Assembly: GCA_937996685.1 (NCBI GenBank)
Contig: CALKUP010000001.1
Coordinates: 181,571-245,570, forward strand
Source of the DNA: an uncultured bacterium
Lineage (GTDB): Bacteria > Patescibacteriota > Patescibacteriia > UBA9570 > XYC2-FULL-38-9
DNA length: 64,000 nt
Direction of reading: 5' to 3'
Position numbers and translations under genes: made by a program. The notes beneath the pieces were generated by a model. It worked only from the letters and a program-made list of their open reading frames with translations, had not been told where the DNA came from and made no database searches. Within the stretch, counting starts at the first letter, position 1. The number at the start of each line of letters is the position of its first letter. This document shows, piece after piece, positions 1 to 64,000 of this stretch.

Positions 1-4
1 GCCA

Positions 5-568
5 GTGGGGGATGACCAAAAACAGCACGTTGAATTAACGCGTGATCTCGCGCAACGAATGAATAGTTATTACAATACGGAATTATTTGTTGTACCTGAG
101 CCAATGATTAAGCCGGATGGTGCGCGGATTATGGGTCTTGATGACGCGACGAAAAAAATGAGTAAGTCCGCTTCTTCAGAATGGAACTATATTTCGTTTG
201 CAGACACGCCAGATGTCATTCGCAAAAAAATCATGAAAGCAGTGACAGACTCTGATGAAACATTTGCGATACGCACTGGAGCCGATAAACCAGAGCTGAC
301 AAATTTATTGACGATTTATTCAGAACTGACTGGCCGCTCAATTGCTGATATTACTTCCCAGTTTGCAGGTCAAAAATACGGTGATTTTAAAAAACAGATG
401 GCGGAAGATGTTGTGGCATTTATGACTCCAATTCAAGAGAAAATGACCGCGCTCCTGCAAGATGAGGCAACGTTAGATGCGTTATTGCGTGATGGAGCTG
501 ACCGGGCGGCAGCGATCGCAAATGAAAAGCTGGAATTTGTCTATAAAACAGTTGGTATCGGTCGATAG
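5..568 (+). CDS. trpS: tryptophanyl-tRNA synthetase, C-terminal part (5' end lies outside the window)
   Basis: KMSKS class-I aaRS motif and a TrpRS-like C-terminal anticodon-binding region; the ORF runs off the window start. Confidence 0.8.
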   Translation: MGDDQKQHVELTRDLAQRMNSYYNTELFVVPEPMIKPDGARIMGLDDATKKMSKSASSEWNYISFADTPDVIRKKIMKAVTDSDETFAIRTGADKPELTNLLTIYSELTGRSIADITSQFAGQKYGDFKKQMAEDVVAFMTPIQEKMTALLQDEATLDALLRDGADRAAAIANEKLEFVYKTVGIGR

Positions 569-604
569 ATTGATTTTTAGATACAAAAATGCTAGTGTTT
601 TAGC

Positions 605-1957
605 ATGATTTCCGCGCGCTCTCTCTTTTATTTTGATTCATATCAATTTGATGCTGCGACAAAAACAGCTTCTTTTGTGTATCGTTATGATGATGAGGTG
701 GTATTAACGGAAACGTTGCGGTTTGAAACGTCTGGTAATAATTGGAATACACCGGCTTTTGATCGGTTGTTATTTTCGCTGCACATCGCGCTCGGCATGA
801 GTTATTGGAAGGCATATTGCCCAAAAGAAATTGTTGTGAATTCTGGAACGCTGTCACCGACAGATGCTGCATTTTGGGAGGCAGTATACACCAAAGGATT
901 AGGTGAGTTTTTTTATCATAATCAGATTGATTTTCACGAACTGGTGCATTTTCCAAGTACAGAAACCGCATCGAATGTGGCGCCTCAGGCTGAGGTTGCT
1001 ATTTCTGCAGATGCGCTTGTTCCGCTTGGTGGAGGCAAGGATTCACTGACAACCGTCACGTTGCTTGAACGCGCTGGCATTGCGTTTGAAACAGTGAGTC
1101 TCGGGCAATACGATGTCATTGAGCAGCAAGTGACATTACTCGGCAGTGTGCATCATCGCGTTCATCGCGTGATTGATCCAGCGTTATTTGCGTTAAACAG
1201 TGCCGGAGCATACAACGGACATGTGCCGATTTCAGTGATTTATGCATTTTCAAGTCTTGCAATTGCGGTGTTGAATAACAAAACCGATGTTGTGCTAAGT
1301 AATGAAGCGAGTGCGAATGAGGGGAATGTGTCATATCTTGGAGTTGAAGTGAATCATCAATGGAGCAAGAGTGTTGAATTTGAAGACATGCTGTCAGCGT
1401 ACCTAGCAGAGCACGAGATCCCAGTGCGTTATTTTTCTCTATTGCGCCCACTGCATGAAATTCAGATTGTTGATGTATTTACACAATCTATCGAGCGTTT
1501 TCGTGGTGTCTTTACGAGCTGCAACCGCAATTTCACACAAACACAACGTACCAAAGAAGTCGGCGCTTTCGCGTATTGGTGTGGCGAGTGTCCAAAATGT
1601 TTGTTTGTCGGGACAATGCTTGCTGCGTCGATTTCTCGCGAGCAGTTGATTGAAATCATTGGAACAAATCCATTGAATAATGCAATAAACCGCGATTGGT
1701 TTTTGGAGCTTTTGGGTGTTTCATTATTTAAGCCATTTGAATGTGTCGGCACGCCAGATGAAATGATTGTTGCGTTAGAGCGTATTCGTACAGAGCCAGC
1801 GTACGCAAATGATCTATTGGTGGTCGAATATAATCAATTACGCGATCAATTGCCAGTAGAAGATGCTGTGAAAGCGTTGGCGCATATTGGTGATACGAGT
1901 CGTATCCCGGCTGCATTCCAAGATTGTATTGAACAAATGAACACGAGTATTCTATGA
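605..1957 (+). CDS. PP-loop ATP pyrophosphatase superfamily protein with a C-terminal Cys cluster (QueC/DPH6-like), function unknown
   Basis: LVPLGGGKDSLTTV matches the SGGxDS PP-loop; a CGECPKC zinc-type motif lies near the C-terminus; 450 aa. Confidence 0.4.
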   Translation: MISARSLFYFDSYQFDAATKTASFVYRYDDEVVLTETLRFETSGNNWNTPAFDRLLFSLHIALGMSYWKAYCPKEIVVNSGTLSPTDAAFWEAVYTKGLGEFFYHNQIDFHELVHFPSTETASNVAPQAEVAISADALVPLGGGKDSLTTVTLLERAGIAFETVSLGQYDVIEQQVTLLGSVHHRVHRVIDPALFALNSAGAYNGHVPISVIYAFSSLAIAVLNNKTDVVLSNEASANEGNVSYLGVEVNHQWSKSVEFEDMLSAYLAEHEIPVRYFSLLRPLHEIQIVDVFTQSIERFRGVFTSCNRNFTQTQRTKEVGAFAYWCGECPKCLFVGTMLAASISREQLIEIIGTNPLNNAINRDWFLELLGVSLFKPFECVGTPDEMIVALERIRTEPAYANDLLVVEYNQLRDQLPVEDAVKALAHIGDTSRIPAAFQDCIEQMNTSIL

Positions 1958-3330
1958 GTGAACAAATCTATTCCGAAAAACTTGATGCATTTTTTACACA
2001 GACTGATGTTGCTGTTGGCGCACAAAAGCGCGTGTTGATTCTTGGAGCAGGACGAGAAGGGCAGGGCGCGGCAATTTTTTTCCGTACGCAATATCCTGAC
2101 ATGGATGTGACAATTGCCGATGAGCAAAAAGTTCGTTTTGCGCTGCCGGGAGTGACTGCATTATTTGGAAAAAAATATCCGGAAACACTCGCAGACTGGG
2201 ACTTGGTTGTTGTGTCGCCAGGCATTCCACCGCAAACTCCACTGCTTGCAACAGCGCGCTTGATGACAAATGCAACAGCCTTGTTTTTACGAGAGTGTCT
2301 CGGGAGTGTTGTGATGGTGACAGGCTCAAAAGGAAAAAGTACTACTTCTGCGTTGATTTATGAAATGCTGATCGCCGGCGGCAAGCAAGCGCACTTTGTT
2401 GGGAATATTGGTATCTCTAGTTTGGAAGAGTTAACCGAGCGCAACACAGTTGAAGATATTTTTGTTGTGGAAACAAGCAGCTACCAAGCGCGGTTATTGG
2501 ATCGCGGTCCTGGCATTGCCGTGCTGACTGAGTTATTTCCCGAGCATATTGATTATCATGGTGGAGTCGAGCAGTATTATCGAGATAAATTGCGTGTCAC
2601 AACCATGCAGTCTGATCATCAATTAGTGATATATAATGCGCACAATGTTGAATTGCAATCACGTATCGCAGAATCTGTAGCTGAAAAAATGCCTGTCCCG
2701 GCAAGCGATACAATGATCGGGGCTCAGCTGATCGGAGAAAATATTCATTTTGACGGCGAGTTGATTACTGACCGCGCGGTGTGTAAGTTGCTCGGCAAGC
2801 ACAACACAGAAAATATTTTACTCGCAGTGACAGCTGCAAAACAGTTGCGTGTGGAGAACGAAGCGATTGCAGAAGCATTGTCGACATTCAAGCCATTGCC
2901 ACATCGATTAGAGCTGATTGGAACGTACAAAGGCGTGACATTTGTGAATGACTCATTGGCGACAACACCGGAAGCGACACTCGCTGCGTTACAATCGATT
3001 GAGAATGTGCAGACAATCTTTTTAGGAGGCTTGGATCGGGGATATGAATTTACAGAACTGATTGCTGAGTTGAAACGTCGAGAAATAAAAAATATTATTT
3101 TGTTTCCAGATTCTGGCAAGACCATTCGAGATCAATGGGGAGAGGTTGTCTATGGAACGCAGTTTTTTGAAACCGAATCAATGCGTGATGCGGTGGAATT
3201 TGCATATACAAACACGCCGTCTGATGGTGTTGCGTTATTGTCGTGCGCCGCGCCGAGTTATTCAATATTCAAAAATTACGAAGATCGGGGAGATCAGTTT
3301 CGAGCAGCAGTGGAAGAGCTTGGAGTATAG
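1954..3330 (+). CDS. murD: UDP-N-acetylmuramoylalanine--D-glutamate ligase
   Basis: N-terminal Rossmann-like VLILGAGREGQG, Mur ligase P-loop VTGSKGKSTTSAL, and HNTENILLAV central/C-terminal Mur domains. Confidence 0.8.
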   Translation: MSEQIYSEKLDAFFTQTDVAVGAQKRVLILGAGREGQGAAIFFRTQYPDMDVTIADEQKVRFALPGVTALFGKKYPETLADWDLVVVSPGIPPQTPLLATARLMTNATALFLRECLGSVVMVTGSKGKSTTSALIYEMLIAGGKQAHFVGNIGISSLEELTERNTVEDIFVVETSSYQARLLDRGPGIAVLTELFPEHIDYHGGVEQYYRDKLRVTTMQSDHQLVIYNAHNVELQSRIAESVAEKMPVPASDTMIGAQLIGENIHFDGELITDRAVCKLLGKHNTENILLAVTAAKQLRVENEAIAEALSTFKPLPHRLELIGTYKGVTFVNDSLATTPEATLAALQSIENVQTIFLGGLDRGYEFTELIAELKRREIKNIILFPDSGKTIRDQWGEVVYGTQFFETESMRDAVEFAYTNTPSDGVALLSCAAPSYSIFKNYEDRGDQFRAAVEELGV

Positions 3331-3338
3331 TCGCGCGA

Positions 3339-4874
3339 TTATTGGAACAACGATTGACCAGTCATTTCGGCTGGTTTTTCGATTTGGAGAATTTCAAGAA
3401 TGGTTGGCGTAACATCTTGTAAGCTGCCTCCGGCTTTGAGTGTGCGATTTTTGAGTCCATCATTCACAATAACAAACGGGATTTTGTTTGCGGTGTGTTG
3501 GGTGTGTGGAGTTGCATCACCATGCTTCATTGCTTCTGCGTTGCCATGATCCGCTGTGATGATGAGTGTTCCGCCAGCTGCCAGCACCGCGTCACTGATG
3601 GTTTTGATTGCAGCGTCAACGGTTTCAATGCCGCGAATTGTTGCGTCATAGTTTCCAGTGTGACCAACCATGTCAGCGTTGCAAATATTGGTGATAATGA
3701 TGTCGTATGCATTTGCGCTGACTTGCTCCGCGATGTCGCTCGCAATTTCACGAGCCTTCATCTCTGGCGCGAGATCAAAGGTTGCAACAGCGTCTGAAGG
3801 AATGAGTTCGCGGGTTTCTCCGTTGACCGCATCTTCACGCATCCCGTTAAAAATTTTGGTGACATACGCCCATTTTTCTGTTTCAGTAATGCGATATTGG
3901 GTGAGCTCGGCGCGTGAAAGTACATCAGGCAAAATGTTTTCTAAAGCGGTTTCTGTGCGGTCAAAGGCTGCTGGGGCGGGCATGGTTTCGTAATAGGGAA
4001 AGGTTGCGACATATTGGATAGTAGGTGCATCTCCACGATCAAAACCACCAAAGTCCGGTTCGATTAAAGCTTGAGTAATTTCAATTTCACGATCAACACG
4101 GTAATTAAAATTGATTACAGCGTCACCGGCACGGATCACTCCATCTGCATCAATAATTGTTGGTTCAATAAACTCATCTGTTTCATTAAGGGCTCGAGCT
4201 TGGGCAATCGCATCTTCAATTGAATCAGCGCTGCGGCCACGGCCATGCACAAGCAGGTTGTAGGCGCGCTCCACTCGGTCCCAATTGTGGTCACGGTCCA
4301 TTGCCCAGTAGCGTCCTTGCAGTGTCGCAATGCGTCCAACGCCGGCTTCGCTCATGACTTCTTGTAAGCGTGCAATATGTTCTGGAAGGGAAGTGCTTGG
4401 GGTGTCGCGCCCATCTGCAAAGACATGCACCATCACTTGGTTTTTTGAAAGCCCTGCCGCGGCCGCCGCTCGAATAAGCGCATGACACAACGCGTCATAT
4501 GAATGCACTCCTGCATTCGAAAGCAAGCCCATCAGATGCAGTGTCGCGCCTGTTTGTTTTGCGTGCGCGATCGCATCGGCAAAGGCTGGCAGTTCGAAAG
4601 CAGCCCCACTTTCAATCGCAGCGGTCACACGCATTTGCGGCAACAGAACATTTCTCCCAGCGCTTATAATCAAATGTCCCATTTCCGTTGACCCTTGATG
4701 ACCAGATGTGAGCCCAATTGCAGTTCCAGACGCTTCAATCGGTGTCCATGGATAATCCGCCATCAGCCGATCAATGGTCGGTGTCGACGCATTGGCAATA
4801 GCATTATGTGGAGAATCTGGAGCAAGTCCCCAGCCATCAAGAATTGCGAGAACAAGTGGAGTAGAGCGCTTCAT
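3339..4874 (-). CDS. gpmI: 2,3-bisphosphoglycerate-independent phosphoglycerate mutase
   Basis: 511 aa, ADGRDTP motif, iPGM family architecture. Confidence 0.88.
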   Translation of the reverse strand: MKRSTPLVLAILDGWGLAPDSPHNAIANASTPTIDRLMADYPWTPIEASGTAIGLTSGHQGSTEMGHLIISAGRNVLLPQMRVTAAIESGAAFELPAFADAIAHAKQTGATLHLMGLLSNAGVHSYDALCHALIRAAAAAGLSKNQVMVHVFADGRDTPSTSLPEHIARLQEVMSEAGVGRIATLQGRYWAMDRDHNWDRVERAYNLLVHGRGRSADSIEDAIAQARALNETDEFIEPTIIDADGVIRAGDAVINFNYRVDREIEITQALIEPDFGGFDRGDAPTIQYVATFPYYETMPAPAAFDRTETALENILPDVLSRAELTQYRITETEKWAYVTKIFNGMREDAVNGETRELIPSDAVATFDLAPEMKAREIASDIAEQVSANAYDIIITNICNADMVGHTGNYDATIRGIETVDAAIKTISDAVLAAGGTLIITADHGNAEAMKHGDATPHTQHTANKIPFVIVNDGLKNRTLKAGGSLQDVTPTILEILQIEKPAEMTGQSLFQ

Positions 4875-4892
4875 GAAAATGAGTGAAGGAAA

Positions 4893-6275
4893 TTATTGTC
4901 GAATCAATGCGAGCACTTCGTCAGTTTTTTCTTTGCATACTGCAGCGGAGGTGGCTTCGAGATTCAAGCGCAATTTTGGTTCTGTGTTACTGCCGCGAAC
5001 ATTAAACCAAAAGTCGGGGTAGGTGATGGTAATACCATCCATTTCATCAACGCTGTCCGCAGCCGCTCCATAGACTTCTTTCACGCGAGCCATCGCAGCG
5101 TCTTTGTCTTCAACGATTGAATTGATTTCGCCAGAGTGGATATATTTGCGATATGGCGCAACTTGAGCGTCAATCGTTCCTTCGCCGTTGCTGAATCGCT
5201 CGAGCAGTTTTAACAAGACAATCACTGGAGTTTCAAATGTTCCAAGCTCGGTACGAACAAATAAATGTCCAGAGCTTTCGCCAGCAAAGACGGCGTCTTC
5301 CGCAATCGCTGTGGCTTTAATAAATGAGTGTCCAACGCGTGTGACAACCGGGCGACCACCAGCTGCGACGATCATGTCACGAGTGATTTTACCTGGACGA
5401 ATGTCATAGCAAATTGTTGCACCTGGATGCTCGGCGAGCATAATTTCTGCCATCAGTCCGCGAACAATCGCTGGAGCGATCATTGTGCCAGTGTTGTCGA
5501 AAAAGAAAATGCGATCACCATCGCCATCAGTAGCAACGCCAAAGTCTGCGCCGTGTTCACGAATCGCGGCTTCTAATTGTGCGTTGTTCGCTTCATGGAA
5601 TGGGTCCGCTTCGTGAGACGGAAAGCTACCATCGAGTTCTGTGTTGAGTTCAATCACTTCGCACGGAAGTTTTGCAAAGGTGGCTTTGAGGTAGGTTGCG
5701 CCCATGGCATTAGCTGCGTCGATGACCACTTTCAATGGTTTTACGCGTTGTGTTACTGCGTCGTGTCCGCCACAAAAATCAAATGCAAAATCAACATCAC
5801 GTTCTACGATATCTGTTTTTTCAGTGACTGTGCCAAAAGCATCTTCTGCGACAGGGGGGAACTCTGTTTCAAGCGCCATATCACGAATTTCAAATAATCC
5901 AGAATCAGATCCAACTGGCATTGCGCCACGACGGACAATTTTAATGCCGTTGTCTTTTCCTGGGTTGTGAGATGCAGTGACCATGACTCCAGCATCAACG
6001 CCTTCACTGGCAACGCCGAAATAAAAGGCTGGTGTGCTGACTAAACCGAAGTCAACGACGTTTGCGCCTTCGGAACATAAGCCTTCAAGGACACGAGCGT
6101 GAAGGGTAGGGGAGGAGAGGCGCATGTCACGGCCAAGAGCGATCGTGATGGTTTCGAGGTTGGCGTCTTTTTTCAAAAATCGGACAGTTGCACGAGCAGT
6201 GCGATACGCAAGGTCATCAGTGAGTTCAGTTCCGTATTCGCCACGAATATCGTAGGCTTTAAAAATTTCCTTCAT
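4893..6275 (-). CDS. phosphoglucosamine mutase / phosphomannomutase family (alpha-D-phosphohexomutase)
   Basis: TASHNPGKDNGIKI active-site serine loop, GDGDR metal loop, 460 aa. Confidence 0.8.
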   Translation of the reverse strand: MKEIFKAYDIRGEYGTELTDDLAYRTARATVRFLKKDANLETITIALGRDMRLSSPTLHARVLEGLCSEGANVVDFGLVSTPAFYFGVASEGVDAGVMVTASHNPGKDNGIKIVRRGAMPVGSDSGLFEIRDMALETEFPPVAEDAFGTVTEKTDIVERDVDFAFDFCGGHDAVTQRVKPLKVVIDAANAMGATYLKATFAKLPCEVIELNTELDGSFPSHEADPFHEANNAQLEAAIREHGADFGVATDGDGDRIFFFDNTGTMIAPAIVRGLMAEIMLAEHPGATICYDIRPGKITRDMIVAAGGRPVVTRVGHSFIKATAIAEDAVFAGESSGHLFVRTELGTFETPVIVLLKLLERFSNGEGTIDAQVAPYRKYIHSGEINSIVEDKDAAMARVKEVYGAAADSVDEMDGITITYPDFWFNVRGSNTEPKLRLNLEATSAAVCKEKTDEVLALIRQ

Positions 6276-6385
6276 AGTATTTTCAAAGATAGAAGATTAG
6301 TAGATACACAAAAAGTGTAGCATTTTTTAACAAAAAGACACAGCAGAGGGATTGGTGTCGCTGTTTCGGCCCCACGATAAGAATA

Positions 6386-6414
6386 TTGACAAAAAGCTAT
6401 TTTTATGATATAAT
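6386..6414 (+). promoter_or_regulatory. consensus sigma70-type promoter (TTGACA-17 nt-TATAAT)
   Basis: Perfect TTGACA at 6386-6391, a 17-nt spacer, and perfect TATAAT at 6409-6414. No + strand CDS lies downstream before the minus-strand gene at 6732. Confidence 0.5.
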
Positions 6415-6420
6415 ATTTCT

Positions 6421-6690
6421 CGCTTGGAGTCGCAGATCTGATCGCTTAAGCCGCTCGCTCTCACAAGGCATAGCGGTCGTGAGCACAGAAAACGATATTC
6501 AAGTAACCACCGGGTTAATTCACTGTTCCTGGGTAGTCGTGTTTCGAGGGAAGGCATGACTATAACAATGCTTCGGCATCGTCAGTGAAATTTCAGGAGG
6601 AATCATGAGTTGATGATATTGCGGGGGAAAATCCGCCAAAACGCCTCGGTTATACGCAAGTGTAATCGGGGCACTTTTTTATTATAAACA
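6421..6690 (+). ncRNA. candidate structured non-coding RNA of unknown class, transcribed from the consensus promoter
   Basis: About 270 nt with no ORF of 60 aa or more. Contains a GC[UUCG]GC tetraloop hairpin (aatgcttcggcat) and several short helices, and ends near ggggcactttttt. RNase P, SRP, tmRNA and 6S signature motifs were not recognised. Confidence 0.3.
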
Positions 6691-6731
6691 AAAAAGCAGC
6701 GAGTTCACATGTACGAGACTCTTTGTGGTAA

Positions 6732-7463
6732 CTAGTCTGTTTTTCGAATAATCGTCACCAAATTCTGCCCTTTGCGGCGAGGGACGTGTAAACCATGGAG
6801 TTCATAATACTGCTGCACAAGCGTCAATTCCGGAGTCTTTTTCACTAATTGTTTGAGTTCTCGTTTGGTGAATGCATGGTAATATCGCTCTGCCAGCACC
6901 TCACGTTGCGCATTTTTCCATGGAACTAAGACATCTCGCCAGCCATATTGCCGCTTTCCATTAAAACGCGCTTTGACCGAATTCCAGCGCAGTCGCCAAA
7001 ACCGGGGTTGTAATAAGTTCCAATTGAGTAGCATGATTGTTCCGCCAGCTTTCACCACTCGCGCCATGTCAGACAGTGCTCGCAGACGCGTTGCTTCGTC
7101 CGGTAAATGATGAAAACTCGCGACGGCAATGATGTGATCAAATGCGCCGTCTTCAAAGGGGAGCGACTGCATGTCCGCAACATGAAATTCCTTCCCTGGA
7201 AACTCTTTTCGACTGCGTTCAATCATTTGCTCGCTCAAATCCACACCAATGTAATTCACCTTGCAATCATCGCAAATTTCGGCTACTCTTCCACCTCCGC
7301 AGCCGATATCCAGGAGTGTCTCACCCGGCCGGACAGTGTGCTCAATCAAAAACCGAACTTCTTCCCATTGCCGAGAGCGGGTATCAGCAAAATGATCCGC
7401 GATCGCGTTATAGGCGTCTCGAACTTCTGCGACAACTGATTGTGCAAACGCATCTTTTGACAT
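6732..7463 (-). CDS. class I SAM-dependent methyltransferase
   Basis: LLDIGCGGGR glycine-rich SAM motif I; 243 aa. Confidence 0.75.
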   Translation of the reverse strand: MSKDAFAQSVVAEVRDAYNAIADHFADTRSRQWEEVRFLIEHTVRPGETLLDIGCGGGRVAEICDDCKVNYIGVDLSEQMIERSRKEFPGKEFHVADMQSLPFEDGAFDHIIAVASFHHLPDEATRLRALSDMARVVKAGGTIMLLNWNLLQPRFWRLRWNSVKARFNGKRQYGWRDVLVPWKNAQREVLAERYYHAFTKRELKQLVKKTPELTLVQQYYELHGLHVPRRKGQNLVTIIRKTD

Positions 7464-7477
7464 AGTCTTACACTACA

Positions 7478-9064
7478 ATGCAAAACCCAATTCATCAAAT
7501 CGTTCTGCGCGCCATTGACCAAAAAGTCACTGTTGATGCGCAATTAAAAAAAATTAAAGGTGCTGTTGCCAAGGAGTTTGGTATTACTGTTGTTCGCAAT
7601 TCTGAATTGATTCGCGCCTACAAAGAGTTGATTGATTCTGGCGAGGCGCAATTTGATCAAACCATGTGGACGCTGTTTTCAAAGCGCAAAATTCGAAACC
7701 TCAGTGGTGTTGCGGTGATTACCGTTTTGACGAAGCCGTATTTTTGCCCTGGTCGCTGTGTCTATTGCCCAACAGAAGCGCGCATGCCGAAATCGTATTT
7801 GGCGAATGAACCGGGAGCTGCTCGAGCCCTGCGACATGAATTTGATCCATATGATCAAGTGTCAGCGCGTTTGAAATCCCTCGCGGTCAACGGCCATTCA
7901 ACCGATAAATGTGAATTAATCGTTCTTGGTGGAACGTGGACAGTCTACCCAAAGGATTATCAGGAGTGGTTTATTAAACGCTGTTTTGATGCTTTTAACG
8001 AAGATCCAAAAGAGGAAGCTCAAGTTCCGACAAAAGATTTGGATGCCGCGAAAACAAAAAATGAAACAGCACCACATCGGGTGATTGGCTTAACGCTTGA
8101 AACTCGCCCAGATCATGTCACGAAAGATGAAGTGAAGCGTTTACGCTGGCTCGGTTGCACACGCGTGCAAATTGGCGTGCAAACAACTGATCAAACAGTG
8201 CTGGATCTCACAAAACGTGATCAAACAAATGAACAGGTGATTCGGGCAACGCGGCTGTTGAAAGAAGCGGGCCTGAAAATTTCGCATCATTATATGCAGG
8301 CGCTTCCAGGTGCGACAGTGGAATCTGACATTCAAACAATCAAAGATGCGTTTTTGACGCCCGATTATCAACCAGACCATGTGAAAATTTATCCGACCGT
8401 GGTGGTGAAGACTGCGCTGCTCTATCAATGGTGGAAAGAAGGGAAGTACACGCCGTATACCGAGGAAGAGTTGGTCTATTTATTATTAGAAATCAATAAA
8501 CTGTTTCCAGAATGGGTGCGGGTTGAACGCCTGATTCGGGATATTCCGTCTGAATCGATTTTTGCGGGCAACAAAAAAACGAACCTCAGGCAAATTATTG
8601 AAAAGGATGGGCCGATTAGTCGCGATATTCGCGCGCGTGAGCCACATAATGCTGAGCCAGTAACACTCGACGATTTGGATTTGGTGGTGCGTGAATATGA
8701 AGCCTCTGGCGGAACAGAGTATTTTATTTCGTATGAATCGAAAGATCGGAAAACGCTCTACGCGTTCACTCGGTTGCGTTTGCAACAGATCGAAAAACAT
8801 TGGTATGAAGCGTTGCAAGACACGGCGCTGATTCGCGAAGTGCATACCTACGGAAAACTGCAGCCGATTACAAAAGAAGGGGCGCAAGGGGAAGCTGTGC
8901 AACATATTGGCATGGGAACGCGCCTCATTGAAGAAGCAGAGCGCATCGCCCGCGAGCATGGCTACAAGCGTGTCGCGATTATTGCCGGCATTGGCGTGCG
9001 TGAATATTTCAAACAGAAGCTTGGATATCGATTGGAAGACGAGTACATGGTGAAGGATGTGTAA
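7478..9064 (+). CDS. Elp3-like radical SAM / GNAT acetyltransferase (tRNA wobble-uridine modification family)
   Basis: 528 aa; CPGRCVYCP radical-SAM cysteine triad; C-terminal GNAT fold (HIGMGTRLIEEAERIARE). Confidence 0.8.
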   Translation: MQNPIHQIVLRAIDQKVTVDAQLKKIKGAVAKEFGITVVRNSELIRAYKELIDSGEAQFDQTMWTLFSKRKIRNLSGVAVITVLTKPYFCPGRCVYCPTEARMPKSYLANEPGAARALRHEFDPYDQVSARLKSLAVNGHSTDKCELIVLGGTWTVYPKDYQEWFIKRCFDAFNEDPKEEAQVPTKDLDAAKTKNETAPHRVIGLTLETRPDHVTKDEVKRLRWLGCTRVQIGVQTTDQTVLDLTKRDQTNEQVIRATRLLKEAGLKISHHYMQALPGATVESDIQTIKDAFLTPDYQPDHVKIYPTVVVKTALLYQWWKEGKYTPYTEEELVYLLLEINKLFPEWVRVERLIRDIPSESIFAGNKKTNLRQIIEKDGPISRDIRAREPHNAEPVTLDDLDLVVREYEASGGTEYFISYESKDRKTLYAFTRLRLQQIEKHWYEALQDTALIREVHTYGKLQPITKEGAQGEAVQHIGMGTRLIEEAERIAREHGYKRVAIIAGIGVREYFKQKLGYRLEDEYMVKDV

Positions 9065-9112
9065 TCCTGAGGTTTGATTTTTTTCAAAAACCGTGCTATA
9101 CTGTTTTACGAA

Positions 9113-10195
9113 ATGAAAAAACGTATTGCATCAATTCCTGCTACACTTTTTTTACAAGACGGTCATCGTTTTACCGGACAGGGCTTCGGCTCCCAAAAAA
9201 ATACAGATGGCGAAGTCGTTTTCGCAACCGGCATGGTCGGATATCCTGAATCGTTTACTGACCCCTCCTTTGAGGGTCAAATTTTTGTTGCAACCTTTCC
9301 GTTAATGGGAAATTACGGTGTTCCTGAACATCCGTTTGAATCAGACGCGGTACATATTCGTGCTGTTGTTTGTCAGCAATATACTGAAGACTATTCACAT
9401 CCGCATGCAAAGCAGTCTTTAAGTGATTGGCTTGCAGACAACGATATTCCTGGTATTTCCGGCATTGATACACGGGCACTCACTCAGCATTTGCGCGAAA
9501 CAGGAAACCAAGTTGGTGTGATTGTGTTTGGAAACAATCCAAAAAAACCAGACTTTAAGAAGATTGTTGATCCGAATACGTTGAATTTGGTTGATGTGGT
9601 TTCTCCAAAAGAGGTGCAAGAATACAATATGCAAAACGCAGAAACCAAAATCCTATTGGTTGATTGCGGAATGAAAAATAATATTTTGCAAGAATTTTTG
9701 AAGCGTGACGTTGGCGTGAAACGTGTGCCGTGGAATTATGATTACCGGGCAGAGCTGAAAGATTTTGATGGATTGTTTGTGAGTAACGGTCCTGGAGATC
9801 CAGCGACACTCACTGAAACAGTTGGGTATTTGCGGGATGCAATGAAAACAGGATTGCCAATTTTCGGAATTTGTCTCGGCAGTCAGTTAATGGGTCTCGC
9901 GTCAGGAGCAAAAACATATAAATTAAAATACGGTCATCGCAGCCAAAATCAACCATGTATCGATACAACAACTGGTCGATGTTATCTCACAACTCAAAAT
10001 CATGGATTTGCAGTTGATGAAAAAACCTTGAAAAAAGATTGGAATGTCTGGTTTTATAATGCGAATGATGGCAGTGTGGAAGGTATTTACCACAAAACAA
10101 AACCGTTTATTTCTGTGCAATTTCATCCAGAAAGCACACCGGGTCCAGAAGACACAACATTTTTGTTTGATGAATTTTTGAAACGTATTCGATAA
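9113..10195 (+). CDS. carA: carbamoyl-phosphate synthase small (glutaminase) subunit
   Basis: CPSase small-chain N-domain plus GATase1 domain (GICLGSQL catalytic Cys, HGF...FHPE). The start was moved to the ATG 10 nt after a TATACT box; ORF-track start is 9074. Confidence 0.85.
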   Translation: MKKRIASIPATLFLQDGHRFTGQGFGSQKNTDGEVVFATGMVGYPESFTDPSFEGQIFVATFPLMGNYGVPEHPFESDAVHIRAVVCQQYTEDYSHPHAKQSLSDWLADNDIPGISGIDTRALTQHLRETGNQVGVIVFGNNPKKPDFKKIVDPNTLNLVDVVSPKEVQEYNMQNAETKILLVDCGMKNNILQEFLKRDVGVKRVPWNYDYRAELKDFDGLFVSNGPGDPATLTETVGYLRDAMKTGLPIFGICLGSQLMGLASGAKTYKLKYGHRSQNQPCIDTTTGRCYLTTQNHGFAVDEKTLKKDWNVWFYNANDGSVEGIYHKTKPFISVQFHPESTPGPEDTTFLFDEFLKRIR

Positions 10196-10201
10196 TCGCC
10201 T

Positions 10202-13200
10202 ATGACCATCCCAAAAAAATTTCAAGGACAACGCACAATGAAAAAGGGGCAAAAAGCCTTGATCCTCGGTTCTGGGGGGTTAAAAATTGGACAAGCCGGC
10301 GAGTTTGATTATTCTGGCTCACAATGTATTAAGGCATTGAAAGAAGAGGGAATTGCGACAGTACTCGTCAATCCGAATATCGCGACAGTGCAAACGAATG
10401 ATGACATGGCAGACCGTGTCTATTTTTTGCCACTGACTGTCGACGTTGTCACTGAGGTGATTGAAAAAGAAAAACCAGATGTATTGTTGCTGTCTTTTGG
10501 TGGGCAAACAGCGTTGAATTTAGGACTTGCCTTAGAGGATGCGGGCGTTTTGAAAAAACATAAAGTGAAAATTCTGGGCACACCAACGTCAGCGATTCGA
10601 ATGACGGAAGATCGTGATTTGTTTGCGCAAGAGCTGCGAAAAATCGGTGTTGATGTCGCGGAAAGTTATGCTGTCACGAACATTGAAGATGGAAAAAAAG
10701 CCGCAAAAAAATTAGGGTATCCGGTGATGATTCGAGCGGCATTTGCACTTGGCGGGAAAGGATCGGGTCGTGTGAATTCAGAGCCGGAGCTCATTACAAT
10801 GTTGCAAGAAGGTTTTGCAAATGTGCCGCAAATTTTGGTTGAAGAATATTTGAAAGGTTGGAAAGAAATTGAATACGAAGTTGTGCGAGATGCGGCGGAC
10901 AATTGCGTGACAGTGTGTAACATGGAAAATTTTGACGCAATGGGCGTCCACACTGGCGAGAGTATTGTGATCGCACCATCGCAAACATTGTCGAACCGCG
11001 AATATCAAATGTTGCGCACGGTCGCGCAAAAAGTGGTGCGTCATTTAGGTGTCGTTGGTGAATGTAACATTCAATATGCTCTCAATGCAGTAACTGGTGA
11101 ATATCGCGTGATTGAAGTGAACGCCCGTTTGTCTCGCTCTTCTGCACTTGCCAGTAAAGCAACAGGCTATCCGCTCGCGTGGGTTGCGGCAAAAATCGGT
11201 CTTGGCTATACATTGCCAGAAATCAAAAACGCCATGACTGGCGTGACATCCGCAGCGTTTGAACCAGCGCTTGATTACGTGGTGATTAAAATGCCACGCT
11301 GGGATTTGCAAAAATTTAAAGCCAGTAGTCGTCGGATTGGAACAGAAATGAAATCCGTCGGGGAAGTGATGGCAATTGGCCGAACCTTTGAAGAAGCACT
11401 GCAAAAAGCGATTCGCAGTATTAGTATTGGCGCAGACGGCCTCACAAGTCATCCACATGAGATTGATCGTCCATTTGATGAAATTGAATTTCCAACTGAT
11501 CGACGGCTGTATGCGATTGCAGACGCGCTGCTCGCAGGCACAGATGTTGCGAAAATCAACAAGTTGTCAGATATCGATCCGTGGTTTTTGAATGGTTTGA
11601 AACGGATTGTTGATGTGCACAAACAGCTCAAGAGCGCAAAAGTGCTGACGCCTGAATTACTCAAAACAGCCAAGCAGCACGGTTTTTCAGATAAACAGAT
11701 CGGTGGATTTTTCAAACAATCTGCAGATGACATTCGAGCGCTTCGAAAAAAGAAAGGCATTGTGCCAGTTGTGAAGCGGATTGATACACTCGCTGGTGAG
11801 TTCCCGGCGCAAAGTAACTATTTGTACATGACCTATCATGGCACAGAGAATGATGTTGTTGCAGGTTCAAAAGATGCGGTCATGGTTCTTGGTGGGGGAA
11901 GTTATCGCATCGGTTCATCAGTCGAGTTTGATTGGTGTTCTGTTGAAGCGATTAAAGCGATCCAAAGCAAAAAACGCCAAGCGATTATGGTCAACTGTAA
12001 TCCAGAGACAGTATCAACGGATTATGATATGTGTGACCGATTGTATTTTGAGGAACTGACACTTGAGCGCGTGCTTGATATTCATGATGTTGAAAAACCA
12101 GCTGGTGTGATTGTTTCAATGGGTGGGCAAATTCCAAACAACCTTGCGATGCCATTGATGGAACGCAAAGTGAAAATTTTGGGAACAGATCCGCACAACA
12201 TTGATCGAGCGGAAGATCGCAAAAAATTCTCACAATTACTTGATCGATTAAATGTCGTGCAACCGGAATGGAAAGAACTTGCCGCACTGTCTGACGCAAA
12301 AGCCTTCGCAAAACGGGTTGGGTATCCGGTCTTGATTCGTCCGTCATATGTATTGTCTGGTGCTGCAATGAACATTGCGCATAACGAAGATGCGCTCACG
12401 CAATTTTTGAAAGAAGCGGCTGATGTCTCAAAAGAGCATCCAGTCGTGATTACAAAATTCATGGAAGATGCGCGTGAAATCGAAATTGATGGTGTTGCGC
12501 AAAATGGTGAATTGGTGATTTACGCGCTGACAGAACACGTTGAAAATGCTGGTGTACATTCTGGTGATGCGACTATTGCAACTCCGCCACAAAAATCATA
12601 TCTCGAAACTGTCCGTCGAATGAAACATGTGACGCGAGAAATTATCGCGCAATTAGAAATCACCGGTCCATTCAATATTCAATTTCTTGCAAAACGCAAT
12701 GAAATTTCGGTGATTGAGTTGAATTTGCGCGCTAGTCGCAGTATGCCATTTGTGAGTAAAGCGACGAAGTATCCGATGATTCAAATGGCGACTCGAGCCA
12801 TGCTCGGAGATGACATCCATGGCAATTACAATACACTCGATGTGGATTATGTTGTTGTGAAAGCACCACAGTTTTCGTATTCTCGTATTAAAGGTGCAGA
12901 TCCAGTGCTGTATGTGGAAATGGGTTCAACTGGTGAGGTTGCAACATTCGGTCGGTATTATCGTGAGGCAGTGCTCAAGTCATTGCTCGCGGCAGATTTC
13001 CGGATTCCAAAAAAGAATGTCTTGCTGTCGATTGGTGGCGATAAAGCCAAACAAGAGCTCGCGCCGTATATTAAAAAGCTTCACAAAATGGGCTTGCATC
13101 TCTATGCGACAAAACATACCGCGCAATTTATTCGCTATGATTTAGGGTTGCCAGTCACTGAAGTTGCGAAAATGTCTGAGCGCGCAACAGATAATACATT

Positions 13201-13438
13201 GTCATTGATTCAAGATGGCGGCGTGGATTGTATCTTCAATATTCCGACGATTGATCCATCAACAGATGATTTGAGTAACGGCTTTTTGATGCGTCGCGCG
13301 GCGATTGATCATAACGTGCAATTGATTGCCAATATGCAATTGACCAAGACGGTGATTATGGCGCTGTATGATTTATATACCGGGGAGTACACATTAGAAG
13401 TGAAAGCCTGGGATGAATACGTGCGGCCAACTAAATAA
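10202..13438 (+). CDS. carB: carbamoyl-phosphate synthase large subunit
   Basis: 1078 aa, duplicated ATP-grasp halves, MGS-like C-terminal domain. The true start may be the internal ATG at about 10238 (MKKGQKALILGSG). Confidence 0.93.
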   Translation: MTIPKKFQGQRTMKKGQKALILGSGGLKIGQAGEFDYSGSQCIKALKEEGIATVLVNPNIATVQTNDDMADRVYFLPLTVDVVTEVIEKEKPDVLLLSFGGQTALNLGLALEDAGVLKKHKVKILGTPTSAIRMTEDRDLFAQELRKIGVDVAESYAVTNIEDGKKAAKKLGYPVMIRAAFALGGKGSGRVNSEPELITMLQEGFANVPQILVEEYLKGWKEIEYEVVRDAADNCVTVCNMENFDAMGVHTGESIVIAPSQTLSNREYQMLRTVAQKVVRHLGVVGECNIQYALNAVTGEYRVIEVNARLSRSSALASKATGYPLAWVAAKIGLGYTLPEIKNAMTGVTSAAFEPALDYVVIKMPRWDLQKFKASSRRIGTEMKSVGEVMAIGRTFEEALQKAIRSISIGADGLTSHPHEIDRPFDEIEFPTDRRLYAIADALLAGTDVAKINKLSDIDPWFLNGLKRIVDVHKQLKSAKVLTPELLKTAKQHGFSDKQIGGFFKQSADDIRALRKKKGIVPVVKRIDTLAGEFPAQSNYLYMTYHGTENDVVAGSKDAVMVLGGGSYRIGSSVEFDWCSVEAIKAIQSKKRQAIMVNCNPETVSTDYDMCDRLYFEELTLERVLDIHDVEKPAGVIVSMGGQIPNNLAMPLMERKVKILGTDPHNIDRAEDRKKFSQLLDRLNVVQPEWKELAALSDAKAFAKRVGYPVLIRPSYVLSGAAMNIAHNEDALTQFLKEAADVSKEHPVVITKFMEDAREIEIDGVAQNGELVIYALTEHVENAGVHSGDATIATPPQKSYLETVRRMKHVTREIIAQLEITGPFNIQFLAKRNEISVIELNLRASRSMPFVSKATKYPMIQMATRAMLGDDIHGNYNTLDVDYVVVKAPQFSYSRIKGADPVLYVEMGSTGEVATFGRYYREAVLKSLLAADFRIPKKNVLLSIGGDKAKQELAPYIKKLHKMGLHLYATKHTAQFIRYDLGLPVTEVAKMSERATDNTLSLIQDGGVDCIFNIPTIDPSTDDLSNGFLMRRAAIDHNVQLIANMQLTKTVIMALYDLYTGEYTLEVKAWDEYVRPTK

Positions 13439-13450
13439 TATCTGAATACT

Positions 13451-14368
13451 ATGAATACACGCAGTCTTATTTCAATCACAGATTTGGACCGCTCTGGCAT
13501 TGAAGCGATTTTGAACGACGCTGCGCTGTTCGCTGAAAAGGGTATTCCGTTTGAATTTTCAGACCGCGCAATGATTGTGGCGAGTCTCTTTTTCGAAGCG
13601 TCCACTCGCACTCGGCTTTCATTTGAAACAGCGGCGAATCGTTTAGGTGCGCGGGTTGTTGGTTTTGATAGCCCTGAAAATACATCATTTTCCCAAAAAG
13701 GAGAAAGTCTTGAAGATACTATTCGGATGATTGATGCGTATGCTGATCTGATTGTGATCCGTCACCCAGAGACAAGCGCTCTGCAAATCGCGGCTGATAT
13801 TGCAACGCATCCAGTGATCAATGCTGGGAATGGAGCAGGCGAGCATCCAACACAGACATTGATTGATTTGTATACAATCAAACAATTATTTGGAAAGATT
13901 GATGGTTTAACTGTTGCGATCGTTGGTGATTTACAGTTTGGTCGTGTCCCGCACTCGCTTGCGCAAGCGTTGACTGTGTTTGATGATGTGAAACAAATTT
14001 GGGTTGCGCCGTCACAGTTGCCAATGCCGGAACATGTGCGAACTGCAGTTGAAGCAACGGGCGCGCATATTGAAATGACAACAGACATTCAACATGCACT
14101 CAACACTGCTGATGTGGTCTATATGACACGCGTCCAAAAAGAGCGGTTTGAAGATAGTGCTGAATATGAGGCGTTGAAAGATGCCTATATTTTGACACCA
14201 GAATTATTGGCAACCGCAAAACCGACAATGAAAATTTTGCATGCACTGCCGCGGCTTTATGAATTACCGACAGCCGTTGACGCGACGCCACATGCGGCGT
14301 ATTTCGAGCAAGCGGCGAATGCAGTTGTTGTCCGAGCGGCGTTGATGCGCTCTATCCTTAATGCGTAA
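13451..14368 (+). CDS. pyrB: aspartate carbamoyltransferase catalytic subunit
   Basis: STRTR carbamoyl-phosphate binding motif, HPTQ, 305 aa; no pyrI follows. Confidence 0.9.
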   Translation: MNTRSLISITDLDRSGIEAILNDAALFAEKGIPFEFSDRAMIVASLFFEASTRTRLSFETAANRLGARVVGFDSPENTSFSQKGESLEDTIRMIDAYADLIVIRHPETSALQIAADIATHPVINAGNGAGEHPTQTLIDLYTIKQLFGKIDGLTVAIVGDLQFGRVPHSLAQALTVFDDVKQIWVAPSQLPMPEHVRTAVEATGAHIEMTTDIQHALNTADVVYMTRVQKERFEDSAEYEALKDAYILTPELLATAKPTMKILHALPRLYELPTAVDATPHAAYFEQAANAVVVRAALMRSILNA

Positions 14369-15503
14369 TACTATGATGACTATTCCTGGAGTGATTGATG
14401 TGCACGTTCATTTTCGTGTACCTGGCGGGGAACACAAAGAAGATTGGAGTCACGGAACGCAAGCGGCATATGCGGGCGGAGTGGTGTATGTGTGCGACAT
14501 GCCGAACACAACACCGGCGATTACGACAGCGGCTGGTGTGCGAGATAAGGCGATGGAAATTGATCGCACCGCACCACATGCAATTGCGCATGGTTTATAT
14601 ATTGGAGCAACAGAAGATAATTTGGAAGAAATTCAAGCGGCTGATCGTGATGGTTTGATTTGTGGTGTGAAGGTCTATTTTGGAACATCGACGGGGCATC
14701 TGACAATGAATAGTCTGCCGGCGCTGCGTGCTCTGATGGAGGCGCGTCTTGGTGTGCCGATTGTGATTCACGCAGAAGATGATGCAGTGATCGCAGCTGC
14801 TCGAGCGGCGTATGAAGCAGAGCATGGAGCAATTACTGATATTGCAGCGCACAGTGATATCCGCTCACGCGATGCGGCGGTCAGTGCTCTGGAAACGATT
14901 CTTGCCTTGGTGAAAGAAACAGCCGCGACCAATGTGCATATTACCCATATTTCAACAGCGCAGGAGGTCGAGTTGATTCGCGCTGCAAAGCAGGCGGGTC
15001 TATCAGTGACATGTGATGTCACGCCACATCATTTGACGTTTACTGTTGCTGATTATGCGCAACACGGCACACGGATTCGATGTAACCCACCAATTCGTGA
15101 ACAAGCAGACGTTGATGCACTGTGGGAAGGATTGCGTGATGGAACAATTGATATTGTCGCATCCGATCACGCGCCGCACACACTCGAAGAAAAAGCCGCA
15201 ACCGAGTATGACGCGATTCCATCTGGTGTTCCTGGTGTGCAAACCTTGCTTCCTGTGTTAGTTGATGGAGTATTGAGTGACAAATTATCGTGGGAGAAAT
15301 TGGTTGCAGTGACAAGCACGAACCCAAGTCAACGTTTTCAGATTCCGGTGCGCGGAGAAGTGGTGATTGATACAGAGGCTGTAACGCAGATTCAAGACAG
15401 CGACCAACAATCACTGTGTGGTTGGACGCCGCTGTCTGGCATGACGCTGCGTGGTGCGATTATTTCAACATCGATTGATGGTGCGTTGTATTATCAGGTC
15501 TAG
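14361..15503 (+). CDS. pyrC: dihydroorotase
   Basis: DVHVHFRVPG metal-binding motif, amidohydrolase fold; overlaps the pyrB stop by 8 nt. Confidence 0.85.
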   Translation: MRNTMMTIPGVIDVHVHFRVPGGEHKEDWSHGTQAAYAGGVVYVCDMPNTTPAITTAAGVRDKAMEIDRTAPHAIAHGLYIGATEDNLEEIQAADRDGLICGVKVYFGTSTGHLTMNSLPALRALMEARLGVPIVIHAEDDAVIAAARAAYEAEHGAITDIAAHSDIRSRDAAVSALETILALVKETAATNVHITHISTAQEVELIRAAKQAGLSVTCDVTPHHLTFTVADYAQHGTRIRCNPPIREQADVDALWEGLRDGTIDIVASDHAPHTLEEKAATEYDAIPSGVPGVQTLLPVLVDGVLSDKLSWEKLVAVTSTNPSQRFQIPVRGEVVIDTEAVTQIQDSDQQSLCGWTPLSGMTLRGAIISTSIDGALYYQV

Positions 15504-15554
15504 CGTTGATTTACTGCTGAAAAAGCGGTAGTATTTGTAATAATAACATCGTGT

Positions 15555-16661
15555 ATGTATAAACTGCTTTTCCCACTCTTACAACAAATTGACCCAGAAG
15601 TGCTGCATAACGGTGCGCGTGATCTTGCGCGGATTGCCGGCAAAACGCCACTCAAAGGTCTTGTGTCAGCGTTGTATCGCTTCGAAGATGAGCGCTTGCG
15701 GCAAGAATATTTTGGGCTGACATTTCAAAACCCTGTTGGTCTAGCGGCTGGCTTTGATAAATATGGTGCATTTATTGATATTGTGCCAAGTCTCGGATTT
15801 GGGTTCATGGAGCTTGGGAGTATTTCCGCGCAACCACGTCTTGGCAATCCGCAGCCGCGTTTGTTTCGATTACCAAAAGATCACGCCATTATTAATCGTA
15901 TGGGCTTGAATAACGACGGTGCTGAAGCAACGAAGAACATGTTGCTCAAACGCGCAGGTGATCGACCAGTGCCACTGGGTATTAGTATTGTCAAAACTCA
16001 TGACCCAAACATTTTGGGGGATGCGGCGGTGGCAGATTTTGTAAAATCATATACGCAACTCGCGCCGCTGGCTGACTACCTTGCATTGAATATTAGTTGC
16101 CCAAATACTTTGGAAGGCAAAACGTTTGAAGATCCACAAGCACTTGAGCAATTATTGCAGGGTATTGCGACAGCAAAAGAACAATTACAAGCAGAGCATC
16201 AACATGTTCCGCCGCTTTTTGTGAAAATATCACCAGATCGGACAGATAGTGAGCTCGTGCATTTGATTGAAGTTTGCAAACGGTTTGCGGTTGATGGATA
16301 TATTTTAACAAACACCACGACAACACGAGATAATCTGCAAACACCGCAAGTGAAATTGCATGAGATCGGGATGGGAGGATTATCTGGCGCGCCGTTATTT
16401 GAGCGTTCATTGCGCATGATTCAAATGGTGCGAACTATTGCGCCGTCTGCCTTTATTGTTGGAGTGGGTGGTGTGCAATCAGCGGCAGATGCCTATGCGA
16501 TGATTTGTGCTGGTGCATCATTGATTCAAATCTATACAGGTTTGATTTATCATGGCCCGGCACTTGTGAAACAGATTAATCAAGGAGTCTTGCGTCATTT
16601 AGAAAGCGATGGTTTTGCAACGCTTTCTGATGCAATTGGTTCAAAAAAAATGCACGCATAA
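15555..16661 (+). CDS. pyrD: dihydroorotate dehydrogenase, class 2 (quinone-dependent) type
   Basis: 368 aa with the N-terminal extension typical of family-2 DHODH; GFDK and NISCPNT motifs. Confidence 0.88.
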   Translation: MYKLLFPLLQQIDPEVLHNGARDLARIAGKTPLKGLVSALYRFEDERLRQEYFGLTFQNPVGLAAGFDKYGAFIDIVPSLGFGFMELGSISAQPRLGNPQPRLFRLPKDHAIINRMGLNNDGAEATKNMLLKRAGDRPVPLGISIVKTHDPNILGDAAVADFVKSYTQLAPLADYLALNISCPNTLEGKTFEDPQALEQLLQGIATAKEQLQAEHQHVPPLFVKISPDRTDSELVHLIEVCKRFAVDGYILTNTTTTRDNLQTPQVKLHEIGMGGLSGAPLFERSLRMIQMVRTIAPSAFIVGVGGVQSAADAYAMICAGASLIQIYTGLIYHGPALVKQINQGVLRHLESDGFATLSDAIGSKKMHA

Positions 16662-16666
16662 CGATT

Positions 16667-17488
16667 ATGATGACAACACTTTCATTTCAAGAAAAAACCC
16701 AGAAACAATGGGACGCCGGAAAATTTTTGTGCGTTGGTTTGGATATGCACGAGTATCTATTAAAAGATATTGCCGGAGATACAGTGTCCGAGCGGATGGT
16801 GCAATTTGCCGAAAAGGTGATTGCAGAAACGTCTGCGGTTGCACATTCATATAAAATCAATACAGCATTTTTTGAGGCGTATGGAAGCGAAGGGATTCGC
16901 GCGTTAGAGCGTGTGTGTGAACGCGTGCGTGCGCTTGCTCCGGATTGCCCGATTATTCTTGATGCAAAGCGTGGTGATATCGGCTCTACCAACGATGGGT
17001 ATGTACGATTTGCTTTTACGGTGTGTGGCGCAGACGCGATTACAGTGCATCCATATATGGGACAAGAATCGCTCACCCCATTTTTAGATCAAACAGACAA
17101 AGGTGTGATTGTCTTGTGTCGCACATCGAACCCGGGTGCGGCGGAATTTCAAAACCAAGCTGTTGGAGATGACGGACAGTCATTGTATTTGGAAGTTGCA
17201 ACTCGTGTGGCTGAGGGGTGGAATGCGAATAATAATTGTTGGCTCGTGGTTGGAGCGACAGTTCCGCAGGAGTGTGCGCAGATTCGAAAAGCCTGTCCAG
17301 ATATTCCGTTCCTGATTCCAGGAGTTGGCGCGCAAGGTGGAGATCTTGAGGCGACAGTCAAAGCGGCTCGTTGTGCGGATGGCGCTGGTTTTGTGATTTC
17401 AGTTTCACGTGCCATTTTGGAAGCACCTGATATGCGCGCGATCGCAGAAGACTATAACGCACAGATTCAAACAATTTTACATCAATAA
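16667..17488 (+). CDS. pyrF: orotidine-5'-phosphate decarboxylase
   Basis: DAKRGDIGST motif of the long-type OMP decarboxylase; 273 aa. Confidence 0.82.
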   Translation: MMTTLSFQEKTQKQWDAGKFLCVGLDMHEYLLKDIAGDTVSERMVQFAEKVIAETSAVAHSYKINTAFFEAYGSEGIRALERVCERVRALAPDCPIILDAKRGDIGSTNDGYVRFAFTVCGADAITVHPYMGQESLTPFLDQTDKGVIVLCRTSNPGAAEFQNQAVGDDGQSLYLEVATRVAEGWNANNNCWLVVGATVPQECAQIRKACPDIPFLIPGVGAQGGDLEATVKAARCADGAGFVISVSRAILEAPDMRAIAEDYNAQIQTILHQ

Positions 17489-17497
17489 TATTTTTTT

Positions 17498-18142
17498 ATG
17501 ACAACACAAGAACGTATCGCAGAAATTTTACTCAACGTCGGCGCTGTAACATTAAATGTTGCCGAGCCATTTACCTATAGCTCTGGAATGCGGAGTCCAA
17601 TTTATTGTGATAACCGTTTGTTGATTTCACACCCACAAGAGCGGCAAGAGGTGATTCAAGCATTTTTGGAAGTATTAGAAAAAGAAGGCGTTGATGCAGA
17701 TGTAATTGCTGGAACAGCAACTGCTGGAATTCCACACGCAGCGTGGATTGCGCAAGCGCTTGATAAGCCAATGATTTATATTCGGGATAAAGCCAAGGGG
17801 CATGGAAAAGGAAATCAAATTGAAGGCTTGGTCAGTGAAGGGGCGAGTGCGGTGATTATTGAGGATTTGATTAGTACTGGTGGGAGTAGTATTCGAGCAG
17901 CGATTGCAGCGCGTGAAGCTGGTTTTATTGTGAGCGATATCGTGGCAATTTTTACGTATGAATTTGAAGCAGGATTGCGTGCGTTCGCAGATGAGCATGT
18001 GCGCGTTCACACGTTGTCGAATTTTTCAACCTTGATTCATGTAGCAAAAGCCAAAGGCGCGCTCACAGACGAAGAGGTCGAAAAAGCGCTGGAATGGAAC
18101 GCGGATCCAGCTGGTTGGGGGAAAAAGATGGGATTGAAATAA
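17498..18142 (+). CDS. pyrE: orotate phosphoribosyltransferase
   Basis: PRTase PRPP-binding loop VIIEDLISTGGS; 214 aa. Confidence 0.85.
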   Translation: MTTQERIAEILLNVGAVTLNVAEPFTYSSGMRSPIYCDNRLLISHPQERQEVIQAFLEVLEKEGVDADVIAGTATAGIPHAAWIAQALDKPMIYIRDKAKGHGKGNQIEGLVSEGASAVIIEDLISTGGSSIRAAIAAREAGFIVSDIVAIFTYEFEAGLRAFADEHVRVHTLSNFSTLIHVAKAKGALTDEEVEKALEWNADPAGWGKKMGLK

Positions 18143-18160
18143 ACCCATTCGATCCAATCG

Positions 18161-18613
18161 TTACGCAATCAAATCGCTGAATTTCATGACGCGGGTTTGC
18201 TGTGTGTCAGCATCGATTGTAATGATCCATACAATGTGAGGGTGTTTAAAGCCAGTTTGAAAAAAATCAACACATTCGTCACACATTTTGACAAGGCCGT
18301 CGTAGTCACGGTCTGGTCGCATATTTGATAACACAAGAACAGCGACAATATCTTCAAAGGTTCCGTCTGACAGAGCAGCGAGCGCGGCAACCCGTTCTGC
18401 GCAGTAGCGGTGTGGGGTTTCTCCTGGAATGAGTTTCCAGTTTGCGCCTTTATAGAGGTGAGTGCCTCCTGTTTCTGATTGAGTTAACACAGCAGCTCCG
18501 ACCTGACGAGAAGCGTGTTGGGCAAATTGTCGTGCACTGGTTGCAACGGCAAGCATATCAGCGACGTGGGCTTGAATTTGCTCTGGGAGTTGTTGTAATG
18601 CAGTGTTGTCCAT
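18161..18613 (-). CDS. cdd: cytidine deaminase
   Basis: CAER zinc-binding motif and a second PC..C-type motif (MCDECVDFF); 150 aa. Confidence 0.75.
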   Translation of the reverse strand: MDNTALQQLPEQIQAHVADMLAVATSARQFAQHASRQVGAAVLTQSETGGTHLYKGANWKLIPGETPHRYCAERVAALAALSDGTFEDIVAVLVLSNMRPDRDYDGLVKMCDECVDFFQTGFKHPHIVWIITIDADTQQTRVMKFSDLIA

Positions 18614-18756
18614 ATGAAATTTGCAATTGTGTTGATTATACGCAGTTTTTTGCTCGCGTCAATATATTGAATAGAAAAAGGGGCAAATACTACAAAGGCA
18701 CCGATGATTTTCGATGTTTGAAGTATCTACCATGAGCGAGCATCGATGCGGTGATG

Positions 18757-19452
18757 TCAGTCCGACAGCACTTTGTCGATTACCTGCTCAACCCGCTTGA
18801 GACTTGAGGCAACCTGAATGCGGTCGATGTCAGCACGGTCAACCGTGCCGAGCCAGGCCATGACTCGCAAGAGCCATGTGACCGGATACCACATCCGGCC
18901 GACCAGGATGATCGGCTTGTCACGATGCCCATTTACCGCCTGCACATGCTGCAGGAAGTAGGCGACTTCGAGCAAGCTGCCGATGCCGCCCCCCAAGACC
19001 ACGAACGCTGCGCAGAGCTGGAGCATCAGCTCCAGGCGCGAGCCGAAGTCGGGTGCGTGCAGGGTCTCGTCCAGGTGTGGATTCGCGGGCTCGTGAAAGC
19101 CCAGGCAGGTGATCCGGATTCCGACAGACTTCTGCGCCGCTGCATCCCGTCGATTGTTGCAAAATGCTTCCTGGGCAAGGTCGACCATGCCTGGACAACC
19201 GCCGCTAAGCATTGATACCTGACGGCGCGCCAAGAGCTTTCCAAGTGCCTTGGCAAATACGTCACCGTAGAGCCAGTGGAGCCACGGCGCCTTGTCGGAA
19301 TCGCGGGCGCTGCCGAACACGCCGATGAACGGCGCGGCATTTTGCGCCAGCTCACGCGCCAGCGCCTTGGTGGCAGCCGCAAACTCGCCCGCCTCCCGTT
19401 CCCAGCGGACAGAGGAGGTTTCGAGAGCAGGAACGGTGTTGAGGTCGGACAT
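18757..19452 (-). CDS. LOG-family (TIGR00730) nucleotide 5'-monophosphate phosphoribohydrolase/nucleosidase-like protein, on high-GC foreign DNA
   Basis: SGGCPGMVD and VLGGGIGSLLE match the LOG GGGxGxM and PGGxGTxxE motifs; 231 aa; GC about 62% against about 46% for neighbouring genes. Confidence 0.78.
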   Translation of the reverse strand: MSDLNTVPALETSSVRWEREAGEFAAATKALARELAQNAAPFIGVFGSARDSDKAPWLHWLYGDVFAKALGKLLARRQVSMLSGGCPGMVDLAQEAFCNNRRDAAAQKSVGIRITCLGFHEPANPHLDETLHAPDFGSRLELMLQLCAAFVVLGGGIGSLLEVAYFLQHVQAVNGHRDKPIILVGRMWYPVTWLLRVMAWLGTVDRADIDRIQVASSLKRVEQVIDKVLSD

Positions 19453-19830
19453 GGTGTCTCTCCATCTCTGCTTTACTGAAAGCAGTTCTTGTTGTTGATG
19501 ATCACGCTTTCGATATCTCTATCTCAGCGCTTTTTTATCCCTGAATTCAGTATTTCAGGTGCAAAAAAGCCGCTGAGAAAGCGGCTAAGGTGTTGGTTTT
19601 TGGGGACGTTTCACCCCAGTTGCATCGACAGTCTGTTTTTGGGTGTGATATGTAGGATTGTTCATTTTTCGCAATGATTAGCAAAATGCTAGATGAAACC
19701 GGAAGAAATATAGCGTAGATTTGCGCATTTGTCAAGAATGATATTTTAGGTTACAGTCGGTGCCAGAGAAGCGTGAACACGTCCTGTGTTCAGCTGCTTT
19801 TGGACACTTCATTGACCTGCGGAGGGCGTC

Positions 19831-20253
19831 ATGAGTCAACCTATTGTCGATCGCAAGCCTGGCGACTTCAGCTTCATCTACCCGACGGGGATCATTGGTG
19901 AAGAGCTGCCTCGGTTCACCGTTGAAGACAAGGTCTTTCCCATTAAAGCGTTCTTCAACTGGGACATTGGTGCAGCCTGCGTTGCTGGCGCTCAAGGGGG
20001 CTTTCCCTTGGTGCGACCGGTTGACTACGAAGCTGCTGTCGCTGAGTGGCATCGTCGGTTTCCCGGGAAGGCATTGCCGCGGACCTTTGCGGAGCTCGCT
20101 GTTCTTCGTGGTGAGTCTGGTGATCACCGCTGGGGCTTGGCGCGGACACTTCGGAGGAGCGAGGAGAACAAGTCCGTCGGACCACGGAAACCCTCCGGAA
20201 CCGCGCTGCAGCGTTGCAGTTGTAGCGACGAATCGCGACCCTGCATGGAGTGA
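19831..20253 (+). CDS. hypothetical protein (high-GC island), preceded by a GGAGGG ribosome-binding site
   Basis: 140 aa; strong SD 5 nt upstream; a rho-independent terminator follows at 20283-20319. Confidence 0.5.
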   Translation: MSQPIVDRKPGDFSFIYPTGIIGEELPRFTVEDKVFPIKAFFNWDIGAACVAGAQGGFPLVRPVDYEAAVAEWHRRFPGKALPRTFAELAVLRGESGDHRWGLARTLRRSEENKSVGPRKPSGTALQRCSCSDESRPCME

Positions 20254-20282
20254 CCCCGTCTTTACGGATCAAGTCGTTTCGT

Positions 20283-20319
20283 ACCCTGTTTGTTTCGTAC
20301 ACAAGCAGGGTCTTTTTTT
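20283..20319 (+). terminator. rho-independent terminator (ACCCTG...CAGGGT followed by T7)
   Basis: 6-bp GC-rich stem, 17-nt loop and a TTTTTTT tract, directly after the 19831-20253 CDS. Confidence 0.6.
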
Positions 20320-20429
20320 ATCCAATAGATTTTTCAAATAAAAAAAGCCTCACAAATGATTCTATATACGGACTACAAATAGGCTATATATAGAGGTTCG
20401 TGAGGTGCGCCTCTCCGCACAGAGAAGCG

Positions 20430-20687
20430 CTACTTGGTGGCGAGAGGGTCTTCGGCGACCCGCACAATTTCGCAGGCCGCGCTGCCGTCGATCACACAGC
20501 GACCGCGGTTGTTATCTCGCATGAAGTCATCGCCCAATCGCCGAGCGGGTATGTCCCCGTGCTCCGCGAGCTGCCACAGGGCCTCGTGCGCCTGCAGTCC
20601 GAGAGCTGCAGGGTTAAGGAGTCGGACCACAGCCCCAGGGAACTGCTGCCGTGCTTGCCAGACAAGCATGCTCTGATTTTCAGACAT
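20430..20687 (-). CDS. hypothetical small protein (85 aa, high-GC island)
   Basis: GGAGG 5 nt upstream of the ATG (MSENQS...). The ORF track extends further to 20711, but the RBS supports the shorter start. Confidence 0.45.
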   Translation of the reverse strand: MSENQSMLVWQARQQFPGAVVRLLNPAALGLQAHEALWQLAEHGDIPARRLGDDFMRDNNRGRCVIDGSAACEIVRVAEDPLATK

Positions 20688-20835
20688 CTTTCCTCCAAAT
20701 TTGTCCGCCACAGTCGTAGCATACTATGTACTCCCTGGCAAGATAATACCTCTCTTTCAAGTGGATAGCTCCATTGGTTGCAGAGCTCTGGATTTTGACG
20801 TATTCTCAATACAATTCATTATTGAGCTTCTTTTT

Positions 20836-21831
20836 ATGAGTCTTACTCCCAAATCACAACACGACACCGCAGCGATATATGCTATTGATGGCGATTTTCC
20901 AGTTGCACGGTTTATTGCAACAACGCCAGAATCTCGTACTATTTGCAATGATCCATTTGTGCTTGGCGTTGATTATACGGAAAAATTGGAAACAGCCGCA
21001 ACAACCGCACTTGCGCTCTTAAAAGAATCAGGAGAAACAGTCGGTGATGATGAAGAGAAATTGGTTGTGTTAAATATTTTACGCGGTGGGTTGAATTATG
21101 GTCTGCGTAATGCAGTACACCGAGCCTATGGTTGGAATAATCATAGTTCTGCATTTATTTCCTCGCAACGCGCGAAAGATGATAATGGTGATTGGTATAT
21201 TTCGGAAAATCGTTATCAAAAAGTCTACCTTCCGAAAGGCGCACACATTTTGTTTGGTGATGTCGTCGCAACAGGCGTGAGCTTGGAGCATGCTGTTTTG
21301 CGAATTATTGATATTGCAAAAGAACAAGGTGGAAGTATTTCAGGAATGACTTTTTTTACCATTGGTGGCGATCGTTCAGAAGAGATTATGAAAAAAATTG
21401 ACGCAACGTGTCGCGAAGCATTTCCTGATTACACCGGCAGTCGTGTCATTTATTTTGAAGGTGTCTTTGGTGTTGCGACGACTGAAACGCCAATGCGTGT
21501 TGCGCTTGATGGAACAGATTTACTGCACTCACCGGCTTTGATGGCGCCAGAATTTATTGCGTCATCAGCCGAGGCATTATCATTTCCGATCGAGCGGTGC
21601 ACTATTTATGATGCTGGTTCACGTGCGTTTCATATTGCTGAGTACCTTGAAGATGTACATGAATATTGGAGCCAGGTGCTTCAATTTGCGCAAAACGGAG
21701 TAACATATAGCGAATACTTGAAAGAGCGGTTTCCAGAAAGTCCGCAATTACAAGACGCAGCGTTTGTTGAGACGCATAATACTACTGCGATTTTAGAAGA
21801 GGTCGCGACACAGCAGCTCGCCAAAAAATAA
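20836..21831 (+). CDS. phosphoribosyltransferase-domain protein (UPRT-like core) with an approximately 110-aa extra C-terminal domain
   Basis: ILRGGL and LFGDVVATGVSL resemble the uracil PRTase ILRAGL and DPMLATGGS motifs. The start was chosen at the internal ATG (MSLTPKSQ) because the upstream part of the ORF-track frame looks like intergenic read-through. Confidence 0.5.
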   Translation: MSLTPKSQHDTAAIYAIDGDFPVARFIATTPESRTICNDPFVLGVDYTEKLETAATTALALLKESGETVGDDEEKLVVLNILRGGLNYGLRNAVHRAYGWNNHSSAFISSQRAKDDNGDWYISENRYQKVYLPKGAHILFGDVVATGVSLEHAVLRIIDIAKEQGGSISGMTFFTIGGDRSEEIMKKIDATCREAFPDYTGSRVIYFEGVFGVATTETPMRVALDGTDLLHSPALMAPEFIASSAEALSFPIERCTIYDAGSRAFHIAEYLEDVHEYWSQVLQFAQNGVTYSEYLKERFPESPQLQDAAFVETHNTTAILEEVATQQLAKK

Positions 21832-21927
21832 TAGATTGTATACCATATACCCATGTTGTGAGATTTCAGCCAGATTTGATCCAAACACAGTTATTGATTG
21901 CGACTCTTTATTTTTAATACTCACACT

Positions 21928-23187
21928 ATGTTTAATTATCCTCATATTACCAAAAACGACCCACTGATTGCTGATGCGTTAAAAAATGAATTGCAACGCG
22001 AACAAGATGGTCTCGAAATGATTCCATCAGAAAATTTCGTGTCTTTACCTGTGCTTGAAGCGCTGGGTTCAGTGGCAACAAATAAATATGCTGAAGGGTA
22101 TCCAGGCAAGCGCTATTATGGCGGCTGCGAATATATTGACATTATCGAACAAGCGGCGATTGATCGCGCAAAAGAATTGTTCGGTGCCGAGCACGTGAAT
22201 GTACAACCACTCTCTGGAGCGCCGATGAATATCGCTGTCTATAGTGCGCTGCTTGAGCCGGGTGATACGATTCTTGGCATGGACTTAGGTCACGGTGGTC
22301 ATTTAACACACGGACATCCAGTGACATTTATGTCAAAGGTGTTCAATTTTGTGCGTTATAACTGTGATCCAGAAACTGGTGACATTGATTATGAGCAGGT
22401 ACGCAGACTCGCGCTTGAACACAAACCAAAATTGGTGCTCTGTGGATTTTCGTCATATACCAAGCAACTTGATTATCAAAAATTTGCCGATATTGCGAAA
22501 GAAGTTGGCGCGTATTCGATGATGGATATGGCGCATATTTCAGGGCTCGTTGCGGCAGGTGTATCGCCAAATCCTGTGCCAGTGATGGACGTTGTGACAA
22601 CGACAACGCATAAATCGTTGCGTGGACCACGCGGTGGAATGATTCTTTGTAAAGAAGAGCTCGGGAAAAAAATTGATAAAGCGGTGTTTCCAGGTTTGCA
22701 AGGCGGACCACATGAAAATCAAATTGCTGCACTCGCGATTGCGCTTAAAGAAGCGCTGTCACCAGAATTTAAAGAATATGGCAAACAAGTAATGGCAAAT
22801 GCAAAAGCGCTGTACACAGTATTTGCAGACGCAGGCATTCGCGTTGTGTTTGGTGGAACGGAAAATCATATGTTGGTGTTAGACCTCTCGCCAATTGGGG
22901 TTGCTGGAAAAGATGCTGAAGCAGCACTGGACCATGTCGGCATTACCGTGAATAAACAGATGATTCCAAATGAGCCACGCTCAGCCTTCGATCCATCAGG
23001 TATTCGGCTCGGAACTCCTGCGCTGACAACTCGTGGGATGAAAGAATCAGAAATGACTCGCATTGCGCAGACAATCGTTGATGTGCTTAAGAACATTGAT
23101 GACACGACTGTTCAAGACGCAGCCCGCGCGACAGTCAAAGAATTAACGAAAAACTTCCCGCTGTATGGCTCTGTGGAAACGCGATAA
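21928..23187 (+). CDS. glyA: serine hydroxymethyltransferase
   Basis: SHMT PLP region (TTTTHKSLRGPRGG); start set at MFNYPHI after a TAATACT box. Confidence 0.9.
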   Translation: MFNYPHITKNDPLIADALKNELQREQDGLEMIPSENFVSLPVLEALGSVATNKYAEGYPGKRYYGGCEYIDIIEQAAIDRAKELFGAEHVNVQPLSGAPMNIAVYSALLEPGDTILGMDLGHGGHLTHGHPVTFMSKVFNFVRYNCDPETGDIDYEQVRRLALEHKPKLVLCGFSSYTKQLDYQKFADIAKEVGAYSMMDMAHISGLVAAGVSPNPVPVMDVVTTTTHKSLRGPRGGMILCKEELGKKIDKAVFPGLQGGPHENQIAALAIALKEALSPEFKEYGKQVMANAKALYTVFADAGIRVVFGGTENHMLVLDLSPIGVAGKDAEAALDHVGITVNKQMIPNEPRSAFDPSGIRLGTPALTTRGMKESEMTRIAQTIVDVLKNIDDTTVQDAARATVKELTKNFPLYGSVETR

Positions 23188-23200
23188 ACAAACCGGCCCC

Positions 23201-24076
23201 ATGATCGGGCCCATTGGGTCACAAGTGCGAGAAGAGCATCGTGTTGATTATGGCGCAACGTTGTTGGACGGCGCTGCGATGGCAGACAAATTGCGTGCAA
23301 GTCTCGCACGAAAAATCGCTGACAGCAAAACGCGTCCCGGGCTCGCGGTCATTCTAGTTGGAGAAGATCCTGCGTCTCAACTCTATGTTGATTTTAAATT
23401 GAATGCGTCAAAACAAGTCGGGATGTATTTGAAAATGATTGCGTTGCCAGAAGACGTCTCGCAAGAAAAGTTGTTAAAAGTCATTCGGAAGTTGAATAAG
23501 AAAAAAAAGATTCATGGGATTTTAGTGCAGTTGCCATTGCCAAAGCATTTGAATGAATTTGCGGTGATGCAAGCGGTCGCGCCAGAAAAAGATGTTGATG
23601 GATTTAATCCAGTGAATATCGGTTGGCTCAGTATCGGTGATCCAGAATTTGTCCCAGCGACAACGCGGGGAATCGCGCGCTTGCTCGCAGCTACAAAAGT
23701 GGATCTCGCAGGGAAGCATGCCGTTGTGGTTGGAACGAGTAATATTGTCGGCAAACCAACGGCGCAATGGCTCTTAAATGAAGGGGCGACTGTCACACTG
23801 TGTAATTCCAAAACAGAGAATTTGGCGTTTCACACGCGTCAGGCAGATGTGCTCGTGACAGCGACCGGTGTTCCTGATCTTATTGATGGTGACATGGTGA
23901 AAACCGGCGCGATCGTGATTGATGCGGGCATTGCAAAAAAAGATGATGTGGTTGTGGGGGATTGTGTATTTGAAGAAGTTGCCAAAAAAGCGAGTTTCAT
24001 TACGCCGGTTCCTGGCGGTGTTGGCCCAATGACTGTCGCGGCATTATTGGAAAATACCTACCTCGCAGCAGAGTAA
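23201..24076 (+). CDS. folD: bifunctional methylenetetrahydrofolate dehydrogenase / methenyl-THF cyclohydrolase
   Basis: N-terminal LLDG...A.K.R, YV.FK, and GRSNIVGKP-type Rossmann motifs; the start codon is uncertain (23165-23201). Confidence 0.85.
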   Translation: MIGPIGSQVREEHRVDYGATLLDGAAMADKLRASLARKIADSKTRPGLAVILVGEDPASQLYVDFKLNASKQVGMYLKMIALPEDVSQEKLLKVIRKLNKKKKIHGILVQLPLPKHLNEFAVMQAVAPEKDVDGFNPVNIGWLSIGDPEFVPATTRGIARLLAATKVDLAGKHAVVVGTSNIVGKPTAQWLLNEGATVTLCNSKTENLAFHTRQADVLVTATGVPDLIDGDMVKTGAIVIDAGIAKKDDVVVGDCVFEEVAKKASFITPVPGGVGPMTVAALLENTYLAAE

Positions 24077-24117
24077 TACGCAGCCATCAAAAAAACACCG
24101 GGAGTTACCGGTGTTTT

Positions 24118-25053
24118 TTATTGCCAATCTTGAAGCGCCTTCGCAAACAACGGGATGACGGAAATTGTTTTGAAGAGTGGGAGTTCTTGTTCAGGTGAAC
24201 GAGCGATCGAGTCAGTTAAGATGAATTCAGTAATTGGCGCGACTGCAAGTCGTTCAATCGCAGGTCCCGACAACACACCGTGTGTACAAGCGACGAAAAT
24301 ATTATTTGCACCTTGTTGTTTCATGATGTCTACAACCCCGACGAGCGTCCCGGCAGTATTCACTTCATCGTCAATAATTAAAATGTTTTTATCAGCAACA
24401 TCTGCAATCAGCTCATCAAAAAACGCGTGATCTTTTTGGTCAACATACCGACGTTTTTTCGCGATAATCATTGGAATGCCTAAGGCTTGTGCATATTCTG
24501 CAGATCCTGGAACCGACCCTTTGTCAGGGGCTAAAATAACAAGGTTTCCATCATTGTGATTTTTAAAGTACTCAACAAATAATGAAGAGGCGGATAGCTC
24601 AACGCACTCAATGCCAACTTCTGTAAAAAATTTACTACTACGATGTTTATGAAGGTCGAGTACCATGACACGATCAATACCGACTGCTTTCATGAGTTGA
24701 GCAATGACAGAAAATGATAACACTTCACCGTGTGTAGTGATTTTTTCTTGTCGTCGATAACCAAAAAATGGCATAACAGCGGTAATGCGTTTTGCTCCGT
24801 GGTCGCGAGCAGCGCCAGCAATAAATAATAATTCCATTAAGTGGTCATTTGCAGGAGCGGAAGTTGGTTGAACGATATACACATCTCGACCAGTAACGTC
24901 TTCTTGAATAACTGTATGAACCTCGCTGTCAGAAAATGTTGATACTTCAACAGGGATGTGCTGCCAGGAAAGTGTGGATGCTAATGTTTCCGCAAATTCC
25001 GGATGAGATCGACCGTGAAGAATAACTGGTTGATTGTTCTTGATCTCTGACAT
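24118..25053 (-). CDS. prs: ribose-phosphate pyrophosphokinase
   Basis: PRPP synthetase signature region (DLHKHRS, IIDDEVNTAGTL); 311 aa. Confidence 0.9.
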   Translation of the reverse strand: MSEIKNNQPVILHGRSHPEFAETLASTLSWQHIPVEVSTFSDSEVHTVIQEDVTGRDVYIVQPTSAPANDHLMELLFIAGAARDHGAKRITAVMPFFGYRRQEKITTHGEVLSFSVIAQLMKAVGIDRVMVLDLHKHRSSKFFTEVGIECVELSASSLFVEYFKNHNDGNLVILAPDKGSVPGSAEYAQALGIPMIIAKKRRYVDQKDHAFFDELIADVADKNILIIDDEVNTAGTLVGVVDIMKQQGANNIFVACTHGVLSGPAIERLAVAPITEFILTDSIARSPEQELPLFKTISVIPLFAKALQDWQ

Positions 25054-25151
25054 ATTGGAATGAAGTATAGCAAAAATAAACGATTTTGTCCAGTTGTGTT
25101 TTCTGCTTTGTTTTGTATACTCAATGAAATTGATTATTCCATACGAGATCC

Positions 25152-26696
25152 ATGAAACAGACTCAAGCTACAAAAATCACAAAAGGACTCCGCCGCATTC
25201 CAGCGGTGATGGCAACGCAACATCCGGATAACGCAAATGCACCATATTGGGAAGTGGACGGAGATGGGTTTATTAGCGCACAAGAAGAAGTGCGTGAAGC
25301 GTTTTCTGCCTATAGTGATCTCGGCGTTGATGAGTATATGTGGGATTGGGAAGGAAAATATGTTGATGAAGCGGTGGTTGAGCGACTGTTTTCTGAATAC
25401 ACGGAATTTTTTCAACAGCATGTGTTGGGGCGTGATCGATTTTTGACATTCCGTATTCCAAACATTTGGGAAGAAAAAGGATATTCGCTGGCGCGCGCAT
25501 TTATGGGAATGCTGACCGCCGCGGACATGGCCCATGATTTGAAGATGCCGGCATATCCGTTATTTGAAGTGATTTTGCCGATGACAAAAAATCCAGAGCA
25601 GTTAATGTATTTGCATGATACGTTTCAAAAGCTCGCGAAAGTGAAGCACGAGCTTTTTGCTGGAGACACAGCTGATTTTGACCATATTGAAATGATCCCG
25701 CTAACAGAAAGTGTTCCGGAAATGTTGAATATCCGCGGGTTTTTAGAATCATATGAGCAGTCATATAAAAAAGCGTTTAAAAAACAATTGCGTTATTTGC
25801 GGCCATTTATTGCACGCTCAGATCCAGCGCTTGTTTCAGGAATGCTCGCTGCGGTGATTGGCAATAAAGTGGCGCTTTCTGAAATGGCGCGTTGGTCAAA
25901 AAAATCTGGCGTGCCAATCTATCCAATTATTGGAGCGGGGAGCTTGCCGTTTCGAGGAGGGCTGTCGCCGGAGTATATCGATCAATTTATTAATGAATAC
26001 CAAGGGGTTCGAACTGTGACAATCCAGTCCGCGTTTCGATATGACTATCCATTAAAAACAGTGCGTCGCGCGTTGAAAAAATTACAACAAGAATTACCAA
26101 GCAGTACTCCTCGACTGATTGATGAAGCATCGCTCGCGGTGTTGGGAGTCATTGCCGAGCGGAGTGCGAAATTGTATCGCAAGACAATTGCGGGTATCGC
26201 AGATGATGTGTTGTCACTTTCCAAACATGTTCCGCGAAGACGTGAGCGCAAACTCCATATTGGATTATTAAAATACGGCCGGTCTGTTGCTGGAAAAGAA
26301 TTTCCACGAGCAATTACATTTACAGCGACGCTCTATAGCTTGGGAGTTCCGCCGGAATTGATTGCCGCGGGCCGCACAATTGCAATGTTGTCTGATGCAG
26401 AAAAAGCGGTGTTTGAAAAAACATATATCCATTTTAAAGATGACATGATTCGAGCGGGTCGTTATTTGAATACAGAAAATGTGTTACGGTTGTCCGCGGA
26501 AAATGCTGTGTGGGAACAGATACATGCGGATATTGTTGCGCTTGAAGCCTATCTTGGCGTGACTTTAGGGCCAAAAACAACGACAGAATTACTGCATCGG
26601 AACGCGACATCGGATGTGTATTTACTGATGCAGAAAAATCTACCCATTGCTGACGTATTGCTGCGCGCTGCCACTTTGCGACAATCTCTCGGGTAA
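25152..26696 (+). CDS. phosphoenolpyruvate carboxylase, archaeal-type (PpcA family)
   Basis: About 514 aa, N-terminal IPAVMATQHPDNA signature of archaeal-type PEPC. Confidence 0.75.
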   Translation: MKQTQATKITKGLRRIPAVMATQHPDNANAPYWEVDGDGFISAQEEVREAFSAYSDLGVDEYMWDWEGKYVDEAVVERLFSEYTEFFQQHVLGRDRFLTFRIPNIWEEKGYSLARAFMGMLTAADMAHDLKMPAYPLFEVILPMTKNPEQLMYLHDTFQKLAKVKHELFAGDTADFDHIEMIPLTESVPEMLNIRGFLESYEQSYKKAFKKQLRYLRPFIARSDPALVSGMLAAVIGNKVALSEMARWSKKSGVPIYPIIGAGSLPFRGGLSPEYIDQFINEYQGVRTVTIQSAFRYDYPLKTVRRALKKLQQELPSSTPRLIDEASLAVLGVIAERSAKLYRKTIAGIADDVLSLSKHVPRRRERKLHIGLLKYGRSVAGKEFPRAITFTATLYSLGVPPELIAAGRTIAMLSDAEKAVFEKTYIHFKDDMIRAGRYLNTENVLRLSAENAVWEQIHADIVALEAYLGVTLGPKTTTELLHRNATSDVYLLMQKNLPIADVLLRAATLRQSLG

Positions 26697-26764
26697 AGAA
26701 TTTTGACAGAATACACATTCATACGTAGTCTGCACTGACAACGATTAGATTCCCATGGAGGCGG

Positions 26765-27028
26765 GTGGTGGAAAACCATTATTATCAGGTGATTGATCGT
26801 AATCATCCTGACGGGGTGTTGGCCCTTGCGGCGTTTCTGGGCTGGATGGTGCTCGAGGCGGCGATCCACAAGACGGTTGTCGTCCAGAATCTCAAAGGAC
26901 CTGAAAGCTTCTTGTTTCTTCTTGAGATCGACCCTTCCAAACAGCCTCAGATTGAGGGCCTGGTATCGGTCAATCGCTTCGGCTGTCTCTACGCAACCAA
27001 CGGGCTTCCAGAAAAGCTTTTTGGTTGA
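26765..27028 (+). CDS. possible small hypothetical protein (GTG start, GGAGG upstream) in an intermediate-GC patch
   Basis: 87-aa ORF with an SD-like GGAGGCGGG 6 nt upstream; overlaps a longer antisense ORF; weak support. Confidence 0.2.
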   Translation: MVENHYYQVIDRNHPDGVLALAAFLGWMVLEAAIHKTVVVQNLKGPESFLFLLEIDPSKQPQIEGLVSVNRFGCLYATNGLPEKLFG

Positions 27029-27155
27029 TGCGAGAGTGTCTGCCGCTGCGCTCGCCACGTCATCGACTTTATTGTTCGATGCTGTGGCCGTTATTCTGTG
27101 TGAAAAAGTCATTTTTCTTGCAGAATAGCGAAAGATACAGTATAGTCTCTCTGAT

Positions 27156-28223
27156 ATGGCATTACAAATCGGCATCGTCGGCCTGCCAAACGTCGGCAAA
27201 TCAACCCTTTTTCAAGCGCTCACCAAAACAGCGGTGCCAGCGGAGAATTTTCCGTTTTGCACAATTGACCCGAATGTTGGTGTTGTTGCTGTGCCAGACG
27301 AGCGATTGGCGCAATTGTCACCACTCGTTAAAACAGATGTTGTTGTTCCGACGACAATTGAATTTGTTGATATTGCCGGATTGGTTGCTGGCGCGCATAA
27401 AGGCGAAGGATTGGGAAATCAGTTTTTGTCACATATCCGTGAAGTGGATGCGATTGCTGAAGTGATTCGTGTCTTTGATGATCCGAATGTGATTCATGTG
27501 GCTGGAAAAGTGGACCCAACAAATGACATGGAGACAATTCATTTGGAGCTTATGATGGCGGACATGCAAGTGCTTGAAAAGCTCATGGCGAATAATGAAA
27601 AGAAAGCGCGTGGTGGTGATAAAACAGCGATTGAAGAGCTTGATGTGATGAAATTATTGTGGGCTGCGCTTGAAAATAGTGAACTGGCAAATACTGTTGA
27701 GCTTACTGAGCGTCAAGAAGAGATCGCTCGAACCTTTCAATTACTGACAAAAAAACCGTTTTTGTTTATTGCAAATATTGAAGAAGGCGGAACAGTTGAT
27801 CAAATTCCTGCTGATATTCAAGCGCTTGAACCAGTGCTTATTTCAGCACGGATTGAAGCAGAGCTCGCGCAACTCGATGATGCGGATCGTGATGAATTAA
27901 TGGAAGGTTATGGGATGACAGAAACAGGTCTGACAAAACTGATTCGACGTGGATATGAAACGTTGCGGCTCAGTACCTATTTCACTGCTGGTGAAAAAGA
28001 AGTGCACGCATGGACGATCACAACCGGTGATACAGCGCCAGTGGCTGCTGGAAAAATTCATTCAGATTTCGAAGAAAAATTCATCCGCGCTGAAGTGGTT
28101 GGATATCAAGATTTTATTGAGAACGGTGGTTGGGTTGGCAGTCGCGATAACGGAAAAGTACGAATGGAAGGCAAAGACTACATCGTGCAAGACGGTGACG
28201 TGATGGTCTTTCACCATTCATAA
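27156..28223 (+). CDS. ychF: ribosome-binding ATPase YchF (Obg-family GTPase fold)
   Basis: GIVGLPNVGKST P-loop and a TGS-like C-terminal domain; 355 aa. Confidence 0.9.
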   Translation: MALQIGIVGLPNVGKSTLFQALTKTAVPAENFPFCTIDPNVGVVAVPDERLAQLSPLVKTDVVVPTTIEFVDIAGLVAGAHKGEGLGNQFLSHIREVDAIAEVIRVFDDPNVIHVAGKVDPTNDMETIHLELMMADMQVLEKLMANNEKKARGGDKTAIEELDVMKLLWAALENSELANTVELTERQEEIARTFQLLTKKPFLFIANIEEGGTVDQIPADIQALEPVLISARIEAELAQLDDADRDELMEGYGMTETGLTKLIRRGYETLRLSTYFTAGEKEVHAWTITTGDTAPVAAGKIHSDFEEKFIRAEVVGYQDFIENGGWVGSRDNGKVRMEGKDYIVQDGDVMVFHHS

Positions 28224-28262
28224 AAAATATACTCGTATTTTGTGTCTTGAAACTTGAAACGA

Positions 28263-28293
28263 ACGCCGTCAAAACCGGCGTTTTTGTTTTTTT
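28263..28293 (+). terminator. rho-independent terminator (ACGCCG...CGGCGT followed by a T-run)
   Basis: 6-bp stem, 7-nt loop, TTTTTGTTTTTTT tract; 40 nt after ychF. Confidence 0.65.
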
Positions 28294-28508
28294 GGATATC
28301 TAATATTAGCACCAAAAACGACTTGTCCCCAGACGGCGCAAATCTGCCATATACAGAATCAATGCAGGTTTTTTATAATTACTGTCATTGGGATTTTGTA
28401 CGATTAAGAAATCCGTGGAAATCAAGTTGGAATTTAGATCTAGGAAGACCAAGTGTAAGTTATTAGCAAATGATTAAAGCTCAATGCAATCCAAGGTAAT
28501 AAAAAAAT

Positions 28509-28889
28509 ATGCAAAAAACGATTCTAGGAATAAAGGTGATTGCCCCCCTTGTACTCATTGCTGGCTTGTGTTTCTTGAAGCGGACTGTGGATGAGTTGGT
28601 TGCGGTGGGTTTGTACGCTGATGAGAACGGAACAGGTGGCTACACAACAATAAGTCAAATGCTTGGGCTTGGTGTCAGTAGTTTGTTTATTATCCTGTCA
28701 TTATGGGTGTGTATGTTGGTTTTTTTTAGAAAAAAACCAATTATGTCCCTTGGTTTATTTATAAGAGAAGAAAAAACAGAAATAATTCAATCACTTGGGA
28801 TCGCTGTACTAACGTTCGTTGTCTATTGCGTATACCCTATTGTTGGTGTGTGTATGTTAGTTTTATTTTTTTTCGCATGGAAAAAATGA
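28509..28889 (+). CDS. hypothetical small membrane protein (3-4 TM helices)
   Basis: Hydrophobic segments; 126 aa. Confidence 0.35.
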   Translation: MQKTILGIKVIAPLVLIAGLCFLKRTVDELVAVGLYADENGTGGYTTISQMLGLGVSSLFIILSLWVCMLVFFRKKPIMSLGLFIREEKTEIIQSLGIAVLTFVVYCVYPIVGVCMLVLFFFAWKK

Positions 28890-28923
28890 CTGAAAATATA
28901 TAAGCAAAGATATGCAGTTTTCG

Positions 28924-30108
28924 TTACCGTTTTTCTAACACAAGAATTTCACGTCCAACAATAGACTGCGGTCTGCGATAATAATATTGCGCAACGAGTT
29001 TTAAGCCTGCGCCTCGAACCAGTGATTCGATTGGCAGGTGGAGGTCATCTGATTTGCTGAAATGCCAAAAGGGAAGTGCGGCGACAATTGTGCCGTCTTG
29101 GCTGATGCTTTTTTGCAAAATACTGAATGTGTCACGATATAGTTGTTGTAATTCAGTAATCTGACGCGTTGCAGAAGCTTTGGCTGGCGTGGTTTTTCCG
29201 AGGTAGCCTTCAAATACAATGGCATCCATCGCTCCTTCAGTAACAATTTTCTTTTTCAAAATATCCCGCACATCAGAATGCATAATCGTTGCGCGTGCGA
29301 CAATAGGACTGTCTGCCTTTGCGAGTGATTCATAAAACCACGCCATATTTTCTTTCGTGTCTTCAATGGCTTTGTCGCTAATATCAGATCCGATAATTCG
29401 AGTTGCTCCGAGTAGTAGTGCTTCTTGTAAGACAGTTCCAGAGCCACAAAATGGATCAATGACGGAAACACCAGATTGCACGCCAGCGAGATTGAGCATC
29501 ATGCGAGCAAGCTTTGGTGGAAGCATTCCAGATTTATCATCCCGTGCTGGTCGTCCGTAGTCTCGTTTGCTCCAGGCTTGAAACGGTTGCACAGCGAGTG
29601 TCGCACCAAATGTCAGTTCGTGCTTGCCTTTCAAGATGACGATTTCAACACCATTTTTCAACAAGCGTTCTTTGTGCACAATAACAGAAGAGAGTGCAAC
29701 GTCGTGACTTGATACAAAGCGACAGGAAATGTTGTCGTCGCGCAATGTTTTTTTCAATGCAATGCCGAGGTTTTGCAATGTCTTGAGCGATTGCTTGACT
29801 GACACGCCAGCTTCACGAGCATACAAGGAAAAGCCAAAATGGAACTTTGAACTTTCATCAACGCGTGAAAATAAATACTCCGTGACAGTTTCTTCATCAA
29901 ATGCTCCGAGCATCTGAACGATTTTAATCGTCCCGCCGAGTAGGGTAATGAGGTGTGGTGCGTCAACAGCGTCTTGAGTAGTGAGGAGTCCAATGTTTTG
30001 TTCAAGTGTGAGCGAGTGTGCGCGGATGGACTGGGAGCGCAAAACGCGTTCGAGTTCGCCGAATGATAGTTTTGGGTGCGACCCGAAGATAAAGGCATAC
30101 GTATTCAT
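28924..30108 (-). CDS. THUMP-domain RNA methyltransferase (Trm14/TrmN/RlmL-like N2-guanine or N6-adenine methyltransferase)
   Basis: DPFCGSGTVLQEA SAM-binding motif and an N-terminal THUMP-like region; 394 aa. Confidence 0.65.
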   Translation of the reverse strand: MNTYAFIFGSHPKLSFGELERVLRSQSIRAHSLTLEQNIGLLTTQDAVDAPHLITLLGGTIKIVQMLGAFDEETVTEYLFSRVDESSKFHFGFSLYAREAGVSVKQSLKTLQNLGIALKKTLRDDNISCRFVSSHDVALSSVIVHKERLLKNGVEIVILKGKHELTFGATLAVQPFQAWSKRDYGRPARDDKSGMLPPKLARMMLNLAGVQSGVSVIDPFCGSGTVLQEALLLGATRIIGSDISDKAIEDTKENMAWFYESLAKADSPIVARATIMHSDVRDILKKKIVTEGAMDAIVFEGYLGKTTPAKASATRQITELQQLYRDTFSILQKSISQDGTIVAALPFWHFSKSDDLHLPIESLVRGAGLKLVAQYYYRRPQSIVGREILVLEKR

Positions 30109-30165
30109 ATGAATACCCTACAGGAACATTCCATTTTCTACAATCTATGATATACTTCTTTTCAT

Positions 30166-31362
30166 ATGAGTCTATTTGGAAACGATCAAACAAAAAGTTA
30201 CGCTGGCGTTGATATTGGTAATTCAGCAGTAAAAGTCGTGGAATTACAGCCAATTCAAGGCCGTCCAAAGCTTCTGACCTACGGGTACTTGGAGCAAGAT
30301 AATGAAATTATTCGCACAGATTCGCCGGCAGCCCGCGCGAGCATTACAGCGGCACTGACGTCGGTGTTTGAAAGTAGTCATGTTCGAACACGCGAAGTTG
30401 TTGCGTCATTGCCGAGCTATGCTGTCTTTACTTCAATTATTCATCTGCCAAAAATGAATAAAAAAGAGTTAACAGAGGCTGTGCAATGGGAAGCGAAAAA
30501 GTTTGTACCATTACCACTTTCTGAAATGGTGCTCGATTGGAAAATTTTAGATGAAAATGCATTTCGTTCGAGTTATGTCAGCTCAACCGGGGATCATGCA
30601 CCGCAATCGCCAGTCGCTCCAAGTCCAATGGCTGCGGCGACAAGTGCATTGAATCGTCAGGCGGTGATTGAATCAAAAGAGCAATCATTCTATAAAATTT
30701 TATTGACTGCAGCGCCAAAAGATTTGGTGACACGGTATGTTGAAATTTTTAAAGCCGCAAAATTAAAACTGGTTGGGATTGAAACCGAAAGTTTTGCAGC
30801 AGAACGCGCGTTGATTGGCAATGATCCAAACCCGGTGATGATTATTGATATGGGTGCGGTCGCGACAAATTTTAGTATTGTGGTTGATGGTGTGCCGATT
30901 ATCCATCGTAGTATTGATATTGCCGGAAATACGATTACAAAAGCGATTGCAAATAGCATGAATCTTCCGGTTGATCAGGCAGAGCAATTCAAACGTGATT
31001 TTGGATTAACGGCGCAACCGATTCAAGGCGGGGGAGATGCGACAGGTGTTGCAGTGCCGCGACACATTGAAGCGCTGCTCGCTGCGGTGATGAACGAAAT
31101 TCAGTATGTATTGAATTTGTATCAAAGTCAGACAAACGGACCGATTGAAAAAATTGTCTTAACAGGCGGTTCATCATGGCTGCCACACATTGTTGAATAT
31201 ATGCGTGAGCGTTTACAAGCGAAGGTATTTATTGGTGATCCGTGGGCGCATATCATGTACCCAGAGCCGTTACGGGATGTATTGGTGCAAGTAGGGCCGC
31301 GTTTATCAGTGGCAATCGGTCTTGGAATGCGACCAATTGTCCCAAGTTCGACGGTGCGGTAA
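30166..31362 (+). CDS. pilM: type IV pilus assembly ATPase-like protein PilM
   Basis: Actin-like fold, N-terminal GVDIGNSAVKVVEL; 398 aa with an inserted low-complexity region. Confidence 0.78.
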   Translation: MSLFGNDQTKSYAGVDIGNSAVKVVELQPIQGRPKLLTYGYLEQDNEIIRTDSPAARASITAALTSVFESSHVRTREVVASLPSYAVFTSIIHLPKMNKKELTEAVQWEAKKFVPLPLSEMVLDWKILDENAFRSSYVSSTGDHAPQSPVAPSPMAAATSALNRQAVIESKEQSFYKILLTAAPKDLVTRYVEIFKAAKLKLVGIETESFAAERALIGNDPNPVMIIDMGAVATNFSIVVDGVPIIHRSIDIAGNTITKAIANSMNLPVDQAEQFKRDFGLTAQPIQGGGDATGVAVPRHIEALLAAVMNEIQYVLNLYQSQTNGPIEKIVLTGGSSWLPHIVEYMRERLQAKVFIGDPWAHIMYPEPLRDVLVQVGPRLSVAIGLGMRPIVPSSTVR

Positions 31363-31422
31363 GGATTGATTAAATGGCACAATTCTTCTATACTAGGCAA
31401 TAGATTAATTATCACTGTATAT

Positions 31423-31923
31423 ATGAATAAAAAAGGCTTTACTCTCGTTGAACTACTGATTGTGATCGGCATTATCGCGCTTCTTTCTATTTTAGTGCTC
31501 GCATCATTAAACACAACGCACCAACGTTCTCGTGACACAAAACGAATCACAGACGTGAAGCAAGTGCAGCTGGCAATGGAAATGTATTGGAATGACAATG
31601 CAAATTATCCAGCAGTGACTCCTGGCCAAACAACCTGGAAATCTTTTGGGGATGAGTTGAGTTCAGGATTTGTCAGTTTTCCAGTTGATGACGTGCAAGG
31701 TCGTGTATATACATATATCGTAAACCCAGAAAATACAGACCAATATTTTTTAGCAGCAACGTTAGAAAAAAAAACGCATGAAAGTTTAGCTGCTGATGTT
31801 GACGGGTTTGTTGGAAGTAATTGGGTGATGGTCAATTCAGAAGGAAAATCAGAAACAGTCCCAGCTGGAGGTTTTGATTGTGGGGATCCTGTCTATTGCG
31901 TTGCTGGCGACGCCACAAAATAA
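31423..31923 (+). CDS. type IV pilin / pseudopilin (prepilin with a class III signal peptide)
   Basis: MNKKG|FTLVELLIVIGII N-terminal methylation/cleavage motif; start moved to the internal ATG. Confidence 0.75.
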   Translation: MNKKGFTLVELLIVIGIIALLSILVLASLNTTHQRSRDTKRITDVKQVQLAMEMYWNDNANYPAVTPGQTTWKSFGDELSSGFVSFPVDDVQGRVYTYIVNPENTDQYFLAATLEKKTHESLAADVDGFVGSNWVMVNSEGKSETVPAGGFDCGDPVYCVAGDATK

Positions 31924-31926
31924 GTC

Positions 31927-32760
31927 ATGACCGTGTACTTGGTATTTTTATTTGCAATTTTAGGCTCCTGTGTTGGGAGCTTTTTGAATGCGACTGCATT
32001 GCGTTGGGGAAGCGGACAGTCTGTTGTGTTTGAAAAAAATACAGATGGCAAAAGCCAAGCGGCTCGGAGTCGCTGTATGTCCTGCGGGCACGCTCTCGGT
32101 GGTTGGGAGTTGATTCCGATTGTGTCATTTGCCATGCAGCGCGGTCGTTGCAGAGTGTGTTATACGCGACTAAGTTCGCAGTATATCGTTGTCGAAATTG
32201 TCGCTGCTGTATTAGGTGCTCTGCCGTGGGTAGTACTGTGGCTTGCGTCAACGCAGGTAGGGTATCCAACTGTGTTTCCGGCAAATGAAATTCAGGCAGC
32301 GGCAATTGCAGTATTTTCATGGGTGCTCTTATTTTTATTTCTGTATGATTTGCGGTATCAAATTATTTTAGATCGCGTCAGTCTGCCCGCAATGCTCCTT
32401 GCAGTAGTGGTGAGTCTCTCTGTCTTTGGGCGCACGTGGGAGAGTATTGGACTCGGGATGTTGGTTGGTGGCGGAGTATTTTTCGTGCAATTTATTCTTT
32501 CACGAGGGAAGTGGATTGGTGGTGGAGATATTCGAATGGGTCTTTTAATGGGCGCGCTGCTCGGACTGCCGAGTACTATCGTCGCATTATTTTTGACTTA
32601 TATTATTGGCGCGATTGTAGCGGTATATTTACTCGCAACAAATCGTGCAAAACGCGACACAAAAATTGCGCTCGGAACATTCATTGCGCTCGGGACAGTG
32701 ATCTGTTTGTATGTTGGTGATGCGCTGGCGAATTGGTATCTCGGACTCTTAGGCTTGTAA
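31927..32760 (+). CDS. pilD: prepilin peptidase (A24 family)
   Basis: N-terminal CxxC...CxxC zinc motif, multi-TM, directly downstream of the pilin gene. Confidence 0.78.
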   Translation: MTVYLVFLFAILGSCVGSFLNATALRWGSGQSVVFEKNTDGKSQAARSRCMSCGHALGGWELIPIVSFAMQRGRCRVCYTRLSSQYIVVEIVAAVLGALPWVVLWLASTQVGYPTVFPANEIQAAAIAVFSWVLLFLFLYDLRYQIILDRVSLPAMLLAVVVSLSVFGRTWESIGLGMLVGGGVFFVQFILSRGKWIGGGDIRMGLLMGALLGLPSTIVALFLTYIIGAIVAVYLLATNRAKRDTKIALGTFIALGTVICLYVGDALANWYLGLLGL

Positions 32761-32780
32761 TAAACAGAGCAGCGCGCAGG

Positions 32781-35750
<2,970 letters not shown>

Positions 35751-35768
35751 TTATATAGACTGCTGCAT

Positions 35769-36743
35769 ATGGAAAGAGTACAATACGGAGCTGTTCGTGC
35801 ATCAGAGCAGGTGCAACCAGTAGAAAACAGGTCTGTGATAACACCAGATATTTTGGCGATGCTCGATCAGTTGCGTGGTTTTGAGTCTGCTGCCAAAGAT
35901 GAGTGGAGGGGTGTTGAGACGTGGGTGCAAAGTCCGTTAGATATTTTTGAAGAAGAAGTCGAAAAATTACTCATCTATCCAGACGATGTGTTTGAGTGGT
36001 TTGCGTCCGGGCGACAAGACCTGGCTCTCCCAGAAGTAAAACAGCGTTGGCAAGAGTTATTGCGCACGCGATTAACAAATCAATTACCGGCAATTATTGC
36101 ACAGCTTGAATCAGGGGTGCCTTTGAATATCACGTTCGAGAAATTATTTGATATTTTTAACCCCACATTTTTATTTCAAAGTATTTGTCGTATCCTCTTA
36201 AAAGAGCGCGGGGGGGAATTGCTTGATATTGAAAGTTTGCGTGTTCGAGAGTTGCCGGCGGATCAATTGTCTGTTGAACAAAAAGCTGAAATGACTGCAA
36301 TTGTTTCGGAAAATTATCGACAACTATCCGGTCTCGCTGATGACTTTCGTCGTCAATTGGAGAGTGGCACTCCAGATGCAACGGTATACCATCTCCTTGA
36401 CCGACGAGTGAACCGGGATCTTTCTGCAGAAGTGCCGCAGATTGATCATGAAGTTATTGGATTTGTGCGTGTCGGGCAGCAAGAGCGCGGTTTTTATATT
36501 AGCGGCTTTCATATGCAGCCAGAACTGCAAGCAAGCGGCATTGGTGTATTGTTGATTGAGTCGGTCATTTCTCAATATCAAAAAGAAGGTGATTTATATG
36601 CACTTGCGGAAGCTGGTAGTCCAGCGTTGAATTTTTATCTGAATGTTCTCGGCGCGCAAGAGGTGCGACGAATTGAAAATACCGATCCAACACGCAGTGG
36701 AGGTGTTGAGGTTGAGATTATGCTTCCGCAAAAAAGAGCATAA
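35769..36743 (+). CDS. hypothetical protein with a C-terminal GNAT acetyltransferase-like domain
   Basis: The C-terminal approximately 120 aa resemble the GNAT fold (QASGIGVLLIE...GDLYALAEAG). Confidence 0.4.
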   Translation: MERVQYGAVRASEQVQPVENRSVITPDILAMLDQLRGFESAAKDEWRGVETWVQSPLDIFEEEVEKLLIYPDDVFEWFASGRQDLALPEVKQRWQELLRTRLTNQLPAIIAQLESGVPLNITFEKLFDIFNPTFLFQSICRILLKERGGELLDIESLRVRELPADQLSVEQKAEMTAIVSENYRQLSGLADDFRRQLESGTPDATVYHLLDRRVNRDLSAEVPQIDHEVIGFVRVGQQERGFYISGFHMQPELQASGIGVLLIESVISQYQKEGDLYALAEAGSPALNFYLNVLGAQEVRRIENTDPTRSGGVEVEIMLPQKRA

Positions 36744-36752
36744 GCCTTCGCG

Positions 36753-37517
36753 TTATCGAGTCGGCAGCGTTGCTTTTGCCCACAACTCTTCAAAGAGTTG
36801 TTTTTGAAATTTTGCGTATACCGGCTGTGTAATTAACCAGCCGTAGATTTGTGTTTCATTCGCGACAATTGTTGAAACAGTGTCGTTGTATATTTCAGTT
36901 GCAAGACTGGTTTTGAATTGCGAGCTAATGAATCGAATATTTGTTAGGTTAGGATCGACAGATGCTGCGTATTCTCGGGCTGCTTTCGAGTGAGGGAGGA
37001 GCATACGTTTTTGAATGCCGGATTGTAAGCGCGCCGTAACATAGTCTGCATTGATTGCTTTGGCATATCGCTCAACAGCATCGTGATCTGTAATGGTTAA
37101 GATTTCCTCTGTTGCTTTTAACGAATCAGCAAGGAGTTCGGTGATTTCAGCTTCACCTTCAAAAAATTGCACACCCGGTCCATGGTGGAGGAGGTTATAC
37201 GCATTTGTTGATTCTCGAATATATAATTGCAAGCGTTCAATGGAGTCGGCGGTCTCTTGTTTTTTGTGTGCAATGATTTGCTCTAATTGTTTTGGGTGGG
37301 CGAGTGAGATTTTGGCAACGCGTCCAATCCGTTGTTCTGTAATAATCCCACGTGTGCGCAATTGTTTCACCGCAGACGAAACTGTCGCTCTACTAAAGCC
37401 GGTATGTCCAATTAATTCAGTAATTGATACGTCGCCTTGTGTCAGCAAGGTTTCAAAAATCTGCTGCATGCTTGCATCAAGCCCAAATTCACTGAAAATT
37501 GCGTTTGTTTTTTCCAT
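36753..37517 (-). CDS. TrmB-like winged-helix transcriptional regulator
   Basis: N-terminal HTH (VSITELIGHTGFSRATVSSAVKQLRTRGII); 254 aa. Confidence 0.55.
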   Translation of the reverse strand: MEKTNAIFSEFGLDASMQQIFETLLTQGDVSITELIGHTGFSRATVSSAVKQLRTRGIITEQRIGRVAKISLAHPKQLEQIIAHKKQETADSIERLQLYIRESTNAYNLLHHGPGVQFFEGEAEITELLADSLKATEEILTITDHDAVERYAKAINADYVTARLQSGIQKRMLLPHSKAAREYAASVDPNLTNIRFISSQFKTSLATEIYNDTVSTIVANETQIYGWLITQPVYAKFQKQLFEELWAKATLPTR

Positions 37518-37639
37518 ATAGAGCTAGTATAGACAAAATAGTATTACATGTCAATACATAAATAGACATATTTGTGTATATCTTTATAGCTAATATTAGA
37601 TATTTTATTGTATTTATAAAAAACATGCATATAGATACA

Positions 37640-37670
37640 TTGACATTTCATGAAAAAATAAGTATCATAC
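37640..37670 (+). promoter_or_regulatory. putative sigma70-type promoter (TTGACA-17-TATCAT) upstream of the high-GC gene
   Basis: ttgacatttcatgaaaaaataagtatcat; the downstream 5' region contains a perfect 13-bp inverted repeat. Confidence 0.3.
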
Positions 37671-37714
37671 TTCGTCATACCTTTGGGTGTGATGCACCTT
37701 TTACAACAAAACAT

Positions 37715-37771
37715 GTTGATTCAGGAATTGAGCGCAAAACAGTGTGTTTTGTATTCACTTCCTGAATCAAC
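37715..37771. repeat. perfect 13-bp inverted repeat GTTGATTCAGGAA / TTCCTGAATCAAC with a 31-nt spacer
   Basis: Read directly from the sequence; lies in the AT-rich leader upstream of the 37962 high-GC gene. Confidence 0.7.
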
Positions 37772-37961
37772 AAGGAATTCGGCTGAAGCAGGCATATTCA
37801 TACAAAGAAGATAGCGCAGGCAAAAATGCCAGAAGTCGCGACCCTTCAACAGAGATGCACGAAACCGTGTGTCGTATGAATGCTTCAAATAGATGTCCAG
37901 CGGGTTTGCTGGGTGTCTATTGCTGAATGGTCTATCAAAGACCAAAAAAATGGAGTTTCCC

Positions 37962-38828
37962 ATGACTGACATCAAGACCGTGACTCCTGCCACCACCATC
38001 TTCGTTCTCGGGGGTGAGGACGGGGAGATGCGTGCGATTCGCGCTCTCCTCCAGCGGTTTGGATACCGCTGGGTGCAGCCCAACCAGGCGTGGGGTGACC
38101 ACGCCTTCACGCCCGCGCAGTGCGGGCTCAAGGTCGAGTCAAAGGAGTTGTCCCGGCAAGGGCACTCCTACCGGGCCGATCAGATCGACGGCCTTCACCA
38201 GGCTGTCTTCGTTGAGTGCCGCGCTAGCGAGAGCGGCTGGCCGACGGACGGCTGGAGGTCTGTGGTCATCGACCATCACGGCTCCCGCTCGGGAGAGGTG
38301 GCCAGCATCCAGCAGGTCATTGATCTGCTCGGGTTGTGGCCCAGGCTCTCCTCGGCCACCCAGCGCTGGGCGGAGCTGATCGCGGTCAACGACTCGGGGT
38401 GGATCCCTGGGTTGCAGGCCTGGGGTGCCACGCTCGAGGAGATCGAGCGCGTCCGCGGGTTCGACCGAGCCGCGCAGGGCATCACGCCCGTCCACGAGAC
38501 AGAGGTCGAGCGGGCGCTCACCGCGCCAGAGGAGTTGATCGGCGCCATCCGCATTGTCCGGATGAGTCACTCGAAGACCTCTCCGCTCGGGGACAGACTG
38601 GCCCTCACCGCAATGCGCGAGGGACGGGAGGCTCCCTCCTACCTCGCGCTCTCCGGCGATGGGGAGGTGAACTTCTCTGGCGACGGCGCTCTCGCCGCCG
38701 CGCTCGCCACTCGGTTCCAGGGCTGGAGCGGCGGCTCCGGCCTCGGCAAAGCCGGGGAGAAGGCCTTCTGGGGAGGGTATCCCTCCCACGAGGAGGTGCT
38801 TGCGTTCATTCGCGAGCACACCGCTTGA
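37962..38828 (+). CDS. hypothetical protein on a high-GC (about 66%) island, with a GGAG ribosome-binding site
   Basis: 289 aa from MTDIKTV; contains a VVIDHHG motif (weakly DHH-like); strong codon GC3 bias. Confidence 0.5.
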   Translation: MTDIKTVTPATTIFVLGGEDGEMRAIRALLQRFGYRWVQPNQAWGDHAFTPAQCGLKVESKELSRQGHSYRADQIDGLHQAVFVECRASESGWPTDGWRSVVIDHHGSRSGEVASIQQVIDLLGLWPRLSSATQRWAELIAVNDSGWIPGLQAWGATLEEIERVRGFDRAAQGITPVHETEVERALTAPEELIGAIRIVRMSHSKTSPLGDRLALTAMREGREAPSYLALSGDGEVNFSGDGALAAALATRFQGWSGGSGLGKAGEKAFWGGYPSHEEVLAFIREHTA

Positions 38829-38928
38829 TTCCCGGCCCCGAGACGGGCTGAAGTAACGCGTCACCTGACGCAACAACGGTCCGTCCCACCTGAGCACACT
38901 TTCTGTAAAAAGATTGTTGTGCTCGGAC

Positions 38929-38970
38929 CGTTTCTTGAGCAGATAACAGCTGTTGTGTCTTCAAGAAACG
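38929..38970. repeat. perfect 10-bp inverted repeat CGTTTCTTGA / TCAAGAAACG with a 22-nt spacer that contains an ACAGCTGT palindrome
   Basis: Read directly from the sequence; about 100 nt downstream of the high-GC gene. Confidence 0.7.
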
Positions 38971-39079
38971 TGAATCATGTCTAGCGTTTAGTAGACAAAA
39001 AGTCTTGTGGTGTAGAGATATGGCAGGATATAATTCTTCCATGACTAATAAAGCGGCATACATATAATCGATACAATAT

Positions 39080-39433
39080 ATGACTGAAAAAAGTACGAAA
39101 CAACAACCGATGATGAGTCCAGAAGAAAGACGATTATTACGAGAGCAGCTAAAGCGTGATAATGATTTTCATGAAGAACAAATTCTTGGATATGAAACAC
39201 AACTTGGAGCAATGCGCCGAACATCCCCGGCTCCAACGGAGACATCTACGCTTATAAGCGATCCTGAAAATAAGCAGCATCATATCTATATTCACGGACT
39301 TGATGCAGCAGGTCCGGCTGGTCCGGTTGTTGAACAAACAGCTGAAGAACTGACAGATGAACAGCGTGCATCCATTGCAGAAAGTGAAGCAAGGAGTGCT
39401 GCAAGAAAGCGGTTCTACGGTTCAGGTCGGTAA
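39080..39433 (+). CDS. hypothetical protein
   Basis: 117-aa ORF with a charged N-terminus and an Ala/Pro-rich C-terminus. Confidence 0.4.
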   Translation: MTEKSTKQQPMMSPEERRLLREQLKRDNDFHEEQILGYETQLGAMRRTSPAPTETSTLISDPENKQHHIYIHGLDAAGPAGPVVEQTAEELTDEQRASIAESEARSAARKRFYGSGR

Positions 39434-39484
39434 TGTTTTTATATATGAAATATAATGAAATTTTCAAAAATATAGTACACGCAT

Positions 39485-41995
39485 ATGGGAGAAAGAAATG
39501 ATCAAAATTTTCGTACGCCGAGTCGTAATGAAATTGAAGCTGAGCCAAATGTTGGTGAATGTATTTTGAATATTGCATTAACACACTCTGGTGATATTCG
39601 AACTTCTGCGGTGACGCCAATTCCAGGGAATACAAAACCGTATGTCATCGCGGCGCGTCAGCATGAAAAGTTAAAGACGTATTTACGCTCTGTGAAGGAC
39701 GTAGAGGCTCAGCAATTTCGGTGTCGTGTTGTTCCTGAACATCCAAGCATTGCTCGATTGCTTCAGCGTGCATGTCTAGTGGAAATAGTTGAAACAATGC
39801 CGCAGCGTGAGTGGAGTATTCAGATGATCAATGCAAAGCCAGCGCTCGTAGCAATTCGAGGAGGAGTTGTCGAAAAAATCATACATGCTGCGGGTTATAA
39901 GAGTAACCCTGGTTTAAGTGTGCAAGATACAAAGCAATTTACAGAATGGGGCTTTGGTGATATCGCGCAGCGGTTTAATGGTTTATGTGAAGAGCATTTT
40001 GAAGAAAAAGCATTGACGTTTGAGGCGCAAGTAGCTGAATGGCGAGAGCTTGTTGTTCATGCAATAGAAAGATTGCCGAAAGGCAGTGGTAGTATTCAAG
40101 ATATTACTATCCCAATTCCAGGTGGAAGAGTTGAAGTGTATTTAAGTCCTGAGGGAGTATATGATAAAGGTGATGTTTTATATGTTGGAGAATATGGAAG
40201 CATTCAAAGTTCAAAATATTTTTCATTCAACCCTCCTATTCCATTGAATGAGGTGCCTGTTGATGTGGCTTCTCCACGAGCCTTCATTGATCAAATGACG
40301 CGTGCTGGATTTGATGCGCCGACAGTGAGTGATATTGATAATGCGAAATATGGAACAATAACAATTCAATGGAAAGGTCCCGATGAACGTAAGAGTATAA
40401 ATAAAACCTTTTCTTGTGAGGTTTTACAAAACGAAGGTTTGTTGCGTACAAGTGATCTATCAGTTCATTCGAATGGCGCTGGTCAACCACCGGTGATCGG
40501 TTTTTCATTGACGATTGACTTTGGATCAGTAGCGCAAATGCGGCCAGAAACTACATGGATTGCAGTTGGGACAATGCCACGTATTTGTTTGCCTGAGCAA
40601 GCACGCATATTTCAGTTACCCTCTATTCAAAAGGGATATATTTATAATCATAAATTTCCAGAACAAGCGGCGATTGCGCGTAAGCGTATTGAAGCGGCTA
40701 TTGAAGATTCGGCATTCATTGAGCGATTTACGCAATCTTTGGATCGACATGCAAATCCTGTTATTGCACAATATGTCTTGATTAAAAAAATTATTGAAGC
40801 GCAAGATCTACGCCAGATAGAACAAAGAACTGTTCGAGAGATGGGATCGGCATCAAGGGACGGGTATCATAGACCACAGGAGTCTTTGGTTAATAAGAAA
40901 TTCATCGGGAAATCTAACATCGTATTTGATGAGAAATATCCTGATCCGTGGGAAGGTTCAAATGCGCATTTACGAAGCATGACGCAGAAAAATCTAGAAA
41001 CACAAAAAGCTGATATCCATTCTTTTTTTGAGACACTGCAGTCAAAAGGGCTTCTTTTTGCTGCACAAGGATCTGGTACTTCAGTTGATGACAAGCTTAT
41101 GATCGAGTATCAGCCCCCCGTCGCTGTTTCTATGGAGAATAGTGAGTACTTACGAAGCGAGTCAGTGATTGGTTCAATTATCGATGTTTTGCGTAAAAGA
41201 GAGCAGAGGATCACAACCGCTCTTCGACTACTTGAAGAAAGCGCTCCTGCGTCTGCATTTGAAGTACTGCAAGAAGGCGGGCCATTAGACAATGATCCGC
41301 TTATGATGTCGACTGAACCGGCTTTGCCTCCTGTAAAAAAAGACCGACCTTCTGTTAATGTCAGTGCGTTAGAAGCGGTGTTTGGGAAGGTGTCACCTTC
41401 TCCTCAAAAACCACAGCCAACAACGCCCACACGACCGACTGAAAAGCGCCCGGAACCTGCGAAAGCGCACATTGAAAAAGTAGAGCCAGCTACAGAAGAA
41501 CAACGCAAGCTGATTCAGAGAAGTGCGCAATATGTCCGAAGTCTCCTTGGAATTGGCCGGTCATTTGGAGCGCCAAGTGCTGACGCAGCGCGACCATCAG
41601 CGCGTGACAGAGCGCTGAGTAATATTGAACGGGTGGCGATCGCAGCAAAAACAGCGTTGAAAGAAATTGACGATTTGATCAAAGCACCGAATGCGCGATA
41701 TGACAGCTTGCAAGGAAAGGTGGCTGCAGTCAAACTAAAAGTAGAAAATGTATTACTTGATAATGCACCAATTCTTGATAAGGGTCTCACGCCTGTCGCA
41801 TTGTCTGCATATGAGGCTATTTGGACAAGTGCTCCTGATGCTATTGATCAAAATGATGACGCTACATATTATATTACTGAAGGCCTGACAACAAAAGAGG
41901 TGATACTCAAGGCGTTGCGAGATGGGGTATTGGACGCTGCAAAACACGGTCTTTCAATTGAGCAGTTGTTGTCGCAAATTATCAGTCAACTCTAA
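39485..41995 (+). CDS. large hypothetical protein (836 aa) with an internal Pro/Thr-rich linker
   Basis: Long uninterrupted ORF with native-like composition and a PQPTTPTRPTEKRPEP low-complexity linker; no recognisable catalytic motifs. Confidence 0.55.
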   Translation: MGERNDQNFRTPSRNEIEAEPNVGECILNIALTHSGDIRTSAVTPIPGNTKPYVIAARQHEKLKTYLRSVKDVEAQQFRCRVVPEHPSIARLLQRACLVEIVETMPQREWSIQMINAKPALVAIRGGVVEKIIHAAGYKSNPGLSVQDTKQFTEWGFGDIAQRFNGLCEEHFEEKALTFEAQVAEWRELVVHAIERLPKGSGSIQDITIPIPGGRVEVYLSPEGVYDKGDVLYVGEYGSIQSSKYFSFNPPIPLNEVPVDVASPRAFIDQMTRAGFDAPTVSDIDNAKYGTITIQWKGPDERKSINKTFSCEVLQNEGLLRTSDLSVHSNGAGQPPVIGFSLTIDFGSVAQMRPETTWIAVGTMPRICLPEQARIFQLPSIQKGYIYNHKFPEQAAIARKRIEAAIEDSAFIERFTQSLDRHANPVIAQYVLIKKIIEAQDLRQIEQRTVREMGSASRDGYHRPQESLVNKKFIGKSNIVFDEKYPDPWEGSNAHLRSMTQKNLETQKADIHSFFETLQSKGLLFAAQGSGTSVDDKLMIEYQPPVAVSMENSEYLRSESVIGSIIDVLRKREQRITTALRLLEESAPASAFEVLQEGGPLDNDPLMMSTEPALPPVKKDRPSVNVSALEAVFGKVSPSPQKPQPTTPTRPTEKRPEPAKAHIEKVEPATEEQRKLIQRSAQYVRSLLGIGRSFGAPSADAARPSARDRALSNIERVAIAAKTALKEIDDLIKAPNARYDSLQGKVAAVKLKVENVLLDNAPILDKGLTPVALSAYEAIWTSAPDAIDQNDDATYYITEGLTTKEVILKALRDGVLDAAKHGLSIEQLLSQIISQL

Positions 41996-42055
41996 AAATC
42001 AGCAGAGGAGTAAGGCGCTTGCTCCAGTAGTAAAAAATTGGTAGTCTGGAATAGT

Positions 42056-42373
42056 ATGAATATTTCAGCAGAAGAGATTAAAAAACTGGCAAGTTTAGCA
42101 AAATTGCATTTGGAAGAAAGTGCAATTCCAAAGCTAACAGTGGACCTGAATAACATCTTTCATCACATCGAAGTGTTGAAGACGTTGGATTTGGGGGAAG
42201 TGCCAGAAACGAACGCTATCCATCATCAATCAACAGTGTTGCGGGCTGATGAGTCGTCGATGACGTTTGCGAAAGAAGACATGTTGCCGACAATGCCGCG
42301 AACAGATGAAGCTGGAAATTTGATCGTGAACGCTGTTTTTCAAGATTCAGATGAAACAACACACGCCGTATGA
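42056..42373 (+). CDS. gatC: Asp-tRNA(Asn)/Glu-tRNA(Gln) amidotransferase subunit C
   Basis: MNISAEEIKKLASLAKLHLEE is a typical GatC N-terminus; immediately upstream of and overlapping gatA. Confidence 0.75.
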   Translation: MNISAEEIKKLASLAKLHLEESAIPKLTVDLNNIFHHIEVLKTLDLGEVPETNAIHHQSTVLRADESSMTFAKEDMLPTMPRTDEAGNLIVNAVFQDSDETTHAV

Positions 42374-43821
42374 ACCTACAAACAATGACACTCCAAGAGC
42401 TGCGCACCGCGCTCGATGCAAAACAGATTTCGGCGCTTGATGTGACAAATAGTTATTTGGCGCAGATTGAAGAAACAAATCCGACGTTGAATAGTTTTAT
42501 TACAGTAACAGCAGAGCATGCTCGTGCTCGCGCAGCGCACGCGCAAAAAGAAATCGATGCCGGCAACAGTGGTCCGTTTACAGGCATTCCGTATGTCGCA
42601 AAAGATTTGTTCGCCACTCGTGGCATTTTAACAACCGCCGCTTCAGACGTGCTTGCAGAATATATTCCGCCATATAATGCGACCGTGATTGAAGATTTGG
42701 TTGACGCACCAATGCTCGGAAAAGCGAATATGGATGAATATGCAATGGGAACAACGGGTGAGTATTCGGCTTTTGGGCCAACAAAAAATCCATATGATCT
42801 CGCGCGTGTGTCGGGTGGCAGTTCATCTGGCTCAGCGGCCTCAGTTGCAAGCGGGCAAACCCCGTGGTCACTCGGAACCGATACTGGTGGCAGTATTCGA
42901 TTACCAGCCGGCTTTACACACACAGTTGGATTTAAACCGACGTACGGAACCTATTCACGGTACGGTGCGATCGCAATGGCGAGTTCGCTTGATACAGTCG
43001 GAACGTTTACGCGGACAGTTGAAGATGCGGCGTATCTGCTGGAACATCTTGCACACCGCGATCCGCTGGACACAACATCACGCGAAACAGTGAATCAGCA
43101 AGGGTTAACCGAGCGTGTGCGACAGGCTGATATCAGAGGCATGAAGTTTGGAGTGCCTCGAGAATTTATGGAATTAGAAGGGATGCAACCAGCTGTGAAA
43201 GAAGCATTCATGCACGCTATTGAAAAAATTACCGCAGCAGGAGGGGAGATTGTGGAGATTTCATTGCCGCACGCAGAATATGCAATTAATGCATATTATA
43301 TTTTAGCGCCATCCGAAGTGAGTAGTAACATGGCGCGATATGATGGCTTGCAATTTGGATCTCGTGCACTTGGAAATTCAATTGACGAGGTGATGATGAA
43401 CGCGCGCGCAAAATTTGGCGCTGAAGTGCAACGTCGTATTTTAATCGGAACATACACGCTCTCTGGAGAGTTTGATGAAAGTTTGTATCACATCGCATCA
43501 AAAGTGCGCACCTTAATCATCAATGATTTTGCAGCTGCAATGACGCAAGTCGACGCAATTATTTGTCCGAGTAGTCCAAGTATCCCATTTGCGTTGGGTG
43601 AAAATGCCAATGACCCACTCGCAATGTGGTTGCTTGATATCTTTACTGTTCCGATGAATCTTGCTGGCGTTCCAGCAGTGACAATTCCGGGACCGCTCGC
43701 ACATGGATTACCAGCCGGCATTCAATGTATTGGTGCGTATGGACGAGACGAGCAAACATTAGTGGCGGCAGCAGCAATGGAAAAGGTCTTGATGAGTACA
43801 TCTCCAGTTCTTGCGGTGTAA
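42370..43821 (+). CDS. gatA: Asp-tRNA(Asn)/Glu-tRNA(Gln) amidotransferase subunit A (amidase signature family)
   Basis: Amidase signature GGSSSGSAASVA; 483 aa. Confidence 0.9.
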   Translation: MNLQTMTLQELRTALDAKQISALDVTNSYLAQIEETNPTLNSFITVTAEHARARAAHAQKEIDAGNSGPFTGIPYVAKDLFATRGILTTAASDVLAEYIPPYNATVIEDLVDAPMLGKANMDEYAMGTTGEYSAFGPTKNPYDLARVSGGSSSGSAASVASGQTPWSLGTDTGGSIRLPAGFTHTVGFKPTYGTYSRYGAIAMASSLDTVGTFTRTVEDAAYLLEHLAHRDPLDTTSRETVNQQGLTERVRQADIRGMKFGVPREFMELEGMQPAVKEAFMHAIEKITAAGGEIVEISLPHAEYAINAYYILAPSEVSSNMARYDGLQFGSRALGNSIDEVMMNARAKFGAEVQRRILIGTYTLSGEFDESLYHIASKVRTLIINDFAAAMTQVDAIICPSSPSIPFALGENANDPLAMWLLDIFTVPMNLAGVPAVTIPGPLAHGLPAGIQCIGAYGRDEQTLVAAAAMEKVLMSTSPVLAV

Positions 43822-43877
43822 GGCGAGTTGGACGATAAAACGATTTCATGGTATAGTGCAGATAATAATATTGATAT

Positions 43878-44255
43878 ATGTCACAAGAAAAACAAACAGT
43901 ATTGCTCGTGGAGGACGACGAGATGCTTCACAACATGTATACCCAGAAATTCACAAAAGAAGGGTATGCGGTTCTTTCAGGGTACACTGGTTCAGAAGGC
44001 ATTCAACTTGCTGAAGAAAAACAGCCAGACATTATTTTGCTTGATATCATCATGCCAAAGATGGATGGTTTTGCCGCATTGAAGAAATTGAAAAAAAACG
44101 CTGCTACAAAAAATATTCCGGTGATCTTGCTGACGAACCTTGGTCAAGAAGAGGATATTCAAAAGGGGAAAGAATTGGGCGCGATTGATTATTTCATTAA
44201 AGCCAACCACACTCCTCAAGAAGTTGTTGATAAGGTGAAATCCGTCCTCTCATAA
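43878..44255 (+). CDS. stand-alone response-regulator receiver (CheY-like) domain protein
   Basis: LLVEDDEM...DIILLDIIMPKMDGF...K acid pocket; 125 aa with no output domain. Confidence 0.75.
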   Translation: MSQEKQTVLLVEDDEMLHNMYTQKFTKEGYAVLSGYTGSEGIQLAEEKQPDIILLDIIMPKMDGFAALKKLKKNAATKNIPVILLTNLGQEEDIQKGKELGAIDYFIKANHTPQEVVDKVKSVLS

Positions 44256-44279
44256 GAGATAGAGCGTCACACACAGTCT

Positions 44280-44306
44280 GAGCCCTTGATCGGGCTCGTT
44301 TTTTTT
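44280..44306 (+). terminator. rho-independent terminator (GAGCCC...GGGCTC followed by T8)
   Basis: Read directly from the sequence after the receiver gene. Confidence 0.65.
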
Positions 44307-44346
44307 GCTACAACTCACAGGTCATTTATTAACTAACTTTATTTTT

Positions 44347-44817
44347 ATGGCAATGGAACAAACTCTTATTATTGTAAAACCAGACGCGTTGCAACGAAAT
44401 CTTCTCGGTGAAATTATTCATCGTTTTGAACGCAAAGGTTTGAAGATCGTCGCATTGAAAATGGGACATATCACGGATGAAAAAGTAGCAGAACATTATT
44501 CACACCATGTTGAACGTCCGTTCTTTCCAGGCTTGAAGGCATTTATGCAAGCAGGACCAGTTGTGTTTGCTGTTCTCGAAGGTGTTGAAGCAATTGAAGC
44601 AGTTCGTATTATTGCCGGTGAAACAAAATCACGTACTGCAGACGCTGGAACAATCCGTGGTGATTTTGCGATGAGTATGCAAGCGAACATTGTGCATGCA
44701 TCTGATTCTCCAGAAAATGCTGTTGCTGAAATTGCTCGATTCTTTGCTCCGGAAGAAGTGCATGAATACAAAAAAGATTCAGATTCTTGGGTGTACTCAG
44801 AAGACGAACTTTCATAG
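44347..44817 (+). CDS. ndk: nucleoside diphosphate kinase
   Basis: MEQTLIIVKPDA, NIVHASDS (catalytic His); start moved to MAMEQT. Confidence 0.85.
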   Translation: MAMEQTLIIVKPDALQRNLLGEIIHRFERKGLKIVALKMGHITDEKVAEHYSHHVERPFFPGLKAFMQAGPVVFAVLEGVEAIEAVRIIAGETKSRTADAGTIRGDFAMSMQANIVHASDSPENAVAEIARFFAPEEVHEYKKDSDSWVYSEDELS

Positions 44818-44945
44818 TTGATTTGGCTTAGGGTGGTTGTCTCTCAAAAACCCGCTCGCGTTGCTCGCTGGCAGCCAAGCTGCTAATTGGTTTTGAGTAG
44901 ACAATACACCCTCCGCCCACCATCTCTATGCAGTGAGTAATCAAT

Positions 44946-45572
44946 ATGCAGAATATTTTTTTAGTTTATATTGGAAGGGATCAAAAAGATGTCCAGGCAT
45001 ACGAGTGTGTATTGTCTTTTTCGCAGCTGACAGTTGAAGAGGCGAGCGGTCGTCAGTTTGACGCCGATGATTTTGTTATTATTACAAGTGGAACAACACC
45101 GTATCACGCAGCAGCAGAAGATCCGGAAATGCAAAGCGTTATTGCGATGTTGCGTAAGCTCTCAAAGAGTCACACGAAGACGCTTGCAATTGGCGTTGGG
45201 ATGTCAGCGCTCGCACTGGCGTTTGACGGGGAAGTGGAAGATCATAGTGAGCGCGCAGAAGCAGGAGTTGTTGAAATTCATCGGCTCGCGCCAGCAGAAG
45301 GGGACGCGGTATTTGGTGATATTCCAGAAACGTTTTCGGCTGTTGCGTATCGGCACGATGACATTATGCAATTACCCATTGAGTTTGTGCCGCTGGCAAA
45401 TTCAAAGATGGCGCAATTTCATGCAATCAAACTCGCTGGGAAACCAGTCTATGGATTGCAGTTTGATCCGTTGTTGTCAGTAGCGCATGAGAATCTTTCT
45501 GTTGTTGATCACGTAACAATTCAACAGATGCTTGTCGATTTGTCACTCCCGGTGAAAAATGTGGATAACTAA
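44946..45572 (+). CDS. hypothetical protein, possibly a degenerate class-I glutamine amidotransferase-like fold
   Basis: A GVGMSALA loop sits where the GATase1 nucleophile elbow is expected (no Cys), and a YGLQFDP His/Glu-like C-terminal region follows; weak. Confidence 0.3.
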   Translation: MQNIFLVYIGRDQKDVQAYECVLSFSQLTVEEASGRQFDADDFVIITSGTTPYHAAAEDPEMQSVIAMLRKLSKSHTKTLAIGVGMSALALAFDGEVEDHSERAEAGVVEIHRLAPAEGDAVFGDIPETFSAVAYRHDDIMQLPIEFVPLANSKMAQFHAIKLAGKPVYGLQFDPLLSVAHENLSVVDHVTIQQMLVDLSLPVKNVDN

Positions 45573-45785
45573 GGGGTTTACACGATAATCGTTATTGTGT
45601 AGTATTAGCGCAGTTAATAATCTTTTTATGAAATCAGTCAAACAATCAGTACATCAATTTTGTTTGAACCTCCTCGTGGTGGCTGATTTTATCGTGTATC
45701 CGTTTGTTGCCATTATTACACGTTGGAACACTCGGGCGCATTTACTGAAAGTATAAGATTATAGAAATTTTATAAGGAATCAGTA

Positions 45786-45818
45786 AACGCCCGAGGAGAA
45801 ATCCCCGGGCGTTTTGAT
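45786..45818 (+). terminator. hairpin AACGCCCG...CGGGCGTT followed by TTTG (weak terminator/attenuator)
   Basis: 8-bp stem. The middle arm can alternatively pair with an upstream CTCGGGCG at about 45745. Confidence 0.4.
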
Positions 45819-46037
45819 TAACAGATGATTATCAAGAGGAGGAAAGTGGTAATTATCTGAGAATCAACAGCATTCTCAGCGCACCTTTTGACAATCTAGC
45901 AACGCACAACAGTGTACTCAATTGACCTATTGAATTGAGCTGTGGTGAGAAGAGACGATGACGTGTTTGTTCGCTCTTTTCACCCCGGCTCTTCAATAGA
46001 GCCATTGCCGCGACGAAAGTCGCATTAGGAGGGACAC

Positions 46038-46382
46038 ATGTCCCACACGTCCGCGCCTGCAGCCTACACGACCGAGAACGCTCGCGCGATTCATTACCTT
46101 CGATTGGTGTACTTGATCACCAATCATCCTAATGACTTTGCTGTTCCCGCTTGGAGGCGGGACGCAAAGCACCTCGCGAATCTCCTGAAGCGCAAGCTCC
46201 AGGCTGATGTCAGCGACCCTGAGAGCCTCCGTGTTTGGGGGTTGGGGTTCCTGGGTCACAACACGGTCGATCGGCAGTTCCTGTCGATCTCTGATCGCGC
46301 GGCTCAGCGCTTGTCTCATCCCCGGACGGAATCTCCTCGTCGCGCTCAGGGCAGCCAACGCGTCTCTCTCGCTGATTGCTGA
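46038..46382 (+). CDS. hypothetical protein (114 aa) on a high-GC island, with a GGAGGG ribosome-binding site
   Basis: SD 5 nt upstream of the ATG; the antisense ORF 45993-46436 was rejected. Followed by two hairpins (CGGAGACC/GGTCTCCG and GGCAAC/GTTGCC plus a T-tract). Confidence 0.45.
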   Translation: MSHTSAPAAYTTENARAIHYLRLVYLITNHPNDFAVPAWRRDAKHLANLLKRKLQADVSDPESLRVWGLGFLGHNTVDRQFLSISDRAAQRLSHPRTESPRRAQGSQRVSLADC

Positions 46383-46597
46383 CCTCTCCTCGGAGACCTT
46401 CGGCTTCAACCCCGCGGGTCTCCGGCATGGCAACACCTTTGTGCGTTGCCCATTTTCCGATGAACATAAATTTTGTGTTTATCGGTTGAGTGAAAAATTA
46501 TGTCTATACAATTCCGTTCAATTCAATCTATTGCAAGCCTCATTATTCTTTTGTGGCAGGATTTGTAGTGGATTGATTCTTTTATCAGCATACTGCA

Positions 46598-46626
46598 AAT
46601 CCTGCGACTCCCGCAGGATTTTTTAT
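46598..46626 (+). terminator. rho-independent terminator (AATCCTGCG...CGCAGGATT followed by TTTTAT)
   Basis: 9-bp stem read directly from the sequence. Confidence 0.55.
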
Positions 46627-46709
46627 TGCTCTTTTTATGTCCGCGCCACTTCCTGATGTGTGATGTATTGGTTGATAGTTGCCAATATATTTCACCTTAG
46701 GAGGATCAG

Positions 46710-46901
46710 ATGGACAACGCGTCTGTAAACGCTCTCACTGTCGCTACTTCTCAAGAGGATGGCGATGCTTCCCTGGATGTCGTCGATCCGCAGTCAGAGG
46801 AGACTTCTTCTCGTACTGTGCACTCCGATTGTGTGTGGGAGGGCGTGCATCGGCCGCTTCCGACTCATCAACCGCGTTGGTGGGGAGAGTGGGCATTCTA
46901 A
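46710..46901 (+). CDS. small acidic hypothetical protein (63 aa), candidate precursor-like peptide
   Basis: AGGAGGA 6 nt upstream; high GC; rich in Asp, Glu, Ser and Thr (TSQEDGDASLDVVDPQSEETSSRT) with a Trp-rich C-terminus (RWWGEWAF). Confidence 0.4.
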   Translation: MDNASVNALTVATSQEDGDASLDVVDPQSEETSSRTVHSDCVWEGVHRPLPTHQPRWWGEWAF

Positions 46902-47492
46902 CGACTAAAATAAAAAAGTCGTTGCATTGAGATGTGCATTTCTGTGTTGCATCTCAATTTTTCTTAGTATGAATAGATTGAAATCCTTTGCTGTCGTTTA
47001 AAATATTTTTTGAACACAGAAAAAGAGGCAAGAAGATGAAACGGGAAGTGGTGTGACAGAGGGTCACGATTTCTGTGTTTCTTCTTCTTGCGGCGGAGGC
47101 GGGGACTCCTGCTGGGAGTCAGTCGGCCAGACCAGCTCGTACGGGTCGTACATGGCATTTCCTTGGCTTGTTATGGCCACCCGGCTCCTCGACGGAGAAG
47201 CACGGAACTCCTGGGACAACAATTTATCCAAGAGGTCCCGCACTTCTCAACGTCTATATCAAAGAACAAGATTCAAAAAAACCGCTCAAGTGGCGGGTTG
47301 ATGATCTATTTGCGAGAACAATCAATTAACCCACCAGCGTGTGTGCAAAAAAGAATCCAAAAAAGAAGGATTGATCTGTGACACGTGTTGTGTGTAAGTG
47401 ATTATTCATACGTACAAATAGAATAGCAAACCATGAAAAATCGTCAAGACGAGCAAGGGATTGTCTGCAATAGGCTGATATCAGCAGAAAAT

Positions 47493-47523
47493 TGACAGAC
47501 AGCTGATTTTTGTTATAGTGATT
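47493..47523 (+). promoter_or_regulatory. sigma70-type promoter TTGACA-16-TATAGT
   Basis: ttgacagacagctgatttttgttatagt; drives an approximately 110-nt transcript that ends at the 47615-47641 terminator. Confidence 0.4.
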
Positions 47524-47614
47524 GCGTTATGAATATCTGCCTCTCATTTTTAAAGAAAGATAAGAAGATGAACCCTTTGCGTGGGTAATGTTTGACAGTG
47601 TCTAAAAACATTTC

Positions 47615-47641
47615 AAACTCCCCACGTCGGGGAGTTTTTTT
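47615..47641 (+). terminator. rho-independent terminator (CAAACTCCCC ACGT GGGGAGTTTG-like stem followed by T7)
   Basis: Near-perfect 9-bp stem, 4-nt loop, long T tract; 40 nt upstream of the 518-aa gene. Confidence 0.7.
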
Positions 47642-47683
47642 ATAACAGACAATTGGTTTTCCGTGTGTGGATAAGAGAGGAAT

Positions 47684-49240
47684 ATGTACACACGGGCAAT
47701 CAAGCCTGACAATCACGTTCTCCTGGGGGAGATCATGACGTCCTTTGATAGCTCTGGTTCTACTGCAACTGTTGCCCTGGCTAAAAATGAAGGCATTGAC
47801 TGGGGTGAATTTAAGCCCCGAAGCCTCGACGAGGTCGCGAAGTTGCTCGGCATTCCGCTGAGTCGCGTGCTCCTCTGTCACCAGTTCGTGAACCATGATC
47901 CGGCGTGGATCATTCGTGAAGCGGACCTTGATGCGTACTTGGTGCGCATGGGCGCGGTTTGGACGCATGGTTTCTGTAGGGGGCAGGTGCTGACAACGCC
48001 GATGCTCCCGGGTGTCGTGCAAGATCATCTGCGCCCCCTTGGCTTCGCTTGTCGGCTCATCGAGAGCGATCGACCTGACTCGAGTCTGCGTCACGGCGAT
48101 GCTTTCCGGTTTGCCGGACACGACAGTGCTCTTGTTCAAGGCTGGGCAGATGACAATCGTGTCCTGCTGGCCAGCTTGGTCAGCCGAGACATGTCTGCAA
48201 GTGGTTTGTCCCGCATTACGCGCGGGGTGAGTCTCATGGTCAACTCCAAGCCGGAAATGCGCCGCGGCGCTGAAAAGTTTGGATTTCGGATGGCACCTGG
48301 TGGTGTCGTTCGGACGCTCGCTGACTGCGAGCGCGTCTGGAGTACTTGCTCCGGTGGCCGCGACGGTGAGGCAGACGGCTTCACCATGTGGTTGAAGGCT
48401 GACGGGAGTGGCTCGGACTTCGTCATTCGAGTGCGTAACCGTTTAGAGCTTCACGTTGCCTGCTTGGAGATGGTCAAGCGCGTGCTCGAGGGTCACGCAA
48501 CCTTGCCGTCTCAATGCAGAAGAGAAGTGAACGGAACTGTAATTCGCGGTTGGCGGGACGTACTTGAACGTGAAGGCCCCTTGCCAGAGGGCTTGGGATT
48601 TCCGATCCCGTTTGTCCTTGAAACGGATGCGACCGTGCTCGGCGAATTAGTCGCTAGCATCTGCTGGCAGGCGTTGATCTGTCTAGACGGTACGACCCGT
48701 GTTGTTGGGCACTCGGATCAGATCTTGTCGCCCGACGGATCGGAATGGTGGGGTTCCAAGCGCTCCTCGCTTGAACTTCCACCAGACTTCCGTGATCAGG
48801 CCGAACGGCTCGTGAAGTGGTATCGCCACTGCGGCTACACCGGCTTCATCGGGCCGGACGCGATCATCGTTCGTAATCGTGAGACCCAGGAACTCCAGAC
48901 GATCTGGATCGACCCGAACGGTCGGGCAGCCATGAGCACGACGGCTTTCATGGTTAGCAACGCGCTGTTTGACGGCGAGGGTGGGTGGATCAACACCAAC
49001 CTCACTTTGAGTGAGCCGCTGCAGAACTACACCCAGCTCCGCCAGCTCATCGGCGGAACGCTCCTCGACCCCGGCGGGGAAGACGGCGTTCAGGGTGTGG
49101 TTCTCGCGACCCGCACTGAGCCGGGCGAGCCCAGTCCGGTTCTCAAGCTGTGGTTCGGAAGTCGAGACGGCAACGGACTCGCGGCCTGCGAGGCGATGCT
49201 CGCCAAGCTCCAAGTCCGTGGAGTCAAGATCGGCAGCTAA
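47684..49240 (+). CDS. hypothetical protein with an ATP-grasp-like C-terminal half (high-GC island)
   Basis: 518 aa. The C-terminal GFIGPDAIIVRNRETQELQTIWIDPNGRAAMSTTAFMV parallels the ATP-grasp Mg/ATP-binding region (compare carB FNIQF...VIELNLRASRS in this window). The N-terminal approximately 200 aa are unassigned. RBS-like AGAGGAA upstream. Confidence 0.45.
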   Translation: MYTRAIKPDNHVLLGEIMTSFDSSGSTATVALAKNEGIDWGEFKPRSLDEVAKLLGIPLSRVLLCHQFVNHDPAWIIREADLDAYLVRMGAVWTHGFCRGQVLTTPMLPGVVQDHLRPLGFACRLIESDRPDSSLRHGDAFRFAGHDSALVQGWADDNRVLLASLVSRDMSASGLSRITRGVSLMVNSKPEMRRGAEKFGFRMAPGGVVRTLADCERVWSTCSGGRDGEADGFTMWLKADGSGSDFVIRVRNRLELHVACLEMVKRVLEGHATLPSQCRREVNGTVIRGWRDVLEREGPLPEGLGFPIPFVLETDATVLGELVASICWQALICLDGTTRVVGHSDQILSPDGSEWWGSKRSSLELPPDFRDQAERLVKWYRHCGYTGFIGPDAIIVRNRETQELQTIWIDPNGRAAMSTTAFMVSNALFDGEGGWINTNLTLSEPLQNYTQLRQLIGGTLLDPGGEDGVQGVVLATRTEPGEPSPVLKLWFGSRDGNGLAACEAMLAKLQVRGVKIGS

Positions 49241-49358
49241 GTCTGTCGCATAGATGCGTTCACAAAACGTAACCGTGTAGACTTACTGTTGATTGGGGTG
49301 ATTGTGTATAACTCTCACCCCTTTTTATTTATTGTAATCAATACCGCTTTCGCGCAAA

Positions 49359-50927
49359 ATGTTCTATCATCATCCTATGAAACAACTTTTTTACAACGGA
49401 CAATTTTACACCGGCACATTTGAAGCTGATCCAACATCAGCTGATTTTGTATCAGCGATTCTGGTTGAAGACGGAATTATCACCCAGGTCATTAAAAATG
49501 AAGCTGACGTTGCAGAATTACAATCGAGCGTGGACGAAGTAATCGACTGCCGTGGACAGTGGGTGTTACCAGTCTTTGAAGATGCGCATAATCATCCAGG
49601 TAGTCATAGCCGTATTATGTTGGAATGTGATTTGCGCGATACAACAATGTCATGGCAAGAGGCTGTGGAGATAATTCGGCAATACAGCAAGACACAAAAA
49701 CCCGGAGATTGGATTGTTGTGCATGGCTGGAATTCAGCGCAATGGCCGGGTCTCTCAAAAATAGAACTTGATACTATTTCAACAGAGCATCCAATTATTT
49801 TGGCAGACCAAAGTTATCATAGTGGTGTGTGTAACACGCTCGCGGCAAAACATTTTGCACAACACCAACCGTCTGTAGTTATAAGTGATCAAGGCATTCT
49901 TGAAGAAGCGTCATTTGAAACAGCGTTTGATTCAACTGCTCCAGGGCCGGAAGTGTATGCTCGCGCAGTTAAACAATTTCAATTGAACGCCGCACAACTC
50001 GGCATTGGTAGTATGCATGAATTGGAAGTGCGTAGTCAGCAGCAGCTGGCCGCGTTTGCTGAACTTGAAAGAAATGATGAGGCGTTTATGGATGTGCCGA
50101 TTTTTATTACGCCTGCAGTATTTGATACTGATGAAAAACGAAATTTTTTGATTCAATTCATAGAAGAACAAAAACAGTGGAAGCATACACAAATCATCGG
50201 ATTAAAACTGATGATCGATGGTTCATTTGGAAGTTATACTGCAGCGCTCGCAGAGTCATATAAAAATCGAAACACGCATGGTGTTATCCGCACGCAGTTA
50301 GATGAAATTGCGTATTGGGTCGCACAAGCTGAGCAGTTCGGTCTCGCGCAGGTTGCAATGCATTGTATTGGTGATAGGGGAATTGAAACAGCACTGACAG
50401 CCATTGAGGCTCTCAAATCACGGCATCAACAGATACAACTGTGGCGCTTGGAACATGTTGAACTTCCAAGTAACGAGCATATACAAAAAGCAAAAGCGCT
50501 TGGTGTTGTGTTTTGTTTTCAACCAAGTTTTTTATGGGATGCGTTGAATTATGAAGATAGGTTAGGTGAGCGTGTGAATGCGTTAATGCCACTACGGTCT
50601 GTTATTGAGCAGGGACTTCCATTTGTGTTTGGTTCTGATGATCAACCAACTGGTCCAATTGCTGGTATCGATTGGGTGACTCGACGTGCGCCGTCATCTG
50701 CGCAACAAGTGACACGCTTAGAAGCGTTTCGTGCTTCAATTATTGATCCTCCAAAATTATTCACGGACACCTCACTTGATAATAATCGAGGACAGTTGCA
50801 GATTGGATATAAGGCGAATATAATGCTATTTAAAAGTGATGTATTTCAGATAACAGATGAAGTCTTTTATCAAGTGAATCCAAGTGCTGTATATATATCT
50901 GGCATGCTCGTAAGTTCGATGGAATAA
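49359..50927 (+). CDS. metal-dependent amidohydrolase (amidohydrolase-3 / YtcJ-like family)
   Basis: FEDAHNHPG metal-binding start of the fold, later His/Asp ligands; 522 aa. Confidence 0.7.
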   Translation: MFYHHPMKQLFYNGQFYTGTFEADPTSADFVSAILVEDGIITQVIKNEADVAELQSSVDEVIDCRGQWVLPVFEDAHNHPGSHSRIMLECDLRDTTMSWQEAVEIIRQYSKTQKPGDWIVVHGWNSAQWPGLSKIELDTISTEHPIILADQSYHSGVCNTLAAKHFAQHQPSVVISDQGILEEASFETAFDSTAPGPEVYARAVKQFQLNAAQLGIGSMHELEVRSQQQLAAFAELERNDEAFMDVPIFITPAVFDTDEKRNFLIQFIEEQKQWKHTQIIGLKLMIDGSFGSYTAALAESYKNRNTHGVIRTQLDEIAYWVAQAEQFGLAQVAMHCIGDRGIETALTAIEALKSRHQQIQLWRLEHVELPSNEHIQKAKALGVVFCFQPSFLWDALNYEDRLGERVNALMPLRSVIEQGLPFVFGSDDQPTGPIAGIDWVTRRAPSSAQQVTRLEAFRASIIDPPKLFTDTSLDNNRGQLQIGYKANIMLFKSDVFQITDEVFYQVNPSAVYISGMLVSSME

Positions 50928-51208
50928 AATTCACTCCATTATCACTAGTTGAAATTGCGTAATAATAGGAGTATATTATCTATACCGTGAGGAATTGACA
51001 TATCCAGCTTCACAAATTGTTTCCTGTATTGATCGTATTTCGAATAGAGCCTTGTTGCTCTCTTCGTTCAGATCACATGCGGTATATACGCGTTTTAATC
51101 AGCACCTGTCCGGGATTTCTCAGATTTGCGTTGTGCGAAACGATGAGCGCTTGCGCAAAGCCCAATTACTTTCAGGAAGCCTGGATATGCAGTTTCGTAG
51201 CGGTGCGT

Positions 51209-51283
51209 GCGGGTATCGTATAGTGGCTATTACGCGGCCTTCCCAAGGCTGAAAGAGGAGTTCGATTCTCCTTACCCGCTCCA
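51209..51283 (+). tRNA. tRNA-Gly (anticodon CCC) with genomically encoded CCA
   Basis: Manual fold: acceptor GCGGGTA/TACCCGC, anticodon stem CGGCC/GGCTG, loop TTCCCAA, T-arm AGGAG-TTCGATT-CTCCT, discriminator U, 3' CCA. Confidence 0.8.
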
Positions 51284-51423
51284 ACAAAGTAGATCACCAA
51301 AGTGCTTTGTATTTATGGGTATTTTGGTCCTAGGAAAATGTACTGATAACAGGAAGGTGCGAACTGATAAGAGAAATATGATATAGTGCTGAGGATATAT
51401 AACAATACACGCATCATCATTCT

Positions 51424-52398
51424 ATGAAAATCATTGAACCGCGTCCCAATATTATAACTGGAGTGAACGAGCAAGTCCCAAAAGAACCTCTATTTGACCC
51501 AAATGTGGTAGAGGCTCGAATGGATGAAACATCTGCCAGGAATTTTCTTTCAAATGAAGGCCCTCTACGCGGAATGGAGCCAGATGCTGCGCGCATTATT
51601 TTGCAATTTTCTGATGATTTTCCTGATGAAATGATTACATGGGCGCAACGGGTTTGTTCCAGTCATGAACGCCGCCGAGCAGGCAGTGTATTGCCTTCAG
51701 ATTATTCAATAAAAGCATGGCCATATGTTGGTGTAGACGGACAAACGTATACAAGGGAAGAATTAGATCGTTTCAGAAAAGAAGCAACGCTTGACCAAGT
51801 TCGTGCATTATTAGGTGATGAGCAATACAAGGAGCGGCGAGAGAAAAGCTACACCATTAGAGATGGTAAACGTTATTTTGAACCAGTAACTAATCCCATT
51901 CGCTCTGTAGAAAATTCAGTTGATGAATATATTAAACGACGTTTTGATGATTATGCATGGGCTGGCTCGCATGCGTTAGAGCTTGCGCGAAGACTCACTC
52001 CCGAAGGGTTTCATCTTGTTGGCGTCGAGTGCGGTAGGGGTATGCAAAAAATTGTGTACGAAATACGACCGAATGAATCTGGGCCGTTTCGTTCAGCACT
52101 TGATTTTATGCCAGAAAATAATAAGTCGGGTGGACGCCAATACACAAGCGATGAGAAAATTGCAGAATACGTAAGAAGCAAGGGGATTGTTGCAAACATC
52201 GTGCTCTATGATGATGGGGCAAATCGCGGGATATATGTTGAAGGCACTGCACCCGGAGCAGATATTTCTGCTATCGAAGCTATTGCTAGGAAGTTTGTTG
52301 GAGATTTTGGAGAAGAATACAATGGAGGTAACTTAGAAACGAACAAAAAGATTATTGCGCCAAATGGCGAGGCAATTGAATTTAATGAACCTATTTAG
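51424..52398 (+). CDS. hypothetical protein
   Basis: 324 aa; no recognisable motifs; native-like composition. Confidence 0.5.
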   Translation: MKIIEPRPNIITGVNEQVPKEPLFDPNVVEARMDETSARNFLSNEGPLRGMEPDAARIILQFSDDFPDEMITWAQRVCSSHERRRAGSVLPSDYSIKAWPYVGVDGQTYTREELDRFRKEATLDQVRALLGDEQYKERREKSYTIRDGKRYFEPVTNPIRSVENSVDEYIKRRFDDYAWAGSHALELARRLTPEGFHLVGVECGRGMQKIVYEIRPNESGPFRSALDFMPENNKSGGRQYTSDEKIAEYVRSKGIVANIVLYDDGANRGIYVEGTAPGADISAIEAIARKFVGDFGEEYNGGNLETNKKIIAPNGEAIEFNEPI

Positions 52399-52406
52399 AA
52401 TACATC

Positions 52407-52468
52407 TCAGCTCTAACGTGGCAGGCGGCCTCTGCTCCAATAAAGTCGCCTCACACGGCGATTTTTTT
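52407..52468 (+). repeat. copy 1 of an approximately 60-nt structured intergenic element (conserved CTAACGTGGCAGGCGG head, hairpin, and a terminator-like tail with a T-run)
   Basis: About 85% identical to the copy at 53571-53633; both are followed by a TATACT box and then the next gene's ATG. Confidence 0.6.
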
Positions 52469-52508
52469 ATTTTTACCTCACAGCAGGAGTCTGATATACT
52501 CTTTTTAT

Positions 52509-53564
52509 ATGAAAGAATCACAGAATCTTACTTCACCATCGGGTATAGCAAAGGCAGAAAAAAAGGCTATTGTTCGACCATTTCCTCTACTACAGGACTT
52601 GTTCAAATTTGCACAAAAAGAAGGCATTCATGATGCTGGTTTTCGTTATCAGGGCGAGAGGGCTGACGTGGTTACCGCTGAGCTTCCAGAAACATTCCAA
52701 CCGCTCACAGAAGATTTTCCAGCAAAATATTTTGTGGTTGCGTATGAAGATCGACGTGGTGAGTATTATGCAGAAGGTACAAGACACCAGCTTGTTCGTC
52801 TTTCTACAGTGGAACGCCCTTCATCCACAGATGCGAGAACACGAGAAATGGATTTGATTCTTCCCGATGATAAACGCGCAGATCGTATCCGGGTGACTGT
52901 GAGAGAAGCAGTGAAAGAAAAAAGTTTTGAAGAGATCAATCAAAAAAATGATGATGGATTAGATCAGCCACACGGCAGCGCGCGGTATACATATGAAATT
53001 GATGCGAGCGGAAAGCGTCACCCAAAGAAGTTTGAATTTGATCGGCTCGATGAAGGGCTCTTTGATCTTGGTGGGGATAATTATAAACCAGTGCGATGGG
53101 TACGCGATCTCTTGATTGAAAAAGGTGAAGATGGTGAGGATCAGATTCAGTACAACGATTTATACATTCTCAATAGAAGCAATAACCCAGGAGATGAAAG
53201 CAGAGCGAGTGTGCAAACATCTTTAATTGGTACATTTGAAAGCCCTCGAAGTGTTGTTGTTGAGATTGGTTTTGGGCCAATGGAAACAGCTCGGGTATTA
53301 TTTCACGATGAAGAAAAAAATATCACATTGTTTTTGCATCAATCAGTGAGAACAGAGGATTCTATTGCAATACTCAAAGACGACCCAGTATACACTGAGC
53401 TTTTAAATGCTTCACCAAAACCAGAAGCATTTATTGAAAAAATCCGCGCAAGATGTCAGATGTTAAAAGATGATTGGGCAAACCCACAGTCTGTCTATGA
53501 TGATTCCCCGGTCATTGCAGAACGACCATTGGTAATTGCTCAGGATGAATCAGCTGTAGAGTAG
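52509..53564 (+). CDS. hypothetical protein
   Basis: 351 aa; acidic; no recognisable motifs; TATACT box 8 nt upstream of the ATG. Confidence 0.5.
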   Translation: MKESQNLTSPSGIAKAEKKAIVRPFPLLQDLFKFAQKEGIHDAGFRYQGERADVVTAELPETFQPLTEDFPAKYFVVAYEDRRGEYYAEGTRHQLVRLSTVERPSSTDARTREMDLILPDDKRADRIRVTVREAVKEKSFEEINQKNDDGLDQPHGSARYTYEIDASGKRHPKKFEFDRLDEGLFDLGGDNYKPVRWVRDLLIEKGEDGEDQIQYNDLYILNRSNNPGDESRASVQTSLIGTFESPRSVVVEIGFGPMETARVLFHDEEKNITLFLHQSVRTEDSIAILKDDPVYTELLNASPKPEAFIEKIRARCQMLKDDWANPQSVYDDSPVIAERPLVIAQDESAVE

Positions 53565-53570
53565 GTATAT

Positions 53571-53633
53571 TCAGTTCTAACGTGGCAGGCGGTTCCTGCT
53601 TCAAGAAAAAGTTGCCTCATAAGGGCGTTTTTT
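53571..53633 (+). repeat. copy 2 of the approximately 60-nt structured intergenic element
   Basis: See copy 1. The differences from copy 1 (G-C to G-T and C-G to T-G) preserve base pairing. Confidence 0.6.
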
Positions 53634-53704
53634 GTAACAAGAAAGATGAGAGTCTTCTAATGCCCAAATGTACAATAGGAGCCTTTTTTTGTTATACTTT
53701 TTAT

Positions 53705-54454
53705 ATGAAAATCCTGACAGTCAATATTTGGAATGGGGGCAGAATCTGGGATTCGTTGATTCCATTTATTCAAAAACTACAACCAGACATCATCTTCATG
53801 CAAGAAGTATTTGACTCTCCCCGTGAAGATGTCGAACAACGCTTCCGCTCAACGCAAGGGATCAGAGATACGCTGAAATATCCCTATGATCATTTTACTC
53901 CAGCGTTTATTAACGCAGTAGAGGTCGGTGATGTAGTAGAAGGCTTGATGATTCTTTCAAAATTTCCGATTGTTGAAAATGATACGTTCTATCTATATGG
54001 TGAGTATGGAAGAAGAGATTTGCAAACACCAGACGGATTTAGGTCGACTCCGCGTATTTTACAGCATGCTGTTGTTGAGTATGAAAACAAGAAATTACAT
54101 CTATATAACATTCACGGGATATGGGACGAGCATGGCGACGACACACCATTGCGCTTAGAAATGGCAAAAGATATCTTGTCATATATCGATGATGCTGAAT
54201 ATGTAATTTTAGGTGGGGACTTTAATGTACAACCAGACACAAAAACAATTCGCATGATAGAAAGCACATTTACTAATGTGCTACGAGGAGAAACGGAAAC
54301 GACGTTTAATATGAAACGAAAAGAAAACCTCGCTTTTGGAAAAGCGATCGCCGACATGTTTTTTGTAAGTAATAATGTGACTGTAACGGAAAAAACAGTG
54401 CACCATGTAGACGTATCAGATCATTTGCCGTTATCGATTGAGGTTGAGCTATGA
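53705..54454 (+). CDS. endonuclease/exonuclease/phosphatase (EEP) family protein
   Basis: MKILTVNIWNG...IIFMQEV N-terminal EEP motif and C-terminal DHLPL; start moved to the ATG after the TATACT box. Confidence 0.7.
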   Translation: MKILTVNIWNGGRIWDSLIPFIQKLQPDIIFMQEVFDSPREDVEQRFRSTQGIRDTLKYPYDHFTPAFINAVEVGDVVEGLMILSKFPIVENDTFYLYGEYGRRDLQTPDGFRSTPRILQHAVVEYENKKLHLYNIHGIWDEHGDDTPLRLEMAKDILSYIDDAEYVILGGDFNVQPDTKTIRMIESTFTNVLRGETETTFNMKRKENLAFGKAIADMFFVSNNVTVTEKTVHHVDVSDHLPLSIEVEL

Positions 54455-54490
54455 AAGAACTAATTAGTGGAATTGCGATTGTGCTGACAT

Positions 54491-54841
54491 TTGCGAGATA
54501 CGATCAAAGGTAAAACACGACCGCATATATACACGTGGTTTGTTTGGGGCTTGGTGCCATTTATTATATTTGCGCTACAAGTGAGCGATAATGCTGGTGC
54601 GGGGTCGTATGTAACACTTGCTGCTGGAGTAGTGTGTATGATTATTTTCAGACTTGGCCTGCGTCAAGGTAAAAAAGACATCACGTTCATAGACACCGCT
54701 TTATTTATTTCATCATTTATTGCTCTTGAACGATACACCATTATTACGGCCGCCTTCCCAGTAACCTGGACAATCGCGAATACATTTTTTGTTCTCTTTC
54801 TTGTGCTACGACGAATGCAGTTGAAGTTGATAAAGAAATAA
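54491..54841 (+). CDS. hypothetical small membrane protein
   Basis: 116 aa, 3 predicted TM segments. Confidence 0.35.
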   Translation: MRDTIKGKTRPHIYTWFVWGLVPFIIFALQVSDNAGAGSYVTLAAGVVCMIIFRLGLRQGKKDITFIDTALFISSFIALERYTIITAAFPVTWTIANTFFVLFLVLRRMQLKLIKK

Positions 54842-55079
54842 CCTCAATTCCACAATTTGTTTGATGCAGATATTTGACGTTGACTTTATTTTATACGGGT
54901 GATACGTTATTGTGTCGCTGATTCTTTTAATTCAGTGCTCTTTTTATCGATCGTTGAGGAAATAAGTCGCTTTCAATATGTGTAAAGGCGTTTTATTCCC
55001 TCAGCGGTCATTCATCGTTATCAATGAGATCAAGTCACATTAATCGTTTGCTGAGGGGCATGCGATTTTGGGAGGATTC

Positions 55080-55484
55080 ATGGAAGACGGACAGTTCGGA
55101 ACTCCTCGTGAACATGCAACGTTCATGGGCATCACCATGGGCTACTGGATCTTCATCATCGCGCTTCTCCTCGGAGGCAGCGCGGTGGTGATGGTGACCA
55201 AGCCGGTCTTCCTCGGCTTCGAGCGGGAGATCTATACCAACTCACGTCAGTACACCGATGCGAAGGACGTGCAACTCCTCGCCTGGATCGCCGAGTACTC
55301 GGAGCTCGTCACGGAGAAGGCGAGGCTCGAGGCGCAGACGGACGTCGACAACACGACTGTGATTGACGGCATCGACAGCCAGATGCACTTCATGCTCGGT
55401 CGTATCCATGCCGAGGCTGCTCGCGTGTCTCCCGAAGCGCTTTCTTCCACGGTTCGCGAATTCCTCGCGCGCCACAATCTCTGA
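55080..55484 (+). CDS. hypothetical membrane-anchored protein (high-GC island), with a GGGAGGA ribosome-binding site
   Basis: 134 aa from MEDGQF; one TM helix (ITMGYWIFIIALLLGGSAVVMV); acidic C-terminal domain. Confidence 0.5.
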   Translation: MEDGQFGTPREHATFMGITMGYWIFIIALLLGGSAVVMVTKPVFLGFEREIYTNSRQYTDAKDVQLLAWIAEYSELVTEKARLEAQTDVDNTTVIDGIDSQMHFMLGRIHAEAARVSPEALSSTVREFLARHNL

Positions 55485-55495
55485 AGGAGGTGAAC

Positions 55496-56080
55496 ATGAA
55501 CAAGGCTTTCCTTCGTTTGGCAGCGCTGCTCCTGATGGCGTTGCTGTTCTTCACTGGCACTGGTTGCGACCAAAGCTCGGAAGAGCGCGACCGCGCAGTC
55601 GTTCAAGACCAGCAGAAGCAGTATGGAATTGCGCAGCCGATCCCGAGCTATGATTGGTCCCCGGAACGGGACAACGTGATCCAGCTCTACGACATCCGTA
55701 TGGGAATTGTCGCCACCCACGCCGTTTGGCGAGGCGACACGTCGATCGTTGAAGGCGACTGTCCGGCGATCGGATATCCGATTCCGTACGACACCCAGCT
55801 CACCAACCCGCTGCAAGTGCTGCCTGACAGTGGCCACGAGGTGGTTGAGCAGGCGGAACCGAACGGCTTGTTCTCTTCAAAAAACAGCACGGGCACGTGG
55901 GTGCTGTGTGTTGAGGGCAAGGCAATCGAACCTGTCCTTGTCGAGGGCAAGGTGACGACCTACCCGTATCCGGTGGTTGTCGATTACACAACCAATCGAG
56001 TCACCCGTGCCGTTGGAGGTCGCTCTTCGGTCAAGTTGAAGGTCAATGACAAGCCGCCTTCTCAGCGGAGCAAGCCTTGA
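55496..56080 (+). CDS. hypothetical lipoprotein (high-GC island), with an AAGGAGGTG ribosome-binding site
   Basis: Signal peptide with lipobox LFFTGTGC; 194 aa. Confidence 0.5.
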   Translation: MNKAFLRLAALLLMALLFFTGTGCDQSSEERDRAVVQDQQKQYGIAQPIPSYDWSPERDNVIQLYDIRMGIVATHAVWRGDTSIVEGDCPAIGYPIPYDTQLTNPLQVLPDSGHEVVEQAEPNGLFSSKNSTGTWVLCVEGKAIEPVLVEGKVTTYPYPVVVDYTTNRVTRAVGGRSSVKLKVNDKPPSQRSKP

Positions 56081-56281
56081 TCATGTCCTACTACGCCTGA
56101 AAACCACACGACGCGTGTGAGCAGGTGTAGTCACGGCGATGAGTTTCCTTAGGGAGTCTCATCGCTGCCGTTCTTAGTGCCTATGAATGCGTTCGTAGAT
56201 AGTAAAAGCGAGTAACTCACTGGATTGCTGAACAGCTCTATATTTGCTAGAATACAACTCTATTATTGATATATACATCTT

Positions 56282-56893
56282 ATGGGAGTGACCGAAATTC
56301 TGGTTGAATATGCAATTCAAATTATTGACGCAATTGGGTATGTCGGTGTTTTTTTGTTAATGACACTCGAAAGTATGGTTGCGCCAATTCCTAGTGAAGC
56401 GGTGATGCCGTTCGCTGGTTTTTTGATTAGCGACGGAACACTGTCTTGGATGGGTGTCTTGCTTGTGAGTTCTGCGGGAAGTCTTTTGGGAAGTGTGTTG
56501 TCATATTATATCGGTAAATATCTTGGAAATGCTTTTGTGATCCGATATGGAAAATATCTTTTACTGAATGAAGAGCATTTGCTGGCGACGGAGAATTTTT
56601 TCGCAAAACACGGTCCATGGTCTGTGTTTGTCTGCCGGTTTATCCCAGTTGTGCGGCATTTTATTTCTATTCCTGCCGGAATTGCGAACATGAATATCGG
56701 AGCATTTGTGCTCTACACGCTCGTTGGTGCAACAGGCTGGAATATGTTCTTGACCTATGTCGGATTTGCATTGCGAGATAATTGGACAACAATCCAACAA
56801 TACACACACGTGCTTGATATCTTGGTCGTGCTCGGGGTTGTGTGTGTTGGTGTCTATTTTGTGTATTCACAATTACGCAAAAAAAAGATCTAA
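56282..56893 (+). CDS. DedA/SNARE-associated (TVP38) family membrane protein
   Basis: GYVGVFLLMTLESMVAPIPSEAVMPFAG is a typical DedA motif. Confidence 0.8.
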   Translation: MGVTEILVEYAIQIIDAIGYVGVFLLMTLESMVAPIPSEAVMPFAGFLISDGTLSWMGVLLVSSAGSLLGSVLSYYIGKYLGNAFVIRYGKYLLLNEEHLLATENFFAKHGPWSVFVCRFIPVVRHFISIPAGIANMNIGAFVLYTLVGATGWNMFLTYVGFALRDNWTTIQQYTHVLDILVVLGVVCVGVYFVYSQLRKKKI

Positions 56894-56902
56894 ATAATGC
56901 AC

Positions 56903-57811
56903 ATGTCAGATTCACGTCAATTTCCAACTGTTTCCGTTATCGTCCCAGCGCATAACGAAGTTGGGTATATTGAAGCGTGTGTGCAGTCACTGCAAGCGCA
57001 AGAATATGCAGGTGATATTGAAATTCTTGTGGTTGATAATGCGAGTGATGATGCAACTGCCCAAGTGGTGCGTGATCTTGGTGTCCGTGTGGTGACCGAA
57101 ACGACGCGGGGAGTGTGTAGCGCGAGGCAAGCTGGTTCACTGGTTGCGCGCGGTGATTTATTTATTTCAACAGATGCAGACACAACCTTTGATCCGTTCT
57201 GGGTGCAACGTATTGTCGCTGCATTTGGGGATGATGAATCAATTGTCGCGGTGTCTGGATCGTTTCAGTTTGAAGATCGCCCGCGCTGGGGACTACATTA
57301 CAGTCGACTGTTGTTTCGTTTAACCCAGTTTTTTTATCGCATGTTTGGTGTCCCGCTGTACGCGCCAGCATCGAATTTTGCATTTCGTCGCGATGCCTTT
57401 TTGTCGCTTGGTGGATACAACACAACCTTAACGCAAGGTGGAGATGAATACGATATGCTGCGTCGATTGCGCCCACTGGGCCGTGTTGTGTATATGCCAA
57501 ACAATCCTGTCTACACATCAAGTCGTCGGCTGAACCGTGGTTTTTTGTACACAATGTTTGTGACCTTTTTCTATTATTACGTCGGCAGTTATGTGTTGAG
57601 TGTTGTATTGAAACGACAAGTGATTGGATCTGCGCCGATTCATCGAGAAACCTCTATCTCACGTGCGCATCGTTTTTTGTTGTCAGTTGGTGTGCTGGTT
57701 GCGATTGCTGTTGCGTGGAAATGCACAACACTCTCTGTTGGGGAAGTCGTTGAACATCGTGGCGCGGTCGCGCATGCTGTGCGCGTGATTCATCATACAT
57801 CAGCGCGGTAA
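56903..57811 (+). CDS. family 2 glycosyltransferase
   Basis: VSVIVPAHNE and DADT (DxD) GT-A motifs. Confidence 0.75.
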   Translation: MSDSRQFPTVSVIVPAHNEVGYIEACVQSLQAQEYAGDIEILVVDNASDDATAQVVRDLGVRVVTETTRGVCSARQAGSLVARGDLFISTDADTTFDPFWVQRIVAAFGDDESIVAVSGSFQFEDRPRWGLHYSRLLFRLTQFFYRMFGVPLYAPASNFAFRRDAFLSLGGYNTTLTQGGDEYDMLRRLRPLGRVVYMPNNPVYTSSRRLNRGFLYTMFVTFFYYYVGSYVLSVVLKRQVIGSAPIHRETSISRAHRFLLSVGVLVAIAVAWKCTTLSVGEVVEHRGAVAHAVRVIHHTSAR

Positions 57812-58521
57812 TGTTGTTTGTTCTGCTGATTATTGCGCTTGCTCTATGTATCATCGCGATGCTGTATTGGCTTTTGATGTCGCCGTGGTCTCAAGTGTGT
57901 GGGCGAGTACATGTGCGCCTCACAACAAGTGAAAAAATTGTTGCATTGACCTTTGATGACGGACCAAATGATCCATACACCACTCAGCTGCTTGATATAC
58001 TGGCGGCAGAGCAGGTGCGCGTGACGTTTTTTGTTGTTGGTGAAAATGCTGCGAACAATCCGGCCGTGATCCAGCGGATGCACGCTGAAGGACACATTGT
58101 TGGCAACCATTCATTGAGTCATCAATTTTCTTTGTATTTCCGCGATCGTTTTTTTCGATCGCAAATTGATGCAACACAAGATATTGTGAAACGCATTATC
58201 GGGGTTGCGCCGCTGTATTATCGCTCGCCGTGGTTATTTCGCACACCATGGCTATTGCGCACAGTGCGAGAGCGAGGCCTTGTTCCAGTGTGGGGAGTGT
58301 TTGGCAGCGAGCGTGAAATTGCGCAAGGTGATCCGAAAAAGATTGCTGATCGTGCGTTCAAAAAAGTGCGCCCGGGAACAATCTTGATTTTTCATGATGG
58401 TTTTGATAATCACGGTGGATTCCGTGGTTCGACAGTCGCGGCAATTGCGCTCTTGATCCCGGAGTTAAAAAAAGCCGGGTATCGGTTTGTAACGGTTGAT
58501 GCGTTGCAAGACAAACACTAA
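57811..58521 (+). CDS. polysaccharide deacetylase (NodB homology domain)
   Basis: ALTFDDGP and HSLSH metal-binding motifs; N-terminal TM anchor. Confidence 0.8.
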   Translation: MLFVLLIIALALCIIAMLYWLLMSPWSQVCGRVHVRLTTSEKIVALTFDDGPNDPYTTQLLDILAAEQVRVTFFVVGENAANNPAVIQRMHAEGHIVGNHSLSHQFSLYFRDRFFRSQIDATQDIVKRIIGVAPLYYRSPWLFRTPWLLRTVRERGLVPVWGVFGSEREIAQGDPKKIADRAFKKVRPGTILIFHDGFDNHGGFRGSTVAAIALLIPELKKAGYRFVTVDALQDKH

Positions 58522-58536
58522 ACAAGTTACATTCTT

Positions 58537-59385
58537 GTGATATACTCAATGAGTATGAAAAAAGAATTACTTACGCAGCTGCAAACAGAGCTTCAAACCA
58601 CGTATCATGGAGATCTGAAAGCACTACTGCGCCATATCGAAAAAACGTTAGAAGGGAAGTCGAGTGTCGATTCGTCGAAGCCGCGACGAGAGCGCACTGG
58701 AGATGAGAGTGTCATTGTTACTGTGTCAGATGTGTCTCGTGAGTATCTATTTAATGGGAATACAGTTCAAGCTCTCAAGCATGCAAATGCTGAAATTCGG
58801 TCAGGTGAAATCGTGGCACTTGTCGGGCCTTCAGGCAGCGGAAAGAGTACGATGCTCCAATTAATTGGAGGACTTGATACGCCGAGTAGCGGCTCTATTG
58901 TTGTTGACGGAAAAGAGTTGTCTGCAATGAAGGAGAGTGCGCGCTCTGAGTATCGTAATCAAACAATCGGTTTTATTTTTCAATTTTTTCATTTGCAGCC
59001 ATATCTCACAGTTGAACAAAATGTAGAAATTCCACTATTATTTGGTGATGTAAACACCGTGGAGCGGAAGAAGCGTGTCGCAGAAGCACTCGCGTCTGTT
59101 GGTTTGTCGGAATATGCGAAACATCGACCCAGTCAGCTCAGTGGAGGACAGCAACAACGCGTTGCAATTGCGCGCGCACTGGTGAATCATCCAAAGGTTA
59201 TTTTGGCAGACGAGCCAACTGGTAATCTTGATCGAGCCAATGCAACAGAAGTAATGAAATTATTACACACAATTAATGAAGAGCGAGGCACAACAATGGT
59301 GATTGTGACCCACGATCACTTTGTGGCTGATTTTGCTGATCGCTCTATCGAATTAATAGACGGGACTTTGAATACACACATATGA
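58537..59385 (+). CDS. ABC transporter ATP-binding protein (MacB/LolD-like)
   Basis: Walker A GPSGSGKST, signature LSGGQQQRVAIARAL, Walker B ILADEPTGNLD. Confidence 0.85.
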   Translation: MIYSMSMKKELLTQLQTELQTTYHGDLKALLRHIEKTLEGKSSVDSSKPRRERTGDESVIVTVSDVSREYLFNGNTVQALKHANAEIRSGEIVALVGPSGSGKSTMLQLIGGLDTPSSGSIVVDGKELSAMKESARSEYRNQTIGFIFQFFHLQPYLTVEQNVEIPLLFGDVNTVERKKRVAEALASVGLSEYAKHRPSQLSGGQQQRVAIARALVNHPKVILADEPTGNLDRANATEVMKLLHTINEERGTTMVIVTHDHFVADFADRSIELIDGTLNTHI

Positions 59386-60821
59386 AACATCGTGATGCAC
59401 TTCGGATTGCCAGTACAAAATTTCGCACTCGAAAAATCCGCACCGCCTTTTTAGTCTTATCATTAGCCGTTGGCTTAACAATGATCGCTGCTCTTGCTGG
59501 AGGAGTTGCGGGAGTGATGAAAACAGCGCGGGCTATTTTTCTTGACGCTGGACAAGGGCGATATTACGCAGTTGAAGTAACAACATTGAACAGATCGGAA
59601 AATACAGTTGTTGAGGCAAAAAAGCCATCCATTGATGTTGGGTCATATATACAAGAGCGAAAAGAACAATACAGTCAGAAAGACATCTCTGTTCAGCAGG
59701 TGCAGATGATTATGGATAATAGTCTCAAGCAAACGCTGACGGAATTGCCTGAACTAACAACAATGAGTGGATTGTTATCGTTTCAAACGAGCGATGCGCA
59801 ATTTATTCAGTCGTATATTATTGACCCGACAATTCAATGGGACACGCCTCAAGACAGTATTGTTCCGGTATTGGTTCCGACAGCGGCGTTAATTGGTGAT
59901 GGTGGTCCAGATTGGTACAACAAGTCCGCGAAAGAGCAATATACCTTTTTACAGGAACAGCAAAAAAAGTACCTTGGAAAAATCGTCCAGTATCATTCAA
60001 TAAAAGCAAAATCAGAGTCGAATACAACTACTACAGAAGTGACTGGCAAAACACAATATAAGATTGTTGGTTTCGCGCCAGAGGATTTATATGCCTCGAA
60101 TCTCTATCAGTCTGGTACTTTTATTGTTCCAAATTGGGCTGCAAAAAACATACCTGAAGTACAAGGATTATTTGAACAAGGAAATTATCGTACACTGATT
60201 GCGTTTGCAAATAAAAAGGATCGTAATGATTTTATAGCAGCAAAGCAAGGGCAGCAAGTACAAGAGGTAGAAAAAAGAACAGACGCTGCTTCAGGCGAGA
60301 CACTTGAGTTTAGTCATTATTTTATGCCTGCACAAGGTCGCTTTGATGCGTTTTCGGAGATTGCAAGTCAGTTTCAAAAATTCTTCTTTGGTGTTGCTGG
60401 TTTCTTGCTCGCCATCGGTGAAATCATGTTGCTCTTAACGGTTGGACGAGTCGTTGCAGATTCTCGGAAAGAAATTGGTGTGTATCGAGCAATTGGAGCG
60501 AGTCGCTCGGATGTGCGTAAAATATTTTTTTGGTACGTTTGTGTGTTAACGGCAGCTGCGACATTCATTGCTGTGGTTCTGGCTATTACTGGGCAAATTA
60601 TCGCGTCTGTGAAATGGGGCGAGCAACTGTTTTATGGACTTGTGCAGTTTAGCGGGAACGCTGCGGTGGTGGCTCAGCCGAAGTATTTGTTCTTAGGAAC
60701 GAATGGTCTACATATTCTTGCATTGTTTGGCTTTGCGTTTGTGTCGGCGCTCGTCGCTTCAGCAATTCCAATTTTCCGCGCCTCACGGATTGATCCAATC
60801 ATCGCTTTAAAAGAAGAATAA
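59382..60821 (+). CDS. ABC transporter permease, FtsX/MacB-type with a large periplasmic loop
   Basis: N-terminal TM, about 250-aa extracytoplasmic domain, C-terminal FtsX-like 3-TM bundle; 4-nt overlap with the ATPase gene. Confidence 0.7.
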   Translation: MKHRDALRIASTKFRTRKIRTAFLVLSLAVGLTMIAALAGGVAGVMKTARAIFLDAGQGRYYAVEVTTLNRSENTVVEAKKPSIDVGSYIQERKEQYSQKDISVQQVQMIMDNSLKQTLTELPELTTMSGLLSFQTSDAQFIQSYIIDPTIQWDTPQDSIVPVLVPTAALIGDGGPDWYNKSAKEQYTFLQEQQKKYLGKIVQYHSIKAKSESNTTTTEVTGKTQYKIVGFAPEDLYASNLYQSGTFIVPNWAAKNIPEVQGLFEQGNYRTLIAFANKKDRNDFIAAKQGQQVQEVEKRTDAASGETLEFSHYFMPAQGRFDAFSEIASQFQKFFFGVAGFLLAIGEIMLLLTVGRVVADSRKEIGVYRAIGASRSDVRKIFFWYVCVLTAAATFIAVVLAITGQIIASVKWGEQLFYGLVQFSGNAAVVAQPKYLFLGTNGLHILALFGFAFVSALVASAIPIFRASRIDPIIALKEE

Positions 60822-60830
60822 CTATTTTGT

Positions 60831-62240
60831 TTGAGTGATATGATTTTTCCAAAACCAACGAAAACACTCTTGCAGCTCCTTGGTCCGTCAATCGTCTTTG
60901 TCGCGCTGTCTTTGAATGGGGGAGAGATGCTGCTGTGGCCGAGCCTGACTGCCAATTACAGTATGCGCATTTTGTGGCCGCTGCTTATTATTCTCACACT
61001 GCAATTTATCGTCAATATTGAAATCGAGCGATATACATTAGTCACCGGAAAAAGTACGGAAGCGAACCTCACACAAAATATTCGTTGGCTATCTGTTGTG
61101 TTTGTGATCGCGGTGCTCGTCTCACTTGTCTGGCCAGCCTGGATGTCAACTGCGGGGAACATCCTCGCGACGCTCGTGCTCCCGCAAGCAGCTCCAGCTG
61201 CGGTGCGAAACGCCGGCTTGGTGTTTACGATTATGTTGATGTGTTTGGTGACAATTGTGTTTGTGATGAAAAACACCTACAAAATTTTGGAGTCTGTCTC
61301 ACGCGTTGGCTTAGTCTTCGCGCTCGGGATTATTTTTTTGGTGGTTGTGTTGAATTTTGACGCAGCCGCCTTATTTGAAGGCGTGCGTGGAATTTTTGCA
61401 TTTGGCTATGTGCCGCAGACACTTCCGCGGTTTGATTTTTTGGGAGCTGTGGCCTATGGCGGTGTGGCTGGTGTATTGAACTTGGTGCAAAGTGAGTGGA
61501 TTGCGAGTAAAAAATATGGCGCCGCAGCGCTCTCTGAAGCAGACCGCATGGCGATTGACTGGAGTGCGTCAGAATCTCAGTCGAATTTTCGACACTGGTT
61601 TTCACTGGTGAATCGTGAACATTTTCTCTTATTCTTTTGCGCAAATCTCTTTACTATTTTTGTTTTGTCATATCTCGGAACACTGTTGTTACCAATTGGA
61701 ACAGCGCAAGGATTTGGTGTGTTGCAAAAAGAAATTGCCGTACTCAATAGTCAGATTCCGTATCTTGGCGTGGCGTTCGGCGCTGCGACCTTTGTTATTT
61801 TTGTGATGGCAAATGTGACCATTTTGGATGCGATTGGCCGTTTGGTGCATCGCGTGATTGAAACAAATGCACCGAATCTTGCGCGTCGTTTACAGCCAAG
61901 TCGCGTCAGCTTGATTGCGATTGGGCTTGGGGTTCTGATTCTCGGACTATCAATCGTCAATGAAAATTTTAAACAACCATATTTTTTGCTCGTGATGTCA
62001 GCGAGCTTGTCTTCATTGGTAATGTGGTTGTATCCGCCGCTGCTTCTAAAACTGAACTTGCAATTACCACAAGCGGCAAGGCCCGCGTTGTGGCGACAAA
62101 TTGGGATTTCTGTGTGCACGCTGTTTTATGGTGGAGTCGGGCTTTGGGCACTGTCGAGTATTGCGCCGCTTTGGAGTGTGATTGTGCTCGGAGTTGTTGT
62201 GACAAGTTACCAGCTCTATATCGTTTTTATAAAAAAATAG
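60831..62240 (+). CDS. polytopic membrane transporter, distantly Nramp-like
   Basis: LGPSIVFVALSLNGGEM...ERYTLVTGKS parallels the Nramp GPG...DPGN and ...GVVTGKDL motifs; at least 10 TM segments. Confidence 0.4.
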   Translation: MSDMIFPKPTKTLLQLLGPSIVFVALSLNGGEMLLWPSLTANYSMRILWPLLIILTLQFIVNIEIERYTLVTGKSTEANLTQNIRWLSVVFVIAVLVSLVWPAWMSTAGNILATLVLPQAAPAAVRNAGLVFTIMLMCLVTIVFVMKNTYKILESVSRVGLVFALGIIFLVVVLNFDAAALFEGVRGIFAFGYVPQTLPRFDFLGAVAYGGVAGVLNLVQSEWIASKKYGAAALSEADRMAIDWSASESQSNFRHWFSLVNREHFLLFFCANLFTIFVLSYLGTLLLPIGTAQGFGVLQKEIAVLNSQIPYLGVAFGAATFVIFVMANVTILDAIGRLVHRVIETNAPNLARRLQPSRVSLIAIGLGVLILGLSIVNENFKQPYFLLVMSASLSSLVMWLYPPLLLKLNLQLPQAARPALWRQIGISVCTLFYGGVGLWALSSIAPLWSVIVLGVVVTSYQLYIVFIKK

Positions 62241-62288
62241 GGTTGCAGTTTTTACACAACGTGATAGGCTAGAGGTCATTAACCCTTT

Positions 62289-62864
62289 ATGTTTATGGCG
62301 TACACACCGCAAGATTTTTCAACCCTGTTAGGACTTCCTGGTTTTTCTGATCAGTTGCTCCAAAACCATTTCAAGCTCTATGAAGGTTATGTGACAAACA
62401 CAAACAAATTAACCGATTTGTTTAAAACACTCGACAAAACAACACCAGAATATGCTGAATTGAAACGTCGTTTTGGATGGGAATTTAACGGAATGCGGTT
62501 GCATGAATTGTATTTTGCGAACATGACAAAAACATCCGCGCCTCTATCTGAAGGAAGTGCGTTGCTCGCAAAGATTGTTGAAACCTGGGGTTCATTTGAA
62601 GCGTGGCAAGAAGATTTTCAAAAGACATCTGCAATGCGCGGCATTGGTTGGACAATTTTATATCGCGATCCAGTGAGCGGTGATTTGTTTAATGCATGGA
62701 TCAACGAACATGATGTTGGACACTTGGCTGGCGGAGAACCATTGCTTGTACTCGATGTATTCGAACATGCGTACATGCTTGATTACGGTGTGAACCGTGC
62801 AGATTATATCGCAGCCTTTTTCAAGGTGATTGATTGGGAAGCAACAGAAAAGCGCTTTGTATAA
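62289..62864 (+). CDS. Fe/Mn superoxide dismutase-like protein
   Basis: C-terminal DVFEHAYMLDY (D-x-W-E-H-A-Y-Y box) and an N-terminal helical domain; one canonical N-terminal His appears substituted. Confidence 0.6.
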   Translation: MFMAYTPQDFSTLLGLPGFSDQLLQNHFKLYEGYVTNTNKLTDLFKTLDKTTPEYAELKRRFGWEFNGMRLHELYFANMTKTSAPLSEGSALLAKIVETWGSFEAWQEDFQKTSAMRGIGWTILYRDPVSGDLFNAWINEHDVGHLAGGEPLLVLDVFEHAYMLDYGVNRADYIAAFFKVIDWEATEKRFV

Positions 62865-62994
62865 AGATTTCCATATTTGGCAAACTTCTGCGTCAAAAAT
62901 TCCGGTGCTCCTTCACCGTAGTTTTACTACGGCTCAGTTCACTCCTCATTTTTTCCTTGAATTTTACTCAAATCTGAAAATCTTTTTTTAAGGT

Positions 62995-63906
62995 ATGCCT
63001 GAACTTCCAGAAATTGAAACCGTCGCGCGTGGATTGCGCACGCACATCCTCGGGAAAACAATTTCCGAGGTTGTTGTGTATGACGCAAAAAAATTCAAAG
63101 GCACACCAAAACAGTTGAAAGAGTATGTGATTGGAAAAAAGGTTGTTGGTATTGAACGTCGTGCAAAATGGCTCTTGCTCCGACTTGAAACTGATTATGT
63201 CTTTATCATTCATTTGAAAATGACCGGACAACTACTGTTCGAACCAGCTGCAGGGAAGCGAGTGCGCAAGACAGAGCCCGAGGCCTATTTTCTTGGCGGA
63301 CATACCATGGAGTCAGATGACGCTGCGCGGCCGACATTTCCGAATTCACACACGCGTGTTGCGTTTGTGTTTTCAGATACATCGACGCTCTATTTTCAAG
63401 ACATGCGCCGGTTTGGATATGTTGAGCTTCATGCACCAGGCAAGGTTGATGCCTATTTTTCAGATCGCAAGCTCGCACTTGAAATTCAAGATGCAGACAC
63501 GACATTTGATTATTTCACACAGCAACTCAGCCGCCGCGCTCGCACCACTATTAAGGCCGCGCTCCTCAATCAGTCTGTTGTTTCTGGACTTGGGAATATT
63601 TATGTTGATGACACGCTGCATCTCGCGAAGATTCATCCGACGCGCGTTGTTGGAACACTGACAGACAAAGAGCTCCGCACGATCTATACCTCGGCTCGAA
63701 AAATAATCAACAAAGCGATTGATCTCGGCGGCACATCATTTAGTTCGTTTTTGCGTGTCGACGGAAAGCTCGGGCAATACTGGGAGAAGCGACGGGTGTA
63801 CGGCCGGACAGGCGAGCCATGTCAAGTCTGTAAAACACCGATTGAAAAAATCCGAGTCGCGGGCCGGGGAACACATTTCTGTCCAACGTGTCAAACAGTT
63901 TCGTAA
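62995..63906 (+). CDS. mutM: formamidopyrimidine-DNA glycosylase
   Basis: MPELPEIET N-terminal catalytic Pro/Glu, H2TH, and a C-terminal CxxC...CxxC zinc finger (CQVC...CPTC). Confidence 0.85.
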   Translation: MPELPEIETVARGLRTHILGKTISEVVVYDAKKFKGTPKQLKEYVIGKKVVGIERRAKWLLLRLETDYVFIIHLKMTGQLLFEPAAGKRVRKTEPEAYFLGGHTMESDDAARPTFPNSHTRVAFVFSDTSTLYFQDMRRFGYVELHAPGKVDAYFSDRKLALEIQDADTTFDYFTQQLSRRARTTIKAALLNQSVVSGLGNIYVDDTLHLAKIHPTRVVGTLTDKELRTIYTSARKIINKAIDLGGTSFSSFLRVDGKLGQYWEKRRVYGRTGEPCQVCKTPIEKIRVAGRGTHFCPTCQTVS

Positions 63907-63910
63907 CAAA

Positions 63911-63937
63911 AAACTGCTCGGAATAGAGCAGTTTTTC
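63911..63937 (+). terminator. rho-independent terminator (ACTGCTC...GAGCAGT followed by T5)
   Basis: Read directly from the sequence after mutM. Confidence 0.6.
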
Positions 63938-64000
63938 TGTATCGCGTGCGACGATTACGCTGCAACAGTTTCACCGTGTGCAGCTGAACGGATGCAACGT

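Follow-up and report, generated by a model that had tools for sequence, protein, structure and literature searches.

The window, that is, the whole 64-kb stretch of DNA analysed here, contains about ten GC-rich cassette ORFs in four loci (Table 1). The initial annotation had listed five cassettes with GC content of 60-67%. The GC-rich regions are real, but they hold about ten ORFs, including the one at 46710-46901 and a tentative one at 47064-47243(-), and their GC content is not uniform and spans a wider range.

Table 1. Cassette ORFs and adjoining expression signals, by slot (positions in the window)
Feature	Position	Strand	Remarks
Slot 1, LOG/SLOG family ORF, 231 aa	18757..19452	-	GC 0.62, GC3 0.74; SD GGAGAG 6 nt upstream of ATG
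Slot 1, leader of LOG gene	19568..19735	-	promoter-like TTGACA-17-TATATT (19735-19707), then hairpin and T-run (19586-19568)
Slot 1, ORF, 140 aa	19831..20253	+	SD GGAGGG; terminator-like hairpin 20283-20311 downstream
Slot 1, ORF, 85 aa	20430..20687	-	GC3 0.70; SD GGAGGAAAG
Slot 2, whole	37640-38975
Slot 2, promoter	37640-37668	+	TTGACA-17-TATCAT
Slot 2, AT-rich leader, ~290 nt	to 37961	+	hairpin 37714-37772; ends in GGAGTTTCCC-ATG
Slot 2, candidate NrN-like DHH phosphodiesterase, 288 aa	37962..38828	+	GC 0.67, GC3 0.84
Slot 2, 3' element, ~150 nt	38829..38975	+	folds into three hairpins
Slot 3, upstream non-coding block	45573..46037	+	small ORF 45628-45756; hairpin and T-run near 45790-45818
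Slot 3, leader	ends at 46037	+	ends in AGGAGGGACAC-ATG
Slot 3, cargo ORF, 114 aa	46038..46382	+	no family match
Slot 3, conserved 3' hairpins	46383..46502	+	GGAGACC..GGTCTCC and GGCAAC..GTTGCC
Small cassette ORF, 63 aa	46710..46901	+	SD AGGAGG; terminator-like hairpins downstream
Tentative small GC-rich ORF, 59 aa	47064..47243	-	GC3 0.68; no convincing SD; weak evidence
Slot 4, promoter	47492-47519	+	TTGACA-16-TATAGT with TG
Slot 4, leader (promoter included)	47492..47683	+	hairpin and T-run 47615-47637
Slot 4, ATP-grasp ligase-like ORF	47684..49240	+	518 aa (501 aa with the start at 47735); GC3 0.67
Slot 5, ORF with N-terminal membrane helix, 134 aa	55080..55484	+	GC3 0.77; SD GGGAGGA
Slot 5, lipoprotein, 194 aa	55496..56080	+	lipobox FTGTGC; SD AAGGAGGTGA

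In the ten cassette ORFs, GC is 0.56-0.67 and GC3 is 0.53-0.84, against 0.38-0.50 and 0.26-0.49 in native ORFs (n = 49; Mann-Whitney p = 8e-7). Windows of 200 nt with GC of at least 0.56 form peaks at 18801-19500, 19901-20300, 20401-20700, 37901-38900, 46001-46400, 46701-46900, 47801-49300 and 55101-56000. Sliding-window and per-gene analysis thus agree with the earlier description of these ORFs as compositionally foreign, and also with the restriction of this composition to the ORFs, the flanking intergenic DNA having GC of 0.35-0.45. The amino-acid composition is shifted as well (R/(R+K) 0.75 in cassette and 0.51 in native ORFs; GC2 0.47 and 0.39), and thus the cassette ORFs have been under GC pressure for a long time.

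All nine scored cassette ORFs (47064-47243(-) was left out) have a four-nucleotide SD core at positions -20 to -4, compared to one of 39 native ATG-start genes and 8% of random positions. The TAnnnT box within positions -18 to -3 has the opposite distribution: it precedes 18 of 39 native genes, none of the nine cassette ORFs and 11% of random positions. The native genes are SD-less and have a leaderless design with the -10 box just upstream of the ATG. The initial annotation was correct in both respects, and none of the 49 native ORFs exceeds 50% GC. It had also assigned a GGAGG-type SD to every cassette gene; the core is indeed present in all nine scored ORFs, but the ORF at 37962 has GGAG only. 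The genome belongs to Patescibacteria, as had been proposed, since the best named matches of its serine hydroxymethyltransferase (SHMT) are from Candidatus Kerfeldbacteria (67-70%).

The slot 1 cassettes lie in both orientations and have their own promoters. The LOG assignment follows from matches to Pfam PF03641 (7.8e-15), PF18306 and LOG proteins in PDB (3e-12); the protein also matches a PHROG. The signals in its leader, with the hairpin and T-run about 115 nt upstream of the ATG, come solely from a consensus scan and are putative. Family searches with the 140-aa and 85-aa ORFs of slot 1 and the 114-aa ORF of slot 3 gave no match. LOG had been considered the only recognisable function in the cassettes; two more proteins can now be assigned to families, in slots 2 and 4. 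The slot 4 protein is a predicted ATP-grasp ligase: its profile matches PDB peptide ligases of the ATP-grasp type, PGM1 among them (1e-9). It has 47 representatives among 1.84 billion proteins. The best of them, with 77% identity, aligns from residue 25, and therefore the start of this GC-rich ORF is probably 47735 rather than 47684. The region 55080-56080, previously taken as one GC-rich cassette, is indeed GC-rich, with a second gene starting at 55496. The lipoprotein encoded by this gene matches PHROG 24725 (4.5e-9), and its best annotated relatives are hypothetical proteins of T5-like Vibrio phages (53% identity).

The 288-aa protein of slot 2 is, as judged by profiles and a structural model, a probable NrN-like DHH phosphodiesterase. 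It matches the PADLOC profiles C3a116 (2.7e-36) and DHH_CorA (4e-22); its DHH motif is intact, and no invariant column is missing. The best Foldseek match of its AF2 model (pLDDT 95) is NrN with SAM-AMP (9lqa, E 7e-17, TM 0.66-0.75). NrN is the SAM-AMP-degrading DHH phosphodiesterase of type III CRISPR CorA systems (PMC10600005, PMC12255297). The likeness is that of fold, DHH motif and profile, and may not extend to the substrate. The identity to NrN is only 22-23%, the slot 2 gene is a solitary cassette, and neither cas10 nor CorA was found beside it among the scanned genes of the window. The 130 homologues have identity of at most 54%, and the named ones come from Staskawiczbacteria, Daviesbacteria and Peribacteria. 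Much of the cargo (this protein, LOG/SLOG, the phage-like lipoprotein) looks like conflict or nucleotide-signal biology.

Three related genomes (L004, L102, L099) were found, and two slots could be compared; a scan of JGI metagenomes for a close relative yielded none. In slot 2, positions 37518-37961 of the window align with 4422-4865 of L004 at 88.5% identity up to and including the ATG, past which the ORFs are unrelated (288 aa in the window, 226 aa in L004). In slot 3, the upstream block and leader are 95% identical to L004, above the level of the neighbouring genes; the ORFs are again unrelated (114 and 52 aa), and from the stop codon onwards the sequences align once more (78%). There is no common protein family among the ORFs of one slot. 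Slot 2 of L004 contains three tandem cassettes, A, B and C, with the full triple-hairpin element after A and B and a partial one (hairpins 2-3) after C. This element has a folding energy of -60 kcal/mol (z -4.9) and seven compensatory pairs. The copy in the window has a mosaic structure, with a hairpin 1 similar to that of the cassette-type copies (87%) and a downstream part that matches the terminal copy only. The flanks of L102 and L004, judged by eye, are roughly at least 95% identical, but their cassette ORFs have only 38% protein identity, with breaks just past hairpin 3 and about 20 nt past the stop codon. L099, with SHMT 95% identical, has other SD-led GC-rich genes.

The new result is that the same sites in sister genomes carry different GC-rich ORFs, while the leader, SD included, and the 3' hairpins are conserved. 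The initial annotation had raised the possibility that sister genomes lack the cassettes; the sites are occupied, but by other ORFs. The SD did not come with the gene: at both sites it lies in a host-type leader conserved at 88-95% in a sister with a different ORF.

Homologues of the cassette genes occur in phages and in other contigs binned as Patescibacteria, with best identities of 53-77%. Candidatus Staskawiczbacteria (GCA_001820175.1) has an array of the same construction, at least 17 kb long with about 18 ORFs, most with the SD core and GC3 mostly 0.58-0.78, separated by spacers with GC of 0.42-0.52. It adjoins low-GC native genes without the SD core, including those for ribosomal protein L21 and OTCase (GC3 0.35-0.44). 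Two further repeat-separated arrays (L107, L024) contain toxin-antitoxin pairs, Gad2 and Csx3, and Gad2 and Csx3 adjoin the NrN family. Genomic islands and gene transfer, mostly within the phylum, have been described in Patescibacteria (PMC12455944).

Our preferred explanation, which on balance seems probable, is that these are strain-variable accessory cassettes in fixed slots of a small-genome, Kerfeldbacteria-like chromosome, and that recombination within the conserved flanks, which are non-coding, exchanges them. Each slot would provide host-type AT-rich signals on both sides: upstream, a promoter of sigma-70 type, a hairpin-containing leader of 150-290 nt, an SD and the ATG; downstream, a structured 3' element or a terminator. 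The cargo, from start to stop, would be a GC-rich ORF from a pool of SD-using GC-rich genes, which is also seen in the long arrays of other Patescibacteria and, in part, in phages. The flanks could act as portable homology arms, with cargo swapped between genomes by recombination within them. Since the triple-hairpin element follows successive slot 2 cassettes, whole cassettes may be gained, lost or replaced there. A Pfam scan of 40 native window proteins brought no dedicated recombinase to light, with neither integrase nor transposase domains, and homologous recombination after DNA uptake would therefore be the preferred route; pilus genes, encoding PilM, a prepilin peptidase and a pseudopilin, are present in the window at 30166-32760. 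The window is a part of a 267-kb contig, and thus a recombinase may be encoded elsewhere. How the cassettes recombine, how DNA enters the cell and what the cassette proteins do is what we infer. Two observations stay unexplained by cassette exchange: the existence of a GC-rich pool with AT-rich spacers, and how an unrelated ORF was captured in the first place, as the 5' break falls at the ATG and plain homologous recombination does not account for it.

Minimal mobile elements of Neisseria and replacement flexible genomic islets of marine bacteria also place different genes between conserved flanks of related strains. They lack mobility genes, and their exchange is presumed to involve transformation and homologous recombination. 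The slots share the variable genes between the same conserved flanks and the absence of mobility genes; unlike in those systems, the flanks are non-coding expression signals that break at start and stop codons, and the cargo is GC-rich and SD-led throughout, in a genome that is otherwise leaderless. In T4-type phages, promoter/stem-loop cassettes (PeSLs) mediate ORF shuffling (PMC2839356, PMC4122927). There, as here, small ORFs that vary lie between conserved promoter and stem-loop motifs, which offer short homologies at which modules are shuffled, and as a result related genomes differ by whole ORFs. The slots differ in lying on a cellular chromosome and in carrying compositionally foreign cargo behind long leaders with SD; the 3' elements of different slots within the window share no sequence, and therefore there is no genome-wide portable motif common to the slots.

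A less likely alternative is dedicated integron-like capture, with a recombinase encoded elsewhere recognising the folded hairpins and inserting or excising ORF-plus-element units behind the resident promoter and leader. Slot 2 resembles sedentary chromosomal integrons and CALIN arrays: a strong resident promoter and leader followed by unidirectional tandem units, each a small ORF, mostly of unknown function, with a structured repeat. Content varying among close strains, sharp breakpoints, and toxin-antitoxin cassettes, which give the related arrays the appearance of sedentary integrons, fit as well, and a defined crossover point is suggested by the first ORF, which begins right at the resident ATG. 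However, neither IntI nor any tyrosine or serine recombinase domain was seen in the scanned window proteins, and the triple hairpin lacks attC core boxes (no RYYYAAC/GTTRRRY at its ends, read by eye). Unlike integron repeats, those of different slots are completely dissimilar, several slots hold single cassettes among housekeeping genes, there are own promoters with long leaders, in slot 1 in both directions, and the first ORF uses a resident ATG.

It is improbable that the cassettes are remnants of integrated phages or plasmids, that is, independent accessory transcription units left behind by mobile elements infecting Patescibacteria and retaining the GC content and SD usage of the element. 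The PHROG matches of the lipoprotein and LOG protein, the phage homologues of the former, the own promoter and terminator of each cassette, and the proximity of the typical counter-defence genes Gad2 and Csx3 to the NrN family in related arrays point this way. But structural, replication and integration genes are absent near every slot. For the NrN family, 2.9 million viral contigs gave a single weak match and 50,697 phage genomes gave none; the ATP-grasp protein has no match either, and viral contigs lack the slot 2 repeat. Nor would this reading explain why host-type leaders are conserved.

The initial annotation favoured repeated direct transfer from one high-GC organism, possibly an actinobacterial host of an episymbiont, which we consider quite improbable. 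The genome is patescibacterial, and all cassettes are GC-rich, SD-led and shifted in amino-acid usage in the same direction. However, their GC3 is heterogeneous, no close donor was found, and the named homologues are from Patescibacteria or T5-like Vibrio phages rather than Actinobacteria. Donor-type flanks are missing, the SD being a part of the resident leader, and Patescibacteria that are unrelated and come from other habitats show this pattern as well.

Very unlikely is an increase of GC in native ORFs in place, through selection on SD-led genes or GC-biased gene conversion where recombination is frequent. The slots are such hot spots, and only the ORFs, not the spacers, are GC-rich. Still, the step in GC3 from about 0.39 to 0.7-0.84 is probably far larger than gene conversion bias would produce, amino-acid usage is shifted too, the recombining flanks are AT-rich, and one slot hosts unrelated protein families. 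Finally, an assembly or binning chimera, which the initial annotation had advised to check, is hardly credible as far as sequence comparison goes. The composition does switch sharply at the boundaries, and coverage is low (2.3 and 1.6) for the ERZ650239 contigs that support the assembly, but separate contigs L001 (37415-39708) and L002 (18587-19518) span both junctions of two cassettes at 100% identity, the junctions coincide with start and stop codons and with working signals, the three related genomes, from other studies, repeat this design at these sites, and the Staskawiczbacteria array was found on 22 contigs from several samples.

The mean GC content of the window is 45.9%, and 200-nt intervals with at least 56% GC are clustered at 18801-20700, 37901-38900, 46001-46900, 47801-49300 and 55101-56000. 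Ten cassette ORFs have GC3 values of 0.53-0.84 (mean 0.69), whereas the 49 native ORFs have values of 0.26-0.49 (mean 0.39; p = 8e-7). A 4-nt Shine-Dalgarno (SD) core at positions -20 to -4 precedes all nine scored cassette ORFs but only one of the 39 native genes starting with ATG, the level at random positions being 8%. On the other hand, a TAnnnT box ending a few bases upstream of the ATG is present in 18 of these 39 native genes and in none of the nine cassettes (11% at random). Judging by sequence, the native TAnnnT-ATG arrangement is the layout of leaderless mRNAs. These counts confirm the claim of the initial annotation that GC-rich, SD-led ORFs stand in an otherwise SD-less genome. The native genes encode housekeeping proteins, among them MurD, the pyrimidine pathway with CarAB and others, SHMT, FolD, PRPP synthetase, YchF, LigA, GatCAB, pilus proteins, SodA and Fpg. 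The best named relatives of SHMT belong to Candidatus Kerfeldbacteria and other Patescibacteria (65-70%), and therefore the assignment of the genome to Patescibacteria also holds.

Cassette ORFs and candidate leaders of the window
Feature	Position	Strand	Basis
Cassette ORF	18757-19452	-	GC3 class
Cassette ORF	19831-20253		GC3 class
Cassette ORF	20430-20687	-	GC3 class
Cassette ORF	37962-38828		GC3 class
Cassette ORF	46038-46382		GC3 class
Cassette ORF	46710-46901		GC3 class
Cassette ORF, tentative	47064-47243	-	GC3 class
Cassette ORF	47684-49240		GC3 class
Cassette ORF	55080-55484		GC3 class
Cassette ORF	55496-56080		GC3 class
Leader	19568-19735	-	promoter, hairpin and T-run, SD-ATG
Leader	45577-45818	+	promoter, hairpin and T-run, SD-ATG
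Leader	47492-47637	+	promoter, hairpin and T-run, SD-ATG

The replacement of cassettes was compared at slots 2 and 3 (the window against a related genome, L004) and between L004 and a third genome, L102. L004 (CAZBLE010000001.1; GatA 93% identical) is collinear with the window over 33279-46502, with DNA identity of 80-85% everywhere except the cassettes. The 444-nt leader of slot 2 is 88.5% identical in the two genomes through GGAGTTTCCC-ATG inclusive, and the alignment is lost directly downstream of the ATG. The window contains here a single ORF of 288 aa, and L004 three co-oriented cassettes with GC-rich ORFs of 226, 83 and 87 aa, preceded by the promoter (37640-37668 in the window) and the leader. 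The first two ORFs of L004 are each followed by the full element of approximately 150 nt that also follows the window ORF, and the third one by the last two hairpins of this element alone. The element consists of three successive hairpins (-60 kcal/mol, z = -4.9), and in the three copies available seven pairs show compensatory changes. The window copy is a mosaic: its hairpin 1 resembles the internal, cassette-borne copies of L004 (87%), and the downstream stretch matches only the terminal copy. This is what crossover-type integration within hairpins 2-3 would yield. In L102 (ERR8482633), the element and the next native gene are roughly at least 95% identical to those of L004 as judged by eye, whereas the proteins encoded by the cassette ORFs are just 38% identical; the breaks lie just downstream of hairpin 3 and about 20 nt past the stop codon.

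The first ORFs of slot 2 (window 37962-37995, L004 4866-4896) share an 8-nt identity, ACCGTGAC, about 20 nt past the ATG, which encodes (K/R)TVT; otherwise they are unrelated. This could be a chance match or hint at a true junction a few codons within the ORF. The gene divergent from slot 2 encodes a TrmB/MarR-type HTH protein and has a leaderless promoter. Only one other homologue was found for the 117-aa neighbour of this slot. Also adjoining it is a conserved protein of 836 aa (39485-41995) without Pfam matches; its 859-aa version in the more distant relative L003 (7054-9633), read by eye, suggests a helicase core with a sigma-like C-terminus. That slot 2 always carries nanoRNase-type proteins is at most a lead, as the DEDD exoribonuclease assignment of the first L004 cassette (A) is a sub-threshold Pfam match (E 0.004) with no PDB support.

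At slot 3, the upstream non-coding block 45573-46037 is 95% identical to L004, compared to 80-85% in the adjacent coding DNA. The cargo is an ORF of 114 aa in the window and an unrelated one of 52 aa in L004, and homology resumes at the stop codon. The block contains a possible membrane ORF of 42-53 aa (45595/45628-45756) and a terminator-like hairpin. A minus-strand ORF, 45993-46436, with a HepT-like match (E 0.027) was rejected in favor of the SD-led plus-strand ORF. Past slot 3 the two genomes diverge over 7-14 kb, and L004 has its own GC-rich genes there. Two genes of this variable region, 14474-15424(+) and 15601-16797(-), are GC-rich paralogues (31% identity) with the motif CPDY...YTF and no family match. 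In another relative, L099 (SHMT 95% identical), other SD-led GC-rich genes are located next to SHMT. The cytidine-deaminase-like gene of the window, 18161-18613(-), has native composition, whereas L099 has a different, GC-rich and SD-led deaminase (PF00383) near SHMT at 194-670(-); a cassette-type gene may have replaced a function here. The relatives L003 and L100 are more distant (74-76% identity of marker proteins), and no such islands were seen in their 11-16 kb examined.

Near-consensus sigma-70 promoters were found 160-290 nt upstream of cassette start codons (37640-37668, 47492-47519, 19735-19707). In slots 1, 3 and 4, the promoter and the SD sequence are separated by a hairpin with a T-run, and by analogy these leaders resemble attenuators or riboswitches. 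Rfam searches at the gathering threshold (the window and six loci) and at a permissive threshold (18000-57000) yielded only tRNA-Gly, with the leaders and the 3' element unmatched.

Homologues of the 288-aa protein number 130, with identity at most 54%, and the named ones come from Staskawiczbacteria, Daviesbacteria and Peribacteria. In Candidatus Staskawiczbacteria (GCA_001820175.1) the homologue lies within an array of at least 17 kb with about 18 co-oriented ORFs, most of them having an SD core and GC3 of mostly 0.58-0.78, separated by spacers of 0.42-0.52 GC with palindromic repeats. The array adjoins native genes without an SD core and with GC3 of 0.35-0.44, encoding a DEAD helicase, a HAD hydrolase, ribosomal protein L21 and OTCase. 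In GCA_023246055.1 (locus L107, 2300-18200) the homologue forms a unit in an array in which SD-led ORFs are mixed with HicAB, PIN, YoeB and YafQ toxin-antitoxin modules, and each SD sequence is directly preceded by TTCGGGCA, the end of a composite repeat of about 200 nt. In a JGI contig the homologue adjoins Gad2 and two Csx3 genes, and in a 3.7-Mb genome with 58% GC it forms a fusion with Gad2. For the ATP-grasp protein, a set of 1.84 billion proteins contains 47 representatives (best 77%). Except for the NrN family, to which the 288-aa protein is related, the window cassette proteins have no paralogues or relatives in the other arrays compared. From these sequences, the pool looks like a set of GC-rich, SD-using accessory genes common to Patescibacteria arrays, other genomes and phages. 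The GC-rich array with Gad2 and Csx3 (L024) contains, in the spacer past the NrN homologue (2459-2525), a motif resembling a type III hammerhead, with three stems and an intact core CUGAUGAG...CGAAAC (24.7 bits, E 0.095, below the Rfam cut-off). In the window, no enrichment of the hammerhead core pattern was found.

A model that we consider, on balance, somewhat probable is the following. The slots would be resident expression platforms, recombination inside conserved flanks of non-coding DNA would swap the cargo ORFs, and through the hairpin repeats whole units could be gained, lost or replaced. This resembles the PeSL shuffling in T4-type phages (PMC2839356, PMC4122927), in that entire ORFs between conserved motifs differ among related genomes, and minimal mobile elements or replacement islets, where differing genes lie within conserved flanks and, as here among the native proteins scanned, no mobility genes are found. 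However, a PeSL system has one promoter/stem-loop motif at many ORFs of a genome, and no such motif is shared between the window slots: BLAST with word size 7 gave no matches between the flanks of one slot and those of another, the repeats being confined to slot 2. The model fits the prevalent transfer reported between Patescibacteria, for which competence has been proposed (PMC12455944). That proposal and the genes for PilM, a prepilin peptidase and a pseudopilin in the window are at most indirect hints of the natural transformation with homologous recombination that is presumed for minimal mobile elements. The model does not account for an unrelated ORF first starting exactly at a resident ATG, nor for a GC-rich pool with spacers that are not GC-rich.

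A broader reading, which we put forward only tentatively, is that of an undescribed, lineage-wide cassette system of Patescibacteria. Its resident regulated slots, each comprising a promoter, an attenuator-like leader, an SD sequence and the ATG, would act together with multi-hairpin repeats specific to the lineage to capture and swap bare ORFs of a GC-rich pool with start-to-stop precision. It would be a functional analogue of integrons that uses other sites and either no recombinase of its own or one as yet undescribed, and would maintain a stock of counter-defence and nucleotide-signal genes. In the literature searched, we found no description of start-to-stop replacement inside conserved host-type signals, nor of long arrays of such cassettes in other Patescibacteria.

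A dedicated integron-like mechanism would account for the sharp junctions. Integrons have tandem, co-oriented, promoterless cassettes read from a resident promoter; slot 2 of L004, with three co-oriented cassettes behind the promoter and its leader, resembles this, but in slot 1 cassette orientations alternate and the cassettes have their own promoters. Integrons and CALINs differ in having the IntI tyrosine recombinase by the array, whereas Pfam detected neither Phage_integrase nor other recombinase domains in 40 native proteins of the window, which represents 64 kb of a 267-kb contig. The attC sites are imperfect palindromes of 57-141 nt with cores R''(RYYYAAC) and R'(GTTRRRY). The 3' element ends with AACGTTAAT, AACGTGAAT or AACGCTATC, which, read by eye, do not appear to fit GTTRRRY. 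No integrase and, by this reading, no attC cores were seen in the sequence examined, and such a mechanism seems unlikely. That the cassettes are remnants of a phage or plasmid is improbable: hypothetical proteins of T5-like Vibrio phages share 53% identity with the cassette lipoprotein, but in viral contigs the NrN family has one weak match and two patterns of the repeat element none, and tblastn of the NrN-like and ATP-grasp proteins against phages gave no matches.

The initial annotation proposed one high-GC donor lineage, for which an actinobacterial-type host would fit. None of the matches indicates Actinobacteria or one particular donor, and we give this origin little credence, although the ORFs themselves are foreign, as it had claimed: GC3 and amino-acid use set them apart, while their non-coding surroundings have a GC content of 0.35-0.45, as in the remaining genome. 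In cassette proteins R/(R+K) is 0.75 versus 0.51 in native ones, GC2 is 0.47 versus 0.39, and F, Y, M, I, N and K residues are scarcer. Thus the GC-richness is old and does not reflect recent synonymous drift. A GC drive acting on the ORFs in place is very improbable. Assembly chimerism, raised in the same annotation as a point to check, can practically be dismissed, as a separate assembly in ENA (ERZ650239) has contigs that coincide with 37415-39708 and 18587-19518 at 100%, crossing both junctions of two cassettes, and three related genomes from other studies have the matching design at matching places.

Two PADLOC profiles, C3a116 (2.7e-36) and DHH_CorA (4e-22), match the 288-aa protein. Its predicted model (pLDDT 95) has NrN structures as the top PDB matches (9lqa, 9lqb, 9lqc, 9lq9), the best being NrN with SAM-AMP (9lqa, E 7e-17, TM 0.66-0.75, 22% identity), and D104-H105-H106 are conserved or invariant across 42 homologues. 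By this model, it is an NrN-like protein of the DHH-family fold with the catalytic DHH motif and putative SAM-AMP hydrolysis activity. NrN degrades SAM-AMP, a messenger of type III CRISPR systems (PMC10600005, PMC12255297). Unlike NrN, which is associated with type III CRISPR and CorA, the relatives of the 288-aa protein adjoin Gad2 and Csx3, and the genes scanned in the 64-kb window include no cas or CorA genes or domains. The ORF 18757-19452 encodes a LOG/SLOG protein (Pfam Lysine_decarbox, PF03641, 55.7 bits against the curated cut-off of 27) with GGGIGSLLE, a GGxGTxxE-type motif, and matches LOG enzymes in PDB (3e-12). The product of 47735-49240 is an ATP-grasp ligase akin to PGM1 and other peptide ligases, and 55080-56080 encodes a membrane protein and the lipoprotein. 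The remaining cassette ORFs have no family detectable by Pfam, PHROGs or PADLOC: six of the ten ORFs queried lack matches in Pfam and PHROGs, and PADLOC has none for the other eight scanned window cassette proteins and L004 cassette A.

The genomes of Patescibacteria are tiny and streamlined, and how they gain functions is poorly understood. In the window, gene turnover appears limited to precise slots, with control regions kept by the host and the coding part alone exchanged, and the exchanged genes form a separate class, GC-rich and SD-translated, in an otherwise leaderless-mRNA genome. If this is general, composition and SD presence would be a simple sequence signature of the accessory gene pool of Patescibacteria, and an integron-like exchange mechanism would be indicated outside the known integron hosts. 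The NrN-like protein flags candidate immune-signal-degrading enzymes in bacteria living attached to other cells, and leaderless and SD-led initiation side by side in one cell are a natural test of their coexistence.

A metagenome scan with GatA revealed no close relative (best 49%). The records of L004 and L003 are labeled as Gammaproteobacteria and Bdellovibrionales, and the native SHMT of the window groups with Kerfeldbacteria and other Patescibacteria; by sequence, these labels are probably taxonomic mislabels in public records. At 25152-26696, this Patescibacteria genome has a gene for a phosphoenolpyruvate carboxylase of the archaeal type (PF14010, E 3e-136). Finally, the GC skew is positive in nearly every 1-kb interval of 1-64000, and the plus strand carries about 85% of the genes. 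The window as a whole seems to belong to a single replichore with a strong gene-strand bias.

Follow-up and report, generated by a model that had tools for sequence, protein, structure and literature searches.

The closest described relatives of the gene studied here are the type-II LOGs, hexameric enzymes such as Cg1261/CgLOGII of C. glutamicum (PDB 5WQ3) and TT1465 of Thermus (1WEK); in CgLOGII, Arg155 and Glu178 are the catalytic residues, and these proteins carry a hexamerising helix at their N-terminus (PMC5379747). A LOG core is also found in PpnN/YgdH of E. coli, the (p)ppGpp-stimulated pyrimidine/purine nucleotide 5′-monophosphate nucleosidase, where regulatory domains flank the core in a protein of ~454 aa. 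Finally, cyanophages (S-CAM7, S-B68 and S-CRES3) encode LOG-like proteins of ~200 aa with a stand-alone LOG fold (PHROG 23875). Regarding the genomic setting, horizontal transfer has been reported to be frequent in Patescibacteria, where it takes place gene by gene and mostly within this group (PMC12455944).

Here we analysed a LOG-like gene located in a stretch of 64,000 nucleotides (the window) from an uncultured bacterium placed by GTDB in the Patescibacteriota. The closest MAG bears the label Bdellovibrionales, while other signals indicate Patescibacteria. The original prediction placed this gene, together with two small ORFs, in one foreign GC-rich cassette inserted into a pyrimidine and salvage gene neighbourhood. 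In the reading that we favour, with somewhat better than even confidence, LOG would be a phosphoribohydrolase of NMPs that serves nucleotide salvage or the recovery of ribose, while the GC-rich genes would be accessory genes acquired singly in a hypervariable segment. The genes that matter for the argument are the following:

7478-9064: ELP3, segment boundary
18161-18613, minus strand: cytidine-deaminase-like gene (cdd-like), native composition, own predicted promoter at 18662-18635
18757-19452, minus strand: LOG-like gene, 231 aa, GC 0.619, GC3 0.741
19831-20253, plus strand: orf140, 140 aa, GC 0.589, GC3 0.62
20430-20687, minus strand: orf85, 85 aa, GC 0.624, GC3 0.70
20836-21831, plus strand: phosphoribosyltransferase-like (UPRT-like) gene, native composition, GC3 0.325
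21937-23187: glyA, segment boundary

By scoring the LOG protein against family models, we found that it passes PF03641 (55.7 bits against a gathering score of 27, residues 104-221) and PF18306 (28.3 against 26.3 bits). The TIGR00730 score of 51.4 lies below the cut-off of 96.35, which makes the protein a divergent relative and not a member by the NCBI threshold. Thus, the predicted family membership holds but the protein is not canonical, its motifs being degenerate (SGGCPGM and GGGIGSLLE). The best PDB sequence matches are the type-II LOGs 5wq3 and 1wek, at ~30% identity. Like these, the protein has the N-terminal FGSAR motif, glycine-rich nucleotide-binding motifs and the catalytic Arg and Glu. 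The latter two are R139 and E162, which match Arg155 and Glu178 of CgLOGII in the alignment and are invariant across 15 homologues (alignment A3). It also has ~40 extra N-terminal residues, an extension at the place where type-II LOGs carry their helix. Unlike in type-II LOGs, GGGPGxME reads SGGCPGMVD, PGGFGTLDE reads GGGIGSLLE and Arg-Lys reads Arg-Leu. Compared to the general pattern PGGxGTxxE, GGGIGSLLE has G in place of P and S in place of T, and the residue preceding the Glu is a Leu where type-II LOGs have the adenine-contacting Asp (Asp177). The homologue in the related genome L087 reads PGGLGSLLE. Given the Asp-to-Leu, P-to-G and T-to-S changes, the substrate could be unusual or the activity reduced. 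With a dN/dS of 0.13 against the 92%-identical strain L005 (199 codons), the gene is under purifying selection. As judged from its Pfam match, closest solved relatives, catalytic residues and dN/dS, LOG is a genuine, divergent type-II LOG/TIGR00730-like SLOG enzyme.

The LOG protein also resembles the catalytic core of PpnN (PDB 6gfl and 9hs1; ~32 bits, residues 65-185). However, its 231 aa comprise the core only, and it scores 34.3 bits on the PpnN equivalog model NF038390, whose cut-off is 450, so that a PpnN orthologue is ruled out. With the cyanophage proteins, LOG shares the stand-alone fold (67.9 bits on PHROG 23875, 31-37% identity), but they are no closer to it than cellular homologues are, and our scan of viral contigs returned no close relative. 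LOG belongs to a divergent subfamily with an Arg-Leu and GGIGSLLE signature and loss of the adenine-contacting Asp, in which FxxRL and GGIG[ST]LLE are common to the members P0001-P0006. Two members lie directly 3′ of XFP-TAL-PGI-TKT, on the same strand and after a 12-nt gap, and one lies directly 3′ of an RNB exoribonuclease, after a 15-nt gap. Both contexts fit a role in converting NMP to ribose-5-phosphate. Other subfamily members have native composition in their genomes.

From this, we infer that LOG most likely cleaves, as PpnN does, the N-glycosidic bond of nucleoside 5′-monophosphates to yield free base and ribose-5-phosphate, with a likely part in nucleotide-pool control. Prs, phosphoribosyltransferases and the pentose-phosphate pathway would draw on these products. 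The base specificity is probably different from that of LOGs of the adenine/cytokinin type, given the Leu that replaces the adenine-contacting Asp in the subfamily. With pentose-phosphate, RNA-degradation or pyrimidine genes as its neighbours, the subfamily points to cleavage of NMPs as a way of recovering ribose-5-phosphate and bases in small-genome scavengers.

A role in nucleotide metabolism, as first proposed, is also the most sensible reading. As originally described, carA, carB, pyrB, pyrC, pyrD, pyrF and pyrE lie directly upstream. On the downstream side are glyA and folD; the cdd-like and UPRT-like genes, prs, pyrE, glyA and folD are all neighbours in the window. LOG does sit between the genes called cdd and UPRT-like, but these labels rest on sub-threshold matches. 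The cdd-like protein scores 17.3 bits on PF00383 (cut-off 25), with weak PDB matches to cytidine deaminases and CAE and CxxC motifs spotted by eye. The UPRT-like protein scores 16.3 bits on PF14681 (cut-off 27), with no PDB sequence match and no relatives found in genome contigs, and its assignment is weak.

Next to these native genes, the three ORFs stand out in composition. In comparison to 42 native genes (mean GC3 0.391, sd 0.047), their GC3 z-scores are 7.4 (LOG), 4.8 (orf140) and 6.5 (orf85), and their proteins are all Ala/Arg-rich and Lys-poor. Atypical composition was therefore rightly called, but the GC content of about 62% ascribed to the span was not: taken whole, the 1.98-kb span has 55.9% GC, and the four spacers around the ORFs are native-like (38.5-43.9%). 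Hence there are three GC-rich ORFs and no single GC-rich block, and the GC boundaries coincide with the ORF ends. An assembly chimera is ruled out, since four independent short assemblies (L001, L003-L005) cross the GC junctions. GC-rich islands, at least five in number, account for 8.3% of the window, and another relative, L006, has GC-rich islands of its own.

We then compared the locus across three related loci. First, the gene order in L087 is glyA, LOG, orf121 and ELP3, the genes being oriented relative to one another as they are in the window, and the L087 LOG has a GC3 of 0.68 among neighbours at 0.30-0.44. The pyr operon, cdd, orf140, orf85 and the UPRT-like gene are all absent from this locus between ELP3 and glyA. 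Second, amino-acid identity between the window and L087 is 73% for ELP3, 75% for glyA and 44% for LOG, and native genes are saturated at their synonymous sites (pS 0.78-0.87). Third, L006, the closest relative with a comparable glyA, lacks a LOG in the 5.2 kb upstream of this gene. An insertion into a pyrimidine neighbourhood, as initially proposed, does not agree with a GC-rich homologue lying between ELP3 and glyA without the pyr operon and with a different set of neighbours. That homologue is GC-rich too, not of native composition, so LOG still does not count as compositionally native. A LOG equally GC-rich at the same site also argues against one recent insertion. A single ancestral acquisition with incomplete drift was rejected in turn, on the grounds that native synonymous sites are saturated between the two genomes.

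We therefore favour three independent atypical accessory genes in a hypervariable segment bounded by ELP3 and glyA. They would come one by one from a GC-richer gene pool, with LOG as the longest-standing or recurrent occupant and the pyr operon, the cdd-like gene, orf140, orf85 and the UPRT-like gene as variable neighbours. Like hotspots of acquired genes between core genes, as well as the transfers described in Patescibacteria (PMC12455944), the segment has variable content and compositionally atypical singletons, many of them orphans. Unlike acquired DNA in general, which is usually AT-richer than its host and drifts to host composition, the atypical genes are much GC-richer here. Also unlike usual hotspots, the GC boundary falls at ORF ends and the same-position homologue is GC-rich past synonymous saturation. 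No donor more than 44% identical to LOG was found among 5.8 billion proteins, which is awkward for a recent acquisition. The shared site in two saturated lineages sits badly with a single old acquisition, after which drift would be expected, and equally with independent gains, which would require a coincidence of site and orientation.

The two small ORFs were examined as genes in their own right. As predicted, both are preceded by a Shine-Dalgarno sequence (GGAGGG for orf140, GGAGG for orf85), and neither encodes a recognisable motif, Pfam, NCBIfam, PADLOC and PHROG scans giving no match for either. The fold comparison first envisaged came to nothing, as both AlphaFold models are unusable (pLDDT 36.4 for orf140 and 47.8 for orf85). 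The sole homologue of orf140 in a word-indexed search is P0103, from strain L005. The coding signature of orf140 covers codons 1-105 only (19831-20145): 20 of 37 differences fall at third positions, the dN/dS of this core is 0.26 against L005, and the antisense frame sharing its third positions has 5 stops. Past codon 105, L005 has a 2-nt indel and a 21-nt insertion, so that the tail is in another reading frame. This conserved tail has a modest fold z-score (-1.6), and the ORF is followed by an intrinsic terminator:

20283-20320, plus strand: intrinsic terminator 3′ of orf140, 11-bp stem then T-run

We read orf140 as a young, lineage-restricted gene with no apparent link to LOG function.

For orf85, an exhaustive HMMER search of 1.84 billion representative proteins recovered nothing but orf85 itself. 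The ORF starts at an ATG behind its GGAGG, and initiation at an alternative GTG (20711) would yield 93 aa. Its codon-position GC is 0.73/0.44/0.70, a pattern that is mirrored in the antisense frame. GC-rich DNA yields long ORFs by chance. One plus-strand frame through the core of orf85 likewise has no stops, and three further frames have one stop each; since other frames are open too, ORF length alone is no proof of a gene. We thus regard orf85 as a putative, unverified orphan ORF with no apparent link to LOG function.

These features raise a doubtful but far from negligible alternative, in which the small ORFs are not genes but chance ORFs in GC-rich remnants of decaying acquired genes, LOG alone being functional. 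The several open frames in GC-rich stretches, the lack of an orf85 homologue, the frame-shifted orf140 tail and the pLDDT values of 36 and 48 would all suit it. Against it, the third-position bias and dN/dS of the orf140 core lie in the exact SD/ATG frame and are followed by a strong terminator, and orf85 combines a strong Shine-Dalgarno and ATG with a coding-like codon-position GC.

It is also conceivable, though unlikely, that LOG was inherited vertically at this locus since before the lineages split, its GC-richness being maintained by codon or mRNA selection or by a gene-targeted process. The homologue has the same position and orientation, with GC3 values of 0.68 and 0.74 in the two genomes despite saturated native synonymous sites, GC boundaries fall at ORF ends, and no donor is known. 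Moreover, another GC-rich family unrelated to LOG, the DHH-like one (ORF 37893-38828), exceeds the GC content of its host genome in 4 of the 5 other contexts examined. However, no known mechanism keeps GC3 ~0.35 above genome equilibrium in ordinary enzymes, and other subfamily members are of native composition. The 44% identity, against ~74% for housekeeping proteins, suits xenologues as well as fast evolution, and the comparison covers two lineages only. A broader form of this idea, which we consider rather improbable, is that a class of ordinary protein-coding genes (LOG, the DHH-like 37893-38828 and others) is held at GC3 0.6-0.8 in genomes of 40-46% GC beyond synonymous saturation; the ORF-end boundaries would then imply selection acting on individual genes, or a targeted process, rather than a foreign origin. 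If GC-richness were indeed maintained and not re-imported, the practice of inferring horizontal transfer from compositional outliers would have to be rethought.

The idea originally put forward, that a GC-rich cassette of three genes was inserted recently in a single horizontal event and added nucleotide-salvage capacity, now appears very unlikely. It would account for the GC3 z-scores of 4.8-7.4 and the Ala/Arg-rich, Lys-poor proteins of all three ORFs, and for their adjacency amid nucleotide-metabolism genes. However, the orientations are mixed (-, +, -), with separate predicted promoters and terminators, so that we see separate transcription units, and the spacers are native-like, one of them conserved above the ORFs. 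A repeat search revealed no flanking repeats marking cassette boundaries; in place of the flanking repeats or attC-like sites, uniform orientation and foreign composition throughout that define cassettes and islands, the stretch has mixed orientations and native spacers. No donor was found, and there is no plasmid or phage signal at the three ORFs and no phage gene nearby; tblastn of orf140 and orf85 against plasmid and phage collections found nothing. The three genes are no co-occurring module either: the L087 LOG locus has neither companion, orf85 has no relatives, and conservation of orf140 is limited to one strain. Companion ORFs conserved nowhere else were named in the original prediction itself as grounds for its refutation. 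A "foreign GC" signal can thus mislead on both the timing and the unit of transfer, the anomaly here being gene by gene, recurrent in a relative and flanked by native spacers.

A module for nucleotide-derived signalling or anti-phage defence, with the SLOG/LOG protein as sensor or degrader of a signal and the small proteins as its partners, is scarcely credible: SLOG domains are known in defence systems, the GC-rich ORF 37893-38828 matches the PADLOC models C3a116 and DHH_CorA, and cyanophages carry LOG-like genes, but LOG, orf140 and orf85 have no PADLOC-DB 2.0 match (E up to 0.1), they are not adjoined by any cyclase, TIR, nuclease or effector, LOG is stand-alone with catalytic residues as in metabolic LOGs, the companions are not conserved, and subfamily relatives reside in pentose-phosphate or RNA-degradation operons.

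Returning to the accessory genes of the favoured reading, the divergent spacer between LOG and orf140 is unusually conserved, more so than the adjoining ORFs. It differs from L005 by 3.2%, against a dS of 0.16-0.30 in the ORFs on either side and a divergence of 14% in the non-coding stretch 20254-20347. Its features are:

19453-19830, no strand: divergent spacer LOG/orf140, GC 0.439, predicted regulatory
19561-19586, minus strand: terminator-like hairpin and T-run (terminator scan), candidate attenuator leader or small RNA
19707-19735, minus strand: predicted sigma-70-type promoter toward LOG, TTGACA-17-TATATT (consensus scan, 11 of 12 positions)
19729-19757, plus strand: predicted promoter, back-to-back with the -35 box of the minus-strand promoter
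19774-19792, plus strand: candidate operator or hairpin in the orf140 5′ region, perfect inverted repeat TGAACAC-N5-GTGTTCA

The hairpin lies ~115-135 nt past the minus-strand promoter and 110 nt before the LOG start. The fold z-score of this candidate leader is modest (-2.4). No Rfam 15 family reached its gathering score in the 2.5-kb region, where hits were at chance level (E ≥ 2), and the window as a whole gave a single Rfam match, its one tRNA at 51209. No comparable leader is present in the L087 homologue. We rejected a possible leader peptide of 26 codons within the spacer, as it has no Shine-Dalgarno and both L005 differences are non-synonymous. As for the inverted repeat, its arms are identical in L005 and the sole change falls in the loop.

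GC content across the window is about 46%, and its 42 long native ORFs have a GC at third codon positions (GC3) of 0.391 ± 0.047. Within 18740-20720, high GC is restricted to three ORFs:

18757-19452, minus strand: LOG-like gene, 231 aa, GC 0.619, GC3 0.741
19831-20253, plus strand: orf140, 140 aa, GC 0.589, GC3 0.617
20430-20687, minus strand: orf85, 85 aa, GC 0.624, GC3 0.698

The atypical composition noted in the original prediction is borne out; the entire span has 55.9% GC, not about 62%, and the four spacers have 38.5-43.9%. Nothing else about the region is as unusual as this compositional pattern. An assembly chimera is ruled out, since short contigs of four independent assemblies cross the GC junctions. 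Upstream of the three ORFs lie carA, carB, pyrB, pyrC, pyrD, pyrF and pyrE, and downstream glyA and folD. Beyond folD come two ORFs whose names derive from visual inspection of the translated sequences, one prs-like, the other resembling archaeal-type PEP carboxylase (25152-26696). An ELP3-like radical-SAM/acetyltransferase gene (7478-9064) sits directly upstream of carA. The immediate flanks are weakly cdd-like and UPRT-like, with Pfam scores below threshold, and no PDB sequence match was found for the UPRT-like protein.

By scanning metagenomes with the LOG alignment, we recovered a related-genome locus (L087, overlapping L002 and L086) in which glyA, at the 5' end, is followed by LOG, orf121 and ELP3; relative orientations match those of the window, that is ELP3(+), LOG(-) and glyA(+). 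Amino-acid identity between the two loci is 73% for ELP3, 75% for glyA and 44% for LOG. Although synonymous sites of native genes are saturated between them (pS 0.78-0.87), the L087 LOG is itself GC-rich (GC 0.61, GC3 0.68, with 0.30-0.44 in its neighbours), which argues that the LOG-glyA pairing either predates the present neighbours or recurs, and that the GC-richness of LOG is not the scar of a fresh insertion. The pyr operon, cdd, orf140, orf85 and the UPRT-like gene are all missing between ELP3 and glyA of L087, which speaks against both the proposed insertion into the pyrimidine cluster and a co-occurrence of the three GC-rich ORFs elsewhere. The closest relative with a comparable glyA (91-93% identical) is L006, a MAG from Lake Mendota that carries the label Bdellovibrionales; over the 5.2 kb preceding glyA its gene content differs, and one of the genes there is a GC-rich ORF of its own. 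The ELP3-glyA segment is, as far as these loci indicate, hypervariable. The next-best glyA matches belong to Falkowbacteria, Moranbacteria and Peregrinibacteria (62-64%), mixed taxonomic signals beside the Bdellovibrionales-labelled MAG.

The window contains at least five ORF-sharp GC-rich islands, together 8.3% of its length; this figure counts the three ORFs of the LOG region and the following:

37893-38828, plus strand: GC-richest ORF of the window, GC 0.656, GC3 0.82
45993-46436, 47684-49240, 55068-55484 and 55490-56080: ORF-sharp, GC3 0.66-0.76, without Pfam domain

The first of these has no Pfam match; it matches the PADLOC models C3a116 (123 bits) and DHH_CorA, the latter being a CorA-associated DHH hydrolase of type III CRISPR systems, and neither CRISPR nor CorA genes were seen in the vicinity. 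Its few source-named homologues are all Patescibacteria (Parcubacteria, Daviesbacteria or Shapirobacteria), and the highest identity in the family is 54%. Four of five further contexts have a family member GC-richer than the host genome; the homologues include:

L091 6001-6867: DHH-like homologue, GC 0.547, host 0.41
L097 5001-5792: DHH-like homologue, GC 0.521, host 0.38
L089 5198-6013: DHH-like homologue, GC 0.62, host 0.56
L098 5001-5888: DHH-like homologue, not GC-richer than host

Across different genomes, this family seems to have a higher GC of its own. That the GC-richness of such genes is actively maintained strikes us as rather unlikely; the reading we favour is gene-by-gene stocking, in which a hypervariable segment would be filled one gene at a time from a GC-richer pool. 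Gene-by-gene transfer, mostly among Patescibacteria, has been reported to account for up to 13% of genome length (PMC12455944).

The three ORFs had also been taken for a single cassette. First, their orientations are mixed (-, +, -). Second, consensus scans predict two promoters lying back to back at 19707-19757, with orf140 followed by a strong terminator and the cdd-like gene having a promoter of its own. Third, a search for repeats flanking the region found none. These observations argue against a cassette, and a three-gene signalling or defence module is disfavoured by the lack of PADLOC matches for LOG, orf140 and orf85 and by the poor conservation of the two small ORFs.

Compared with L005, a related-strain contig from a short assembly, the LOG-orf140 spacer (19453-19830) diverges by 3.2%, and by 2.2% in 19561-19740, against an ORF dS of 0.16-0.30 and 14% divergence in the non-coding stretch after orf140, which points to constraint on the spacer. 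It holds back-to-back -35 boxes, a predicted near-consensus minus-strand promoter, and a terminator-like hairpin about 130 nt past this promoter, with 110 nt still to go before the LOG start codon. A perfect inverted repeat of 7 bp (19774-19792) also lies in the spacer. The promoter-to-terminator unit could be an attenuator leader or small RNA, and the spacer as a whole might be a leader, small RNA or operator region that has gone unrecognised; no Rfam family matches the leader and its fold z-score is modest.

The two small ORFs are lineage-restricted. Neither matches Pfam, NCBIfam, PADLOC or PHROG models, or plasmid or phage records, and their AlphaFold models were unusable. Among 5.8 billion proteins, orf140 has a single homologue, its counterpart in L005, with 87% identity across the first 106 residues. 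Of 37 nucleotide differences in this core, 20 are at third positions of the annotated frame, dN/dS is 0.26, and the antisense frame sharing these third positions has five stops, all of which argues that the plus-strand frame is the coding one. Past codon 105, the frame shifts between window and L005 through an indel of 2 nt and an insertion of 21 nt. Just downstream of the indel, towards the 3' end of orf140, the two sequences agree at all 60 nt of 20146-20205 despite the differing frame, which suggests nucleotide- or RNA-level rather than protein constraint; this stretch can fold into nested hairpins, with a fold z-score of only -1.6. Candidate orf85 starts with ATG behind a strong Shine-Dalgarno, and its GC by codon position looks coding-like, a pattern that its antisense frame mirrors; among 1.84 billion representative proteins it has no relative besides itself.

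LOG adds a new and divergent member to a known enzyme family. The family assignment holds, with 55.7 bits against PF03641 (threshold 27) and type-II LOGs as closest solved relatives (5wq3, 9us2, 5zi9, 1wek), ahead of PpnN cores and then type-I LOGs. "Canonical" was too strong: the HMM search left it under the TIGR00730 cut-off (51.4 against 96.35 bits) and far under that of the PpnN equivalog (34 against 450), and its motif reads GGGIGSLLE. In CgLOGII, the catalytic residues Arg155 and Glu178 lie in or near PGGFGTLDE, and Asp177 touches the adenine ring (PMC5379747). The catalytic pair aligns, in the PDB-match alignment, with R139 and E162 of the window LOG, both invariant among 15 aligned sequences; Leu, not Lys, follows the catalytic Arg. 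With the loss of the adenine-contacting Asp, the base preference could be other than that of the cytokinin/AMP type. The signature FxxRL plus GGIG[ST]LLE, common to the five nearest homologues (P0002-P0006), marks out a LOG subfamily. Against the 92%-identical L005 strain, LOG has a dS of 0.16 and a dN/dS of 0.13, which indicates purifying selection. No donor nearer than 44% identity was found among 5.8 billion proteins.

P0003 and P0004 lie 12 nt after XFP-TAL-PGI-TKT on the same strand and P0005 15 nt after an RNB-family exoribonuclease gene, all three being of native composition. From these operon contexts and the window neighbours (cdd-like, UPRT-like, prs, pyrE), we infer that LOG would cleave nucleoside 5'-monophosphates to base and ribose-5-phosphate, products serving salvage or ribose recovery; the predicted role in nucleotide metabolism holds up to this extent. 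The XFP-TAL-PGI-TKT and RNB operon contexts of LOG-like enzymes may deserve separate study. P0003 and P0004, which have Lys-rich C-terminal tails, are the final genes of their XFP (phosphoketolase) operons (L093 1-6915; L099 1-6954), and P0005 is flanked by the RNB gene and a DUF3047 gene (L095 4504-7300).

Among other GC-rich ORFs of the window, one of 196 aa matches phrog_24725 (unknown function) and has, by eye, a hydrophobic, signal-peptide-like N-terminus with a Cys, and one of 518 aa recurs, at 90% identity or more, on a further short NCBI contig. The GC-rich ORF of L006 (376-1236; 286 aa, GC 0.59, GC3 0.63) bears a HAD-like DxDGT motif by eye. It is located 4 kb ahead of glyA, its neighbours have a GC3 of 0.31-0.36, and this gene context has no relation to that in the window.

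What the first reader, a model, noticed from the sequence alone, without database searches (positions are those of the whole stretch)
45900..49250. High-GC cassette: a 114-aa protein, a 63-aa acidic Ser/Thr/Asp/Glu-rich peptide and a 518-aa ATP-grasp-like enzyme, a possible peptide-modification (graspetide-like) locus
The 518-aa protein has a C-terminal segment (FIGPDAIIVRNRETQELQTIWIDPNGR) that aligns motif-for-motif with the ATP-grasp Mg/ATP-binding region of carB in this same window. Upstream on the same strand, an SD-driven 63-aa ORF encodes a peptide rich in hydroxyl and carboxyl residues (TSQEDGDASLDVVDPQSEETSSRT), ending in a Trp-rich tail. That composition is what ATP-grasp macrolactone/macrolactam-forming RiPP ligases act on. 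A possible regulator-like 114-aa gene is preceded by TCAATTGA palindromic boxes. On the minus strand at about 47075-47254 there may be a further GC3-biased micro-ORF (MYDPYELVWPTDSQQESPPPPQEEETQKS). The whole reading is speculative; the ATP-grasp assignment rests on one motif block and the N-terminal approximately 200 aa are unexplained. If it holds, it would be an uncharacterised RiPP-like system on horizontally acquired DNA.
Basis: inference. Interest (0 to 1): 0.65.

Follow-up and report, generated by a model that had tools for sequence, protein, structure and literature searches.

The report
Starvation-gated orphan ATP-grasp ligase operon
The large protein is a real but very rare ATP-grasp amide-forming ligase, always paired with an amidohydrolase and preceded by a lysine/asparagine-rich leader-peptide attenuator; it is not a peptide-cyclising RiPP enzyme, and the small upstream genes are separate attenuator-controlled units.

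Summary
The ORFs, the GC-rich composition and the ATP-grasp motif are real. A structure model and profile searches confirm an ATP-grasp fold. The nearest solved relatives are free-substrate amino-acid/peptide ligases (LdmS, a Streptomyces peptide ligase, PGM1, BesA), not graspetide cyclases. The family is tiny: 7 proteins at E<=1e-30 among 1.84 billion representatives.

The 63-aa and 114-aa ORFs are conserved only in the closest relatives. They are separate transcription units and do not travel with the enzyme. The conserved partner is a YtcJ-type Amidohydro_3 hydrolase, present in 6 of 6 lineages and co-diverging with the ligase. More distant homologues sit next to Asparaginase_2 or an M20 peptidase.

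New result: in every lineage the ligase gene follows a promoter, a near-leaderless 17-24-codon Lys/Asn-rich ORF, an intrinsic terminator and a competing antiterminator. This is the architecture of a classical ribosome-mediated attenuator. The same 2 kb holds a pheL-like Phe leader on the minus strand, an Ile/Leu leader before the 63-aa gene, and possibly a fourth unit.

The minus-strand "micro-ORF" is mostly a conserved 124-nt hairpin RNA. The ligase gene stays GC-rich in all lineages while its co-inherited neighbour does not. That argues against recent horizontal transfer and remains unexplained.

The parts
45628..45756 (+). 42-codon ORF (MKSVKQSVHQFCLNLLVVADFIVYPFVAIITRWNTRAHLLKV). It is either a leader peptide or a small hydrophobic protein. 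Its 3' part (CTCGGGCG) is complementary to the 5' arm of the next terminator.
   Evidence: Recovered by the unbiased terminator/antiterminator scan with p=0.003. No comparative data are available, so confidence is low.
45788..45817 (+). Intrinsic terminator (CGCCCGAGGA/TCCCCGGGCG plus a T-run) following the 42-codon ORF.
45917..45939 (.). Inverted repeat CTCAATT-N9-AATTGAG. It may be an operator; this was not tested.
46038..46382 (+). 114-aa GC-rich protein gene of unknown function, predicted to be helical.
   Evidence: A 97-aa homologue in L015 (56-349) is 47% identical at the protein level, while the DNA no longer aligns. An identical protein is on record. No Pfam, NCBIfam, PADLOC or PHROG hit. 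The AF2 model has 4 helices at pLDDT 62 and no fold match.
46500..46568 (+). Ile/Leu-rich leader ORF MSIQFRSIQSIASLIILLWQDL*. Its last codons (GGCAGGATTTG) pair with the 5' arm of the terminator.
   Evidence: Scan p=0.003. Conserved in L015 as MSIQFRSIRSIASLMIILMWQDL and recovered there independently. The predicted antiterminator is -31 kcal/mol. This noncoding stretch is 83-92% identical to L015/L016, more than the flanking ORFs.
46597..46628 (+). Intrinsic terminator of the Ile/Leu attenuator (AAATCCTGCG-loop-CGCAGGATTT plus a T-run).
46710..46901 (+). 63-aa GC-rich gene with a variable acidic middle and a conserved C-terminal CVWE.VHRPLP..QPRWWGEWAF. It contains no Ile, Lys or Tyr. Function unknown. 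It is not linked to the ligase.
   Evidence: Its only homologue is P0117 (64 aa, 52% identity). The context in L015/L016 is 97-aa gene, 64-aa gene, Phe leader, asparaginase. Composition.
46908..46964 (.). Bidirectional terminator: a hairpin at 46927-46957 flanked by an A-run and a T-run. It closes both the 63-aa unit and the minus-strand Phe-controlled unit.
   Evidence: Read directly from the sequence.
47064..47153 (-). Only the first ~6 codons are conserved. In L015/L016 it reads MIDPDTIEYSC*.
47151..47274 (-). Nearly invariant 124-nt GC-rich RNA that folds into a roughly 30-bp hairpin. It lies between the Phe attenuator and the micro-ORF ATG.
   Evidence: MFE is -48 kcal/mol with z=-4.6, and the same fold is predicted in L015/L016. 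All 8 substitutions within the 59-aa reading frame are non-synonymous.
47274..47300 (-). Terminator of the Phe attenuator (AACCCGCC-ACTTGA-GCGGTT plus a T-run, read on the minus strand).
47326..47409 (-). Phe-rich leader ORF MNNHLHTTRVTDQSFFFGFFFAHTLVG*, resembling pheL. Its last codons (GGTGGGTT) pair with the terminator 5' arm (AACCCGCC).
   Evidence: Duplex energy is -15.4 kcal/mol with p=0.0055. The predicted antiterminator is -17.2 kcal/mol. The ORF is almost invariant in L015/L016.
47420..47447 (-). Promoter of the Phe leader (TTGACG-16-TATTCT). The ATG lies 10 nt after the -10 box.
47492..47519 (+). Promoter of the ligase operon (TTGACA-16-TATAGT, 11 of 12 matches, extended TG).
   Evidence: The TTGAC box is conserved in all six lineages.
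47529..47588 (+). Lys/Asn-rich leader ORF MNICLSFLKKDKKMNPLRG*. Its ATG is 9 nt after the -10 box, so it is inferred to be near-leaderless. Segment 2 (GTGGG, 47581-47585) pairs with CCCAC (47621-47625).
   Evidence: Equivalent 17-24-codon ORFs are present in L007, L006, L015, L001, L005, L008 and L009. The leader RNA has z=-4.2. Lys is 14.9% and Asn 10.6% of leader residues, against 4.8% and 3.4% in the background.
47615..47644 (+). Intrinsic terminator of the Lys/Asn attenuator (AAACTCCCC-ACGTC-GGGGAGTTT plus T7).
47645..47734 (+). 5' UTR containing a covarying hairpin (CCGTGTGT/ACACACGG) and a hairpin that pairs the Shine-Dalgarno sequence (47719-47732).
   Evidence: Two pairs show compensatory changes among the window, L007, L006 and L015.
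47735..49240 (+). ATP-grasp carboxylate-amine ligase of 501 aa (the ORF is open from 47684). Key residues in 518-aa numbering: K189, K238, E313/D315, D392, D410, N412, R414.
49295..49326 (+). Hairpin (GGGGTGA-13 nt-TCACCCC) plus a T-run, between the ligase and the hydrolase. An equivalent element is present in L001, L005 and L008.
49377..50927 (+). YtcJ-type Amidohydro_3 metal-dependent hydrolase, the conserved operon partner. The likely start is MKQLFYNG; the ORF is open from 49359.
   Evidence: Pfam PF07969 at 2.8e-55. PDB hits 3icj and 3igh, both 'uncharacterized metal-dependent hydrolase'. Synteny. Co-divergence. The start is conserved in other loci.

Best explanation
The 47735-49240 gene encodes a genuine ATP-grasp carboxylate-amine ligase from a very small, uncharacterised family. 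Its nearest solved relatives are L-amino-acid and peptide ligases.

By analogy with those enzymes, it would bind Mg-ATP between the central and C-terminal domains. It would phosphorylate a substrate carboxylate to an acyl-phosphate, held by the invariant Arg of the D-x-N-x-R motif. It would then couple that intermediate to an amine to form an amide. This chemistry is inferred.

The ligase is co-transcribed with a metal-dependent Amidohydro_3 hydrolase. The hydrolase presumably acts on the same amide or a related one (inferred). This would be a ligase-plus-hydrolase module like ldmS/hmrA.

Expression is gated by a ribosome-mediated transcription attenuator.
- A strong promoter starts a near-leaderless 19-codon ORF with a run of Lys/Asn(/Asp) codons.
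- If the ribosome runs to the stop codon, it covers segment 2, the terminator forms, and transcription stops before the ligase gene.
- If the ribosome stalls on the Lys/Asn codons, segment 2 pairs with the terminator's 5' arm. This closes an extended antiterminator hairpin, and RNA polymerase reads through.
- The architecture is shown here. Its response to Lys/Asn-tRNA charging is inferred.

The upstream 'cassette' is not a precursor/regulator set for this enzyme. It is a row of independent small units with the same regulatory logic:
- an Ile/Leu leader before the 63-aa gene;
- a pheL-like Phe leader on the minus strand before a conserved hairpin RNA and a tiny variable ORF;
- possibly a 42-codon ORF with its terminator before the 114-aa gene.

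The substrate is unknown. The Lys/Asn leader, and the Asparaginase_2, asparaginase and M20 neighbours in relatives, point weakly to an aspartyl/asparaginyl- or lysine-containing amide.
For: Fold and family:
- AF2 model with pTM 0.73.
- The top 50 Foldseek PDB matches are all ATP-grasp enzymes: 8ynd, BesA, LdmS, PGM1, PurD, PurK and biotin carboxylases.
- Profile hits to LdmS, 8ynd, PGM1 and BesA.
- Invariant K, K, N and R, and near-invariant D and E, across 30 homologues. These correspond in position to LdmS K136/K173, D288/D301, N303 and R305, as described in PMC9486568.

Partner:
- Amidohydro_3 lies downstream in the window, L001-4, L005, L006, L008 and L009.
- The pairwise identity matrices of ligase and hydrolase are nearly the same: 78/78, 45/42, 45/41, 45/41.
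- Remote homologues sit next to Asparaginase_2 and Peptidase_M20.

Attenuator:
- In six lineages the -35 box to ATG distance is 38-42 nt, the ATG is 9-11 nt after the -10 box, the ORFs are 17-24 codons, and stop codon to T-run is 41-47 nt.
- Segment 2:3 complementarity beats dinucleotide shuffles. Fisher p is 7e-9 for 7 units, 4e-7 without L006, and 6e-6 for the 5 independent ligase leaders.
- The paired sequences differ completely between lineages: GTGGG/CCCAC, CGGCT/AGCCG, GAGAAGG/CCTTCTC, GGAGA/TCTCC and GAGGGA/TCCCTC.
- With a stalled ribosome masked and the 3' arm not yet transcribed, the MFE fold gives the antiterminator in all 9 units, at -16 to -31 kcal/mol.
- An unbiased scan of 129 terminator-like hairpins in the window found 3 with a significant upstream complement plus a short ORF, and 2 of those lie in this region. 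The same scan recovered the ligase leaders in L001, L008 and L015.
- Leader peptides are 14.9% Lys and 32.6% K+D+N. Six-frame translation of intergenic DNA gives 5.6% and 13.7%.
- The neighbouring FFFGFFF leader has the same layout.
Against: - No Pfam or NCBIfam model reaches threshold for the ligase. No enzymatic or expression data exist.
- For the window's own Lys leader, the segment 2:3 duplex alone is only marginal (p=0.09).
- Segment 1:2 pairing is weak in some lineages.
- Leaderless translation and RNA polymerase-ribosome coupling in this organism are assumed, not shown.
- The leader mixes Lys, Asn and Asp codons, so the sensed amino acid is ambiguous.
- Inducing an amino-acid-consuming ligase under starvation is paradoxical. 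The same paradox was noted for ldmS.
- A terminator-like hairpin lies between the ligase and the hydrolase, so the two genes may not be expressed strictly together.
- Only about six independent lineages are available.
Confidence: 0.7

Rival explanations
1. Graspetide-like RiPP locus. The ATP-grasp enzyme would form side-chain macrolactone or macrolactam rings in the 63-aa Ser/Thr/Asp/Glu-rich peptide, with the 114-aa protein acting as a regulator.
For: The enzyme does have an ATP-grasp fold. The 63-aa ORF is a real gene on the same strand, conserved in one relative, and rich in D/E/S/T. Graspetide clusters have been reported in CPR bacteria (PMC8939145).
Against: - The nearest relatives are free-substrate ligases. 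No graspetide cyclase or RimK-type chain appears among PDB sequence hits up to E=10 or among the top 50 fold matches.
- The peptide is absent from 4 of the 5 other lineages that carry the enzyme.
- In the closest relative, an asparaginase and a GNAT-like gene lie between the 64-aa homologue and the point where the sequence ends. No ligase gene is seen there.
- Two terminators and a convergent minus-strand unit separate the 63-aa ORF from the ligase.
- The conserved part of the peptide is the Trp-rich tail, while the acidic stretch varies.
- The peptide has no Lys, and no P-h-h or GG motif.
Confidence: 0.03
2. PGM1-type peptide ligase. The short conserved upstream ORF (17-24 aa, K/N/D-rich) would not be a regulatory leader but the ribosomal substrate. 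The ligase would join its processed peptide to another carboxylate, and the terminator after it would merely set the precursor-to-enzyme ratio.
For: PGM1 and the related 8ynd peptide ligase are among the best structural and profile matches. PGM1 links a small ribosomal core peptide to a non-proteinogenic acid (PMC8939145). The small ORF is present immediately upstream in every lineage. One family member has a faint PGM1_C hit at E=0.07.
Against: - The peptides share composition but have no conserved core.
- Segment 2:3 complementarity, with lineage-specific paired sequences, is not expected for a plain precursor gene.
- The same leader, 84% identical, precedes a GNAT-like gene instead of the ligase in L015.
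- An identically built unit 100 nt away encodes an FFFGFFF peptide that looks like a textbook Phe leader.
- No genes for making a non-proteinogenic acyl donor are nearby.
Confidence: 0.07
3. The leader is a terminator/antiterminator switch driven by something other than the ribosome, such as a metabolite riboswitch, an RNA-binding protein or a tRNA. The small ORF would be incidental.
For: Alternative 2:3 and 3:4 helices are common to all attenuation systems. The leader RNA is strongly structured, with z=-4.2. The purine-rich stretch could be an RNA-level signal. The start codon has no Shine-Dalgarno sequence.
Against: - An ATG lies 9-11 nt after the -10 box in all six lineages, and in the Phe unit.
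- The ORFs are always 17-24 codons, ending at or next to segment 2.
- Lys/Asn enrichment is about 3-fold over translated intergenic DNA.
- No Rfam family reaches threshold; the best hits have E of 0.07-5.
- Outside the helices there is almost no conserved sequence that could form a ligand pocket.
Confidence: 0.1
4. The GC-rich segments are simply recently acquired foreign DNA (a genomic island), and their composition has no functional meaning.
For: - GC is 0.56-0.66 against a 0.46 background.
- The proteins have no family assignment.
- The 63-aa and 114-aa genes have a very narrow distribution.
- Gene content differs between close relatives: the asparaginase and GNAT-like gene are present in L015 and absent here.
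- There is an excess of S>W over W>S changes, 17 against 8.
Against: - For the ligase, GC3 is 0.55-0.81 in six lineages that are only 33-45% identical. The adjacent Amidohydro_3 shows the same divergence pattern but has GC3 of 0.32-0.43. The gene is therefore old in this position.
- No integrase, tRNA or repeat boundary flanks 45.6-49.3 kb. The only tRNA is at 51209.
- There are no phage or defence-system hits.
Confidence: 0.1

Closest known systems
LdmS (L-aspartate--L-methionine ligase, SAOUHSC_02373; PDB 7r8p/7r8q) and the hmrA/ldmS operon of Staphylococcus
   Same: - It is the best sequence-profile match in the PDB, at 6e-10, and a top fold match.
- It has the same I-D-x-N-x-R Mg/catalytic block and the G-x-D Mg ligand.
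- It is encoded in a two-gene operon with an amide hydrolase (the M20D peptidase HmrA).
- It is predicted to be induced under nutrient stress even though it consumes an amino acid, the same paradox as here (PMC9486568).
- A remote homologue of our protein, P0009, is itself followed by an M20 peptidase.
   Different: - Detectable similarity covers only the C-terminal ~120 residues.
- The LdmS signature residues are not kept: N307 is Ala, N255 is Ser and Y252 is Trp (my reading of the alignment against the residue list).
- The partner here is Amidohydro_3, not M20D.
- Regulation here is by a leader-peptide attenuator, not CodY/CymR.
- LdmS homologues were reported only in Firmicutes.
PGM1 (pheganomycin peptide ligase, 3wvq) and the Streptomyces ATP-grasp peptide ligase 8ynd; BesA (8yi6)
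   Same: They are the top fold matches, with E of 3e-10 to 1e-7 and probability 1.0. Profile hits are 1e-8, 2e-7 and 3e-5. Their size (~410-470 aa) is similar and they have a large N-terminal domain. They form amide bonds with free amino acids or peptides.
   Different: Sequence identity is 14-18%. No secondary-metabolite biosynthetic genes are nearby. No conserved core peptide is present. NCBIfam BesA scores 14 bits against a cutoff of 750.
Graspetide (microviridin-type) ATP-grasp macrocyclases
   Same: They belong to the ATP-grasp superfamily, and small ORFs lie upstream on the same strand.
   Different: They are not among the sequence or fold matches. There is no co-conserved precursor, no leader recognition motif, and no conserved Thr/Ser/Lys-Asp/Glu core (criteria from PMC8939145).
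Classical ribosome-mediated attenuators (trpL, pheL/pheM, thrL, ilvL, leuL, hisL)
   Same: The layout matches the I-IV model summarised in PMC1183508: a short leader ORF with a run of codons for one or a few amino acids, an intrinsic terminator, and a mutually exclusive antiterminator whose 5' strand overlaps the end of the leader ORF. The minus-strand FFFGFFF peptide resembles E. coli pheL; that comparison is from memory.
   Different: - The controlled genes are not recognisable biosynthetic genes for the cognate amino acid. They are an orphan ligase/hydrolase pair, orphan small proteins and a hairpin RNA.
- The leader ATG sits 9-11 nt after the -10 box, so it is apparently leaderless.
- A Lys/Asn-codon leader is not, to my knowledge, among the classical examples. 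A library search for Patescibacteria/CPR together with leader-peptide attenuation found nothing.
- None of the leaders reaches an Rfam leader family threshold.
YtcJ-like Amidohydro_3 hydrolases (PDB 3icj, 3igh)
   Same: Full-length PF07969 match at 2.8e-55. PDB relatives at 1e-29 and 6e-28.
   Different: Those structures are themselves annotated 'uncharacterized metal-dependent hydrolase', so no substrate can be transferred from them.
Other ATP-grasp-ligase-plus-amide-hydrolase pairs: LysX/LysK of LysW-mediated lysine synthesis; cyanophycin synthetase with isoaspartyl dipeptidases IaaA/IadA (recalled from memory, not tested)
   Same: They follow the same logic of an ATP-grasp ligase teamed with a hydrolase that later cleaves an amide. 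They involve Lys, Asp or Arg. Asparaginase_2 (the IaaA family) is the partner of the remote homologue P0007.
   Different: No LysW-like carrier is present: the 63-aa protein lacks the CxxC pairs and does not end in Glu. There are no LysZ/Y/J genes, no Mur-ligase-like domain and no cyanophycinase. RimK-type and LysX-type chains are not among the matches.

Membership tests
ATP-grasp superfamily | Three-domain grasp fold | tested here: met
   AF2 model with pTM 0.73. There are 272 PDB matches at E<=1e-3, and the top 50 are all ATP-grasp enzymes at probability 1.0.
ATP-grasp superfamily | Two ATP-phosphate-binding lysines, acidic/Asn Mg ligands, and a catalytic Arg in an E/D-x-N-x-R block | tested here: met
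   K189, K238, N412 and R414 are invariant, and D392 is near-invariant, across 30 homologues. D410 is invariant in the close family. These align to LdmS D288/D301/N303/R305.
ATP-grasp superfamily | Match to a curated Pfam ATP-grasp model above threshold (PF02655, PF08443, PF13535 and others) | tested here: not met
   The window protein has no Pfam hit. Only 4 of 30 homologues touch PF02655, all below threshold with best E of 2e-4. The family is too divergent for current models. This does not contradict the fold result.
ATP-grasp superfamily | ATP-dependent carboxylate-amine ligation | not testable with these tools
   Needs an enzyme assay.
LdmS (L-Asp--L-Met ligase) orthologues | Signature residues Arg47, Tyr252, Asn255, Arg305, Asn307 and Ser309 (PMC9486568) | tested here: not met
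   From the alignment, R305 corresponds to R414 and S309 to S418, both kept. N307 is Ala416, N255 is Ser358 and Y252 is Trp. R47 could not be aligned.
LdmS (L-Asp--L-Met ligase) orthologues | NCBIfam NF047900 above its cutoff (475 bits) | tested here: not met
   The window protein has no hit. Remote homologues score 25-37 bits.
Graspetide biosynthetic cluster | The ATP-grasp enzyme belongs to the graspetide cyclase clade | tested here: not met
   No such chain appears among profile hits up to E=10 or among the top 50 fold matches.
Graspetide biosynthetic cluster | A precursor peptide gene is co-conserved with the enzyme | tested here: not met
   The 63-aa ORF has no tblastn match in L001-L009. 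Its only homologue lies in a different gene context.
Graspetide biosynthetic cluster | A leader with a P-h-h-x(1,2)-h or PFFARFL-type motif, a GG-type cleavage site, and a core with conserved Ser/Thr/Lys and Asp/Glu | tested here: not met
   There is no Pro in the first 26 residues, no GG and no Lys. Between the two homologues the acidic Ser/Thr stretch is the variable part and the Trp-rich tail is the conserved part (criteria).
PGM1-type peptide ligase system | Structural and sequence relatedness to PGM1 | tested here: met
   Foldseek gives 5e-8 to 5e-7 for 3wvq/3wvr, and the profile gives 1.8e-7. The relationship is distant, at 17-18% identity.
PGM1-type peptide ligase system | A ribosomal peptide substrate with a conserved core, plus genes for the acyl donor | tested here: inconclusive
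   A short ORF is always present upstream, but it has no conserved core and it carries attenuator features. No donor-biosynthesis genes are nearby.
Ribosome-mediated (leader-peptide) transcription attenuator | A short ORF with a run of regulatory codons upstream of the controlled gene | tested here: met
   Seven ligase-type leaders have 2-4 Lys codons and 4-8 K/N/D codons in 17-24 codons. Lys is 14.9% against 4.8-5.6% in controls. FFFGFFF and I/L-rich leaders lie nearby.
Ribosome-mediated (leader-peptide) transcription attenuator | An intrinsic terminator between the leader ORF and the gene | tested here: met
Ribosome-mediated (leader-peptide) transcription attenuator | An antiterminator (II:III) mutually exclusive with the terminator, positioned so that a terminating ribosome masks it | tested here: met
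   Shuffle tests give Fisher p of 6e-6 to 7e-9. The paired sequences differ between lineages. Segment 2 ends within a few nt of the stop codon in 5 of 7 units. MFE folds agree.
Ribosome-mediated (leader-peptide) transcription attenuator | A I:II pause or anti-antiterminator hairpin | tested here: inconclusive
   It is clear in L008 and L009, and only 3-4 bp in the window and L001.
Ribosome-mediated (leader-peptide) transcription attenuator | Read-through responds to charging of the cognate tRNA, and the leader is translated | not testable with these tools
   Needs reporter assays, Term-seq or ribosome profiling.
Ribosome-mediated (leader-peptide) transcription attenuator | Match to an Rfam leader family | tested here: not met
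   Only sub-threshold hits: Phe_leader at 22.9 bits against a cutoff of 55, and Trp_leader at 19.6 against 41. Rfam leader models are lineage-specific, so this says little.

The most novel reading that the evidence does not exclude
The 45.6-51 kb stretch would be an amino-acid-starvation sensing island of an ultra-small (CPR-type) bacterium. Separate Phe, Ile/Leu and Lys/Asn leader-peptide attenuators would each switch on an orphan product: a hairpin RNA, small proteins, and a ligase/hydrolase pair.

The controlled genes would be kept GC-rich by selection. That composition would let them be translated when tRNAs for AT-rich codons (Lys AAR, Asn AAY, Phe TTY, Ile ATH) are uncharged. This would explain why the ligase gene has stayed at GC3 0.55-0.81 next to a co-inherited neighbour at 0.32-0.43 in six deeply diverged lineages.

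A corollary is that the ligase/hydrolase pair makes and breaks a Lys/Asx-containing amide that buffers these amino acids.
Probability: 0.15. Interest if true: 0.8.

Novelty: new variant of a known kind. Interest (0 to 1): 0.55.

Why it matters
This defines a previously unrecognised, very rare branch of ATP-grasp ligases that no curated model detects. It comes with a fixed hydrolase partner and a built-in clue to its physiology, namely a leader peptide that names the amino acids it responds to.

Leader-peptide attenuators have not, as far as the searchable literature shows, been described in CPR/Patescibacteria. These organisms are thought to depend on others for amino acids. Here three or four such attenuators lie side by side and control genes of unknown function. 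That gives a direct, testable handle on how such cells sense amino-acid supply.

The stable compositional contrast between two co-inherited neighbouring genes is also a clean natural case for testing ideas about codon choice under starvation.

For the scan itself, it shows that a GC-rich island carrying a small acidic ORF next to an ATP-grasp gene is not enough to call a RiPP cluster.

Tried and rejected
- Curated family searches: Pfam, NCBIfam, PADLOC and PHROGs on the ligase and on the 114-aa and 63-aa proteins gave nothing usable. The only hit was a BesA whisper at E=0.014.
- phmmer of the single ligase sequence against the PDB found nothing. A 30-sequence profile was needed.
- Rfam at gathering threshold found only a tRNA. 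At permissive E-values it gave only chance-level hits.
- Genome and metagenome scans for more loci gave one Kerfeldbacteria locus each plus weak strays. An 8-sequence alignment was too diverse for pattern scanning.
- Exact look-ups of the window's own hydrolase and 63-aa gene found no contig on record. I therefore could not retrieve the source genome, and the taxonomy rests on the nearest named homologue, Candidatus Kerfeldbacteria.
- A strict regex for promoter plus ATG plus terminator found only the Lys leader. It was replaced by the duplex/shuffle scan.
- I looked for homology between the small ORFs upstream of the ligase in different lineages (114, 119, 117, 124 and 149 aa) and found none.
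- I tested whether the micro-ORF is coding and rejected it.
- I tested the '114-aa regulator' idea by structure prediction. The model had low confidence and no fold match.
- I tried to polarise substitutions to see whether the GC content is decaying. There were too few changes to decide: 17 against 8.
- I considered a LysW-like carrier role for the 63-aa protein and a cyanophycin-like system. I rejected both for lack of the defining partners and motifs.

Full report
**1. What is in the sequence**

- The 114-aa ORF is at 46038-46382.
- The 63-aa ORF is at 46710-46901.
- The 518-aa ORF is at 47684-49240.
- The minus-strand ORF is at 47064-47243.

The 114-aa and 63-aa ORFs have AGGAGG Shine-Dalgarno sites. 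The window averages 46% GC. These segments reach 56-67% GC and are separated by AT-rich spacers.

The spacers contain intrinsic terminators at 45788-45811, 46597-46621, 46908-46964 (bidirectional), 47274-47300 (minus strand) and 47615-47637. The "cassette" is therefore a row of separate transcription units.

The large protein starts at M18 (47735), giving 501 aa. All homologues start there, and the 97%-identical copy in L007 has an in-frame TAG upstream.

The carB comparison holds as a motif resemblance only; BLASTP is not significant. The "TCAATTGA boxes" are one exact copy and one 1-mismatch copy. Together they form a 7-nt inverted repeat at 45917-45939.

**2. The large protein is an ATP-grasp ligase, but not a graspetide cyclase**

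Pfam finds nothing, and NCBIfam gives only a faint BesA hit. In a database of 5.8 billion clustered proteins there are four homologues, at 96, 76, 44 and 43% identity. An exhaustive profile search of 1.84 billion representatives gives 114 hits at E<=1e-3 but only 7 at E<=1e-30. The family is real but tiny.

An AlphaFold model built on five sequences has pLDDT 69 and pTM 0.73. Foldseek against the PDB returns only ATP-grasp enzymes among the top 50, all at probability 1.0. In order they are:
- a Streptomyces ATP-grasp peptide ligase (8ynd, E=3e-10);
- BesA;
- LdmS (7r8q);
- PGM1;
- then PurD, PurK and biotin carboxylases.

A 30-sequence profile hits LdmS (6e-10), 8ynd (1e-8), PGM1 (2e-7) and BesA (3e-5). 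Even at E<=10 it hits no graspetide cyclase, RimK or GshB chain.

The invariant residues are those expected of the superfamily:
- K189 and K238;
- D392, in the G-P-D block;
- D410, N412 and R414, in the I-D-P-N-G-R block.

They align to LdmS D288, D301, N303 and the catalytic R305. The roles of those LdmS residues are described in PMC9486568.

The LdmS specificity residues N255, N307 and Y252 are not conserved. The protein is therefore not an LdmS orthologue, and its substrates are unknown.

**3. The true partner is a hydrolase, not a peptide**

In every locus with context, the ligase gene is followed on the same strand by a YtcJ-type Amidohydro_3 gene.
- This holds for the window (PF07969, 2.8e-55), L001-L004, L005, L006 and L008.
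- It also holds for L009, where a NUDIX gene is inserted between them.

The pairwise identity matrices of the two proteins are almost the same: 78/78, 45/42, 45/41 and 45/41. The pair has therefore been inherited together.

More distant ligase homologues sit next to other amide hydrolases. P0007 (28% identity) is next to Asparaginase_2, and P0009 (26% identity) is next to a Peptidase_M20. The M20 arrangement is the same as the hmrA/ldmS operon. A ligase-plus-amide-hydrolase module is thus the recurring theme.

The 63-aa and 114-aa ORFs behave differently.
- Neither has a tblastn match in L001-L009.
- The 63-aa ORF has one homologue, at 52% identity.
- The 114-aa ORF has one homologue, a 97-aa protein at 47% identity in L015.
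- Both homologues come from the same close relatives, where they are followed by a type I asparaginase.
- Both ORFs therefore look like real genes of a narrow clade, but they are not linked to the ligase.
- In the 63-aa protein the conserved part is the C-terminal Trp-rich tail. The acidic Ser/Thr stretch is variable.
- The 63-aa protein has none of the graspetide precursor hallmarks listed in PMC8939145.
- The 114-aa protein models as four helices at low confidence, with no fold match.
- No defence or phage family matches any of these proteins.

**4. A conserved leader-peptide attenuator precedes the ligase gene**

A strong promoter (TTGACA-16-TATAGT, 47492-47519) and a terminator (47615-47637) lie just upstream of the gene. 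The same arrangement occurs in all six lineages, although the sequences barely align. The shared elements are as follows.
- A TTGAC -35 box.
- An ATG 9-11 nt after the -10 box, which implies a near-leaderless transcript (inferred).
- An ORF of 17-24 codons.
- A T-run 41-47 nt after the stop codon.
- The ligase start about 35-110 nt further on.

The leader peptides are:

| Locus | Leader peptide |
|---|---|
| window, L007 | MNICLSFLKKDKKMNPLRG |
| L006 | MNFHFTLVNKDKNDTNSPRG |
| L015 | MINSLMNSKKKMNSPRG |
| L001 | MILALQTVDNKKKSPLTVG |
| L005 | MNQAIYFVTKSKRDDDSLMRDLLT |
| L008 | MSYRAQSKKNDNNDAFSEKVV |
| L009 | MQRNTHKFKKIEKSLQRRWCV |

Lys makes up 14.9% and Asn 10.6% of leader residues. The window's proteins have 4.8% and 3.4%. 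Six-frame translation of intergenic DNA gives 5.6% Lys.

In each lineage the last codons of the leader ORF are complementary to the 5' arm of that lineage's terminator. The paired sequences differ entirely between lineages:
- window: GTGGG/CCCAC;
- L006: GCGGG/CCCGC;
- L001: CGGCT/AGCCG;
- L008: GAGAAGG/CCTTCTC;
- L009: GGAGA/TCTCC;
- L005: GAGGGA/TCCCTC.

Against dinucleotide shuffles, the combined Fisher p is 7e-9 for seven units. It is 4e-7 without the related L006, and 6e-6 for the five independent ligase leaders.

I folded the RNA as it would exist with a ribosome stalled mid-ORF and the 3' terminator arm not yet made. This gives an extended antiterminator hairpin in all nine units examined, at -16 to -31 kcal/mol. 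The window's leader RNA has z=-4.2.

In the window, a ribosome stalled on codons 9-13 (KKDKK) would end just 5' of segment 2. A ribosome at the stop codon would cover segment 2. This is the region I-IV logic of classical attenuation (PMC1183508).

The 5' UTR after the terminator carries a hairpin with two compensatory pairs, and a second hairpin that pairs the Shine-Dalgarno sequence.

**5. The neighbours are attenuator units too**

- **Phe unit, minus strand.** A promoter (47447-47420) is followed 10 nt later by MNNHLHTTRVTDQSFFFGFFFAHTLVG*. Its last codons pair with the 5' arm of the terminator at 47300-47274 (duplex -15.4 kcal/mol, p=0.0055). This looks like a Phe leader.
- **What the Phe unit controls.** It is not a conserved protein. 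The next 124 nt (47274-47151) are almost invariant in L015/L016. They fold into a roughly 30-bp hairpin (-48 kcal/mol, z=-4.6). After the ATG the "micro-ORF" diverges: MYDPYELVW... against MIDPDTIEYSC*.
- **Ile/Leu unit.** An unbiased scan tested 129 terminator-like hairpins in the window. It found three with a significant upstream complement plus a short ORF, and two of those lie in this region. One is the Ile/Leu-rich leader MSIQFRSIQSIASLIILLWQDL* (46500-46568), in front of the 63-aa gene. It is conserved in L015 and was recovered there independently.
- **Possible fourth unit.** The other scan hit is a 42-codon ORF (45628-45756) ahead of the 114-aa gene. No comparative data exist for it, so confidence is low.
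- **Scan validation.** The same scan independently recovers the ligase leaders in L001, L008 and L015.
- **A re-used leader.** In L015, a Lys/Asn leader 84% identical to the window's precedes a GC-rich GNAT-like gene rather than the ligase. The leader module is therefore re-used.

**6. Composition**

The ligase gene has GC3 of 0.55-0.81 in six lineages. The co-inherited hydrolase next door has GC3 of 0.32-0.43. The remote homologue P0007 has no such leader and is not GC-rich. Recent horizontal transfer therefore does not explain the ligase's composition.

The ligases are Lys-poor, at 1.7-2.8% against 4.8%. The 63-aa protein behind the Ile/Leu leader has no Ile.

One reading is selection for translation during starvation. 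That would mean avoiding the limiting amino acids and the heavily used A/T-ending codons, as in the selective-charging idea discussed in PMC1183508. This is conjecture. Polarised substitutions (17 S>W against 8 W>S) are too few to decide.

**7. Mechanism and verdict**

Shown:
- the ATP-grasp fold and catalytic motifs;
- the conserved operon with an amidohydrolase;
- the promoter, leader ORF, antiterminator and terminator architecture, with lineage-specific complementary sequences.

Inferred:
- acyl-phosphate chemistry producing an amide;
- the hydrolase acting on the same or a related compound;
- read-through when ribosomes stall on Lys/Asn codons;
- leaderless translation of the leader ORF.

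Unknown:
- the substrate. The Lys/Asn leader and the asparaginase-type neighbours hint at an Asx- or Lys-containing amide;
- the functions of the 63-aa and 114-aa proteins and of the hairpin RNA.

The RiPP, regulator and horizontal-transfer readings do not hold.

The organism is probably a CPR/Patescibacteria bacterium. This is inferred from the nearest named homologue, Candidatus Kerfeldbacteria.

A search of the paper library found no report of leader-peptide attenuation in this group.

I rate this a new variant of known kinds: a new ATP-grasp ligase family with a new type of leader-peptide control. It carries an unexplained compositional feature that deserves follow-up.

Noticed in passing
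window 37893-38828; 55068-56080; about 19000-21000: Other GC-rich islands carry long ORFs with no Pfam or NCBIfam family. The 311-aa ORF at 37893-38828 has GC 0.66 and GC3 0.82. The 138-aa and 196-aa ORFs at 55068-56080 have GC3 of about 0.70. They have the same compositional signature as the ligase gene.
   Followed up: partly
window 37641-37800: A promoter-like TTGACA-17-TATCAT is followed by a 13-bp perfect hairpin (GTTGATTCAGGAA...TTCCTGAATCAAC) with no T-run. It lies in the leader of the GC-rich 311-aa ORF. The layout differs from the attenuators described here.
   Followed up: no
window 47645-47734 (also L007, L006, L015): The 5' UTR of the ligase gene contains a hairpin with two compensatory base-pair changes among four sequences. 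It also contains a hairpin that sequesters the Shine-Dalgarno sequence (47719-47732). This suggests a second, translational layer of control.
   Followed up: partly
window 49295-49326; L001 ~9420-9470; L005 ~9510-9560; L008 ~4290-4345: A large-loop hairpin followed by a T-run lies between the ligase stop and the hydrolase start in every lineage examined. There is no room for a promoter after it. It may be a partial terminator or a processing or stability element that sets the ligase-to-hydrolase ratio.
   Followed up: partly
L015 1451-3099: In a close relative, a type I asparaginase and then a GC-rich GNAT-like gene occupy the position before the ligase leader. The GNAT-like gene lies behind a Lys/Asn leader, terminator and UTR that are 84% identical to the window's. 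The leader module therefore appears to be duplicated or exchanged between genes.
   Followed up: partly
L005 17224-17058 (minus strand): A candidate leader ORF, MNSFSQAITVNVKTHAPVWSFSFDNLYYMGGH, has a complementary terminator arm (p=0.013). It lies upstream of a GATase-GCS2-M20 peptidase operon near the ligase locus.
   Followed up: no
window 49359-49377: The Amidohydro_3 ORF is open from 49359. The conserved N-terminus MK(T/Q)(L/I)F(H/Y)N in other lineages points to a start at 49377. No Shine-Dalgarno sequence precedes either ATG.
   Followed up: yes
L005 8001-8078: The database gene call for the L005 ligase (P0004) starts 26 codons too early and runs through the attenuator's terminator. The SD-preceded ATG at 8079 matches the other family members.
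   Followed up: yes
C-termini of the ligase family (window 49220-49240): All close homologues end in ...R-G/N-V/I-K/R-I/R-G-S-COOH, conserved to the last residue. This is unusual and hints at a functional C-terminal tail.
   Followed up: no
window 46427-46720 and 47139-47467 versus L015/L016: Noncoding regulatory stretches are 83-95% identical between genomes whose coding regions in the same area are only about 50-60% identical at the protein level. This is stronger constraint on leaders than on the genes they control.
   Followed up: partly
window 45959-46000: A 13-codon ORF (MTCLFALFTPALQ*) and a GCGAC-GAAA-GTCGC hairpin abut the Shine-Dalgarno sequence of the 114-aa gene. This may be a translational control element.
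   Followed up: no
L001 7929-9512 (minus strand): A 527-codon antisense ORF spans the whole ligase gene in the most GC-rich orthologue. It is broken into pieces in the window, so it is most likely a by-product of GC richness.
   Followed up: partly
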